DNA of 64,000 nt from Leucoraja ocellata (GCA_036785375.1 JAWMAR010000011.1:7006001-7070000), one strand, 5' to 3'; counted from the first letter of the stretch, positions 1 to 64,000 are shown. Made by a program: numbers and translations. Notes: a model not told the origin generated them from the letters alone.

Positions 1-775
1 CACATTAAACTGCATCTGCCATGCATCTGCCCACTCACACACCTTGTCCAATTCACCCTGCATCCTCATATCATCCTCCTCACAGTTCACACTGCCACCC
101 AGCTTTGTGTCATCTGCAAATTTGCTAATGTTATCCCCAATCACCTCATCTAAATCATCAATGTATATTGTAAATAGCTGCGGTTCCAACACTGAGCCTT
201 GCGATACCCCACTAGTCACTGCCTGCCATTCTGAAAGGGACCCGTTAATCCCTACTCTTTGTTTCCTGTCTGCCAACCAATATTTTATCCATGTCAGTAC
301 CCTACCCCCAATAGCATGCGCTCTAATTTTGCCCACTAATCTTCTATGTGGGACCTGATCTAAGGTTTTCTGAAAGTCCAGGTATACTACATCCACTGGC
401 TCTCCTTTGTCCATTTTCCTAGTTACATACTCAAAAAATTCCAGAAGATTAGTCAAGCATGATTTCCCCTTCGTAAATCCATGCTGACTTGGACTGATCC
501 TGTCATTGCTATGCAAATGTGCCGCTATTTCATCTTTTATAGTTGACTCCAGCATCTTCACCTCTACGGATGTCAGGTTAACTGGTCTATAATTCCGTTT
601 TCTCTCTCCTTTCTTAAAAAGTGGGATAACATTAGCTACCCTCCAATCCACAGGAACTGATCTTGAATCTTTAGAACATTGGTAAACAATTACCAATGCG
701 TCCACGCTATTTTGAGCCATTAAGATTAAGTCGTTAAGTATACTGGGATGCAGATCTTCAGGCCCTGGGTATTTC
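1..775 (-). mobile_element. CR1 LINE ORF2 (RT) fragment
   Basis: Reverse strand reads ISKFADDTKLGGSVN, SGVSQGSVLEP and YLDFQK, CR1 RT motifs. Confidence 0.85.
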
Positions 776-2906
776 GGATGAATGATTTTAGTCTTCTTTG
801 AAAAATGCTGTATCCCCACTGAATTCCTGTCATGTGTCCATGCATCAATTCATAAAAGCATATGCAGTGGAAACAGCATTATCCCCTTATACACCACACA
901 CCTGCCCACCCCCTCCATTACTATTTTCCCCATCTGTGGTAGAGGCCACTGGTCCCACATTGATATCAGACATTCAGAACGGGAGTGGAGACAAGCTATC
1001 TTCGAACCTGAGAGACTGTCCAAGAAGAAAGGTGCTATTTCCACCTGCAGGACAATTTTGGAACCTTGGCATTTTCCTGAAAATGACACCAACTATCTTG
1101 AAACAACATCAAGAACACTCGGAGAGTAACAATGCTAAACCACTTCAAAAATGCAATTTACTGATACCATGAGTATGCAACTCTCTGGCCAGTGTACTTG
1201 CAGAATAGGAACTCAAACATTTGATAGGTCCAAGAAACTATGATGTACATGTGAAATTCCCTTATACTGGAGCAATGGCACTCCTTGATTTACAGTGGCT
1301 CGGAAAGAAATTGGGGATTATTTTGAAATTCAGAACTCCTGCGGTTCTATAAACTGTCAATGGTATCCAAACAAAAGGTGCAACAATCTGAATAGCAGTT
1401 ACACATCCCACAAATTGAATCTCCTCAATCATGTATCCCGAAAGCTATGCCGGCACAATACAATATTATGCCCTATCATGGTGCCTGTCTTAACTAACTA
1501 TTGGAATCTTCTACCCTGGATGTTATGCAATTACTTTATTTTACTTTAAACATGATCTGATTTATCTGTGAATAAGAAATGACACCTAGCAAATGTCAGG
1601 TAAGTTAGAAACTAAATAGAAGTTGAAACAATTTATGTAAAGTTATAAAAATCAGAGAAAATAAATGAAAGATTGGCTTTTATGTAAAGAGCCGGAATAC
1701 AAAGAGGGATGGAATACAAAGAGATATTCTTTGGAACATTTTGACAACTGAAATCTTGATGGTCCAAGGGCCAGTGAGAGTCAGTAATCCGATAGAAACC
1801 GGGTCAACAGACAATGGAAGCAAGCATTAGTGCAGCAGAATTTGGATCAGTTCAAGTGGATAATAGGAACAAAGTAGGAAATGAATCACTAAACTGCATT
1901 AGACAAATGTATAATAGAAACATGGAAACTGATGAGCAGCTGAAATGCTGTGGCAGTGGAGAAGGTGTAAGTGTAATTGAGATTAAAATGATTAATATTA
2001 GTGATACAAACAAATATGAGAACATATGAATAAGCAGCAGCCAACAACTCCTCAAACTTGTTCATTCAATGCAATTATTGCCAATGGTTTCCCACCTATC
2101 ATACTAAACTTTCACCCCTTGGTAATTAAGAACCTATATCTGTTTGTAAAAATATTCTGAGACTCTGTTTCTACTGACTTTTGGTAAAGTTTGGACTGGA
2201 GACTTCAATGTAATCAAACTCTTGTAATTCCTGATTGCAAACTAGGTTCAATTGTCTTAAAAGTCATACAGACCTGCTTGGCATCACGAACAGTGAAATC
2301 TAACCTTGAAATGGAGCAGAACAGAATCAGGATGATATATGGAGATGTTTGGGTCATGGCTGGTTGAAACCTAGATTGTACAATGAAGAAACAAGCTCAA
2401 GCTCACATTTTGCCAGCATGGGAATATGTCGACAACTAACAAGGAAAAAGCCCTGGGAGGGAGATCAGCTAGGAATCTTTAATCGTGTACTGTCTGTGGC
2501 AATAAATTTCAGGATGAAATTACAATTAAAGGAAACTACCTGTAATATGATTTCAAATATTAAATATTTGTGAATGGCTACAGCTTGTTCTCCACAGGAA
2601 TTGGAGGCTGGAATCTGAATATGACCCAGAGAATACCAAATTAGATATTGCAGAGAACCAAATAATTGGTCCTCTGCAATATTTACCAGTTGTGTGATTT
2701 CCATGCATAAAATTGATGACACACGAATGGAAATACTTTCATATGTATGCATACATTTGTTTCGCTGTATACACAGATGCATTCAGAGTGTGTGCCTTAG
2801 ATGCTGCTGCAAGCAAGATTTTCATTGTATCTGTATCTCCCATACTTGTGCATCTGACAATAAACTCAACTTGACTCGACTTGACTCGACTTGGTTTCAG
2901 ACTCAC

Positions 2907-2988
2907 CTGCCATAGTGCATAATTGAGGTATAATCATATTTTGTCCCAAGATTATTGGTCCGCAGTTTATCAAAATTAAATGCTTGAT
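2907..2988 (-). CDS. Astacin-like metalloprotease, coding exon 7 (Met-turn)
   Basis: (N)QAFNFDKLRTNNLGTKYDYTSIMHYG(R): YDY.SxMHY Met-turn; TTTTTTTACAG acceptor, GTGAGT donor. No further exon recognised in 1-2906, so the gene is 3'-partial here. Confidence 0.95.
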
Positions 2989-4199
2989 CTGTAAAAAAAT
3001 ACAGAATTAATTAAAATGAATTTGTTTTACATTAGTTCATAAATATTAATGTTAAGCACTGATAATAGTTGAAATATAGCCTTTAAAAAAGCAGATATAT
3101 GGATCAGTGAACTTCACTGCAGTTTATCGATTCATTCCTGATGTAATGGCAAATTTTCAACTTTTCCAGTGTCCTCTTTTCCAGTTGCCATTAATACACA
3201 GGTACAGTAGGAATGATCTTACGCAGACCCAATAGAACAGATCTTCCAGTCTTTATTTCCAGTTTAGTTGGTAGTTTATTGAGGTAGTTGTACAAACAAA
3301 GAGATGAATGTACCAGGTTTTCCTAATTCTGCATGCAAGTTGTAGCTGGTTGCTCTGTCCCTGGTCTGGTGAGAACTGTATGCACTCCCTCCCTGTGCCT
3401 GCCCTCTCCTGTCCCCTCTGACCTTACATATACACCACATATACACCTGTGTATCTAATGACCGTCCCCAAGTGTCCAAAATAATACTGCAAGATATATC
3501 TCAGCAAAATAATATGACATGTCAACAATAAACACAAATGGTCCTGCACACCGGCCCCTAATTGTCCAACGTATCTAACAAAATAATTACCAATAATAAA
3601 AAAAGGAGCTATATACATTACACCACCCTCTTTTCCTTTACACCCTTGACCACCATTGTGATTCTTGGATTAGAGGCAAGTATTCTTGTGTCCACCGTTT
3701 CCAAACGAGATCTGCCATATATAGCACCTGTCTCCATCTGCTTTTAATGTATGTCTTCCTTTACGAGTCCAGGTGGTAGTATTGGCTTGGCTTTCAACAG
3801 AAGAAGATGGTTTGGTGGGAGTGCTTCCAGGTCCATTGGATCATCAGAACTCTTGGTAATGGGTCGAGCATTTAAAATTGCTTCACCTTCACAAATTAAA
3901 ATTTGCAATCCTTCATCATCCAGAACTTGCTGGTTAAGAACAGAGCGCAGCACATTTTGAACCATGCGGATCAATCGTTCCCAAACACCGCCATGATGGG
4001 ATCCTGCTGGGGGGTTAAAGTACCACCTTATCCCTCATTGAAGCATAGCACTCTGGATCGTGTCCTAATTCAAGCCATTGAATGCTTCTCTCAACTCACT
4101 TTCCACTGATTACATTTGTGCCATTGTCTGATCTTAAAGATGAAACTTGACCTAGTCGACAGATGAATCTTCGTAATGCATGAAATCTTAAAGGGTCGT

Positions 4200-5284
4200 A
4201 TATAAAGCCAACCACGGACAAGATGCCCCGCCTTTTTCTTTCGTTTTGTTCCTTGTCATGTTTTAGTTAATTTTGTTTTATTAAGTTGTATATGTGTGTG
4301 GGTGGGGTGGGAGAAACATGCTTTGGTCTCTTCCTTCGGGGGATGCGACTTTTTCTTCGGTCGTATTCCCCATCCCCGTCTCCGTCTGCGCCGAGGCCTA
4401 ATGGCGGAGCTGGCGGCATCGGAGCTGTAGCAGCGGCGGAGACCCGACTCGGTCCTGGAGCTGTAGCGGCGGCAGCGGCAGCAGCAGCGGTAGCGGAGAC
4501 CCGACTCGGCCCTGGAGCTGTGGCGGAGGCGGTGGAGGCGGCGGAGACCCGACTCGGCCCTGGAGCTGTGGCGGAGGCGGCGGAGACCCGACTTGGCCCC
4601 GAAGCTGTAGTGGCGGCAGCAGCAGCAGTGGTAGCGGAGACCCGGCTCGGCCCTGGAGCTGTGGCGGCGACAGCAGCAGCAGCAGCGGCAGAGACCCGAC
4701 TCGGCCCCGAAGCTGTAGCGGCGGCAGCAGCAGCGGAGACCCGACTCGGCCCTGGAGCTGTGGCGGCAGCAGCGGCAGCAGCAGCGGTAGCAGAGACCCG
4801 ACTCGGCCCTGAAGCTGTAGCGGCGGCAGCAGCAGCAGTGGCAGCGGAGACCCGACTCGGCCCTGGAGCTGTGGCGGCGGCAGCAGCGGCAGCAGCAGCA
4901 GCAGAGACCCGACTCGGCCCCGAAGCTGTGGCGGAGGTAGCGGCAGCGGAGACCCGACTCGGTCCTGGAGCTGTGCCGGAGGTAGCGGCAGCGGAGACCC
5001 GACTCGGTCCTGGAGCTGTGGCGGAGGCAGCGACCACCCGCGGAGTTTGAGCCGTCGCCTCAGCGCAGAGGGAGAACAAAGAGGGAAGAGACAGAGACTT
5101 TAAGATTTTGCCTTCCACCAGTGAGGAGGTGTTTGGTGAACTCACTGTGGTGGATGTTAAATTTGCGTTGATTGTGTGTTTTTGTCATTTTTTTAATTAT
5201 ATGTATGACTGCAGGGAAACAAAATTTCGTTCAGACCGAGGTCTGAATGACAATAAATGAATCTAATCTAATCTAATCTAATCT
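4200..5284 (+). mobile_element. Non-autonomous LINE-tailed retroposon, copy A, with internal Ala-type minisatellite
   Basis: Interrupts the BEL element; 3' hairpin, AATAAA and (AATCT)n tail; ends strongly similar to 33370-34245. Confidence 0.75.
4420..5035. repeat. GC-rich minisatellite GAGACCCGACTCGGCCC(T/C)G(G/A)AGCTGT(G/A)+(GCN)n, about 12 units
   Basis: Unit repeated directly; linker length varies by whole triplets. Confidence 0.95.
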
Positions 5285-8200
5285 TGTGTATTGTCGTTTT
5301 TGCGCCGCAATTCTGAACTTGAACACATCCGTTTTAACGCACCAGTGCAATCCCAGTGCTCTTTCCATTGGCAGATTGTCTTTATTCAAGTCCAACTCAC
5401 TGGTCTCCTTGGTTCTGTTTTCTTGTGGAATTGATGCCAATACAGCATGGCTGTTGCTGATCCACTTTGACAGCATGAATCCTCCCATTTGACAGAGGGC
5501 AGTCAGGTCTCTTACCATTTGAACTGCTTCCTGTTCCGGTACTTGCCTGAATCTGATGAGAATTCCAATGAGTGAGTTGGTAAGGTCTGGAGTCTGCAGC
5601 AGTTGGCAGTTAAACGATGTTGCTTTGAAGACTACACCACAGTCAAAGACCACCCTTAAGGTTCCTTTCCTTGAGTGATACATCCCACAATGAGGGATGT
5701 ACCAGAGTTCTCCATCACTTTGATTCAGCTGGTTCACTGGGATCATTTCAGCCTAACCGTTTTCAATCATTTCTGTGAGGCAAGATATTCATCATGAAAT
5801 TTCTCATTCTTGCCAAACTTGCATTTCGGGCTCTGGATGAGCTGATCTGCAATGCAATATTTGGCATGCCGGCGTTTTCTTGTTTGAACGGTAAGTCTAG
5901 ACAATAGTGTCCATCTGTCATCGTTGCTGAGCGATTCACAATATCCAAGAAATTTACATCCTCTCTGGACATTTCCTGTCTCCTTGCTGGTTCTTTCACT
6001 GAAGTCGTGATTGCATTGTTTGACCAGTAGCTCCTCTTGGTTTACAATGGATATTCGATTGACAGCAGCAGCAGGGCAGCCATTTTCATCCCTGCTGTCA
6101 TTGTCTCCTCTCAGGGAGGACCCACCGCAGTAAGGTCCTCACAGTGTATGGTCCATCCCCTTGGCCGTTGACCCAGCTACCAAGGTTCCAATACCTTTGA
6201 AGCATTTGTCTCAATGCCAGTCTATTTCAGAAATCTTGATATCCTTCAAGTAAGGCCATTATATCAGGTCTTGCTGTCTGGGAATGTTTAGCTAGGAAAC
6301 AGGCATGGTCTTACAGGTGAACACATCAGATAGTTGAATACAATCGTCTTTGTCCAGACTAGATATTTCCAAACCTGAGATATGATGACTGATCACAGGC
6401 TTCACTTGGTTCATGGTACACAAGAGAATATTGGTCCTTTGTCCAGTAATGTTCAGTCTTCCATAAAGCTTTCTGTGCAAGAGATAGATGAACTTCCATG
6501 ATCCTAAAATGCATATGTTTGCAACACTGTGTCCCCTTTGTGGCTCTTTACCTGTACTGGTACAATGGAGAAGATACAGGTTTCATCACCGGCTCCAATA
6601 TGCCCCCACAGACGAGGTGAGAAAACAGCATTACTGACAATTGGTTTCTCATTCTGTTCTGTATGTTCTGGTTTCTTCTGTTTGTCCTTTTGTTCAATGT
6701 GAAGTATTTCAGGGTGATTTTCGTTGCACACATCACAAGTCTAATGAGTCCTATTTTCAAACATTCAAAACAGACTCCCTTCTCCTTTAAGAAGTCTATC
6801 CTTACTCTGTGCCCCTTCTTCCTGATGTGTGGACACTGCCCCAATGTGTGACCACTTTTATTACAGAACAAACAAGAACCTTGATAATTGGTGGTAGATG
6901 CATTTATTTTCATTCCATTTGTTGTCAGATCTTCTTGCACTGGTCCTTCTACAGGTATTACAGTTGTTGCAAAACTGCTTCCTCTTGATCTTGACCTTTC
7001 TTTTGCTTTAGCAAAGGTAGAGCTTTTGACAGTTGCAATTGGCCTAGCATCCTGGATGTTTCCAAAAAGTGGATCTGACAGTATCTTCACTTGTCTATCT
7101 ATGAAGTCTACCAGGTCAGAATATCTAGCTCGATGTCTACGCTGCGCCTATAGCTGACATGCCCTATTCCTCCACTTGAGCTTGTAAGGCAGTTTTAGAA
7201 GGATGGTCTTCATATTGGAAGCAACATTCATTTCTTCCATATTGGTGAGATGTTCCATTGCACTGCAACAACCTCTAAGGAACCGTGAGAACGCTTGCAA
7301 TGCTTTCACATCCTCTGCTCTAATCACTGACCAGACAAATGCCTTGACCATATATGCAGTGGCAATCTTATGTTCATTACCAAAATGTTCTTACAGCAGA
7401 TCTTTTGCTCTTTTATAGCCCTGGGCTGGAGGCAAATGTTGGCAGCTGTGGACTGTGTCTTTTGGATGCCCTCTTGTGTATTGCTCTAGAAAATGCAAGC
7501 AGTCACTGTAATCATTAGTCTTTCTTTCCACTCCTCTCTCAAATGCCCTGATGAAAACTTCAAACTGCAAAGGATCACCATCATAAACAGGAATGTTTCT
7601 TGGTGGTAAAGTAGAAGAGAGACTTTGTTGAGCCAGAAGAGCCGTGATGTCATTTTGCCTCTGAATTAGGTCACAGATATCACCTTGGTTTCCATCATCC
7701 AGTATAGGAGGGAGTAGTGCTAACATGCCCCTGCACACTCTTTTGCATATGTCTGTACATTTTGCCTTTGAAGAGAGTATTGAGTTAGATGGGTCATAGC
7801 ATGATGGTCCATGAGTTGGTTGTTTTGGTCTAACAACCTGCTGCTTGGAGAAAGATTCAATTCCCATCTACACATTCTGCATTTGTTTATTTGATCAGGT
7901 AAGTATTCATTTGCACGTGGATTTAATTTAGTTGCTGTTTCTTTTTGAGCAGTTTTTCCCAAATAAGAGCTCATCCCATCAGATACTCTGGAGCTGCTTC
8001 TTGCTCCCATGGCCTCAAATACATTGATCTTTGCTTTGGTTGCTGCCAACTCAATCTCTAGTTCCAGCTGTTCTTTCTTTCTTTTCAATTGTTCTTATTG
8101 TGCCTCAAGCTCATGCCTTTCCTTCAGAGCAGCAACCTGTTCCATGAGAGCAGCCTTTTCTGCCTTATCTTTAATGCAAGCAAAGGACATTGAAAATGTA

Positions 8201-8361
8201 CGCGATGAAGAACTAGATTTGTGGCTTGATCTAGGTTATGAGGCATTTGAAAGACTGTCATCAGGTGCAATGTCATCTGAGTTTACAACACGCTGTTGTA
8301 TGGCAATTTCATCAATAGAATTTGTAGTTTGCTTTCCAACAAACTACACCTTTCCATTCTT

Positions 8362-8427
8362 TCCATCCATCCATCCATCCATCCATCCATCCATCCATCC
8401 ATCCATCCATCCATCCATCCATCCATC
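8362..8427. repeat. (TCCA)n microsatellite
   Basis: Perfect tetranucleotide run. Confidence 0.97.
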
Positions 8428-8997
8428 TACTACGCTAAAACGGTACAGAATAGCGCTAAACTTTTTCCACAACCTTACTCACAATTGTCCTGTGGTTGTT
8501 TGTGTCAAGTGTCATTCTGATTGATGTCATATTTCAAGTTATTGACATTTTTAGATTTACAAAACCCCAATTTGAGAAACATTTCTTCCCTGTGCTTACA
8601 GCTACGAAGTCACAATGGGATTGTAGCTCTGCTCACAACATTGTTGCTATCCAAGTGCACAGCCCTGCTAGATCTAGCAAGTACAAATGCATTTTTTCTT
8701 AAAGTCAGTACACTGATTTCTTAAAGTCAGTACATGATAGGGGAGAGATGAGGGAGGGAGTGACTGAGGGTAGGGAAAATGAGAGGGAGGGAGAGGTGAG
8801 GGAGGGTGTAGAGGAAGGGAGGAGAGGGGAGAGAAGAGGGAGGGTGAAGAGGAGGGGGAGGGAGTGTATGCCTGCACAGCTGGGGGCTATGGGTGAATAG
8901 TGGAATATTGCGTTGGGGGAACGGGTTGCATGGGCGGAATGGGTGAATGTTGGAATATTGCATTGGGGAACGGGGCCCGATGGGTCCCACGGTCCAG
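8424..8997 (+). mobile_element. Probable non-autonomous Helitron
   Basis: 3' hairpin GGGGCCCGATGGGTCCC followed by GGTCCAG|T (degenerate CTAG); body similar to 38843-39720. Confidence 0.5.
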
Positions 8998-9123
8998 TAC
9001 ATCATTTCATATTATATCATATCATATACTTATTAAAAGTCTCATCTTGTATGTGTGTATATGTGGGTGTCTTTACATCTTTGCAAAAACATTACCCGGT
9101 AATGATAACATTTTTACATATTC

Positions 9124-11158
9124 TTTTTTTTTTGTATAATATTTTTATTAGAAGCATATCCATATCGTAATCAAATTACATATTGTTAATAGCTGGGATC
9201 TCAGCTATCAAAATAGTTGGGGTTCTCGTTTATCAATTACATATTAACTCAGCTTCTATTTGTTGATTTTTTTTAGAGATGGAAAGAAAGAAAAAGAAGA
9301 TTTTAAAAATAGAATAAATTACCAATAATACAGCTTTGGAGATAGGTCCGTAGATTATAAAACATAACTATTCATCTAATCCTGGATGCAAGTTTCAGTC
9401 AGGCCTCCGTGCTGGACCAATTTACCCTTTCAGAAAATCAATAAATGGAGACCATATTCTAGCAAATAATTCTGGTTTGTCAATTAAGACAAGTCTAATA
9501 TTTTCCAAATGTAAGGTCTCCGACATCTCCATAATGCACATATTTATTGTGGGGGTTGTTGGGTTTTTCCAAAATTTTAATATAAATTTTTTCTCAATTA
9601 TTATACTATAATCAAAGACATTTCTTTGGCGTGTTGTAATTTTTAGGCTTTCTTCTGATATTCCTAATATTATTAGTTTTGGGTTGGGATCCAATTGGAT
9701 ATTAACAACTTCAGAAATAATATTTAAAATATCTGTCCAGAAATGTTGAATTTTTATACAATTTACAAAGGTATGAGTTATATTAGTCTCTGAATATTGA
9801 CATTTGTCACAGATAGGGGAGATATTTGGAAACATTCTATTTAATTTTGTTTTCGAGTAATGTAGTCTATGTAGTACTTTAAATTGTATGAAATAATGTC
9901 TGGCATTTAACGAGCATTGATGTATATGTTGTAGACTTTCGTCCCAAATATCATTCATTATAGGTTGATCTAATTCATTTTCCCATGCTTGTCTATATAG
10001 TTCCGTCGACGGGACCTCATTTTCTAAAAGAATATTATAAATGTGAGATATTAATTTATCGGTATTAGGATGTTTATTCAAACATTCATCAAGAGTCTCT
10101 GGCTCTCTAGTTCTATAGTCTTGTGTGTGTGATTTAACATAATCTCTAATTTGTAAATATCTAAAACAATATTTGAATGTAGTCCATAATTCTGTTGTAA
10201 CTCCTGAAATGAAAGAAAAGTACCTATAAAGATGTCCCACCTTTTTAAATTCCACAATTTTTCCATTGTATAAAACCTTTATCCAACACAGAGGGTTTAA
10301 ATGAAGGATTATTTACAATGGGGAGAAAGAATGATAAATTATCCAATTTTAAGGTCTATTTTAATTGTTTCCAAATTCGTATACCACTATATATTATAGG
10401 ATTTTCACTACAGGGAATCGAGCCAATTTCAAAAGGCAAACAATCTTCCTTTTCCATCTTTAACCAGTCTGGTTGCTGATCCATATCTTCCAACCAGAAG
10501 TTCATATTTTTAAAATTAACTGCCCAAAAGTAAAATAAAAAATTTGGTAAAACTAATCCTCCGTTCATCTTGGATTTACATAATTTTTTTTTAAATTCTA
10601 TGGTTCTTATAATCCCAAATAAAACTTGTGACAATAGAAACAACTTTAAAAAAATAATTTTTTGGGAGATATATCGGGATTGATTGAAAGAGGTACAGTA
10701 ATTGCGGAAGAAAAATCATTTTTATGGCATTAATTCTACCGAGCATTGAGGTGGGAAGTGTTTTCCAATACTGAATATTCTTATGCAGTTTATTAAATAA
10801 AGGTGAAAATTTTAATTTAAATAAAGAAGTATATTTCTTAGTCACATAAATTCCTAGATATTTAAATTTTCCGATGACTATTTTAAAAGGAGATTGTTGC
10901 AATGTATGTAGGTTGAGTTCCGTTATTGGCATAATTTCACTTTTGTTCCAATTAATTCTATATCCCGAAAATGAGCCAAATTGAGTTATAAGATTTAACA
11001 AGTTTGGAATGCTAGTTTCTAGATTTGTAATGTATATTAATACATCATCTGCATATAAAGAAATTTTATTAACTGTATCTTTAGTATTATACCCATATAT
11101 TTCTGGGTGGACTCTAACACTTTCTGCCAGTGGTTCAATAGCAAGGGCGAATAATAAC
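9124..11158 (-). mobile_element. 5'-truncated L1-clade LINE (ORF2 C-terminal half)
   Basis: LLFALAIEPLA, ISLYADDVL, FKYLGI, GRINAIKM, GGLVLPNF and C-terminal CxxC..H..C; AATAAA plus poly(A) at ~9124-9148; frameshifted. Confidence 0.9.
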
Positions 11159-11159
11159 C

Positions 11160-12406
11160 CCCTTCCTCTCTACCCCATTCCACTCTACACTCTCCCCCTC
11201 CTCTCTACCCCTCCCCCTCTGCCTCCTCTCCCTCTCTCTCCCTCCATCCTCTCCCTGTCTCCCTGCCCCCCTCCCTCTCTGCCCATCTACCTCTCTGCCC
11301 CCCCCCCCAGGTAATTCACACTCCCCCCCCCCCCGGGTTATTCACACTTCCCCCCTACCCGGGTTATTCACACACTCCCCCCCACCCGGGATATTCACAC
11401 TCCTCCCCCTGGGTTATTCATACCCCCGACACAGCCGAAAAATACGCTGCCGATGGAACAAAGGACGAGCCCGGAGATGAAGTCGGGGCCTGGACTGGAG
11501 ACTGTGGCGGCTGAACTGACGGCTGCATTCCATAGCCAGGACTGGGATGAGTACGAGAACCAGGACGAGTTCCAGGCCCTGGCGCTGCTCTACGACCTAG
11601 GTAGGTGCTGCCTCTACACCCTCCCACTCTCTACCCCCTCCCCCCTACCCCAGGTTATTCGGACCTTTCCCCCACCCGCCTCCCGCACCTTTCCCCCCAC
11701 CCTCCTCCCCTGCCGCCGTAGCCGGCCGGAATTGAGCTGGGGTGCCGCTGCTTCTCCGCACAGCCAGCGCCCAGAAGAATTGTGAACCCCAGCTCAAAAA
11801 GGCAACTAACACCCCCGACCTCTCCCCCTCTCCCCGGATTATTCACACATCCTGCACTCCCCTGCTGTCATGACGCCCCGGCTGGCGTTTTACGCGACCA
11901 TCAAGAGGAAAGGGTTTGGAGGGGCCTCGTGCGATGTCCTGTGCGGTTCGGTACCCTCTGGTTCGGGGGGGGGGGGATCATGTGGCGGCACCTGATAGCA
12001 ACCTAAGGTCACGACTACTGTCAGCTCTAGAGGGTGGCATCTTAGTGGGGGAGGCACGAGTCGTGGGGTCAGTACCCGAGTTGTTATTTATGGCCGGGCA
12101 ACGCCCGTGTCAGGTGAGGAGTAGGGAGTTGTATTACAGAAGAGTAAACAGGTCTAGTGCGCACAACTTGTGTCCTACTAGTGTTTGGCTGGACTCCGGC
12201 ACAGCATCACACAGGTGCGCGAAGATTTTGAGCATCCCAAAATCATGGGGCCCCGCACGCTACCACGCATCACTGCATACGCCACCATGCCTCACCACGC
12301 GCATGCATGCCATGCGCACGTCATGCGCGTGTCACGCGCGCATCACGACGCACCAACCAATTTTGAGGGTGTCGAGCAAATGACGCCCAAGTGAAACAGG
12401 GCCTAA
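11160..12406. mobile_element. Possible PIF/Harbinger-derived non-autonomous element (one end visible)
   Basis: CpG-rich body ending CCAAGTGAAACAGGGCC-TAA (Harbinger-like TIR plus TAA target); no matching left TIR seen; includes C-rich repeats. Confidence 0.4.
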
Positions 12407-12499
12407 ACCAACCTTTCTGCATTTTTGTCCAACTCATTTAAATATATCACAAACAACAGTGGTCCCAGCACAGATCCCTGCTGACTCCTGGCTGTTTAA

Positions 12500-13195
12500 A
12501 AGCATAAATTATTTTCTAATTTGGGAGAAAATTCAGAAATCGGAGATGCTAAGTGGAGGATTCCCAAAGCATTAATTTGCAAATTGAATCTGTAGTAAGA
12601 AAGTCAAGCGCATTGCCAGCATTTATTTCAAGAGGGCTATAATACAAAAACAGGGATGTAATGTTGAGGTATTTTGAGTAATTTTGGCCGTCATATCTGA
12701 GGAACGATGTGCTGGTTCTGGAGAGCGTCCAGAGGAGGTTTACGAGAATGATCCCAGGAATGAGTGGGTTAACATATGATGAGCTTTTGACGACTGGGCT
12801 TCTATTCGCTGGAATTTAGAAGGATGGGGGGGGGGACATCTTTGAAACTCACCGAATAGTGAAGTGCCTGGTTGGAGTGGATGTAGAGAGGATGTTTCCA
12901 CTAGTGGGAGAGTCTGGGAGCAGAGGTTATAGCCTCAGAATTAAAGGAAGTTTCTTTAGGAAGGAGGTGGAATTTCTTTAAGTCAGATGGTGGCGAATCT
13001 GTGTAATTCATTACCACAGAAAGCTGTGGAGGCCAAGTCAATGGATATTTTAAGGTAGAGATAGATTCTTGATTGGTATGGGTGTCAGGGGGTTATGGGG
13101 AGAAGACAGGAGAATGGGGCTAGAAGGGAGATCAGCCATGATTGAATGGCGGAGTAGACTTGATGGGCCGTGTGGCCTAATTCTGCCTCCTAACA
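12500..13195 (+). mobile_element. CR1 LINE 3' fragment
   Basis: LESVQRRFTRMIPG motif and the 3' UTR GATGGGCCG..GGCCTAATTCTG hairpin. Confidence 0.85.
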
Positions 13196-13244
13196 CATTA
13201 ACTTAGATATATCAGTATCCAAAAGGGATGTTTAATTTTCTTAC

Positions 13245-13423
13245 TTTTCATAACATTTTGCCATAAGATCCTGATATAGGAGTCACGGTCACTCCTGCAG
13301 TGTTCATGCTGAAAACCGATTGAATGCAGAAATTCATGTTCTATTATACCAAAGTACAAGCAAGATCGCTGGTTGAGTGATAATATCTGTTGTTGTCCCG
13401 TAAATCCAACAATTGCATAGCAT
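13245..13423 (-). CDS. Astacin-like metalloprotease, coding exon 6 (zinc-binding active site)
   Basis: (G)CYAIVGFTGQQQILSLNQRSCLYFGIIEHEFLHSIGFQHEHCRSDRDSYIRILWQNVMK carries the astacin signature HExxHxxGFxHExxRxDRD; TTGCATTCCCAG acceptor, GTAAGA donor; 179 nt. Confidence 0.96.
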
Positions 13424-14157
13424 CTGGGAATGCAAACAATATAATTATTAATGGATTATTGTTCTCTACAAATTGGTACAATACTAACATTTGAAAAAAA
13501 AAACACACATTAACACAGTTCCAATAGGTTTTTAGGTAAGTAAAATATATATTGTTGAACTGATCCACATAATCCAGGAGGTTTCCTGAATCAGCATCCT
13601 GAAAATAGTGACAGGCTCTGGTCGTTTCCGTGTCATGACTCATGTGATATCAAGGCCATGCATACCCAGCATGGAGTTGGAACAGAGAGAAAGATACTTT
13701 GGAAGGACCAGATTTTATTACTTGTTGCATTTTAGGTGAAAATCTTCAGTAAATAATCTAAAACTGCCTGCGTGGATTTTGCTACAAAGTAGGAGTAAAG
13801 TGTACTCTAAACTCAATAATCAATAATCTGACCTTCTGAGAATTAAATTACTTTCATCCAGACCTCCAAATATCAATTTAATTCAGTATTATATTGTACA
13901 CAATTGGTTTCTTCTAGCTCTCTGGGCAGTTTACCATAACTCTAAACTTTCTGTGCACTTTGAGACAACCCCGCTGGTTCCAGAGTTATATAATATCTAG
14001 CATGATTTTGGTATTGTGGGGATTAACTTCCAAAGGAAACCATTCATGAACCTTATCTACCAAAGCAAAGAACATGAGTAAAGATAACCTACTACAATTT
14101 TACAGGACCACACCAGAATTACTATGTACTGATGTGGTTTCCAGATTTAAGGAAGGA

Positions 14158-14588
14158 CTAGCCCAAGTGCAGACCCGTTGGGTCTGCTCCCCCAACGCAG
14201 CCATTCCCTACCCGTAGCCCCCACGGGAGACATGGTCCTCCAACTCAAGCCGTTCCCGAACATAAGATTCCAGCACTCAGCAGTGCGGCTGTTTTTAAAT
14301 GCGTCTTTGAGGCGAGAGGCGGGTACCAGCAGCCGTTATGGTCGCTGGACAGCAGGAGGCGACAAAATGAGTGAGTGGGGGGGGGGGGGGGGAGAAAGAT
14401 TTTATTAAAAATGTGTACATAAACACGACAAAATTTAATGAGGAGTGGATACTTGGAATGAAAAGTGAAATCGCTACCGAAATGGAACAAATCTCGGCGT
14501 TTCTGGGTCTGGTGTTGGCATAGCAACGAATCAAAGGCTGGCACCCACAAGTCAGGCAGAAACACACACACAGCCAGCCACCCAGCCA
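14158..14588 (-). mobile_element. Probable non-autonomous Helitron
   Basis: Minus strand ends CAGACCCAACGGGTCTG hairpin + CACTTGGG-CTAG|T, matching the canonical Helitron 3' end. Confidence 0.6.
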
Positions 14589-16107
14589 CTAGACCAAGTG
14601 CAGACCCGTTGGGTCTGTTTCCCTAACGGCGTTTGCGGGGGGGGGGGGGGGCTGCGGCATGACACTCACATTAACCACCCCCCAAACACACAGGTGGGGG
14701 AAGGGGAGGTGAGAAGAGGGGAAGGAGGGGAGAGGAGGAGGAGGAAACGGGACAGATTTGGGAGGGAAAGGAGAGCGGGGTAGGAGGTGAGAGAGGGGGA
14801 TGGGGAGAGAGACGTGGGGAGGGGGGGATGGGGAGGGAGGGGAGGATGGAGGGAGGGGGAGAGGGGTGGGGGGAGAGAGGGGAAGGAGTGGGGAGAGAGG
14901 AGGGGGAAGGGGAGAGAAGAGGAAGAGTGGGAAGGGAGGAGGAGAGGGGTAGGGGGAGTGATGGAAGAGGGACAGAGGGGTAGAGGGAAGGGGGCGGGGA
15001 GAGAGGGAAGGGGTGGGGTAGCGAGGGAAGGGGGTGGGGGAGAGAGGGAAGGGGGGTGGGGGAGGGATGAGGAGAGGGAGAGGGGGAGAGGAGTGGGGAG
15101 GGAGGGAGGGGTAGAGGGGTAGCGGGAGTGGTGGAAGAGGGACGGGGGAGTGGTGGAAGAGGAACAGAGGGGTGGGGAAGGGGTGGGGGAGAGAGGGGAA
15201 GAGAAGGGAAGAGAGAGGGGTGGAGGAGGAAGAGGGGTGGGGTAAGGGGAGAGAAGTGGAAGAGTGGGGAGGGAGGGGTAGGGGTAGTGGTGGAAGAGGG
15301 ACAGAGCGGTATGGGGAAGGGGGCGGGGGGAGAGAGGAAAGGGGGTGGGGTAGAGAGGGAAGGGGGGTGGGGGAGAGAGGGATGGGTGGGAGAGGGAGAG
15401 GCGTGAGGAGAGGGAAACATAGAAATTAAGTGCAGGAGTGGGCCATTCGGCCCTATAAGCCTGCACCACCATTCAATATGATCATGACTGATCATCCAAC
15501 TCAGTATCCTGTACCTGCCTTCTCTCCATACCCCCTGATCCCTTTAGCCACAAGGGCCACATCTAACTCCCTCTTAAGTTACGATTGGACATATGTGAAC
15601 ATTGGGCATTGTGACATCACACAATGGAACGTTCACCATTGGCTGGGCCTCCTGCAAAGACATATGTAAATGAATCCATTCCGATTGGACATATGTGACC
15701 ATCACACTATGGAACGTTCACCAGGGGCTGGGGCTGGTGCTGGTGCTGCTTCTATGGGTGAGAAGCCAGTTTATTTTTGAAATATTGGGGGGGGTGGGAG
15801 AAGGATTTGATTAAAAACGTGTACTTAAACACGACGAAATGTAATGAGGAGCGGATACTTAGAAAGAAAAGTGAAATATCTACCGAAATGGAAAAGATGT
15901 CGGTGATTCTGCGTCTGGTTTCGGAGTTGCAGTGAATCAAAGGAAGAAAGGAGGCCGGCAGCCGTACATGTAAATGGATCCATTCCGATTGGACATCTGC
16001 GAGCATCGGGCATTGCGATTGGACATCTGCGAGCATTGGGCATTGTGGCATCACACGATGGAAATGAATCAAAAGGCAGAAAGGCAGCCGGACGGACCAC
16101 AGGCGAC
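14589..16107 (-). mobile_element. Probable non-autonomous Helitron with purine-rich low-complexity tract and nested CR1 3' end (15415-15577)
   Basis: Same hairpin plus CTAG|T end at 14589; segment 15800-15930 is similar to 14400-14520; runs into an N gap. Confidence 0.6.
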
Positions 16108-16262
16108 NNNNNNNNNNNNNNNNNNNNNNNNNNNNNNNNNNNNNNNNNNNNNNNNNNNNNNNNNNNNNNNNNNNNNNNNNNNNNNNNNNNNNNNNNNNNN
16201 NNNNNNNNNNNNNNNNNNNNNNNNNNNNNNNNNNNNNNNNNNNNNNNNNNNNNNNNNNNNNN

Positions 16263-16384
16263 AGGAACTGCAGATGCTGGAGAATCGAAGGTTACACAAA
16301 AAAGCTGGAGAAACTCAGCGGGTGCAGCAGCATCTATGGAGCGAAGGAAGTAGGCAACGTTTCGGGCCGAAACCCTTCTTCAGA
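16263..16384 (-). mobile_element. Penelope 3' tail with minimal hammerhead ribozyme
   Basis: Nearly identical to 38159-38279; CTGAAGA-AGGGTTTCGGCCC-GAAACGTT on the minus strand. Confidence 0.8.
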
Positions 16385-16537
16385 AATATAGATAGAAAGG
16401 GGTAAGTGGAGTAAGTGGCACTGAGGTAAGAACCTTGATCTTATTGAATGGTAGAGCTGACACAATAGACTGAGTGGTCTATTCCTGCATCTATGTTCTC
16501 CAGTGTAAAGATAAATACAGGTACTAACTATACTGGG

Positions 16538-19500
16538 ATTTTACTTCGGAGTCACGTGAGTGACTATGTGAAAACCCCGTACAGCCGCACGTGCGCCGTT
16601 ACGTCAGACGCATTGGTGCAGGCGACCGGTTGGAGCAGCAGAAGCTCCTCCAGCGGGTAAGTTTAAACTTCAGGTAAGTTTGTATTTCTTACCTGTTTTG
16701 TTTCCTTGCAGGAACCTCTTATTCCAGAGGCTTCCTGCTGGATGATTTGCGAGGACCGACGAGGGAACCAGCTATGGGCTGTGGGGAAACCCCAGTTCTC
16801 GCCGCGGAAGCGGATAGCTGTGGAATGTCGGGTTTCGCGAGGTCGGTCACTGACGGGGTGGTCAGTGACTTTCAGGCGCTCCGGGTGCCAGTAGCAAAGA
16901 TCCTGCTATAGGATCTTTGGCCAGTAGGTTTTCCCTTCGATAGGCAGGTACACGCTGGGGTTCCCGGGAGGGGACCTTTAGTAGACCAGGTGCTGGGAGG
17001 GTTTCCCTCCAATATAAATATAGATGCTGGGGTTCCCGTAGAGGGAACAGCCAGCAGACCGAGTGTCGGGAGGGTTTTCCCCCAATATGACTATAGATGC
17101 TGGGGTTCCCGGGGAGGGGACAGCCAGCAGACCGGGTGTCGGGAGGGGTTTTCCCTGATATACATATAGATGCTGGGGTTCCCTGGTCGGGGAAATCCAG
17201 TAGTAATGCGGCTCTCAGACCGCAGGGGTCCCCAGGATAGGGGTTAAACGGACCGCAACGGTCAGCCCTGGTGCCGGTAGGGTTTTTTCCCTCTGGTAAC
17301 ACATATGGACGCTGGGATTCCCGGGGAGGGGAACTCCAGCAGCAATGCGGTGCCCAGACCACAGAGGTCCCATAGATATGGGGTAAACCGACCAAAATGG
17401 TCAGCCCTGGTGCCGGCAGGATTCCCTTCCGGTAATGAGAAAATTTGGAGGTTGGCCAGGATGGAGCCCCTAATGGAGAGGAGGCTCCATCTAGATACAC
17501 TCCAACAGCTTGTGTAAGTGCGGGACTATGGGAGAGTCCGCGCCAGCAGCGCTTTGGACAGGGCTGCTTCTAGGGGATGCCGAGTCTATTGGCAATGTTG
17601 GGCATATGGGAGAGCCCGCACTAGCTGCACCTTGTAACAGGGCTGCTTAATAGGGATGCCGAATCTATGACAGTGCTGGCCTATGGAAGAGGCTGTGCCA
17701 GCAGCGCCTTGTAATAGGGCTGCTTAATGTATGGCAGCAGTACCTGTAGAAGGGCTGCATAATGTCTCCCTCATGGAGGAGGTGAGCTTACCAGGACAGT
17801 TTTGTTCTGACCCTGAAGTTGGAGTTATTGCAGAACAGCATACCCCAAGGGATGGAAGCCGCCGGGTCAGTATGTAATCTGACGCCGAGTCTATGGCAGC
17901 GCTGGCCTATTGCTCTAGGCCGCGCCAGCAGCGCCTTGTAACAGGGCTGCTTAATGTCTCCCTCATGGAGGAGGAGAGCATGCTGGGTCAGTGTAAATCT
18001 GACACCAAGGCTGAGGGTATAGCCGTGGAGCATGCCTCAAGGGATGAAGGGCACGTGTCAGAGGTATCATTCCTGGCAGCAAGGTTGCCATCCCAACACA
18101 ATGCAGTGAACACCGACCGCTATCAGGGGATGTTAGAGCCACTCGTCGAATCTTCTATTCAGCTCAGCTATTCATTCCACAGGCAAAACCTGGAGGACGA
18201 AGCATAAGCTGTTGGACCAATTAGGCCAACGACGAGGAAGGCTTCATAATTTTGGTGACAACTCACCCCTCAGCTTCATCGGCAGTAAGCGGTTCACTGA
18301 AGCTGGTAGTAGCATGAAAGCTGACCAGAGTTACTCTACAACTAATGACCACGAACAAGTTGGTAAGATTTACACTTGGTTGTACGATGCACAAATGATC
18401 AAGACATTGTCATCTACTCAGAGGCATTTAACCAGGTAAAACTGGACATTACTAGTATTCCAAACAGGTTGGAATTGGGCCAGAATTGTGTTGAGCCAGG
18501 TTCAGTATTTTAGCCAGGTTTGCCTTCGAGACAGGCTCGGAGATATGGGCAGAATTGTCTTTCAAAGCAGGGTCAGAATTATGGCAAGAGTTGTCTTGAG
18601 ACATGTGAGAATTATCGGTAACCGGGCCATAGTTGCCGTTCAGGGCACACATGAAATGATGGCAGGCGTGGCCTGTTCATTATGAAAGAAGGGTGATTAA
18701 ACTGATTTCATAGGGTTTTCCAAGTACAGTGATCATCAGAGATATTTGGAGGCATTGCTATGATGAGGCAATTTAACAGTATGATGACAATAAATCATTC
18801 AAAGGACTACTTAGAGTTCAAATGTATTGTATTGTTATGTATTGTCTGGATAATATTTTGATGCTGTATTTGGCTAAAATCCACTGTTTCAGTCTCAAGC
18901 TACTTGAGAAATTGTTCTCCTCTATCCAGTTAAATTAAGTTGTTATCAAATGGATAGTTAGCCTGTGACTCCACCCTTGGCAACAGATTGGAATCTATAG
19001 AAACCGGGAACAGCCTTGTTGTTATAACGCACCTTTCTATTCATTACACTAATTGGCAATGTAATAGATGTGATGCAGCTGTGCAAGTGGGAGAACTGAC
19101 AGCATGCTTAATGGCAAACTATAAAGGGCCATGAAGGTCATTGATAACACACCTTTGCTATTACCAGCTGAAGCTACTAAAGTCACTATGATGGACAAAC
19201 AGTGTTCAGCATTGCTCCAGTAGTTGATCAATAAATATGTCATTATATTGCAAAATGATGGTAATGGCCTAAGGTGGGAAAATGCGAATGTCATCTCTAG
19301 TTGAAGGTGGAGGAGATTGGCATGTTATTAACTCTTCAGTTATTGGTATCAACTATCTATAGACCCTACGTGCATTTTATGGGTTAAAGAGTGATTGAGC
19401 GAATATGCATAGCTGCATGCTTAACTTCATGTTGATACACTATGATGGTGGCATATGATAATCACGGGGGTGCAATCAAGTAAACGAATCCTGTAATAGG

Positions 19501-21429
19501 TACATAATCTCATTTGACACTGGAGTATCATCAAGTACAGATCAATGACAACACAGGATGGGTGTTGGACCACACCGTATTTATGAAATTCTGATTCAAT
19601 GCAACACCGAAAATAGATATGTTGTTTTCATGCTAATTCACAGGTTGCAAAAATATGTGGCATAACAGTGGCGAAAGATACATTAGGTGTCCTTGAGACT
19701 CTTGAAAGGCACCCATAAATAAATTTATTTTTATTATTCTCGCTACAAGCAGGAGGAATGGTCTTTTATGTCTTCCTCCATTTTGCTTTATGAGTCGGGT
19801 CTAGAAATAAAGTCATGAAGAGCCCGCTTTAGGTTCCAGCTGTGGGATTGGTCAATGCAGTTTGATTCCTGATTTGTCGGGAATAATAACAATGCAACCT
19901 TATATGGTTATTTTAAACGTAACTTGCTGGTTCAGCCTGTGGCTCAGGAAATCAGCCGTTGCATGATAAAATCAATTTATGTTCTTGATTCTCAATAGAC
20001 TGCCTACGGCTTGGATTGTCACACCTATTCTTGTATGTATTCACAGTGCTGGAATAGTACCAAAAAGCAGTACTTTGCTTCTTCAGAAGATGGGAAGCGT
20101 TTGTTTAATGCTCATGTTACATTTAAAATGGTACAGATTCTGAGCTATTGGAGTTCATTTTAAATGGTCTTTGACAATATTGAGTTATTGGGTCATTAAC
20201 TGTGCCAAGGTGCTTTCCATCAGATTTACTGCAGCAAACGAGATCCACTTTGTTGGGTTCACCCCGGATATCGAATTAGTAAAGGATATCTTTAACACAA
20301 GTTTTCCCAGGACAAGTACAATGCAGTATGAGAGGTTGACATTGTATTAACACTATTTCACCAGGGAGTTCCAGCTACATTCTTAGCTTTGGCCGGATCT
20401 CATTAGGTAGTTATCCTCCTGGCGCTGGTTTAGCGCAACAGGTCACTCGCTACATAATTGTGACAGGAGAGGATGATTACATCTGCAAATATATGTATAG
20501 TATTTTATGTTATAATTTATTTAAGCAGAGCGGTAGGGGGTCAGGTCTCAAAATAGGTCAAGGCATACCCAGGAACCTTTCGTTATGTGAGGGCACACAT
20601 ATACAACAATACATCAAGGTCACCAAGAGCCTTCGAGACTCTGAGCTAGCTATGATTGTTAGTTACAAAAAACGTTATAAGAACGTATCTGTTCAGATCT
20701 TGCCAGGTGTTAAAACGGAGTTGAGTTATGCAGGAGTAGATACTGATCTGGATCTCGCTTCACCAGGGCTGCTAAAACAGCAGCAGCAAGGGTTAATTAC
20801 GTTCCGCTGGACCACATCCTAACGGCTGTAGCGTGGTCAAATGAACACATTTTCAAACATTTTATAATAACCTGTTGTCAGACCAGGACTATTTATCAAC
20901 TTTATTTTACGTTCTGATATAGGTTCCATCCGGATGAGAGATGTGACTAGTGTTATTACTTTATTTAACAGCATCAGCATGTTTAAATCTATGTCATGAC
21001 TGTATGCATTATGAATGTTTTCCCTCGTTTGTCAATGGGGCAGTTGTGGTTGTGTAGACTTGTTTCTCACTGCATGAAATCATAGAGCTTTGAAATCTTC
21101 ACGTAGTCACTGACGTGACTCCGAAGTAAAATAGTAAGATTAAACGAGAACTTACCAGTTTGAAGTTTGATCTTTATTTTATGAGGAGTTGTGATGAGGG
21201 ACAACGTGCCCTCCGCTCCCAACCCTCATAAAGGTCATCTGGTAGTTCTAGTCTTCTTTCATCTTACTATTATACTTCAGTCACTATGATCTGTGATTTC
21301 ACACCGCTGCTTTGAAGATTGACACACGTGCGGCTGTACGGGGTTCTTCACGTAGTCCCTCATCGTAACTCCTTATAAAATAAAGATCAAACTTCAAACT
21401 GGTAAGTTCTCGTTCAATCTTACTATTTT
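16538..21429 (+). mobile_element. DIRS-type tyrosine-recombinase retrotransposon, complete ends, decayed ORFs
   Basis: Inverted terminal repeats (16562-16593 / 21325-21357); internal complementary region 21098-21208 pairs with both outer ends; ATTTT at both ends; YR C-terminal relic DHILTAVAWSNEHIFKHFYN near 20810-20870. Confidence 0.85.
16950..17980. repeat. Two degenerate tandem arrays inside the DIRS element (~70 bp and ~80 bp units)
   Basis: ATAGATGCTGGGGTTCCC..CAGACC..GGGAGGGTTTTCCC recurs, then GCCAGCAGCGCCTTG..AGGGCTGCTT recurs. Confidence 0.75.
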
Positions 21430-22214
21430 CTGTAATTCCTTGAATGCCTGCCATTCTTTCCTAAACAAATGGCATCAAAATTGCCATTGTGTAAAAGACC
21501 AAATGCTGATTAACTTCCCTTAAAGATATATATGACAGTAGTGGTTCTTGATCTCAAAGATGGTAAATGCACATCATGAAACCACAATCTGCAGTCTAAC
21601 GTAATTTAATTCAGGTTGTCATAAATTCATAAGGGATAACAGAATCGGGCCATTCGGCCCATCAAGTCTACTCCGCCATTCAATCGTGGCTGGTCTATCT
21701 CTCCCTCCTAACTCCATTCTCCTCCCCATAACCTCTGACACCTGTACTAATCAAGAATCTATCTATCTTGCCTTAAAAATGAGGGAGGCTCTCAACATTT
21801 ACTTTCCTTTCCTAATTTCCATACTTATGTGTCCAAATAAAACTACATTTTTCATGCATCTGTCCAGATCACCTGTTATTTGATCTGCCTGTTCCTTGCT
21901 GAATGGGGGCATTGAGCATTAGCAAATAAATTGATTCTTTTGTTTTATTTCCCCAAGAATGATCTGAACCAAGTTTAAGGGCACGATCCATGACACACAG
22001 TGGCTTGCAAAAGTTTTCATACCCCTTGAACTTTTCCACATTTTGTCACGTTACAACCACAAATGCAAATGGATTTTATTGGGATTTTATGTGATAGACC
22101 AACACAACGTGGTGCATAATTGTGAAGTGGAAGGAAAATTATACATGGTTTTCAATTTTTTTTACAAATAAAAAACTGAAAAGTGTGGTGTGCCCCATAT
22201 TCAGCCCCCCTGAG

Positions 22215-24131
22215 TCAATACTTTGTAGAACCACCTTTCGCTGCAATTACAGCTGCAAGTCTTTTGGGGTATGTCTCTACCAGCTTTGCACATCTAGAGA
22301 CTGAAATGTTTGCCCATTCTTCTTTGCAAAATAGCTCAAGTTCAGTCAGATTGGATGGAGAGCATCTGTGAGCAGCAATTTTCAAGTCTTGCCAGAGATT
22401 CTCAATTGGATTTAGGTCTGGACTTTGCCGGGGCCATTCTAACACATGAATATGCTTTGATCTAAACCATTCCATTGTAGCTCTGGCAGTATAATTAGGG
22501 TCGTTGTCCTGCTGGAAGGTGAACCTCCGCCCCAGTCTCAAGTCTTTTGCAGACTCTAACAGGTTTTCTTCCAAGATTGCCCTGTATTTGGCTTCATCCA
22601 TGTTCCCATCAACTCTGACCAGATTCCTTGTTCCTGCTGAAGAAAAGCATCCCCACAGCATGATGCTGCCACCACCATGTTTCACAGTGGGAATGGTGTG
22701 TTTAGGGTGATGTGCAGTGTTAGTTTTCCGCCACACATAGCGTTTTGCATTTAGGCCAAAAACTTCAATTTTGGTCTCATCTGACCAGAGCACCTTCCTC
22801 CACATGTTTGCTGTGTCCCCCACATGGCTTGTGGCAAACTGCAAACGGGACTTCATATGGCTTTTTTTCAACAATAGCTTTCTTCTTGCCACTCTTCCAT
22901 AAAGACCCGATTTGTGGAGTGCACGACTACAATACAATACAATACAATACAATTCATTTGTCGTTTGGATCCCGTTAAGGTCCAAACGAAATGTCGTTTC
23001 TGCAGTCATACATACAAAACGAAAAAGACCCAAGACACAATTTACACAAACATCCTTCACAGCGCATCTTCTCCTCGCTGTGAAGGAAGGAAAAAAAACC
23101 ATCTCTCCCCTGCAGTCCCCTCTCCCCCCCCCCCCCCCCATATCAGAGTCAAAGACAGAGTCAAAGCCCCCAGCGGGCGATGTTAAATGTCCCGCAGCCA
23201 TTAAAGCCATGCCGGGTGATGCAAAGCCAAGCATCGGGTCTTGGTGTTGGAGCCCCGGCGGGCTCTTGGTGTTGGAGCCCCGGCGGGCGCTCACAAAGTC
23301 CCGCGGCAATTCCAAGCCGCGCGGGGCAGGGATGTAAGGCCCCGCTCCAGGTAATCTTCAACCCCGCAACTCGGGCGGGAGCAGTCGCCGTTGCGGAAGC
23401 CCCGAAAAACGGTCTCCAACCAGGGACCCATGGACTCCCGGTATTTCTGTCCACAGACCTGAGGTAGGAGCTTCCGAATCTCCGGGGGTCGGGCCACAGC
23501 ATCGCTCCACCACAGCTCCACCCGCTCTGGACTTGGCCAGCTCCGTGAAGGTGAGTCGTCCGCAGCTCCGCGACTGGAGCCCCAGGTCGTTCCCGCTTGA
23601 GGCCGCTCCACGTAGCAGCCCCAACGACAACGGAGACCCGACAAAGAAAAGGTCGGGTCTCCCGTGCAGGGGAAAGAATTTAGAGTTTTCCCCCACCCCC
23701 CGCCCCCCACACACATACCCCGACAAAAAATAATTAAAAATTACATTTAAACGAAACAGAAAATAATTTAAAAAACAGACGGACTGCAGAGGCCGCTGCT
23801 GGTGACGAGAGTCGCGCCGCCCACTAATCGTTGTCCTGTGGACAGATTCTCCCACCTGAGCTGTGGATCTCTGCAGCTCCTCCAGAGTTACCATGGGCCT
23901 CTTGGCTGCTTCTCTGATCAATGCTCTCCTTGCCCGGCCTGTCAGTTTAGGTGGACGGCCATGTCTTGGTAGGTTTGCAGATGTGCCATACTCTTTCCAT
24001 TTTCGGATGATGGATTGAACAGTGCTCCGTGAGATGTTCAAAGCTTGGGATATTGTTTTATAACCTAACCCTGCTTTAAACTTCTCCACAACTTTATCCC
24101 TGACCTGCCTTGTGTGTTCCTTGGGCTTCAT
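22215..24131 (-). pseudogene. Tc1 transposase split by an 893-bp retroposon insertion
   Basis: N-terminal part MKPKEHT..GRPPKL..RTTIS (23823-24131) plus C-terminal part RALHKSG..WSDETK..QQDND..SPDLNPIE (22215-22925); joined length 339 aa with no stop; D(34)E spacing counted. Confidence 0.92.
22930..23822 (-). mobile_element. Non-autonomous LINE-tailed retroposon, copy C
   Basis: Flanked by duplicated ACTA (22926-22929, 23823-23826); (TTGTA)n tail; the family's three stem-loops. Confidence 0.8.
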
Positions 24132-24590
24132 GATGCTGTTTGTTCACTAATGTTCTCTAACAAACCTCTGAGGCCTTCACAGAACAGCTGTATTTATACT
24201 GAGATTAGATTACACACAAGTGGACTCTATTTACTAATTAGGTGACTTCTGAAGGCAATTGGTTGCACTGGATTTTATTTAGAGGTATCAGAGTAAAGAG
24301 GACTGAATACTTTTGCACGCCACACTTTTCAGTTTTTTATTTGTAAAAGAAATTGAAAACCATGTATCATTTGCCTTCCACTTCACAATTATGCACTACT
24401 TTGTGTTGGTCTATCACATAAATCCCAATAAAATACATTTACGTTTGTGGTTGTAATGTGACAAAATGTGGAAAAGTTCAAGGGGTATGCAAGCCACTGT
24501 ATAAACCATCTCAAATTCCACATAATAGTTCACTAACTAAGATGATAGTCCACTAACAAGATCTTTATGGAGCTGAATCTTTCAACTTAC

Positions 24591-24711
24591 CCAGCTCCTG
24601 CGGTAACTGAAACAAAGGCACGTTTATGTCTACGAGGCTCGTAAAACTTTACGCACGTGAAAGTGGCAATCTCATGCAGAGATCTTTTAATTGTTCTTCT
24701 TTCTGAATTAT
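24591..24711 (-). CDS. Astacin-like metalloprotease, coding exon 5
   Basis: (D)NSERRTIKRSLHEIATFTCVKFYEPRRHKRAFVSVTAGA(G): TC.xF motif; TAG acceptor, GTAAGT donor; phase 1 in, phase 2 out. Confidence 0.92.
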
Positions 24712-24790
24712 CTACATTTAAAGAACAAAACCAATCAACAGATTATCGCAAATGTAGTTAAACAGATATTTCATAATGTACAATTTATAT

Positions 24791-26420
24791 GATACGATAG
24801 AACTTTATTGATCCCAAGAGGGAGATTGGTCTACCAACAATCATAAAACACAAGATACATGTGATGAGTGGAAAGCCCAGGATTGGAGATGTGCGGATTG
24901 GAGGGGGGAGGGGAGAGGGGAGGGGAGGGGGGGGAGACTCTTACCTCACGATAGAAGGGGGAGGAGTTGTAGTTTGATAGCCACAGGGAGAAAGGACCTC
25001 CTGTGGCCTTTTGTGCTGCATCTTGGTGGAACCAGTCTGTTGCTGAAGGTGCTCCTCAGGTTGACCAGTATGTCATGGAGGGGGGTGAGATGTATTGGCC
25101 AAGATGCTCTGCAGTTTGAGGAGCATCCTCCCCTCCAAGACCATCTCCAGTTAATCTATCTCCGCCCCCATGACGGACCAGCCTTCCTGGTGAGTTTGTC
25201 GATCCTATTGGCATCCGCGGCCTTCGGCCTGCTACCCCAGCACTCGACAGCAAAGATGGCACTGGCCATCACCAATTGGTAGAACATTTGTAACATCTTA
25301 CTGCAGACGTTGAAAGAGCAGTCTCCTCATATTGTACAGACGGCTCTCTCCCTTCTTCTACAAGGCCTCAGTGATCTTGGACTAGTCCTGTTTACTGTCC
25401 AAGTACATTCCAAGGTACTTGTATTCCTTGGTAAACTGCACGTCCACACCTTTGATGGGGACGGGGGACATAGGTCTTCCTCTCTTCCTAAAGTCCACCA
25501 CTAACATCTTAATCTTGTCGGTGTTGATTCAGCCCACACCATTCAGTCATTGACTACAACTCTGTATTCAGCTTCCCTCTCCTCCCCTCACAGATGCAGC
25601 CCACACTTACAGAGCCATCCAAAAACTTTTGAAGGTGACAGGAATCTGAGTTGTATCTGAAGTCCGAGGTGTAAATGGTGAACAGGAAAGGAGACGACTG
25701 TCCCCTGTGGGGCCCCTGTGTTGCTCACTACTACCATGTCCGAGACACAATCCTGTACCCTGACATACTGTGATCGTCCCACCAGGTAGTTGATGATCCA
25801 GGACACCAAATGAGCATCCATCTGTATCTTCCTCAGTTTACTCCCGTGCATGCCGGATGGTGTTAAAAGCACGGGAGAAGTCCAAAAACATGACTCTCAC
25901 AGTGCTTCCCAGCTTATCCAGGTGAGCATAGGTACGATGAAGCAGGTGGATGAGAGCATCCTCAACCCACATCTTTGTTTGGTAAGTGAACTGCAGGGGG
26001 TCCAGGTAGGGTTTAACCAATAGTCGCAGATGAGTGAGCACCAGCCTCTCCTGGGACTTCATGATGTGTGAAGTCAGCGCCATTGGACTGTAGCTGGGAC
26101 GCGTTCTCTTTGCTACAGGAATCAGTCACAGGAACCCTCCCTAGGCTCAGGTTGAAGATATGCTGAAGTACTCTGCACAACTGGCTAGCACACGCCTTGA
26201 GTACCCTAAGGCTGACATCATCGGGACCCATGCTTTGCCTGGGCGGAGTCTGCTTAGCTCTTTACTCACCTGCTCAGCCATGATGATCAGGTACGACAAA
26301 GAAAGGGTAGAGGAAGAGGACCAGGGGGATTGAGGGGGAGAGTCTGGCAGGGAGCAGGGGGGAGGGTGGGCAGAGGCCTCACCATCATATCTATTAAAAA
26401 ACAGGTTTAGCTCTTTCTGG
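24791..26420 (-). mobile_element. Rex1/Babar-type LINE, 5'-truncated and degenerate
   Basis: GPDDVSLRVLKACASQL, LDPLQFTYQ, VRVMFLDFSRAFNTI, NTGAPQGTV; AATAAA plus (TATCG) tail. Confidence 0.85.
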
Positions 26421-27034
26421 TTACCGGTTAGATCTGGCTGCTATTTTACAAATTTATCATTTTGGTCAGTCCCTTTATGGAGTAACGGTTAATTAATATA
26501 ATAAATGCAGTCTCATAACTAAAGAGGAAACAGCTAAACATTTAGGAAAGATGAAAAGAATTAAACGCATTCAACGTGGCAAACTTCATCAATCTGTACA
26601 ATTGTTTGGGGTGAATCATTTGTCCGAGTACATACATGGATTGCCATTTTATGAAAGGTAAACCATGTTAGACAAATTTACTCAAATTCGTTGATGATAT
26701 AACAGGGAGCGTTACTAGACGGGATCGTACCTCTAGTGTATTTAGATTGCCACATTAGAGGCGGTGCCATAAATTAAAAACCTCATTGTATTGGAGGAAT
26801 TCTGTCAGAATTAGTTGAAAACTGGCTGTTTTATAGAAAACAGTATTAGAATAAACGGACAGTAGACACAAAATGCTGGAATAACTAAGCGGGACAGGCA
26901 GCATCTCTGAAGAGAAGGAATGGGTGACGTTTCAGGTCGAGACAATTTTTCAAACATAAAAGGGTTCTTCTCAGACTAGATTCATTAGGCTAACCCTTGG
27001 GAAAAGACAGGTATCGAGAAATGGCATAGATGAT

Positions 27035-27237
27035 TGTAAAATGACTTGATCCTACACAGAGTCTTTTACTAACTGTTTATTACAATCACTAACACACACT
27101 ATGCAATAGCTGTCCGTGGTCATCACTGGAGCTAGAGAGCGAGCTGGAGGTGGGGACCTTACAATTATACTAGAGACAATGGGGAGTGGTTAGTAGTGGT
27201 GAGGTCACTATGTTAAAGGAACATGCACTGATCTACA
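27035..27237 (-). repeat. 3' LTR of the Gypsy element
   Basis: 203 bp; differs from 31485-31685 by two substitutions and one 2-bp indel. Confidence 0.95.
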
Positions 27238-27341
27238 TCCCTCCTCTTAGAAACAAACGCATGGCAATACACAGAGCGACCACGGCTCATACGCTAGGAT
27301 TACAAACCGCACCGGGAACAGTTAAAGGTATCATAACACAG

Positions 27342-30300
27342 CTAAGCGAGCTCCCCGTAACGGACAGGCGGCTTGACCAACCGGCCAGAGCGGGAGCGCA
27401 ACCCGCATTCCCCCTCAACCGCAGGAGCAGAAGGGACAGGGGCAGTGACAGTGGTGAGAAAGCCGGGCGGTGAAAGGACAGGAGAAGGAGGAGAACTGCG
27501 AGGGGAGATGGGCAAGCTGGTAGGCGAGGCAGGGGAAAGAGGCTTGTGAGAGTGGGGCATAGAGAGCTGGGAGGGCAGTTTCCGCGGCATGCGAGGAGTG
27601 ACAGGGGCTGGCGGAGTGTCGGGCAGAGTGGAAGGAATAGGTGGCTGGAACGGGTCCGCGGGAGGCGGAGTAGGCTCGTTAACGAGCAGGAGGTGCTGGC
27701 GAGACCGATGGTAGATAGCGCCCTCGTAGTTGACGAGGTACGACCGGGGAGAGCCGGCATTACCAACCACTACGGCCAGCCGGTAGTGGCCGGATGGGGA
27801 CTGCATCTGAACCACCTGGCCCGGGAACAGTCGTGGAAGCGGCCGGGCCGACTTGTCAAAGGAGCGCTTCTGGATGGCTTTCATTTCGATGATGCGCTCC
27901 GTGACAGTGGCAGGGTTCTGGACCGAGGGTTTGAGGGACTGTTGTGAGACAGGGAGAGGTGGTCTAGTGGTGTAGGACATGAGGCGCTGGGCAGGTGAAC
28001 CGAGCGCGGGGTCGCGGGAAATGTTGCGGAGGTTGAGGAGGGCAAGGTAGAAGTCGGAATGGGAAAGGCGGCAGTGTTCCAGCAGCTCCTTGGCACTGCG
28101 GACAGCCCATTCCGCAAGGCCGTTGCTCTGCGGATACTCGGGGCTGCTGGTGATGTGGCGAAAGTTCCAACGGGCAGCGAAGGCACGGAACTCAGCGCTG
28201 GAGAACTGGCTGCCGTTGTCCGATTGGAGGGTCACCGGGGATCCGAAGGTGGAAAAGTGGCGGTGAAACTTCCCGGCAGAGGTGATGGAAGGCAGCTGAT
28301 CCACCTCAAACCAACTGGAATATGAGTCCACCAGGACCAGGCAGTGCTTGCCACGCCATTCGAACAGGTCCGTGGCAACAGACATTCATGGGAGCTCGGG
28401 TGCCGGCTGCTGCAGGAGAGGCTGGCGCTGCTGATGAGGCAGGAGACTGTTACAGGCAGCGCAAGCGGAGACGCTGTCACGGATGTCCTGAGCCATACCT
28501 GGCCAGAAGAATTGGCTCTGGGCCTGGGACAAAGTGGCCTCTACCCCGGGGTGGCAGCTGTGAGCAGACTGAAAATAGTGATCCCGCAGGGCGGCCGGCA
28601 CCACGACCTTGTGACCCTTCAGCACCACGCCGTCGTGCAGCACCAGTTCAACCCGAACCAGGAAGTAGGGCATGGCACCAGCCGGCAGGAAGAGCGTCGG
28701 TCAGGCCAACCATGGCGGATAACGTCCACAAGTTGTTGCAGGGCAGGATCAGCAGCAGTGTGTTTGATCAGGGACTGCATCTGCTGGGAAGGAACAATGT
28801 TAACGTTCAGTACCATCAGGTCAGACGATTCGTATGGGTGGCGGGCAACGGAAGGGAGCGGCGCACGGGACAAGGTGTCGGCCACAAACATATCTTTGCC
28901 CTTGCGGTACACAATCTGGAACGTGAAACGCTGTAGCTGCATCATCCGCTGCAACCGGGAAGAGGCGACATGGATAGGCTTGTTCAAAATAGTGACCAGC
29001 GGCTGGTGGTCAGTCTCAATGGTGAACGTGTTGCCCAGAATGTAGTCCTTGAACTTGGAGCAAGCGAACACCACGGCAAGTAGCTCCTTCTCGATCTGGG
29101 CATAACGTTGCTCGGCAGGGGTCATGGTGCGAGAAGCGTAGGAGACAGGTAGCTGCAGGCCGTCATAAAGCTGCAGACAAGCGGCACCGAGACCGAACTT
29201 AGAGGCATCACAAGTGAGGACAATGGGTCTGTGCAGATCGAAGAACTTAAGAGTCGGTGTGTGTGCGAGCTTGGACTTCAGTGCCACGAACGCCGACTGG
29301 TGATGCGGGAGCCAGACCCATGCGGAGTCCTTCTTGATCAGCTCCCTCAGGGGAGCACTCAGTTCACTGAGGTCGGGTATGAACTTCCCCAGGTAATTGA
29401 CCATGCCCAGGAAGCGCTGCAGGCCGGGAACATCAGTAGGAGCGGGCATCTCTGTGACTGCTGATGTTTTCTGGGGGTCAGGCTTCAAACCCCCCGCCGT
29501 GAAAACGTGGCCAACGTAAGTGACTTCCGGGACTCGGAACCGACACTTCTTCGGGTTGAGCTTGAGATTGATCTCACAAGCCCTGTCGAGGACTTTGCGG
29601 AGGTGCAGGTCGTGCTCAGCGACGTCTCTCCCGTACACCAGAAAGTCATCCACGATGATGGCGCACGGTAACCCAGCAAACAGCTGTTCCATGGTGTGCT
29701 GGAAAACCTCACTAGCCGAGTTGATCCCGAACGGCATGCGGAGGAAACGGAACCTGCCGAAGGGTGTGCTGAAGGTGGTGAGGAATGAGGAGCGTTCATC
29801 TAGAGGGATCTGCCAAAAGGAGCTCTTGGCGTCTAGGACAGAGAAGACAGTGGCAGGACCGACCTGTGCAGCGACGTCCTCCACCGTCCGCAAGGGGTAG
29901 TGCGGGCGCTTGATGGCAAGGTTCAGGTCCTTTGGGTTAATGCAGATCCGGATCTCGCTCTTTTCCATCTTGGCAGCGACGACCATGGTGGAGACCCACC
30001 TGGTGGGAGCGCTCACCTCCTTGAGGATGCCCATGGTCACCATATCACGCAGAGTAGATTCCACGCGGCCCTTCATTGCAAAGGAGGCGCGGTGGGGCGG
30101 TCGAATCACCGGGTCGACACTCGGGTCGACGACAATCTTATAGTCACAGGGCAATTTGCCCAGAATGTCATCAAAACGGTCGGGGTATTCGCCCAGGGGG
30201 TCCATGGGCGCCTGCACCAGGTGAATTCCGCGGTGGAAGGAAACCAAACCAAGGTCCTGGCACGCACGGGCGCCCAACGGGGTGACGTTGTCAGAATCCA

Positions 30301-30420
30301 GTAGGTGGAAGGTGAGGGGCCGAGAGGTCTCAAGGACTGTGCAGATAAGCGTTGCCTTCCCCACTGGAACCAGAACACCTGCCCCATAGGCATGAAGGCG
30401 GGTGTCACCGGGAGTAACTC
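27342..30420 (-). pseudogene. Gypsy pol (RT, RNase H, integrase), disrupted
   Basis: RT LDAKSSFWQ..RMPFG..IVDD; RH CDAS..YAQIEKE..TDHQPL; IN HHCC and SDNG..YPQSNGLAE. Frameshift near 28670, stop at ~28386, protease D(T/S)G absent. Confidence 0.9.
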
Positions 30421-30422
30421 TC

Positions 30423-31391
30423 TCACCAAATCTTATCCGCTTGAAGATGCACAGAGGGATCTGTTATCGTAGCAGGTGCACCCAAAAGCGAAAACACCGT
30501 TGAATCGCCATGGGAGGAGCTCGTATCAGAGTCTGGGAGTTCATCCGACTGGTACTGGGAACCCAGCGCGCTATCAGGATCTGCAAGGTTGTTTAAATTC
30601 CTCCTTGGAGCAGGGACCGGCTTCCCACGGGACCGACAAGCTGCCGAAAAGTGGTTCAGTTTGCCACAGGCATTACAAGTCTTACCCTGCGCGGGGCAAA
30701 CCTTGAATTGATGAGACGAAAAATTACAATTGGGGCAGCGGCGTGTGGTGGTTGTGGTTGTGACCTTAGCGGGGAGGGCAGCGGGGTTACGTCGTGGCGG
30801 ACCAGCGTTCCGCTGGCGGCCAGCCGCACTGGTAAAGTTAATGTCCTGGGACACCGGTTGAGACACGGAGCCAACAGCAGAGGCCATACGGGCGGCATGC
30901 ATGGCATCTCTTAATGTCAAATCTGGTTTCATGAGGAGCTCGTCACGCAGCTTAGCGTTTAGGAGACCATTGACCAGGACATCCCTGATCAATTCCTCCG
31001 TGGAGATCGTTTCAAGGTGGCAGCGCCGAGCCAAATGACGCAAAGAGGCAATAAAAGTGTCAATATGCTCGCCGGGAAGCTGCCGCCTCTGGAAGAATTT
31101 AAAGCGTTCGATAATGTTATTGGTAGGGATATCACAGAGGGCAGTGAACTTAGCCATGAGACATACCGGGTCCCGACGGTCCTCACCGCGGGTGAAGTCA
31201 AACGAAGCATAGTGATCTATGGCCTCCCGGCCAGCGAGGTTGAGCAGCAGGTGAGCCTGCACAGCAGGGGTGGCATCAGGATGAGCGATGGCTATGTAAT
31301 GTTCAAAGTCGCGCTGGAACACAGTCCAGCGGTGGACAATGTCCGTGTCAAAGACCAAAGTGTCGGGTCGACGACAGGAGTTGGACATCAT
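30423..31391 (-). CDS. Gypsy gag
   Basis: ERFKFFQRRQLPGE..F..LR.LA..C capsid motif; CPNCNFSSHQFKVC and CNACGKLNHFSAAC knuckles. Confidence 0.85.
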   Translation of the reverse strand: MMSNSCRRPDTLVFDTDIVHRWTVFQRDFEHYIAIAHPDATPAVQAHLLLNLAGREAIDHYASFDFTRGEDRRDPVCLMAKFTALCDIPTNNIIERFKFFQRRQLPGEHIDTFIASLRHLARRCHLETISTEELIRDVLVNGLLNAKLRDELLMKPDLTLRDAMHAARMASAVGSVSQPVSQDINFTSAAGRQRNAGPPRRNPAALPAKVTTTTTTRRCPNCNFSSHQFKVCPAQGKTCNACGKLNHFSAACRSRGKPVPAPRRNLNNLADPDSALGSQYQSDELPDSDTSSSHGDSTVFSLLGAPATITDPSVHLQADKIW

Positions 31392-31484
31392 GAAAACGGG
31401 GGGGGGGCGGGAACAACTGGGAGAAAGCAAAGAATAAAAAGAAAACCGATAAACAGGAGACGCGAGTCTACCGCTGTGACACCA

Positions 31485-31685
31485 TGTAAAATGACTTGAT
31501 CCTACACAGTCTTTTACTAACTGTTTATTACAATCACTAACACACACTATGCAATAGCTGTCCGTGGTCATCACTGGAGCTACAGAGCGAGCTGGAGGTT
31601 GGGACCTTACAATTATACTAGAGACAATGGGGAGTGGTTAGTAGTGGTGAGGTCACTATGTTAAAGGAACATGCACTGATCTACA
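31485..31685 (-). repeat. 5' LTR of the Gypsy element
   Basis: 201 bp direct repeat of 27035-27237; AATAAA on the minus strand. Confidence 0.95.
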
Positions 31686-32289
31686 ATGAGGAATTGAGGC
31701 TAGCACAGATCACAAATGATGAGGTAGGTTTGAATAACCTGTTGACCTCTGCTCCTATTTTCTGGTATCATTGTGTATACTGTATATAGATTTCTAGCAT
31801 CACACAGAACAGAATAGAAAAGTTACCCTATTGTACATTAACATTTTTAGGAAAAAACAGGTCACTCGACATCCAAAACAAAATAATAAACAGGGACATT
31901 GCTTGCTTCAAAAGTTTAAAAATGTCCAAACTTCATCAAACTGCATAATTGTTTGGGGTGAATAATTTGTCTGAGATTGTCATTCTTAAACTAACTTTAG
32001 CTCCGCATTCCTGGAGGAATAGCTAATTCACAAAGGTGTCGGATGCACATTCATTTTCTTCTGTGTGATATCCATTGCAGTACACTTTACAGAGCTGCCA
32101 GTAGCAAACTTCGAAATAAGATTGCATTTCAATACATCAAGAAAACATTACTGATTTGTTCTATAGGGCTCAGACTCCATTGGGGATCCACTTTTATCAT
32201 TTGGTTCATTGATATACTCAGTCTCACCAGTCAGAAGAGCTCTCACCAAGAATGTATAACTTTGAAACAGGCCTTTAGCCCAAGTCATA

Positions 32290-33015
32290 GAGTGATATAG
32301 TGTGGAGACAGGCTCTTTGGCCCAATTTGCCCACACCGGACAACTTGTCGTAGCTACTCTAGTCCCACCTGCCAGCATTTGGTCCATATCCCTCCAAACC
32401 TGTCCTATCCATGTACCTATCTAACTGCTTCTTAAAGGTTGGGATAGTCCCTGCCTGATCTACCACCTCTGTCAGCTTGTTCCATACAACCACCACCCTT
32501 TGTGTGCAAAAGGTACCCCTTAAATTCCTATTGAATCTTTTCCCCTTCACCTTAAACCTCCCTATGGTCTTCAATTCACCCACTAATATTTACTAATATA
32601 AATATTTCACATTTCTGACAAGAGACTCTGTGCATCTACCCAATCTATTCCTCTCATGATCTTATAGTATACACCTAAGATCACCCTTCATCTTCCTGCA
32701 CTCCAAAGAATAGAGTCCTAATAATAATAATAATATATTTTATTTATGGGCGCCTTTCAAGACTCTCAAGTTCACCTTACAAAAATTTAGCAGGTAGAGG
32801 AAAAACATGTAAGGGGAATGAAATAAATAGTAGAGACATGACTAGTACACAAAGTAAAGACAGAATTCAATACAAAACACAATAATAAGGCAATTAATGC
32901 ACAGATGAAAAGCCTACTCAATCTCTGCCCATAGCTCAGATCCTCCAGTCCTGGCAACATAAATCTTCTCTGTACCCTTTCCAGCTTGACAACATCTTTC
33001 CTATCACACGGTGCC
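32290..33015 (-). mobile_element. CR1 LINE 3' fragment with nested L2-like tail (32719-32910)
   Basis: FTQRVV..WN.L-like C-terminus (ORF 32359-32583); the insert ends GAAAGGCGCCCATAAATAAA plus (TTA)n on the minus strand. Confidence 0.8.
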
Positions 33016-33369
33016 CTTCGTGTTAGTCCATGTTATTATTTATTTTCCATGTGCCTCAACCTGATAGTCTTTGACAAATCCCAACACTTCTGTTCTCCCT
33101 CAAGTGCTCAATAACCAGCCCATTGAATGCATCGGCGATACCAAGTCACAAGCTTATAGCACTGTTGTAAGTGCAATCAGGCAGGTTCTGCAAGGGAGAT
33201 GGGCATTTGATGAGTGAGGTTTTGGGAATGGAATTCAGGTGGAAATGTGACGTTCCTCTCCCAACAATATTATAGCCTAAAGATTTAAAACATAGCAAGT
33301 TAGCCAAGGTACTGGAGTGTGGGGCCTCATGGAATTGTACTGCAACAAGGTATGAATTGTCTTGTTATA

Positions 33370-34245
33370 GTCAATTTTTAGTTATTAGGCTGTGTCATGT
33401 GTGGGGGGGGGGGGGGCTGAAACATGGTTTTCTGTCTCTCCCTTCGGGGGAATGCGACTCTTTCTGTCGGAAATCACCCCTTCTCTGCCTCCGTCTGCGC
33501 TGAGGCCTAATGGCAAAGCTGGCGGCCTCCAACTGCGACCGACCTCGAGGCTCCGGAAGCAGAGACAGCCAGGACTCACCAACGCGAGGCTGGCCGTCTT
33601 CAAGCTGCGGCGGCGTTCCAGTGGCAGCGGCCGACTTGGGGCTGAGACGGCACTCCAGTGAGGGCGGCCCGGCACGTGGCTGAGACGGTGCTCCGGTGAG
33701 GGCGGCCCGGCTCGGGGCTGAGACGGCGCTCCGGTGAGAGTGGCCCGACTCGGGGCTGAGACGGTGCTCCGGTGGCTGAGGCGACGTTCTGGCGGCGGCG
33801 ACCTGAATCCGGGGCTCGGCCACGGGCTAGTGGACGACATCGTCGGGAGCTCGCAGATCACAGGCTGGTGCCTGTTTTCCGGAGCTCCCACGGCAACAGC
33901 TGCCTCCGCTGGACTGGAGGGTGGCAGCTTCGATCAACCCGGGCCGCGGAGCTTGAACTGGCCTGTTTGCAGAGCTCGGTTGAGCCGCAGGACTGACTAC
34001 CATCGCCCGGTGGGGTAACAACATATCGCCTCAGCGCAGAGGGAGAATGAGGAGGGAAGAGACAGTAACTTTAATACTTTTGCCTCCATTACAGTGAGGA
34101 GGTGCCTGGTGAACTCACTGTGGTGGATGTTAATTTGTGTTTATTGTGTGTTTTGTTGTTTATTATTATATGTATGGCTGCAGGCAACGACATTTCGTTC
34201 AGACCAAAAGGTCTGAATGACAAATAAAGGATCTAATCTAATCTG
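33370..34245 (+). mobile_element. Non-autonomous LINE-tailed retroposon, copy B, with a 38-bp internal tandem repeat
   Basis: Ends closely match copy A; the middle carries GGGGCTGAGACGG(C/T)GCTCCGGTGAGGGCGGCCCGGCTC about 4 times (33637-33780); (AATCT)n tail. Confidence 0.78.
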
Positions 34246-35974
34246 AATATGCAAATTGGAATACGTAAAAAAATCTGAGAGGATACGTCAGAAATGTGAA
34301 ATACTTATAACAGTATATATTAATTGTTTAAAAACATTACTTTGCAGAGCCATTTGATATACAAGCTGATGGAAATCTGCAGCCTCCAGTAATATTTTTT
34401 CCCCAAATAACTANNNNNNNNNNNNNNNNNNNNNNNNNNNNNNNNNNNNNNNNNNNNNNNNNNNNNNNNNNNNNNNNNNNNNNNNNNNNNNNNNNNNNNN
34501 NNNNNNNNNNNNNNNNNNNNNNNNNNNNNNNNNNNNNNNNNNNNNNNNNNNNNNNNNNNNNNNNNNNNNNNNNNNNNNNNNNNNNNNNNNNNNNNNNNNN
34601 NNNNNNNNNNNNNNNNNNNNNNNNNNNNNNNNNNNNNNNNNNNNNNNNNNNNNNNNNNNNNNNNNNNNNNNNNNNNNNNNNNNNNNCAGGATGCACATTA
34701 CTTTTACTGGACACAGGCCACGACTATGACACACTCCCTTTCCATGGACACCTGGGGCAAATGTAGCCTATAAAGCGGAACAGGCAGTGAGAAAGGATAA
34801 ATACCTAAATGGCATTCTGCCTCGATCAGTGAAGGTCCATATTTGTCAGGCCCAGGAGATATGATGACTGGACCACAGGGTGACCAGAGATCAGGATTGT
34901 GGACTGAAATGTAATCAACATTTGTGGAGTAGACCCTTCAGATACTGAACCTCTTGCGTAAATGGAAAATTGACTTGCCCAAATCATAAAAGTCTCAGAA
35001 AGCTTAGAAGTCCATGAAAATGTTTAACATTTCATAGTATGCTACTGCTCTGTTCAACATTGTCGGTGTATCACCCCCCCGCCCCCCACCGATGTTGAGC
35101 GTCTACCACTCTCAACAATCAACGGATGTCGTGAAATGCTCCCCACCTATTGGCACAAGGGACTTTTAACATCTAGTCCTGTGTATTTGATTCTCAGTCT
35201 GGGTCTCCAAAGTAAAAAAAAGCCCTGTGAATAGAAATCTCCTTGTTATAAGAAACATGACTCTCCAGATAGTAGAAGAGCAAAAAAGCAAGGATTATCC
35301 ATCAGCATCTGGCAGCAAGAGCAGCCCATAAACTAGATTCATCCAGTGAATATTAAGTGACATGGTGATGTTGGAAATTCCGAAAAAATATGAGTAGTTT
35401 GTAACTCACATATTTGAGAAGCATGTTGGAAAAAGATGCCATCTTATGCTAGGAGAGGCAATAAATAGATGTATCATGGTATTTAGATGTTAAAGCAAAC
35501 ATTGGGGATGTTAAACTAAGCTGAGGGCAATAAAATTGATCAGGTAGTGACTTTTATTGCACCTATTTGTAATGTTAGGCAAATGGGAGAGAGGTTAGAG
35601 ATCTCTGCTGCTCTCTACTGCTGATCTCTGTTGTAAGGAGAGGGACATAGTGGGGGAGATTTAAACGTTTTAAAGTGACATTCAAAAGTTGAATGTCTTC
35701 AAATCTGCACTGGCAGATATGCAATTATGTCATCACAACGCCCTACCGGCTACAACGTTTTTTTTTATCACAGACCAGCAAATGTCCTTCAGGGAAATAA
35801 TCTGCTGGCCTAACCTTGCACAGCAAAGTTTAATGATTACATTTGGAGGACTCCTTCCCATGGAAGAAAGCTGTGAGGCGGAGGCGACGGTAGAAGCGCT
35901 CCAAGTCGTGGTGGGCGCGGAATTCATTGAGGCGACGGTAGAAGCGCTCCAATGAATTCCGCGCCCACCACGAC

Positions 35975-38044
35975 TTGGAGCGCTTCTACCGTCGCCTCCG
36001 CCTCACAGCTTTCTTCCATGGGAAGGAGTCCTCGCCCCCCACTGATGACCCCTTTTCCCGTCTCCAACGCACCCCCTCCTCGTGGAACCCCCCTCGTGGC
36101 CAATTTCCGGCTTTAGAACTTTTTATCAATAACTGCCGTCGCGACATCAACCGCCTCAACTTCTCCACTCCCCTGTCTCACTCCAATCTCTCACCACAGG
36201 AACGTTCTGCCATCGATTCACTCCGCAACAACCCAGATTTGGTTATCAAACCCGCTGACAAGGGAGGTGCCGTGGTAGTCTGGCGCGCCGATCTCTACAA
36301 AGCTGAGGCCACGCGCCAACTATCGGACACCTCCTCCTACTTACCCCTGGACCATGACCCCACTGACGAGCACCAGGCCACCATCTCCAGCACCATCACC
36401 AACTTCATCCACTCCAATGCCCTACCCGACCGAGCCTCCAACCTCATCGTTCCCCAGCCCCGCACAGCCCGATTTTACCTTCTCCCTAAAATCCACAAAC
36501 CTGATTGTCCCGGAAGACCCATTGTCTCCGCCTGTTCGTGCCCCACCAAACTCATTTCCAAATACCTTGACTCCATCCTATCACCCTTGGTTAAATCCCT
36601 CCCTACCTATGTCCAAGACACCTCAGACACTCTCCGTCGTCTCCGCGCATTCAATTCTCTAGGCCCTCACCCCCTCATCTTCACCATGGACGTCCAATCA
36701 CTATACACCTCCATCCCCCACCACGATGGTCTCACAGCCCTCCGGTTCTTCCTCGACCAGAGAAGCAACCCATACCCAGCCACTGACACTCTCCTCCGCC
36801 TAGCGGAGCTGGTCCTTACCCTCAATAACTTCGCGTTCGACTCCTCCCACTTCCTCCAAATACAAGGCGTAGCTATGGGCACACGCATGGGCCCCAGCTA
36901 TGCCTGCCTATTTGTAGGTTACGTCGAGCAATCCTTGTTCAATACATACCAGGGCCCCATCCCCAACCTCTACCTCCGCTACATCGACGACTGCTTTGGT
37001 GCCACCTCCTGCACCCGCACACAACTGACTGACTTCATCCACTTCACCACTAATTTCCATCCGGCACTGAAATACACCTGGACCATTTCCGACACTTCCC
37101 TACCATTCCTTGACCTCACTATCTCCATTGCAGGTGATAGACTTCTAACCGACATACACTATAAACCCACTGACTCCCATGGCTATCTGGACTACACTTC
37201 TTCCCACCCTGCTTCCTGTAAGGACTCCATCCCCTACTCCCAATTCCTCCGTCTACGCCGCATCTGCTCCACGGATGAGGCGTTCCACACCAGGACATCT
37301 GAAATGTCCTCACTATTCAGGGAACGGGGGTTCCCCTCCTCCACCATAAATGAGGCTCGCACCAGGGTCTCTTCCATACCCCGCAACACTGCTCTCTCTC
37401 CCCATCCCCGCACTCGCAACAAGGGCCGAGTCCCCCTAGTCCTCACCTTTCACCCCACCAGCCGTCACATACAAAAAATAATCCTCCGTCAGTTTCGCCA
37501 CCTCCAACGTGACCCCACTACTCGCCACATCTTCCCATCTCCCCCCATATCTGCCTTCCGCAAAGACCGCTCCCTCCATAACTCCCTTGTCAATTCTTCC
37601 CTTCCCTCTCGGTCCACCCCCTCCCCGGGCACTTTCCCTTGCGGCCGCAGGAGATGCAACACTTGTCCCTTTGCCTCCCCCCTCGACTCCGTTCAAGGAC
37701 CCAAGCAGTCGTTCCAGGTGCGACAGAGGTTTACCTGCATCTCTTCCAACCTCATCTATTGCGTCCGCTGCTCTAGATGCCAGCAGATCTATATCGGTGA
37801 GACCAAGCGGAGGTTGGGCGATCGTTTCGCCGAACACCTCCGCTCGGTCCGCAATAACCAAGCTGACCTCCCGGTGGCTCAGCACTTCAACTCCCCCTCC
37901 CACTCCGCCTCCGACCTCTCTGTCCTGGGTCTCCTCCATGGCCACAGCGAGCAGCACCGGAAATTGGAGGAACAGCACCTCATATTCCGTTTGGGGAGTC
38001 TACACCCCCGGGGCATGAACATCGAATTCTCCCAATTCTGTTAG
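35975..38044 (+). CDS. Penelope RT-GIY-YIG polyprotein (N-terminally truncated, 689 codons open)
   Basis: KPADKGG, LPKIHK, DVQSLYT, GVAMG, YLRYIDD, FLDL; CGRRRCNTC linker; NLIYCVRC..YIGET..RFAEH endonuclease. The ORF starts at TTG and the true start is lost. Confidence 0.92.
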   Translation: MERFYRRLRLTAFFHGKESSPPTDDPFSRLQRTPSSWNPPRGQFPALELFINNCRRDINRLNFSTPLSHSNLSPQERSAIDSLRNNPDLVIKPADKGGAVVVWRADLYKAEATRQLSDTSSYLPLDHDPTDEHQATISSTITNFIHSNALPDRASNLIVPQPRTARFYLLPKIHKPDCPGRPIVSACSCPTKLISKYLDSILSPLVKSLPTYVQDTSDTLRRLRAFNSLGPHPLIFTMDVQSLYTSIPHHDGLTALRFFLDQRSNPYPATDTLLRLAELVLTLNNFAFDSSHFLQIQGVAMGTRMGPSYACLFVGYVEQSLFNTYQGPIPNLYLRYIDDCFGATSCTRTQLTDFIHFTTNFHPALKYTWTISDTSLPFLDLTISIAGDRLLTDIHYKPTDSHGYLDYTSSHPASCKDSIPYSQFLRLRRICSTDEAFHTRTSEMSSLFRERGFPSSTINEARTRVSSIPRNTALSPHPRTRNKGRVPLVLTFHPTSRHIQKIILRQFRHLQRDPTTRHIFPSPPISAFRKDRSLHNSLVNSSLPSRSTPSPGTFPCGRRRCNTCPFASPLDSVQGPKQSFQVRQRFTCISSNLIYCVRCSRCQQIYIGETKRRLGDRFAEHLRSVRNNQADLPVAQHFNSPSHSASDLSVLGLLHGHSEQHRKLEEQHLIFRLGSLHPRGMNIEFSQFC

Positions 38045-38156
38045 TCCTTGCTGTCTCCTCCCCTTCCTCAGCTCCCCTACTATCTCCTCCCACCCTCCAG
38101 CCTTCTGGCTACTCCTCCTTTTCCCTTTCTTGTCCCGACCCACCCCCACCCCGATC

Positions 38157-38191
38157 AGTCTGAAGAAGGGTTTCGGCCCGAAACGTTGCCT
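38157..38191 (+). ncRNA. Minimal type I hammerhead ribozyme
   Basis: CUGAAGA core, helix II GGGU-UUCG-GCCC, GAAA, palindromic ACGU helix III and NUH site (GUU); the known arrangement in Penelope repeats. Confidence 0.75.
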
Positions 38192-38842
38192 ATTTCCTTC
38201 GCTCCATAGATGCTGCTGCACCCGCTGAGTTTCTCCAGCTTTTCTGTGTAACCTTCGATTCTCCAGCATCTGCAGTTCCCTCTTAAACACCTTCATAGCA
38301 AATGTCCTTCAGGGAAATAATCTGCCATCCTAACTTAGCACAACAAAGTTTAATGATTAGATTTGGAAAACAAAGGAGAAAAAAATCTGCCAGCCTAACC
38401 CAGCACAGCAAAGTTTAATGTTTAGATTTGGATAACAAAAGATGGTCTTGTCGGTGGCACCTACATCACATTAAATCTTAATGCAATTACATTTTTTTTT
38501 TAAGTTTAAAATGACCTGTGCAGTTGGGGGCAATGGGTGAGTGCTGGAATATTGGGAATGGGTAAGTAGTGGATTCTTACATTGTGGAATGGGTTGCATT
38601 GGGGGACCATGCCTCCCGTGTGACAGGGACCCAACGGGTGAGTGGTGGAATTTTACATTGGGGAATGGGTTGCGTTGGGGGACCAGGCCTCTCGTGGGGG
38701 CTGTGGGTGAGTGGTAGATTATTACGTTGGGGGAACGGGTTACATTAGGGGAACGGATGAGTGCTGGAAACTGATTGCGTTGGTGGAACAGGTGAGTGAT
38801 GGGTTATTGAGTTGGGGGCCAACGGGTCCCACTTGGTCTAGT

Positions 38843-39720
38843 ATACGATTAAAAGTCTTGTCTTGTTTCTTTTATGTGTGTGTGTCTGTGTGATGGTATT
38901 TTCGCTAAAATGGTACACAGTGGCGCTAATTTTTTTTGCAGAACCTTGCTCATTTTCTCCCCATCGATGATCTAATCAAGTTTCCTTCAGATTTTATGTT
39001 AGATTTCGCAAGTAATTGATATTTAAAGGTTTAAAAAAGCCAACTTTGAGAATAATTACTGACTTTGAGAGTGAGACTTTTCTGCCAACTTTCAGTGATT
39101 ATATCACAATGGCATCTCTCAGTCCTCCAATCATAATGGGATCTCATTTACCTATGCTGCCGAGAACATTCTGCCAGCCCATAATGACATCACAATGGGA
39201 TCTCAGCTGCCAATCAACAAGCTTTGATAGTTATCTTACATTGTTGTAAGGAGAGAGACATAGTGGGCGAGATTTAAAAGTTTTAAAGTAACATTTAAAA
39301 GTTTACAAAACCCCACTTTGAGAAGGATTTCGTCAAATCTGCACTGGCAGTTAGACAGTTCCCAGCTATGACATCACAATGACATCACGAGCTACAATGT
39401 TGCTATACCAGAACATTTGTGAAATTGCATTTTTTTAAAGTTTAAAATTACCTGCTGGGGGGCATGGGTGAGTGGTGGAATATTGCATTGGGGGAACGTT
39501 GGGGGAACGGGTGAGTGGTGGGATCTTACATTGGAAATGGGTTGCTTTGGGGGAATCAAGCCTCCCATGGGAGCTATGGGTGAGTGGTCGAATATGACAT
39601 TAAAAATGATCCGACCTGCACAGTTGGGGGCTATGGGTGAGTGGTGGAATATTGCATTAGGGGAACGGGTTGTGTTGATGGAACGGGTGAGTGGTGGGGG
39701 CTACGGGTAGGGAACGGATG
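38843..39720 (+). mobile_element. Probable non-autonomous Helitron (5' part), directly after the previous copy's CTAG end
   Basis: Starts ATACGATTAAAAGTCTTGTCTTG, similar to 9026-9120 and 8430-8660; contains GGGTGAGTGGTGGAATATTG repeats. Confidence 0.5.
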
Positions 39721-39930
39721 GAGAAACTCAGCGGGTGCGGCAGCATCTATGGAGCGAAGGAAATAGGCAACATTTCGGGCCGAAACCCGTTTTCAGACTG
39801 ATGTAGGGTGGGAGGGCCGGAGAGAAGAAAGGTGAAAGGAAGAGGAGGAGCCAGAGGGCTGAGAGAGAGCTGAGATGGGGAGGAGACAGCAAGGGCTAAA
39901 CGAAATTGGAGAAGTCAATGTTCATGCCTC
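39720..39930 (-). mobile_element. Penelope 3' fragment with degenerate hammerhead
   Basis: Reverse complement of ~38015-38240. Confidence 0.8.
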
Positions 39931-40079
39931 ATTTTACTGGTATTGTACTAATGAAAAGCTATGGACCTGAAATGTCATCCTTGTTTCTCTCATCAGATTA
40001 TGCTCGATTGCTGCAAAAATAATTTTCTTTTCATTTTAAACTTACATCATCAATTATCTTTTGCTCCTATCCATCGCTG

Positions 40080-41270
40080 ACTACACGATTGGACACTGAT
40101 GTTTACAACAAACACTGATGTTTACAACAACTCGCCTCCCACAGTTATCTGGACTACACTTCCTCCAACCCTGCCTCTTGCAAAAACGCTATTCTCTCCT
40201 CCAAATTCCTCTGTCTTTGCTGCATCTAAGATGACGCTTTCCATTCGAGATGTCCTCTTTCTTTATTAAACATGGTTTTCTCTTTGCTGTCACAGATAGA
40301 TCCCTCACCCACATTTCCTCTGCGGCCCATAGTTTTGCTCTCGCTCCCCCTCCTCCCAGATGGAACAAGGATTAAGTTCCCCTGATCCTCACCGTTCATT
40401 CCGTATCAACACATCATCCTCGGACATTTCCGACAACTCCAATGCAGTCCTACCACCAATCACATCTTCCCATCTCCACCCCTTCTTGCATTTGTGCAGA
40501 TGCCGCTCCCTCCTCAATCCCTTCGTTTACTCGTCCCTTCCTGCACAAACCACCCCCTCCTCAGGTATTTTCACCCTATAAGGAGATGTAACACCTATCA
40601 CTATACCTCCTCCCTCACTCCATCCAAGAACCCCAGCAGTCCTTCCAGGTGAGAAAGAGGTTCACGTGCACCTCTTCTAACCGCATCTACAGTGGAATGT
40701 GTTCCCGATGTGACCTCCTGTACATCAGTGACCAAGCCTAGACTGACTGATCATTTCACTGAACACTTGTGCACAGTCCATCAAGACCTGCTGGATCTTT
40801 CAATTGCTAACCATCTTAACTCCCCTTCCCATTCCTATACGGATGTTTTTGTCCTGGGCCTCCTCCATTGCCAAAGTGAGGCCGCACAGAAACTGGAGGA
40901 ACAGCATCTCATATTATGCTTGGCTAGCCAATGGTATGAACATGGAATTCTCAAATGTTTGGTAAACCTTTAACAACCCCCCCCCCCCCCCCCCCCCACG
41001 ACCACCACCACCTCCCCCTCCCTTTCACCGCAACCCCAATGTCCTACGTGGAATCCCAGCAATTTCTTTACTCCCAGCACCTATGTCAGCACCTATAACC
41101 TGCTATGCTTTGTCCTGCTTTGCATCTCTGCCAGCTTTCTTTCCCTCAAACTCCCAACCCCACAATCAGTCTGAAGATGGGTCCAGAGATGCTACCTGGC
41201 CTACTGAGTTACTCCAGCACTTAGTGTCTTTGTTTGTAAAGCAGCATCTATAGTTGCTTGCTTCTACATC
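40080..41270 (+). mobile_element. Old degenerate Penelope fragment (RT C-terminus plus GIY-YIG)
   Basis: YLDYTSS.PASCK, FQVRKRFTCTSSN and KLEEQHLI match the intact copy; many indels. Confidence 0.85.
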
Positions 41271-41914
41271 AACTGATGCATTTGAAGGACAAGATTTTCA
41301 GAACAAGTAGACCTTTATATCTATTGCAGTCAGAACGTTAGGTAGGGGCAGGTGTTGCAAGTTCTGAGTGTGGAATTGAAGGTAACAGTAGTTATACATT
41401 TCAATTATCCTGGCCCAATGCACAATGTGACAATAAATATTTGCTGCTGGACCTTGGGAAACATGCAGCACTTCCCATACACAAATGCAAGGGTCAATGG
41501 TGGTTTGTTATCACATGTACAGATGTAAAATGAAATAAAATAAAAATACAGATCAGAAAAGAATTGCCATACCTAAGCCCAATTAGCAGTGTGTAGAAAT
41601 AGTCCACTGAAACTGCATGCAACAGTCGCCAAGTTATGGTGCAATTTCCAAAGTTCAATCCGATCCGTGCATTGTTTTCTGGAGTAACGCCCGATCTAGG
41701 CGATCTTCAGGCTGCTGCAGGGCCTCCAGCCGTCACCTCCGTTCGGATTGTCCAGCAAACCGTCGTTCCTCTACTTGCCTGGCCACCTTCAGCCTTTGTA
41801 CCCCTGGGGGTCTCCCATAGCTGACCTTGAGGGCATGGAAGGTAAAACCCCAGTTTACTCTCTCACTGGCCCTTGTTCCTTACGTCCTTCGTCACCGGTT
41901 CACTCCTCTCCGAA

Positions 41915-42830
41915 ATTCAGATTCAGATTCAGAAAACTTTATTGTCTGTCGTAACAGAAAATCTTCTTTGACGTGGCTCAACATACAGACAGGACAATGT
42001 ACTGATAAGCAGTCATACAACACAGATTTCTGAGAGCACACACAGTGTGTATCGATCTTAAAAGCAAATATAAAGATTAAAAACTGTAAAAATAGACAAG
42101 ATAAAAGTTGTGGATACGTGTAAAGTGACAATGCGTCAGGGTTAATTTGTCCATTGTTCATTTTTTATTTAAGCTGTTTATGGCAATGGGTATGAATGAG
42201 TTTTTGTGGATGTTTTTCTTGGATAGGGGGACTTTATATCGGCGGCCTGATGGCAGAAGTTGGAAAGACGTGCAGGGGGTGGGTGGGATCCTGTGTAATG
42301 AGATTGGCTTTCCTTTTAACTGCCTGGGTGTGGAGTACTGATAATTGATTTTGAGTTTTGCCAGTTATTTTGCTTGCCTGATTGATGATCCGGGAAAGCT
42401 TTGATTTGTCTTTGACAGAGGTGAGGGTGAACCAGGATGTGATGTTAAAGGCGAGTACAGATTCTATAAGTGATTTATAGACAGCTGTTAAAATGTCCTG
42501 TCTGACATCAAAGCTCCTGAGTTTCCTCAGCAGGAACAGGCGTTGCTGTGCCTTCTTGTACACAGAGTCTGTGTGCTGGGAGGACAGGTGGGTGTCAATC
42601 TCTGTGCCCAGGTATCTAAAGGCCTCTACCTGCTCAACTGTCTGCCCATTCAGCCTCAGAGGTTCAAAGAGAGGTTGGGGGAAGATGTTCGCCTCCCCCC
42701 ACAACACAGCTCCTTGGTCTTGGAGATGTTGAGCTTCGGGGGAAGAGCAGGGGCCCAGCTTGGCGTCTTCCCTCCAAAGGCTGCAGTCCTTGTAGGGTCT
42801 ACTGGACAGTAGTGATCCCACTCCTGTATG
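41915..42830 (-). mobile_element. Rex1/Babar-type LINE 3' fragment
   Basis: LNISKTKE, VEQVEAFRYLG, KKAQQRLFLLRKLRSF; AATAAA plus (TGAATC)n tail. Confidence 0.85.
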
Positions 42831-43754
42831 GTTCTAAGAGTTGGACTGCTTGTAGTAAGTAGCTCAAAACATTTGAGAAATGTTACCAACATTGTATCTG
42901 CAAAATGCTTCAAATATATTGGCAGGATGAATGGATCCAGAGATGCTACCTGGCCTACTGAGTTAGGAACCTCTTCCAGGCCAACATCGGCAGAGTCGAG
43001 TCTAACACTCAATTAGCTGTGTTAAAAACCAGACTACAAAAACAAAGATTCTATTCCAAGCTTTGTCACACCAGGAGATTGCCAGGTTGATGTAAAGGAG
43101 ATTCAACAATATTTTTTTTAATTCCTTGAAGAATTGCATTGCCCTCGTTGACACCTGAGAATCTCTCGCCCATGTCCAATCAAAATGGAGAATGAGAATT
43201 TGGTATGATACTGAGAACCTTGGGTCCATGTGTTCGGAGTACGCAGAGGCTCAGTGTAAACGACAGAAAAAGCACACCACCTCTCAACTTGCAACATATA
43301 CAGCACATTAAACTCCTCCTGCGTCATCAGATCACTTCAGAATGCACAGAAACGGAGTGGAATTAACCCCAAGGGATCATTTAAAAAATTGCTGGTACTT
43401 GATCCTCCAGGCCATATGCCTTTTGCAGCATTTGTTTGCTGCTGCCAACGTTGAGAGTCACCTCATAATAAAGGAGAGAATAGTATAAGTGTGTGTACCA
43501 GTGTGCCTGTTTGTATATTATGGTTGAATAAATGGAAATATTTATCAACCATGAATGTATAACTGAATAATATGGTAGTGGTTAGTGTAGCAGTGTTTGC
43601 TGGACCCTATAATTACTATGTAGGAGAAATGATCGATGGAAATTGTGGCAAATTATCAGAGACAGAATTGTGAGTACAGTTGTGAACCTTTAATTCATTT
43701 TCATTTATACTTGTACATTAGTTGGCTGATATATTACTGTTTGTAGTACTCTAG

Positions 43755-44430
43755 ATAGATACAAAAAGCTTGAGTAACACAGTGAGTCAGGCAGCATGTT
43801 TGGAGAAAAGGAATTGGTGATGTTTCGGGTCGAGATCCTTCTTCAGACTGAAAGTCAGGACAAATGGAAATGAGGGATATAGACGGTGATGTGGAGAGAT
43901 ATACGATACGATAAACTTTATTCATCCCCGGACGGAAATTGGTCTGCCAACAGTCACAACACACAAGGTACACAAAAACTTGAAATTAAAAGTGAAAAAA
44001 AAAAAGAAAAAGGACAAGTGACAGTTGGCTGGTTGCCGTGTGCACAGGCCTAAACCGGAAAGAACCAACAACGCAAACTTATCCCCTGGGCAGAGGATTT
44101 TAAAACCACAATGCCCCCCCCCCCCCCCAACACGGGTTCTCCTTTGTTCTCCCACCATCCCTCATGGCAGTCCTCGCCAAATAGAACAAATGAATGAAAG
44201 ATATGCAAAAAAGTAATGATGATAAAGGAAATATGCCATTGTTGGCTGCGTGTTAGGTAAGAAGGAGTTAGATTATGAGACTCAACAAGAAGACTTTGAT
44301 GCTGGTACGATATGGGTGGGGGAGGGATGGAGAGGGAGGGAATGCAAGGGTTACTTGAAGTTGGAGATATCAATTATACCACTGGGTTGTAAGCTGCCCA
44401 AGCAAAACATAAGATGCTGTTCCACCAAAG
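43755..44430 (-). mobile_element. Penelope 3' fragment (hammerhead at ~43815-43850) interrupted by a Rex-type tail (43900-44110)
   Basis: EQHLMFCLGSLQPSG relic; CTGAAGAAGGATCTCGACCCGAAACATC on the minus strand; the insert ends AATAAAGTTTATCGTATCG. Confidence 0.72.
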
Positions 44431-44606
44431 TGCTCTAGATGTGGCTTAACCAATGTCTTACAAGGCAGGACCACAACTTACCTGCTCTTCTATGCCTCAA
44501 ATATTGAAGTCAAATTTTCCATATGCCTTCTTCACTACTTTACCGACCTCTGCTGCTACCCTATAGGGATCCTTTGACTGATACACCAATATTTTCACTA
44601 ACATAG

Positions 44607-44745
44607 GGGTGGCACGGTGACGCAGCGTAAGAGTTGCTGCCTTAGAGCGCCTGACACCTAGGTTCAATCCTGACAACGGGTACTGTCTCTATGGAGTTTG
44701 TACGTTCTCTCTGTGACCGCGCGGGTTTTCCCTGGATGTTCAGGA
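44607..44745 (+). mobile_element. tRNA-derived HE1/V-SINE, 3'-truncated
   Basis: GGCACGGTGACGCAGC A-box region, GGTTCAATCC B box, V-domain GGAGTTTGTACGTTCTC..GGGTTTTCC. Confidence 0.85.
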
Positions 44746-45320
44746 TATTCCCTGAAACTTGTGCTGCCTGGGTCAGTCTCAGTTTTTATCTTCTTATATT
44801 GATATATCAATTGCTCAGCCTGTCAAATTAGATGACTGTTCCCATAGTCAACTTGCACTACAGGTTTCTAAGCATTTGAGATAACTACTGGTGATGTGGG
44901 CAATACCTCTGCTTTGAGATCTGCAGATGTGACTGGAGTCACTGCCTGTTAGGTTCAACTGGTGCTGATGCCCATGCAGTTATTCTCCACAAAAGTGCAT
45001 TAATGTGCAAACAGCACAAGAAGTTTAAACACTGCTATAAATTTAAGAATAGCAGAGGCTGCGTAATTTGCTAATTTTGTTTTTAGGACCACAGAAGCAA
45101 CCTGCAGTTCCACAACTGCCGTCTCATTTATAATTGTGTATTTAATAGAGATTGGTGTTCAAACCTGGTCAGTCTGTTCATGGCTAACTGAACCCACTGA
45201 GATGTCCTTCAATAAGCGTGTTGATAAAATATATAAATAATTAGGAATGGAATAACATCAATAAAATTTTTGTTTTAAGTTACTTATCAAAATAAATGAA
45301 TGTTAATAAAAATAACTTAC

Positions 45321-45476
45321 CGTAGTCTCTACTGAGTCTATATGGTACATAAACATTCCTATCTTCGGAAGACGGCCATAAACAACTTTTTGGTGAACGC
45401 CTACATATCATAGCATTTCTAGAATTATCAAGTAGGATGTCTCCATGCTCAATCCTTTTATTTCCTGCACGTTCTA
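45321..45476 (-). CDS. Astacin-like metalloprotease, coding exon 4 (end of propeptide, start of mature domain)
   Basis: (L)ERAGNKRIEHGDILLDNSRNAMICRRSPKSCLWPSSEDRNVYVPYRLSRDY: xGD aspartate-switch motif, RNA maturation site, C..C.W and VPY motifs; CATTTTTCAG acceptor, GTAAGT donor. Confidence 0.93.
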
Positions 45477-46849
45477 CTGAAAAATGAGAAAGACAGATGG
45501 TCATATTATTAAAATAATCTACCACCATTAAATATATGTTAAATATGAACATGGTAAACATGAACATATCAAAACTAGGTAATGACCATCTGTAACAGAT
45601 CATCCTGCCAATTTAGCCAGTTGACCAACCTTTGATAGTCAGCTAACAAAACAAACATCAGATCTGTGCCACGTTTTTTGCTAAAATGAAAGTTTATTTC
45701 ATTTTAGGGGAACATTTGTTTGTTTCCATTATTTGGAATATATTTCAATAATCCACAGAAAAGCCATACATATCTTCATATATCTTCAATATGTCTTCAA
45801 TAAAACACTTCAGTAAAAATGCAATCTCATTCATCACTCAATTGTTATCAATGAATACAATAAAACACATTCTTCTATCTAGACATTGCTTCGTCTTCTG
45901 AACGAGGTGTTCAATCTTCATACATTGTGCTGGGCAATCCAATTTCAACGTGAAAAAACACTACCATATATCGCTATGATTTTTGGCCATCTTACATCTT
46001 ACTCACAGTCCTCCGCTGAGCAGGCTCCAAGGATTTTTCCCATCAATGAAAAATAAAAAGTTATGAGTGTTTAAAAAACTTTGAGATCCTCTCGCCTGTC
46101 AATCACCGCGATGAAGGTAACGCCTCTTCCGGGGGGGGGGCGGACAGGACTATAAAACCCCGGATGCCTGTACGTGACTCAGTCATTCTGCAAGATCGCG
46201 AGGGAGAGGCCATGACTCTCATTCTAAACTGTGAATCAACTGAACTGTGAGTCTGCAATGTACTTGCAATACATGATTTGTTGGCCCTTAATGACAATGC
46301 CATTAGTTGTTTGGCCTGCTGCCCTGCCTGTGCTAGAAACTGCAATGCTTTATTACGTCCGACTGTGTTTGGAAGGAATAAATGCTTTATCAGGTCCGAC
46401 TGTGTTTGGTTTAAAAGTCCCGCTCATTCCACTTAGTGGACAGGTCGCACTGAGTAATATCCGGTGAGTGCAGAAGTCGCGCTGATTTCGTAACTTCCGG
46501 TAAGTGCAGAGGTCATGCTGATTGCGGAAGTGCCGCTGACTGTGATTATATTGCCTTACATTTTCTAGGATGTGTTACTACCTAGAATACTATTTCTAAT
46601 TAGTCATTCGTGCATGTAGTCACTGCTGAATCACAATTTTATCTGCTGTCTCCATGCAGCAATTGCATAGCTCTGCAGGAAACATTTTAAGACTGCAGCT
46701 TCAGGTAAAAGTACTGGCATTATTTGTATGGACATACACCAGATACATACTTTTGGAATAAAGTCATCATTACTGATAAACAGGTTTGGTTGATTTATTG
46801 CCACATGCCTGTAACTGACAATGCTTCAGACAAATGGGAAGTAAGTCAA

Positions 46850-48778
46850 AGTTACAAACCTCTCCACCCTCATCTCCAAAACTGCTCATAATTCCAAGGT
46901 CATTTTTAGCACCATCACCTCCATCATTTGTCCTGCCCCCAGCACTAGCTTAACTGGGTCCCCTGCTAAGTGCGAGGAATTTACTACTTTTTTCACCTAC
47001 AAGGTAAAAAACATAACAAATATTTACCCTCCCACCTGTGACCTGGCTGTCTCATTGGTCTGCTCTTCAAAATTAGATTGTTTCCAACTCATTACTCTAC
47101 CCTCTCTTGTAAAACTGATCACCACCATGAAACCTACTACCTGCCCCCTCGACACTGTCCCCTCTGCCCTCCTAAAGGAAGTCATCACAACAGCCGGTCC
47201 CAGCATCCTCGCCATCTTCAACAGCTCTCTGGCCACTGGCATTGTACCTGCCTGCTTCAAGCATGTGCTGGTCCAGCCACTCCTGAAAAAAACCTAACCT
47301 TGACCCCACCTTGCCAAGCAACTACAGACTCATTTCTAATCTGCCTTTCCTCTCAAAAGCCCTTGAAAAGGTAATTTTAAGTCAACTTATGCCTTACCTT
47401 CACCAAAACACTATCCTGGAAATTTTCCAATCAGGTTTCAGGGCTCACCACAGCACAGAGTCTGCCTTGTTGAAGGTACATAATGACCTATTGCTCAACG
47501 TTGACTCCGGCAACTGTGCAATCCTGCTCCTTCTTGACCTCAGCGCAGCATTTGACACTGTTGACCACACCATCCTCATTGACTGTCTCCGTTACGGGGT
47601 TGGTATTGATGGCACTGCCCTGAGATGGTTCATCTCTTACCTCAAAGGTAGGAGTTTCTCGACTAACATAGGTAACTCTTTCTCCTCCCCAGCTAATCTC
47701 TGCTGTGGGGTTCCACAAGGTTCCATCCTTGGCCCCATTCTCTTCTCCCTGTATATGCTCCCCTTAGGCAAAGTCATTGAAAGGCACAGCATTTCCTTCC
47801 ATTTCTACGTAGACGATACACAACTCCCCCTGAAGCCCAAAAACCAATCAAATCTACTTAACCTTACCCGCTGCCTCGAGGATATAAAGTGCTGGATGGC
47901 CCAGAACTTCCTCCAACTAAATGAGAGTAAGTCTGAGGTCATCCTTCTCGGCCCCTCGGACTCAATCAAAATGATATCAGGCCGTCTTGGAAAGCCTTAC
48001 CCCACTACTCAAACCTCACGTCAAAAACCTCGGCGTGATATTTGACTCGGCACTGAAATTTGACAAACAAGTCAATGCCATGGTAAAAGCTAGCTTCTTT
48101 CAGCTTCGGATGATAGCTAAAATACAACAATTCCTCCACTTTGATGACCTCGAAAAGATCATCCATACATTTATCTCCTCCCGCCTAGATTACTGCAACT
48201 CTCTTTACACTGGCATCAGCCAATCTTCCCTATCCCGCCTGCAACTGATCCAAAACGCCGCAGCGAGACTCCTGACGGGCACCCGAAAAAGGGACCACAT
48301 CACCCCGATCCTGGCCTCTCTCCACTGGCTCCCTGTGCGGTTCCGTATACATTTCAAGACCCTCCTCTATGTCTACAAAGCCCTCAATGGGCTTGCCCCC
48401 TCCTACATTAAAAGTCTTCTCATCCACCACTCCTCCTCCAGGTCCCTCAGATTGGCCGACTTGGGGCTGCTGAATATCCCATGGACTAGGCATAAGCTTA
48501 GGGGCGACCGCGCCTTTGCTGTTGCAGCTCCTAGACTGTGGAACAGCATCCCCCTTCCCATTAGAACTGCCCCCTCCATCGACTCCTTTAAGTCAAGACT
48601 AAAATCTTATCTATACTCCCAAGCCTTTCCTGACGTCCACTGAGCAAGGGTTATATGTATACATGTATGTAGTTTGTTTGTCTATACTATTCTTATAACA
48701 AATGTAAAGCACTTTGGCCAACGAGAGTTGTTTTTTAAATGTGCTAAATAAATTAATGTGACTTGAATTGACTTGACT
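46850..48778 (+). mobile_element. L2-clade LINE, 5'-truncated and frameshifted
   Basis: NYRLISNLPFLSK, QSGFR..HSTE, LDLSAAFDTVDH, GVPQGSILGP, FYVDDTQL, SRLDYCNS, LHWLPV; (GACTT)n-like tail. Confidence 0.92.
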
Positions 48779-49492
48779 AGTAGTTTGTCATTTTGGTGTC
48801 ATCAAAATTAAGGTTGACATAATTACTTAATCTTACAAGAAGGAATAAATGCATTTTTGCAAAGCACATCGTTGGAAGAATCCAGAGGCAAAACACTGAC
48901 AGAACGTTATTAAGTTGTAAATTATGGCCATTATAATTGGCAACAGATTTTACTACAAATGTCTCACTACCTCCTGCAATAGACAGAATCTCCTGATATA
49001 AATGCTCACTGTATTCAGGAACTATATCCTGTCTGTTCAGCCTGTGCACTGGATATAGCCTCCGAAGACCATTTATATTTGTAATCAGCTTTGTTTAAAT
49101 TTTGAACAACAAACTTTACAATCTGAAATGTAGCAGCACAGAATGAAACAATTTAATTTATTACCTGTGTACTTTCTGATATAATTGTTCATTTTGTCTT
49201 CCTTGCTTTCCTAATCATAATACATTTACATTTTTCTCTTTGTCCTGATCCCATTCAAAATTACAAAATTTTGTTCCACCAAGCCAACATTACTTTCCCT
49301 CAAAGCAAAACTATTAACCTTAGANNNNNNNNNNNNNNNNNNNNNNNNNNNNNNNNNNNNNNNNNNNNNNNNNNNNNNNNNNNNNNNNNNNNNNNNNNNN
49401 NNNNNNNNNNNNNNNNNNNNNNNNNNNNNNNNNNNNNNNNNNNNNNNNNNNNNNNNNNNNNNNNNNNNNNNNNNNNNNNNNNNNNNNNNNNN

Positions 49493-51482
49493 ATGTATCT
49501 CCTCGAAAGCCAGATGCCGAAATGGGGAGGTCTTTACATATTTCCGCAGAGATTTTCCTTGTGAGTTTAGAGATCCACTCCTCTGTACCCTGGGAACATT
49601 ATTTTCCTGACTTTTTAATGAAAGTTGTTGACCAATCGGATGTTTTTTTTCTAATCTGACCGCTGCCCAGCTCCTCACGTTAGAATAAGAGACAAATCCT
49701 CACATTGTGTGTGTGTGTGTGTGCGCGCGTGTGCGTGTGTGTGTGTGTTTTTAGAAATCCACTCCTCTCTACCCTTGGTACATTATTTTCCTCACTTTTC
49801 CATTAAAATTGTTGACCAATCTGATCTTTTTTTTTTAATCTGACCGCTGCCCAGCTGCTGATGTTACAATAACAGAGAATTTTTTACATCTTCTGGTAGA
49901 CATTTTCCTTATGATTTCATCATCTATACAGTTGGTCAATTATTTCCCGAATGGTTATAAATTTTAGTAAATAAGACTGATATTTTTTTAAATATTAAGG
50001 TTCCCCAGCTGCTGACCTCACAATGCCTTTGCACCTGGCCCTGCCCGGTGCTGCCACCGCAACTACCTCCTACCCCCTCAGCCTGCCAGGTTGTTGATTC
50101 CATTGTTTTTCATTGAATTGAATTGAATTATTTCTCACTTAACATCACTAATTCTTAACACTAACTTTTACAGTTTAAAAAAAAAAATAATTTGCTGTCT
50201 TCATTGACAGCTTAGATCGGACCCGCTGTGTGAGTGTAACGCCGCATGCTCCTCCCCTGAATTCCATAGAACTGCCGACAGCATTTCGCTCTCTCTGTCT
50301 CTCCCCCTTTCTCTCCCCATCTCTCTCTCTCCCCATCTCTCTCCCCTCTCTCTCTCTCTCCCTCTCCCGCTCCCCACCGCCCTGTCCTCCCCACCCTCCC
50401 TCCCCCCTCTCTCCTAAACCCCCTTCCCCTCTCCCTTCCACCCCGCCCCTACCCTCCACCCCATTCCCTCCCCCTCCCTTCCCCCCACCTCTCCCCCTCC
50501 CCTCACCCCCCCACCTCTCCCCCTCCCCTCCCCCCCTTTCCTCCCTTCCCTTCCCCCTCTCAGCCCCCTCTCTCCTCCTCTCTATTGGAAGATTGGAACC
50601 TTCACGTGGTCCCACTAAAATCAAACTGCTGCATGTCACAGTGCCATCTCATAGATGTACAATCACAATGGATTCTATTTGCATATGACATCACAATGGG
50701 ATCTGGGTGGGAGATCCCTCCCCCTCCCTTCCCCCACACCCCCCTTCTCTCTCGCGCTTTCGTGCTCCCCCTCCCCCTCACCTCCTCCTCTCTACCCCTC
50801 TCCCTCCCTCTCTCTCCACCTCTCCCCTCCCCCTCTTCCTCCCCACCCCTCTCCTCTCCCCCTCTTCTCCCCACCCCTCTCCTCACCCTTCTTCTCTCCC
50901 CCTCTTCTCCCCACCCCTCTCCTCTCCCCCTCTTCTCTCCCCCCACCCCTCTCACTCACCCTTCCCCCCTCCCCCTTCCCCCTACCCGTCCCCCTTGACC
51001 CTCCCTGCTCTCCTCCCCTCCCCCATCCTCATCCCCTTCTCTCTCCCTTCCCCCTCCCCTCTCCCTCCCCACTCTCTCCCCATCTCCCCCTCCCCAATCT
51101 CTCCCCATCTCCTCCTCCCCACTCTCTCCCCATCTCCCTCTCCCCTCCTCCCCCCCTCACCCACCCATCCTCTTCTCCTCCCCCCCACCCCCCTCTCCCC
51201 CTGTCTCTTGCCCTTCTGTCTCTGCCCCTCTCTCTCTGTCTCTCCCCATGCTCTCTGCCCTCACTCTCTAGCCCCCCCCCCCCTCTAGATGTGCATGTAA
51301 GTTGGGGGCAATGCGTCAGTGGATAGGGCGGTTATGGGGTAAAAGGAGCAAATTAATAATGTTAATATAATATCAAGGGGGGGTAGTTAGCCTGTGCGCG
51401 GGGTGGTAGTTAGTGTGTCTGACGCCACATGCCACCACCCCCCCCCCCCCGCAAATGGGGGACCAACGGGTCTGCACTTGGT
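49493..51482 (+). mobile_element. Probable non-autonomous Helitron with internal duplication, (TG)n and CT-rich tracts
   Basis: 3' GGGACCAACGGGTCTGCACTTGGT matches the other Helitron-like ends; 49565-49705 is repeated at 49750-49880. Confidence 0.5.
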
Positions 51483-51534
51483 GTATTTAGTAGCATTTAA
51501 AAATCAAAGCACTTAAATTTCTAAACTTTCTTAC

Positions 51535-51612
51535 ATAGTTTTTTATTGGCTTTCAAAATCATACTGAAGATATCAGCTTCATTCGTTTCACTTTGCAACT
51601 TGTTCAAGTCAT
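51535..51612 (-). CDS. Astacin-like metalloprotease, coding exon 3 (propeptide)
   Basis: TTTTCAATTTCAG acceptor, (D)DLNKLQSETNEADIFSMILKANKKL, GTAAGA donor; the 'IL.AN' propeptide motif is typical of hatching-enzyme-like astacins; phase 1/1. Confidence 0.85.
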
Positions 51613-51685
51613 CTGAAATTGAAAAGTTAAAACATAATTTAACAATCATTTATGTCTCAAATTTCACAATATTTGCATATATACA

Positions 51686-52462
51686 GTGGCGTGGCGGTGC
51701 CTATCGGCAGTGGCTCGATTAGTCCGTCTGTCTTTTAAAATGTTTTTGTCTTGTTAAATGTATGTCTTCAGTCTAGTTTTTCTTTAGCTGTGTAAATGTG
51801 GGGGATGAGGAGGGGAAACTGTTAGTCTCTTCCCCGTTCGGGGACCCGACTTTTTCCCTTTCGGGTCCCCAGTGTCGTGGGCCTAACACCGTGGAGCCGG
51901 CGGGGGCCTCCGGCCAGCACCAACCTGAGGGCTCCAGTCACGGAGCCTGCGGCCCAGACATACCGGAGCTCGCCATCTTCGGAGCGGGAAGAGCTGAGGT
52001 GGCGTTCCGACTTTGGAGCTTCGGAGGCTCCGGCCGCAGGCCCGGTGGTCAGGAACATCGGGAGCTCGCAGGTCCCTGGTGGGAGACCGCTTCTCGGAGC
52101 TCCTGCAACGGCAACTTCTCCCGCTGGAATCGCGGGGTTTGAAGGATACGGAGCCGAGCCTAACATCGCCCGGTGTGGCTTAAACGGCCACAGGACTTAC
52201 CATCGCCCGCCGGGGGCTTTAACATCGGGAGCCCCAGTTCGCCTCAACGCTGCAGTTGGACTGCTGGACCGCGGGAGAAGAACAAAGGGAAGAGATAAGA
52301 TTTTGCCTTCCATCACAGTGAGGAGATGTTGGAGATCCACTGTGATGGTTGTTAATGTAAACTGTGTTAAGTGTGGGTCTTGGTTTTTTTTTGTAATGTA
52401 AGACTGTAGAAAATGCAATTTTGTTCAAACCAAGCTGTTTAAATGACAATAAAAGGCATTCT
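51686..52462 (+). mobile_element. Non-autonomous LINE-tailed retroposon, copy D
   Basis: 5' GGCG..AGTCCGTCTGT start like copy C; stems at 51840-51870 and 52310-52348; 3' hairpin plus GACAATAAA. Confidence 0.75.
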
Positions 52463-52494
52463 ATATAATAAACATTCCTATTATTTAATTTTAG

Positions 52495-52820
52495 TTTTTT
52501 TTAGTATTGGAGATACAGCATGGAGTCAGGCCTTTTGGCCCACATAGTCCACACCGGCCATTGATCACCCGTTTGCAGTAGTTCTATGTTATCCCACTTT
52601 TCTCATCAACACCCTACACAACAGGGGCAATTTTAGAGTCCAATTAACCTACAAACCCACATGTCTTTGGGACGTGGGAGGAAACCAGAGCACCCGGAGG
52701 AAACCCATGCGGTCACGGGAAGAACCTATAAACTCCATACAGACAGCCCTCATTACGATCATACCCGGGTCTCTGTCACCATAAGGCAGCAGCTCTACAT
52801 GATGCACCACTGCGTCGCCT
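52495..52820 (-). mobile_element. HE1/V-SINE
   Basis: The reverse strand has a tRNA-like head, V-domain and CR1-like 3' tail with a (CTAAA)-type end. Confidence 0.85.
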
Positions 52821-54214
52821 TTTTTCTAAAGCCTCAAGATCCTAACCCTTAACAGCTAAACCAGTGTAGGCAAAAGAGGCCAGGATAACACAAATCCAAA
52901 GATAGACACAAAATGCTCATAGATGTCACAAAATGCAGAACATGCAGCATCTCTGGAAAGATGGAACACTAATCCAAGCAGTTATATTATGTTTAAAAAT
53001 CTGCAAATCATGCAGCACTGACAGAGTGTATTTCCATCCATTTGCACACCCACCTACCCGCCACATGCCTTATTAAACCACAATGCCTCAATTGGTAAAA
53101 GCACTGTGATAAAAGAAAACTGAGTCACTAAGGCAGATTCACATTTAATGGCTCATTCATACCGAGTTAATTTACCAAACTGAAACATACGAGGTCTTCA
53201 GGGCAAAGGGAAAGTACCAGGCAAGGGTTTCCCTCCTAATTACTATTGAACCCATCATAATCATAGCTGATTATTTGGCCGGAATACCAGAGAATTGCTA
53301 CAGTACACAGTGATATTGAGCAGAACACTAATCATCACTGTAAGCACAAGAAGTTGAGGAAATCATGCTTGTTTCTCATCAACCTGCAAATGCTTTTTTT
53401 TCTGTTGGGTAGAGTATGTATGAAGATATTTTACTATGATTCTGCTGAAAATATTCTATTCGTGCTCTCCCTGTGGAAGTGCTTACCCTATTTGGCCCCA
53501 ACTCCTTATACATTTTGTTACCAACCTCCTATTTTTTAATGATAAATGTGATGTAGAATATTAATGTATTATTTCATCCACATCCATAAAGGAATTGACA
53601 AATACACCACTTCTTAATTTTCCTCACTGCAATTCCTGATTTAGCTTGATTTTAATTTTAGTTTTCATACGTAGCCAACTGATTCACTGAACAACAATAT
53701 TTTATCCATACTCATTCTAAAAAGTCATTTTCAGCAATACAGGTACCTACATTACATTTCCTTACAAAGCCAGTGAATGTAGGGGCAAGGACTCCTTACA
53801 ATCATAATTCACATTTCTTTTGTCCAGACTCTGCAAACAGGACTGAAAATTTAAAGAATTAAGACTGGCAAACTAGAAAATTATTTACTGTGTGAGAGTT
53901 GAGTTCAATTTCAGTAAGCTATCTGATCACCCTGATATGGATTCTATATCCAAATATTTTTTGTATCATTCTCTTTGTACATGGTGTTGAAGAATGTACT
54001 AAACAAGAAGATCCCCTGCTTGACAACTGCCAATAGCTGAAATGTCAGGTAGTATGGGATGATAATAAGTTTCAGATTAACGAGTGGTTCTGCAGAATAC
54101 AACCTGTCCTTTGAACTGATCTGGACAAGAGGCACTGCTGGACGTTTCCTGCAAATTTGACTCTTACCTATTCTCCAGTAATAAACTAGCAAATACCAGA
54201 TTCAGTTCCTCCAT

Positions 54215-54520
54215 ATGCAGCTCAGGAGAGTGCTGCCTCACAGTACCAGTGACCCCGGTTTGATCCTAACCTTGGGACCTGTCTGTGTGGAGTTTGCATG
54301 TTCTCCCTGTGACTACTTGGGTTTCCTCTAGATGTTCTGGTTTCCTCCCACATCTCAAAGACATGCAGAGTATAAGTTAATTGGCCTTTGTACGTTGCCC
54401 TGACTATGTAAGGAGTGAATGTGGGATAACATAGAACCAGTGTTATTGGGTAATTTATGGTCAGTGTGAACTCAGTGGGCCGAAGAGCCTATTTCCATGC
54501 TGGATTTCTACACTAAACTA
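54215..54520 (+). mobile_element. HE1/V-SINE
   Basis: GCTGCCTCACAG..GGTTTGATCC, GGAGTTTGCATGTTCTCCC, 3' GGGCCGAAGAGCCT plus (CTAAA)n. Confidence 0.85.
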
Positions 54521-54959
54521 AATATATGTATGTGAAATCTATATTTTCCCAAGTAAAGCATTATTTACTTGAAATTGAATTACTCAATTTGTTAGGCACT
54601 AAATACAATTAAAAAAAAAAAAATTTGCCCATAATGTTTGTGCCGAACATGACGCCAAGTTAAACTGATCGCATCTTGCTGCACATGATCTATAACCCTC
54701 TAATACTTGCACTTCCATGTACCTATCTAAAAGCCTCTTACATGTCAGTATTGTATTGCCTCCAAAACAACGCCTTCCAGGCACCTACCACTCTCCGCAT
54801 AAAAAAACTTGCCCCTCACATCTCCATATAACCATATAACAATTACAGCATGGAAACAGGCCATCTCAGCCCTTCTAGTCTGTGCCAAACACTTACTCTC
54901 ACCTAGTCCCATCTACCTGCACTCAGACCATTCCTTTCGCGTCCATATACCTATCCAAT

Positions 54960-55336
54960 TTCCAGCTCGGCCTGTGGACTTCGAGAGCTGCAGTCTCCGG
55001 TAGGAAGTGGCCGATTCTGAAACTCCAAGCTGCTGTGAATGTTTTCCGTTACAATGCCGGAGCTCCGATCATCCCGGCAAGAGGGCCTGAAACACCGGGC
55101 CGCCCGTAGCGGCGACTGCGGAGGGTTCAAAGGCCCCGACCACAGGTGAACAAAGAGGAAGATGACTGAACTTTATTGCCTTCCCTCACAGTGGGGAAAC
55201 TCTGATTCTGCTGTGTGGGGATGTTCATGTTAAATTCTATCGTGTATTGGGTTCTTTTTATTCGTATGGCTGCATGGTAATTTAAATCTCACTGTACCAA
55301 TTGGTGCATGTGATAATAAATGTAACTTGAACTTGA
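54960..55336 (+). mobile_element. Non-autonomous LINE-tailed retroposon, 5'-truncated copy E
   Basis: TTGCCTTCCCTCACAG..CTGTGTGGGG stem, 3' hairpin, AATAAA plus (AACTTG)n tail. Confidence 0.65.
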
Positions 55337-56000
55337 CAGGTTGGGAGAGTGGGAAAAGAAGTGGCAGATGGAATACAGCATAGCAAAATGTGCCATCACG
55401 CAATTTGGTAGTAGGATTAAAAGCGTAGACTATTTTCTAAATGAGGATTCAGAGATTGGAGGTGTAAAGGGACTTGGAAGTGCTGGTGCAGAATTCCCAG
55501 AAAGTTAATTTGAAAGTTGAATGTATTAACAAAGGCAAATGCAATGTTGCATTTATTTCAAGAGGACTAGAATATAAAAACAGGGATGTAATGATTTTTT
55601 AAGGCACTGGTCAAACTGCACTTGGGAGTATTGTGAGAAGTTTTAAGCCCCATACTTGAGGAAGCATGCGCTAGCGTTGGAGTGGGTCCTAGTGGGATAG
55701 TCTAGGACCAGATGGCATAGCCTCAGAATAAAAAGACATACTTTTAGAAAGATGCGGAGGAATTTCTTTAGTCAAAGGGAGGTGAATTTGTGGAATTCAT
55801 TGCCACAAATGGCTGTGGAGGCCAAGTCATTCGGTATTCTTAAGGCAGAGATTGACAGTCATGATTAGTAATGGTATCAAGGGTTATAGAGTAAAGGCAG
55901 TAGAATGTGGTTAAGAGGGATAGATAGATCTGCCATGATTGAATGGCAGAGTAGACTCAATGGGCCGAATGACCTAATTCTGCTCCTATGGCATACGAAC
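55337..56000 (+). mobile_element. CR1 LINE 3' fragment
   Basis: EWEKKWQMEY, RDLEV-like motifs and the CR1 3' UTR hairpin GGGCCGAATGACCT. Confidence 0.82.
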
Positions 56001-56024
56001 AAAGCCATCAATTCTATCATCCAA

Positions 56025-57105
56025 GGTAGACAATGCTGGAGAAACTCAGCGGGTGAGGCAGCATCTATCGAGTGAAGGAGTAGGTGACCTTTTGGGTTGA
56101 GACCCTCCTTCGGATTGATGTGGGGGTGGATGGGAAGAAGAAAGTAAGAGGCAGAGACAGTAGGCTGTGGTAAAGCTGGGAAGGGGAGGGGAAGGAGGGA
56201 GAAAGCAAGGACTACCTGAAATTGGAGACGTCAATGTTCAAATCGCTGGGGTGTAAACTACCCAAGCAAATCTAAGGTGCTGCTCCTCAATTTGGGTGGG
56301 ACTCAGGTTCTGGCCTGGCAGCCGGCCCCAGCTCATCAAGTGCATCTGCTGTTCTGAGGGGAGTTCGAAGCTGCTCGAGCACCGGTGAGACCAATGCAGG
56401 CTTGGCTATCGCTTCGTCCAACACCTCCAAGCGATCGCCAAGCCTGCACTTGGTCTCACCGATGTAGAGCAGTTGACACCTAGAACAGCAGATGCAATAG
56501 ATGAGATTGGAGGAGGTGCAGGCGAACCTCTGCCTCACCTGGAAAGACTGCTTGGGTACTTGGATGGAGTCGAGGGGGGAGGTAAAGCGACAAGTGTAGC
56601 ATTTCCTGCAGTTGCAAGGGAAAGTATCGGGGTGGTTTGGGTGGGAAGGGACGAATTGACCAAGGAGTTACTGGGAGCGGTCTGCAGAAAGCCGAAATGG
56701 GAGGAGATGGGAAGATGTGGACAGTGATGGGATCCCCTTGGAGGTGGCGAAAATGTCAGAGGATTATCTGTTGTATGTGACGGCTGGTAGGGTGGAAGGT
56801 GAGGACAAGGGGGACTCTGTCTTTGTTACGAGTGGGGGGGGATGGGGAGCGAGAGCGGAGCTATGGGATATAGAGGAGACCCTGGTGAGAGCCTCATCTA
56901 TAGTTGAAGAGGGGAACCCCCATAAATAATGAGGACATCTCTGATGCCCTGGTTTGGAACACCTCATCCTGGGTGCGGATGCAGCGTAGATGGAGGAATT
57001 GGGCGTAGGGGATAGAGTCCTTACAGGAAGCAGGGTGGGAAGAAGTGTAGTCCAGATAGTCATGGGAGTCAGTGGGTTTGTAGTAGATGTCAGTCAGTAG
57101 TCTGT
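56025..57105 (-). mobile_element. Degenerate Penelope fragment with local inversion
   Basis: RQRFACTSSNLIYCICCSRCQLLYIGETK (ORF 56287-56538); 3' tail with decayed hammerhead. Confidence 0.88.
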
Positions 57106-57109
57106 TATA

Positions 57110-58200
57110 TCATCTATCATCCAGATCATTAACATATAATGTGAAAAGTAGCGGACCCAACAATCACCCCTATCGAACACCACTAGTTACCAGCCACCAA
57201 TCAGTAAAAAGTCTCCTTACTCCCACTCTTTGCCAGTAAGCCAATCTTCTATTCATGCTAGCACCTTGCCTCTAGTACCAAGGGCTCCTATCTTGTTTTA
57301 GCAGCCTCACATGCCACACCTTCTGCAAATCCAAGTAAACAACATCCATTTACATTTATTTCCTGATTGTTACTTTCTCAAAGAATTCCAATAGATCCGT
57401 CAGGCAAGATGTCCCTTAACAAAACATTGTTGACTTCAGCCTATTTTATCATATGCTTCGAAGTATCCCAAAATTTTCTCAATAGTGGACTCTAAAATCT
57501 TATCAATCACAGAAGTCAGGCTAACCGGCCTATAGATTCCCCTCTTTTGCTTTGCTCCCTTCTTGAACAGTGGAATAACATTTGCAATTTTCCAGTTCTC
57601 TGTGAGCTCTCCTGACTCTCGTGATTCTTGCAAGGTGACTATTAATGCCTCCACAATCTCTGCACCTACCTTTCAGAACCCTGGGGTGTAGTCCACCTGG
57701 TCCAGGTGACGTAGCTACCTTCAGACCTTTCAGCTTCTCAAGCACCTTCACCTTAGTAATACCAACTCCACTAACCTCTGCCCCCTCTCTTGAATATCAG
57801 GTACGTTGCTGGTGTCTTCCACTATGAAGACTAATGCACTAAACATATTCAATTAATCTGCCATTACTTTATTCCCCATTACTACTTCTCCAGTGTCATT
57901 TTACAGCAGTCCAATGTCCAATTTTGCCTCCCTTTTTTTCTTATATATTTGAAGAAACTTTTGCTATCTTTTTTATATTATTTGCTAACTTACCCTCATA
58001 TTTCATCTTTTCTCCTTTTAAGTTAGCTTCTGTTGGTTTTTAAAAGCTTGCCAATCTTCTAGCTTTTCGCTAATCTTTACAATATTATATGTCGTCTTTT
58101 TTAGGTTTAGGCTGTCCTTGACTTTCTTTGTCAGCCAAGGTCACCTCATTCTCCCCTTAGAATCTTTCTTCACTTTGAGTTGAAAAGATCCTTTGCCTCT
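57110..58200 (-). mobile_element. CR1 LINE ORF2 fragment
   Basis: SPGPGGLHPRVLK and NWKIANVIPLFKKG..YRPVSLTS. Confidence 0.87.
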
Positions 58201-58352
58201 CTCCCATTTCCTTAGCTCCATCGATGCTGCCTCACCCGCTAATTAATTGTACCAGTTATGAATTACCTTCTCTTTTAAATTATTATAATATTTTATTAGA
58301 TCTGCTTTAAAATTTGATAATGCATATGCAAGACTTTACATAAAACACAAAC

Positions 58353-58380
58353 CTTGACTTGTTGAATTCACATAGTTCAC
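58353..58380 (-). CDS. Astacin-like metalloprotease, coding exon 2 (28 nt, propeptide)
   Basis: TTTCTTTTCGTGCAG acceptor, VNYVNSTSQ+G, GTTTGT donor; phase 0 in and phase 1 out, matching both neighbours. Confidence 0.7.
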
Positions 58381-58462
58381 CTGCACGAAAAGAAATCTGA
58401 GTTACATGAAACGCAAATAAATTAGGTATAAACAAATAATGTTATATCTCATCATCTCTTAC

Positions 58463-58522
58463 CAATGTTGTTATGATGCACCTGAGGAATAAGATAAACA
58501 GAGCTACATTACTGAAGTCCAT
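58463..58522 (-). CDS. Astacin/hatching-enzyme-like metalloprotease, coding exon 1 (signal peptide)
   Basis: ATG in AAAATGG context; translates MDFSNVALFILFLRCIITTL (hydrophobic leader); followed by GTAAGA donor, phase 0; 82-nt intron to next exon. Confidence 0.8.
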
Positions 58523-59159
58523 TTTCTCCTCTCTCCTCTGAGGCAGATTGAGCCAGACCTGAACACACTAAGGGGAAAAACATCAAATAACCATGTGTAA
58601 TTTTACCTAAAAATTATACTGCCTGAAAACATGTAACAACTTAATTGAACTTAAGTTGCAGTAGAGAAGTTGTCTCTTGGCTGATACTGACACTATAAAC
58701 TGCTATACCTCTATCACAAAGGGCAGAGTGACCTAAACCTTCCATTTTATTGCAATTTGAGAAGGAAATTATCAAATCAGTTACCAGAGATACAACATCT
58801 TCAGAAAAATTATCACTAATTCAATTTTTTTGTTGCAGAACTATTAACAAATGATATTAATGACCAAAAGCAAAATATTAACACCGTAGCACCTGCTTTG
58901 AGGCCATGACAACTAGGACTGAGAAGGAACAGTGTAGCACCTGACTTTCAAATTAGGAATGAAGAAGATGATACCAACCATATTGGAAATTTAGAGAAAT
59001 GATAGATAAGTGTAAGGGATGCTTTTTGGGACGTCAAATGCAACAGAAAATTATGCAGTAAATGGCAGAACGTTTAGGAGCATTGATTTGCAGAGGTCTG
59101 CAAGTCCATAAGGTCACTGGAGAATGTGAAAAACTCCACTCAGACCTAATGTGCTTTGT

Positions 59160-59528
59160 GGAAAGTGTCATGGGGTTAGATAGGCTAGATGCAGGAAGAT
59201 TATTCCCATGTTGGGGAAGTCTAGAACAAGGGGTCACAGTTTAAGGATAAGAGGGAAGTCTTTTAGGACCGAGATGAGAAAATCATTTTTACACAGAGAG
59301 TGGTGAATCTGTGGAATTCTCTGCCACAGAAGGTAGTTGAGGCCAGTTCATTGGCTAGATTTAAGAGGGAGTTAGATGTGGCCCTTGTGGCTAAAGGGAT
59401 CAGGGGGTATGGAGAGAAGGCAGGTATGCGATATTGATTGGGATGATCAGCCATGATCATATGGAATGGCGGTGCAGGCTAAAAGGCCCGAATGGCCTAC
59501 TCCTGCACCTATTTTCTATGTTTCTATG
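59160..59528 (+). mobile_element. CR1 LINE 3' end
   Basis: FTQRVVNLWNSLP motif; GGCCCGAATGGCC hairpin and (TTCTATGT)n tail. Confidence 0.88.
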
Positions 59529-59700
59529 GGGTGAGGATATACTGCGGATATACTGCTTCTGATGTGACACCAAGGATTTTGATGGTGATGGAAGACACAA
59601 TATTGCATGGCAGGTTTAGGTGTATTATTGTCACATGTACCAAGATACTGTGAAAAGCTTTGTTTTGTATGCTATTCAATCAAAGTCAGATTATACAATA

Positions 59701-60379
59701 CAGTAAACCTCTTTTTAATGGACCACTTTATAATGAATTATGGATATGGATCTGTTCCCTGCTCGGTTGCCGCAGCTTCCTCCTCCTGTCACTTTCTCCA
59801 GTCAGCCTCTCCGCTGTTGTACTGCTGCCTCCTCCTCCTTCTTCTTCGCTCTGTCCACTCAGCCACTACCCCCCCCCCCCCCCCTCCACCACCTCCTACT
59901 CCTCCTTCTCCCCAGAGTCCGACATGCTCCACGTTGGGAGTGATGGTATGTCAGAGGGGAGCGAGCCCCAAGGTGACTGAGTGCTTCTTGTCTTTGGCAG
60001 TGACCTGAAGAAAGCGCTGCCGGTCAGGGGCTACAACGTGAGCTGCAACAACAGCCACATCAACCGATAAAGAAGGGCTTGCTGGTAAAGACCAGTGGTA
60101 TCGGCAGCTGGTTTGACATAAAGTGCTGGAGTAACTCAACAGACTGAATCAGTCTGAAGAAGGGTCCTGACATTAAACATCACCTATTCATGTTCTCCAG
60201 TGATGCTGCCTGACACGCTGAGTTACTCTAGCACTTTGTGTCTCTTTTGTCTTTTAACTGTCAACTGCATTTATTTTTTTCAACTACATACAATGATAAT
60301 ACCTTACACAGTTGTACAGACAATCGGCTATAACGGACACCATTCCCCCCCTATGATCTATTATAACGAGGGTTTACTG
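59701..60379. mobile_element. pogo/Tigger-like MITE
   Basis: TA-CAGTAAACCTC.. and ..GAGGGTTTACTG-TA terminal inverted repeats with TA duplication; no transposase. Confidence 0.7.
60115..60242 (+). mobile_element. 128-bp Penelope-tail-derived mini element with inverted ends
   Basis: 24-bp inverted arms (22/24 identical) enclose a decayed hammerhead core. Confidence 0.65.
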
Positions 60380-63300
60380 TATATAAATACTATTAAGCCA
60401 AACCCAAGTACAATAGAGAGAGTGATAATGAAGATACATAGTACAGAAGACGCTGACCTGCAAGGACAAGCCTGAGACCGCCAGCACTCCCTCACCCGCC
60501 CACAGACGATGAGGGATTGTACCACCACATGGAGTACAAAGAGTGAGCCACTGGGACAAACCCAGGCTGACTGGTTCCCCTCTTTGATGCCAAGACTGAG
60601 CCTCCAGGACTAGACCAAGACTGCCAAAATCTCCTGCCAAGGCAAGATTGCACAGCTGGGACTTGCCCAAGACTACTGGTACCATCTATGACGTCAAGAC
60701 TGAGCAGCCGGGACATGCCCGAAACCACTGAATCTCCTCACGAGGAAAGAATGAGCAGCTGGGACAAGTCCAAGACAGCTAGCAGCACCTCCGAGGCCAA
60801 CACTGAGGCAACAGGGATAAGCCCAAGATTGCCAATGCCTCCTCACATGCCCACAGAAAACGAGGGACCTCTTGTCACTATCATCCTTCACTATAAATAA
60901 ATAATGCGAGTTCATATAGTCATGGTCAACCCGGCATCTTTTTCCAATGTCTTTCTTCACTGTAAGAGAAATACTAATTGAGAACCTTGTCCATCTTCTG
61001 TGGCTCCAAGTAAAATTGACCACTTTGATTCCTGAGGGGTCCCACACTCTCTGGTTACTCTTTTTCACTTTATGTAATTATAAGATCTATTGGGATTATA
61101 TCTTCCTACAGTTTAGAACTGTTATTATGCACTATCATCCACAATACCAACTTTGGTATTATCAAACATGTGGCCCCTTCAAGAGAGTCTTTTTGAGCCC
61201 TGTTGAATACCTCCCATCACAACAACTATTGTTGACCTTTGTTTTCTGCCGAACCAATTTTTATCATAACAGGTCATTTCAATTTTGATCCCTTGGGCTT
61301 TTACATTCCTAACTGTACTCCGTGTCAGACATTAATTCCTGGCAAAGATTTACATACACTGCATCACTACCATCATTGACACTTGTTGCCTCCTCTAGGC
61401 ATTTAATCAGGTTAGGCAGACACATTTCAACCTGCTGATTATTCTCGATTAACCTGTGGCCTCTATACAATCACTATCCCTGATTGATCCACATAGCTTG
61501 CTCTTGACTTCTCAGACTTGGGCTCAAAGCAGCCTATACAACAGGAAAACAATGTTCTGTGCTTGGTCTCTCAATCAATTAGAATTTGTGGTCCAAGGGA
61601 TAGTTTGGAAGTTCAGTTGGGAGTATTTTGTGGAAACAGCTATTATGGTATCCCTCCAGTGCCTTGACATGATTGCTGGACACAGTTCAAATCTTAAGAG
61701 AAAACAGGACAGAAATCACTACTGTCCAGTAGACAATTGACATCTAAGCTTGGTTTGAGGTCTTGATCTTCTAGAGGTCTCCCTGGTGTCTGCTCTAGAT
61801 AAAAACATATCCAGTATCCTCCAGCACTATCTCCTAGAGGTTTGAGAAATGCTTCACGCCATGCATTTTGTTTAAAACAGTGGATATGATCTTCATGCAA
61901 CAATCCAAAGTAGAATGCAAAGAGCAGCACTAACCCCACTAAGCACATCCTTTTTCAACTTCACTAAAAGGTTGAAAAGTCTCTGTTTTACTTGANNNNN
62001 NNNNNNNNNNNNNNNNNNNNNNNNNNNNNNNNNNNNNNNNNNNNNNNNNNNNNNNNNNNNNNNNNNNNNNNNNNNNNNNNNNNNNNNNNNNNNNNNNNNN
62101 NNNNNNNNNNNNNNNNNNNNNNNAATGGGAAACAAGGAGATTACAAACATTCAGGGTTATGCCTGATTTGACATGTATATTGCTGGTTTGGCTGTGGCTC
62201 AGCTGAAAGCCTTGTCTCAAAAATATGTGAGCAATGGGTTTCATGTCCCTGCACCATGAACATCCAAATCTTGGTTAACATTTCAGTGCAGTATGGAGGA
62301 GTACAGTATTGTTGGAAGTGAGCTTTTTCAAATGGGATAGAATACAGAATAATATAGCACAGGAAAAGGCCCTTAGGCCAGTGTCTGAGTTGATCATGAT
62401 GGAGTTGCTAAACCAAATCCCATTTCAGATATAAATGTCCTTTCAGATATAAAATAAAACCATTGCACAATTTTCAAACAGCAGAAGAGTTACTCCTAAT
62501 GTAATACCTAATCAAGATAATGAAAACATTATGACAGTATCAAATTGCTCATTGTGATATCTTAATCTGCAAAACTTCTACTTTTCCTGCATTCAAACTT
62601 TGACAGGTTCAATCATCTGAAAAAATCTACATCATCTTTAAAGGCACTATGCAAAAATACATACGACTTAGAAGTTGTCGGCCAAGCAGTCCTCAACCTT
62701 TCTGTATTTTATAAGATCATGGCTTATCTAATTATAACCTCAACATGGGTTCATATTTAATGGGCCATGGGCTGCAGGTCCTAAAGGGAAGTTTGTCTTT
62801 CAAAGCATTAAAAAAGGTTTAAAATTGAAACATTTTTGCCAAGGTAGGGAACAGCTGTGGAACGGAGCTCATCCACATCCATGAGTTAAAATCATTAAAC
62901 GTTGGCAAAGGTCTTTTCATTGTATTTCTGCTTGCTGATTATTCATGAAGCTTCTACCTAGCCAATGAGGTGTGTTCTACAGCTGCAAATAGACTTGGAA
63001 TAAGGCCAGGATATAAATACCAGAGAAAGGCAATTTGTTCTGATTTGCTTTGAATTCATTTTAGTGAAATTGTAAGATTAGTGGTAAGCTGTGAGCCAAG
63101 TACAGCAGCTCGAATGTGGACAGACATGGAGAAGAGGGGCACAATGACTGGATCCACGGATGGGTGGAAGGACGCTGAAGGACAGACCTGGGCCTACAAC
63201 TCAGGAGGTGCGGGTGATGTGGCTGGATCCAGAGCTGGGGTGGAAGGGGCAATGGTGGGCAGATCTGGAGCCTGGAGTGGGGAGAAATGAGGGCATGGTC

Positions 63301-63447
63301 CAGTGCAAGGTTGGGAGTGGAATTGGAAACATTCCTCAACCCAAAACCGAAGGGAGGGGGAGGTAGGTTGTGGGATGAGGGCTGTAGTGGTAGGGTAATT
63401 GTAAGCAGGGGAATGGGGTGGTGGGGGATGTGTGTTGGAGTGGACAA

Positions 63448-64000
63448 TAGATGCAGGAGTAGGCCATTCGGCCCTTCGAGCCAGAGTGATCATGGCTAAT
63501 CATCCACAATCAGTAAACCGTTCCTGCCTTCTCCTCATATCCCTCAACTCCGCTATCTTTAAGAGCTCTATCTCTCTCTCTTGAAAGCATCCAGAGAATT
63601 GGCCTCCACTGCCTTCTGAGGTAGAATTCCAGAATTCCACAGGTAGGACAATTGTGAGACGAAGAGGGGGGGGGGAGAGGTAGGTTGCGGGATGAGGGGT
63701 GGGCCAAGAGCAGTGGTAGTAGGGCGATAGTGAGTAGACCAGGAATCAGAACATGAAGGAGACGGTCATTAGGGCTGGATCAAGAGCTAGATGGAAGGAC
63801 GATGGTGGACGAGCTCAAATATTCAATGGACATTTTTGAAGCAGTGATATGTATGGGTTGATTTGTATGGGTATCAGTGGTTATGAAGAGGAGGCAGGGG
63901 AATGGGGTTAGGAGGGAGAGATAGATCAGCCATGATTGAATGGTGGTGTAAACTTGATGGGCCGAATGGCCTAATTCTGCTCCTATCACTTATGACCTTA
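63448..64000. mobile_element. Two CR1 3' ends (minus strand 63448-63630, plus strand 63810-64000)
   Basis: Both carry the GGGCCGAATGGCCT hairpin 3' UTR. Confidence 0.8.

What the first reader, a model, noticed from the sequence alone, without database searches (positions are those of the whole stretch)
4200..55336. Five-copy non-coding retroposon family: three co-varying RNA stems around a swappable GC-rich cargo
Seen in sequence: copies A (4200-5284), B (33370-34245), C (22930-23822, minus), D (51686-52462) and partial E (54960-55336) share one layout. It runs T-rich tract, G-run, stem 1, variable GC-rich middle, purine tract, stem 2, stem 3, AATAAA-like motif, short-repeat tail. Stem sequences differ but pairing is kept. 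Stem 1: GGAGACCCGAC/GTCGGGTCTCC (C), GGGGACCCGA/TCGGGTCCCC (D), GGGGGATGCGAC/GTCGTATTCCCC (A). Stem 2: CCTTCACAGCG/CGCTGTGAAGG (C) versus CCATCACAGTG/CACTGTGATGG (D), two compensatory pairs. Stem 3: TTCAGACC/GGTCTGAA (A, B) versus TCGTTTGGA/TCCAAACGA (C). I see no tRNA A/B boxes and no transposase or RT ORF. Inference: a structured RNA mobilised in trans by a LINE (tails resemble the Rex-type 3' ends in this window), with selection on the RNA fold and a tolerant cargo slot. It is young enough to have jumped into the Tc1 and BEL elements.
Basis: partly seen in the sequence, partly recalled or inferred. Interest (0 to 1): 0.78.

Follow-up and report, generated by a model that had tools for sequence, protein, structure and literature searches.

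The report
Protein-less Rex1 parasite with RNA hairpins
Five related, non-coding jumping elements of up to about one kilobase in what looks like a ray or shark genome appear to borrow the two ends of the Rex1 retrotransposon around a hairpin-rich body, a known parasitic design that I could not find described for this retrotransposon group.

Summary
The family is real: five copies (6% of the window), non-coding, without a tRNA head. Four have 3-6 bp target-site duplications; all have a terminal hairpin, an ACAATAAA-like motif and a short repeat tail. Covariation holds at this small sample size: 148 of 156 stem cells pair and 15 keep pairing through changes on both sides (null 2-3, maximum 8). 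It is best for stems 2 and 3 and weak for stem 1.

The two 5'-complete copies (C, D) start with the two-box motif that caps published full-length Rex1 LINEs; all 26 table rows carrying the first box are Rex1 5' ends. The best reading is a bipartite non-autonomous Rex1 derivative: Rex1 5' cap, non-coding body, Rex1-type 3' end, probably transcribed by Pol II and copied in trans.

'Swappable cargo' is overstated: the B, C and D middles are homologous and vary by tandem expansion; only A and E lack a detectable match. I found no ribozyme signal. Expression, genome-wide copies, the autonomous partner and Repbase/Dfam status could not be checked. It is a known design from a clade that a 2018 survey did not list.

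The parts
4235..5282 (+). Copy A, 5'-truncated in the T-rich tract, (AATCT)5 tail, inside a BEL/Pao element
   Evidence: TSD CTT at 4232-4234 and 5283-5285; host frames on both flanks; tail
4339..4370 (+). A stem 1 (11 of 11 pairs, two G-U); hairpin 0 just upstream at about 4300-4336
4429..5032 (+). A middle: GC-rich minisatellite, units of about 39-54 bp, no detectable source in the B, C or D middles
5114..5154 (+). A stem 2 (10 of 10 pairs, 2-nt deletion in the 5' arm)
5227..5258 (+). A stem 3 (11 of 11) and ACAATAAA motif
33358..34243 (+). Copy B, 5'-truncated in the T-rich tract; stem 1 33448-33476 (7 of 11), 38-bp array 33627-33774, stem 2 34085-34127 (14 bp), stem 3 34195-34220
   Evidence: TSD TGAAT at 33353-33357 and 34244-34248
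22930..23822 (-). Copy C, 5'-complete, (ATTGT)5 tail, inside a Tc1 transposase gene; stem 1 23662-23632, 25-bp duplication 23235-23288, stem 2 23087-23053, stem 3 22989-22961
   Evidence: TSD TAGT
23792..23821 (-). Rex1-type 5' cap of C (GGCGGCGCG ... CAGCAGCGGC), followed by a T-rich tract
   Evidence: same motif at the 5' end of published Rex1 consensus rows
51684..52461 (+). Copy D, 5'-complete; stem 1 51840-51870, stem 2 52309-52349, stem 3 52421-52446 (9 of 11), one-unit tail
   Evidence: TSD TATATA at 51678-51683 and 52462-52467 (AT-rich, so the weakest TSD)
51693..51714 (+). Rex1-type 5' cap of D (GGCGGTGC ... GCAGTGGC, one transition per box)
   Evidence: 5' end in register with C
54958..55336 (+). 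Copy E, 3' part only, no TSD; stem 2 55182-55221, stem 3 55289-55313, (AACTTG)2 tail; flanked by two CR1-like pieces in opposite orientation
   Evidence: CR1 label recalled from the translated motif
41915..42833 (-). 5'-truncated Rex-type LINE (C-terminal ORF2 piece and 3' UTR): comparator for the 3' end, not a member
   Evidence: PF09004 hit; terminal similarity to A z=4.2, B z=3.7, other copies z of 1.2 or less; Rex1 label recalled
24795..26330 (-). 5'-truncated, broken Rex-type LINE ending in a hairpin, TCAATAAA and short repeats: comparator, not a member
   Evidence: terminal similarity to the five copies z of 1.7 or less; Rex1 label recalled from RT motifs
2790..2893 (+). Orphan 3' end resembling E's terminus (short remnant of this family or of a Rex-type LINE)
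   Evidence: z=9.6 against E; tail

Best explanation
A family of non-autonomous, bipartite Rex1 derivatives, present as several diverged subfamilies. A full copy has the first 45-75 nt of a Rex1 LINE (two-box cap and T-rich tract), a non-coding GC- and CpG-rich body of 0.6-0.9 kb with hairpins 0, 1 and 2, and a Rex1-type 3' end (stem 3, ACAATAAA-like motif, 5-6-nt repeat tail). Proposed cycle: (1) Pol II transcription from the Rex1-derived cap and CpG-rich body (inferred). (2) The single Rex1 protein (endonuclease plus RT), made by an autonomous copy, binds the 3' stem-loop region in trans (inferred by analogy with UnaL2). (3) Target-primed reverse transcription from the repeat tail gives 3-6 bp duplications and frequent 5' truncation in the T-rich tract (products seen, mechanism inferred). 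Each cycle selects the RNA fold, so source lineages drift in sequence while stems 2 and 3, and less clearly stem 1, are kept by compensatory change (pattern shown in five copies, cause inferred). The middle tolerates length change by tandem amplification. Whether the body is the parent Rex1's own expanded 5' leader plus 3' UTR (plain internal deletion) or foreign sequence is open; I put it at roughly even odds.
For: 5' cap: C and D start in register with GGCGGYGC-N4..14-GCAGYGGC, found twice in the window and never in 100 shuffles (pattern written after seeing the sequences). In the supplementary consensus table of PMC13343379 (at least 972 rows of CR1, L2, Rex1, Crack, Daphne and others; first 400 nt of each visible), 26 of 26 occurrences of GGCGGCGCG are in Rex1 rows within the first 15 bases. 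By eye, 18 of these 26 carry GCAGCGGC a few bases later, typically followed by a T-rich tract. C's 12-mer CAGCAGCGGCCT occurs in 2 rows, both stingray Rex1 5' ends. TSDs in 4 of 5 copies. Two to six T4+ runs in the first 200 nt of A-D argue against Pol III. CpG o/e is 0.82-0.87 against 0.47 for the window. Stems: 148 of 156 cells paired, 15 two-sided kept changes (12 distinct, 10 columns); null mean 1.8-2.5, maximum 8, 0 of 10000 simulations. On unguided alignments the covariation score was reached by 0 of 500 shuffles for stem 3 and 9 of 500 for stem 2, and exceeds all slid registers. G-U:C-A is 10:1 (P 0.006 at even odds, 0.016 at the copies' G+T bias). The host Tc1's terminal repeats are 91% identical while C differs from the other copies by 24-31%, so most of the difference predates insertion. 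Rex1 coverage is highest in rays and two teleosts (PMC13343379).
Against: No autonomous partner was found. The two RT-bearing Rex-type ends in the window resemble only A and B (z 4.2, 3.7; the other 8 of 10 comparisons z of 1.7 or less) and lack stem 2. An L2-type end in the window also finishes in AATAAA-like plus short repeats, so the tail alone is not diagnostic. D's exact cap 9- and 10-mers hit no Rex1 5' end in the table. Five exact 10-11-mers from the G-run and stem 1 had no hits in the table, and a sixth hit only a Daphne and an L2 row, so the body has no shown Rex1 source. Only two copies are 5'-complete. Stem 1 alone is marginal (380 of 10000 simulations reach the distinct count), and MAFFT aligns the 3' arm of C and D to a segment downstream of A's 3' arm, so A's arm may have arisen by duplication. 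B and D alone give weak support (173-454 of 10000). Stems were picked because they pair, with three gaps placed by hand, and the null ignores relatedness.
Confidence: 0.75

Rival explanations
1. The copies are ordinary 5'-truncated pieces of an autonomous LINE with an unusually long structured 3' UTR.
For: A, B and E are truncated. Rex1 is often 5'-truncated and has a conserved 3' UTR followed by oligonucleotide repeats (PMC6274825). Rex1 3' UTRs in the published table could not be seen (cells cut at 400 characters). This could be true of E alone.
Against: C and D begin in register, directly after their TSDs, with the Rex1 5'-terminal motif, which would not be expected at the start of a 3' UTR. 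A and B share the 5' block with C and D (69-80% identity).
Confidence: 0.08
2. A retroposon with a true cargo slot that captures unrelated GC-rich sequence between fixed structured ends.
For: A's array unit and E's 186-nt middle have no significant match to the B, C or D middles. Middle lengths run from about 390 to 650 nt.
Against: The B, C and D middles are homologous (z 8.6-58). A's middle is a simple-sequence minisatellite, and B and C have smaller arrays of their own. No middle matches other sequence in the window. Two skate Rex1 consensus rows show GC-rich tandem repeats in their first 400 nt (by eye), and repeated subunits near the 5' UTR are reported for ORF1-less elements.
Confidence: 0.08
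3. The same retroposon, but the stems are kept by DNA-level palindrome correction (template switching between arms), not by selection on RNA.
For: Stem 1 of A may have been rebuilt by duplication. Several windows fold as well or better on the antisense strand. The mechanism is recalled, not from a call.
Against: 10 distinct G-U pairs against 1 C-A on the sense strand; arm copying would give perfect Watson-Crick pairs and no strand bias. Stem 3 sits where stringent LINEs need a stem-loop (PMC1636434 abstract; PMC3747384). With a 2:1 mutational bias the asymmetry is only P=0.08.
Confidence: 0.06
4. A ribozyme-processed or Pol III retroposon (retrozyme-like, or a SINE with an unrecognised small-RNA head).
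For: SINEs with GC-rich heads of unknown origin have been proposed, and several LINE clades carry 5' HDV-like ribozymes (PMC5786205).
Against: No Rfam hit at gathering score; best E-values 0.49-3.7 in C and 3.3 in D; no hammerhead core in any copy on either strand; T4+ runs near the 5' end; the 5' end is already explained by the Rex1 cap.
Confidence: 0.03

Closest known systems
ORF-less bipartite non-autonomous LINEs (RIME/Ingi, NARTc/L1Tc, Bov-A and RTESINE from RTE, Vingi-1_EE derivatives, R2 derivatives), as surveyed in PMC5786205 (passages)
   Same: LINE 5' end plus LINE-type 3' end, no protein, no small-RNA head, presumed Pol II transcript moved in trans.
   Different: The parent clade is Rex1, whereas that paper lists only RTE, Ingi, Vingi and R2. 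The element has a 0.6-0.9 kb body with extra covarying hairpins and tandem arrays whose source is not shown.
Autonomous Rex1/Babar LINEs (PMC13343379 passages and supplement rows; PMC6274825 passages)
   Same: Two-box 5' terminus followed by a T-rich tract; a conserved 3' end followed by short oligonucleotide repeats; frequent 5' truncation.
   Different: No endonuclease or RT; about 0.8-1 kb against about 3-4 kb for the 5'-complete rows. The G-run and stem 1 motifs were not found in the first 400 nt of the published consensus rows.
Stringent SINE/LINE pairs such as UnaSINE1/UnaL2 (PMC1636434 abstract) and shark/ray HE1/HER1 (table row in PMC3747384)
   Same: A conserved 3' stem-loop plus short-repeat tail, presumably read by the partner RT; stems kept by compensatory change.
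   Different: Those SINEs have tRNA heads and L2- or CR1-type partners; this family has a LINE cap, no Pol III boxes and T-runs.
Primate SVA (recalled, from no call)
   Same: Pol II-type composite non-autonomous retroposon with a GC-rich, length-variable tandem-repeat middle.
   Different: SVA depends on L1, ends in poly(A) and is built from Alu and ERV parts. Architectural likeness only; no homology tested.

Membership tests
Bipartite ORF-less non-autonomous LINE | Begins with the 5' end of an autonomous LINE | tested here: met
   C and D caps; 26 of 26 table hits for the first box are Rex1 5' ends; D's variant has no exact hit at a Rex1 5' end
Bipartite ORF-less non-autonomous LINE | Ends with the 3' end of the same LINE clade | tested here: inconclusive
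   Same layout as the two Rex-type ends in the window, but only 2 of 10 comparisons are notable (z 4.2, 3.7); published Rex1 3' ends not visible
Bipartite ORF-less non-autonomous LINE | No protein-coding capacity | tested here: met
   Off-frame indels and no codon phase; no Pfam hit for the A and D open frames
Bipartite ORF-less non-autonomous LINE | Signature of target-primed insertion (TSD, repeat tail, 5' truncation) | tested here: met
   TSDs in 4 of 5 copies; tails
Bipartite ORF-less non-autonomous LINE | Consists only of the parent's 5' and 3' parts (internal deletion) | tested here: inconclusive
   Body motifs absent from the visible Rex1 5' regions; the purine tract matches one Rex1 row by a 10-mer only; no full-length parent available
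Bipartite ORF-less non-autonomous LINE | Pol II transcription and mobilisation in trans | not testable with these tools
   No read data obtained; needs CAGE/RNA-seq and a reporter assay
Autonomous Rex1 | One ORF with APE endonuclease and RT | tested here: not met
Canonical SINE (tRNA, 5S or 7SL head; includes V-, CORE- and Deu-SINEs) | Small-RNA-derived head with a Pol III promoter | tested here: not met
Canonical SINE (tRNA, 5S or 7SL head; includes V-, CORE- and Deu-SINEs) | Conserved central domain (V, CORE, Deu) | not tested
   No SINE library available; no match to other repeats of the window
Ribozyme-bearing retroelement (HDV-like 5' ribozyme, hammerhead retrozyme) | Recognisable ribozyme fold | tested here: not met
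   Rfam; recalled core motifs absent
Ribozyme-bearing retroelement (HDV-like 5' ribozyme, hammerhead retrozyme) | Self-cleavage | not testable with these tools
   Bench assay needed
Named Repbase or Dfam family | Match to a curated consensus | not testable with these tools
   Neither library is available

The most novel reading that the evidence does not exclude
An old, abundant class of Pol II 'SINE-equivalents' in cartilaginous fishes. It keeps only a short Rex1 cap and terminus, and its 0.6-0.9 kb body is not Rex1-derived but a purpose-evolved RNA scaffold. In that scaffold, hairpins 0-2 are new functional elements that capture Rex1 protein in trans, and the middle is a free slot. That would add Rex1 to the clades that spawn ORF-less parasites and give a natural covariation set defining what Rex1 RT recognises.
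Probability: 0.3. Interest if true: 0.65.

Novelty: new variant of a known kind. Interest (0 to 1): 0.43.

Why it matters
A 2018 survey lists only RTE, Ingi, Vingi and R2 as sources of ORF-less bipartite LINE derivatives and asks whether that is sampling bias (PMC5786205); a Rex1 case would bear on that question. A 2026 paper finds Rex1 the most often horizontally transferred CR1-group element, abundant in rays, and says the structural reason is unknown (PMC13343379). A parasite that keeps only the cis-signals, in lineages 10-36% apart, maps those signals and makes them testable. The family fills 6.2% of this window, so if that is typical it is a sizeable share of the genome and a dispersed source of CpG-rich sequence. 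The design itself is known, and the family may already sit unnamed in automated repeat libraries.

Tried and rejected
More copies from public collections: viral contigs 0 hits; metagenome contigs 3 of 3 hits were chance motif matches in microbial-looking sequence; genome contigs 1 of 1 chance; relatives of the Rex-type protein in viral contigs 0 of 7 candidates confirmed. No genome is held for this window.

Sequencing runs: 20 of 24 listed rows hold part of 51400-55700, in 11 studies, with no RNA holder listed. No reads were laid, so these rows are not used as evidence, and expression and copy number stay open.

Earlier scan notes: nothing relevant.

One search had an off-by-one register for B stem 2; one search replaces it and one search's counts are not used.

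Coding body or ORF1-type element: rejected. An ATG sits just before the G-run in 4 of 4 copies, but the frames are 252, 69, 141 and 9 codons long. Purine tract as a relic of the basic Rex1 leader peptide: one 10-mer hit in one row, inconclusive. The CAAGATG-like text at 4219-4230 resembles a LINE 5' end but is host BEL coding sequence. G-quadruplex motif: 1 of 5 copies, not at the G-run. Structure in the middle: only isolated windows reach z below -2.

Literature: ten searches returned no listing that describes a non-autonomous Rex1 family; the library lacks most subscription papers and Repbase Reports. Protein homology, folding and complex tools were not used because the element is non-coding.


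Full report
Setting. The window is repeat-dense animal DNA with Tc1, Gypsy-type, BEL/Pao, Penelope-like and several LINE fragments. The mix suggests a cartilaginous fish, probably a ray or skate; this is inference from recalled repeat types and from no call. No genome is held for the window and no reads were laid, so the analysis rests on five copies, in-window comparators and the literature.

The observation. Cross-comparison shows five related copies. A covariance model of the 3' 250 nt finds these five at 186-231 bits and nothing else above 12.7 bits among 11 hits; nhmmer with 5', middle, stem 2 and terminal profiles adds no further copy. Target-site duplications fix the edges of four copies: A 4235-5282 (CTT), B 33358-34243 (TGAAT), C 23822-22930 (TAGT) and D 51684-52461 (TATATA). 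E (54958-55336) has none. Together the copies cover 3,984 bp, 6.2% of the window. There is no tRNA gene, no Rfam family at gathering score and only E-values of 0.49 or worse in relaxed scans of C and D. D has one A-box-like and one B-box-like match far from its 5' end; the other copies have none. Indels between B, C and D are mostly off-frame (34 of 42, 29 of 38, 48 of 62) and mismatches show no codon phase, so the element is non-coding.

The stems. All quoted stems exist. In a hand-anchored register with three gap placements, 148 of 156 cells pair. Against the commonest pair, 15 cells keep pairing through changes on both sides (12 distinct, in 10 columns), 10 through one change, and 8 are broken. 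Scattering the same 49 substitutions at random gives 1.8-2.5 two-sided kept changes (maximum 8) and 25-30 broken pairs; 0 of 10000 simulations reach the observed values (which corrects). By stem, 380, 5 and 5 of 10000 simulations reach the distinct count for stems 1, 2 and 3. On unguided alignments, the covariation score is reached by 9 of 500 shuffles for stem 2 and 0 of 500 for stem 3. The stricter count of pairs with a two-sided change is not exceptional (91 and 109 of 500). RNAalifold finds stems 2 and 3 unprompted, with 6 of 25 pairs changed on both sides. Ten distinct G-U pairs against one C-A favour constraint on the sense RNA over DNA palindrome correction (P 0.006-0.08 depending on the assumed bias). 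Limits: five related sequences; stems chosen because they pair; B breaks stem 1 (7 of 11) and D dents stem 3 (9 of 11); B and D alone are weak; and A's stem 1 may have been rebuilt by duplication. A further hairpin between the G-run and the next pyrimidines folds in 4 of 4 copies. The Tc1 that hosts C has terminal repeats 91% identical, while 3' parts of the copies are 64-90% identical. If those repeats were identical on arrival, most differences between copies arose in separate source lineages, where selection on the RNA can act.

The middle. It is GC-rich (61-72%) with CpG o/e 0.82-0.87 against 0.47 for the window. B, C and D are homologous across it (z 8.6, 12.5, 58). A carries a 600-bp minisatellite, B a 38-bp array and C a 25-bp duplication. 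A's unit and E's 186 nt match none of the others above shuffles. The middle is length-tolerant; capture of foreign cargo is not shown, and remains possible only for A and E.

What it is. C and D begin in register. The supplement of PMC13343379 lists consensus sequences of CR1-group LINEs, of which the first 400 nt are readable. Stingray and skate Rex1 rows (10 of 47 and 10 of 56 name occurrences shown) often begin with GGCGGCGCG, a short spacer, GCAGCGGC and a T-rich tract, which is how C begins. All 26 occurrences of the first box in the file are in Rex1 rows within the first 15 bases, and 18 of 26 have the exact second box (by eye). C's 12-mer CAGCAGCGGCCT is in two rows, both stingray Rex1 5' ends. 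The two-box pattern occurs twice in the window, at the starts of C and D, and never in 100 shuffles (pattern made after the fact). D's version has one transition per box and no exact hit at a Rex1 5' end. At the 3' end the copies share hairpin, CAATAAA-like motif and short repeats with two RT-bearing LINE fragments that I label Rex1 from recalled motifs. Sequence similarity there is modest: A and B score z 4.2 and 3.7 against one of them, the other 8 of 10 comparisons 1.7 or less, and neither fragment has stem 2. Five of six motifs from the G-run and stem 1 have no hit in the visible table text, and the sixth hits no Rex1 row. So the cap is Rex1 (shown by motif), the terminus is probably Rex1 (layout), and the body has no shown source.

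How it most likely works. The Rex1 cap and the CpG-rich body drive a Pol II transcript (inferred; T4+ runs near the 5' end would stop Pol III; PMC5786205 expects Pol II for bipartite LINEs). Rex1's single protein, supplied in trans, binds the 3' stem-loop region and primes reverse transcription at the repeat tail (inferred from the UnaL2 precedent, PMC1636434 abstract, and stringent 3' recognition, PMC3747384). The visible products are short duplications, subfamily-specific tails and truncation in the T-rich tract (A, B). I think stem 2 is most likely part of an extended 3' recognition domain. Hairpins 0 and 1 most likely belong to the leader, affecting transcript stability or ribosome access; both roles are guesses. 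Confidence in the overall model is 0.75.

Comparison and novelty. It works like RIME, NARTc, Bov-A/RTESINE and Vingi derivatives. It meets three of their defining features here; two are inconclusive and one is untestable. It fails the tests for a canonical SINE, an autonomous Rex1 and a known ribozyme. PMC5786205 names only RTE, Ingi, Vingi and R2 as sources of ORF-less bipartite elements. Ten searches listed no description of a Rex1 case, but Repbase, Dfam, the Zenodo consensus set, the cut parts of the supplement and most subscription papers were out of reach and may hold it.

Papers seen: PMC6274825, PMC5786205, PMC3747384 and bioRxiv 10.64898/2026.10.27.761883 as passages; PMC13343379 as passages and supplement rows; PMC5499810 and PMC1636434 as abstract and outline; all others as search listings only.

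Verdict. It is a new variant of a known kind; interest 0.43.

Noticed in passing
35846-38044 (+): Penelope-like element (label recalled) with an open 700-codon RT frame; its 5' end is a perfect 84-bp inverted repeat at 35846-36033.
   Followed up: no
27035-31685 (-): Young LTR retrotransposon with 98% identical terminal repeats and long open gag-pol frames.
   Followed up: no
16926-18046: Unexplained GC-rich tandem arrays with units of about 73, 139 and 77 bp, preceded by two 10-11 bp hairpins at 16845-16919; no match to the family, no Pfam hit.
   Followed up: partly
11298-12380: 26-bp array followed by a GC-rich unassigned stretch with a 10-bp hairpin at 12296-12331, just upstream of an L1-like fragment; no Pfam hit for the one frame tested.
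   Followed up: partly
2790-2893 and 41360-41450 (+): Short orphan 3' ends with GACAATAAA; the first resembles copy E (z=9.6), the second weakly (z=3.2).
   Followed up: partly
22015-24492: Tc1 element with about 200-bp terminal repeats, 91% identical, whose transposase frame is interrupted by copy C.
   Followed up: yes
copies A-D, start of the G-run: An ATG precedes the G-run in 4 of 4 copies, but the frames differ in length (252, 69, 141, 9 codons) and are not conserved.
   Followed up: partly
60551-60824: Diverged tandem duplication of about 105 bp (70% identity) in an open frame with no Pfam hit.
   Followed up: no
54227-54517: SINE-like repeat (V-SINE by recall) with an inverted look-alike, 72% identical, further upstream.
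   Followed up: no
PMC13343379 supplement, rows LeuEri_Rex1-7 and LeuEri_Rex1-15: These skate Rex1 consensus rows show GC-rich tandem repeats within their first 400 nt, a possible precedent for the arrays in A-C (by eye).
   Followed up: no
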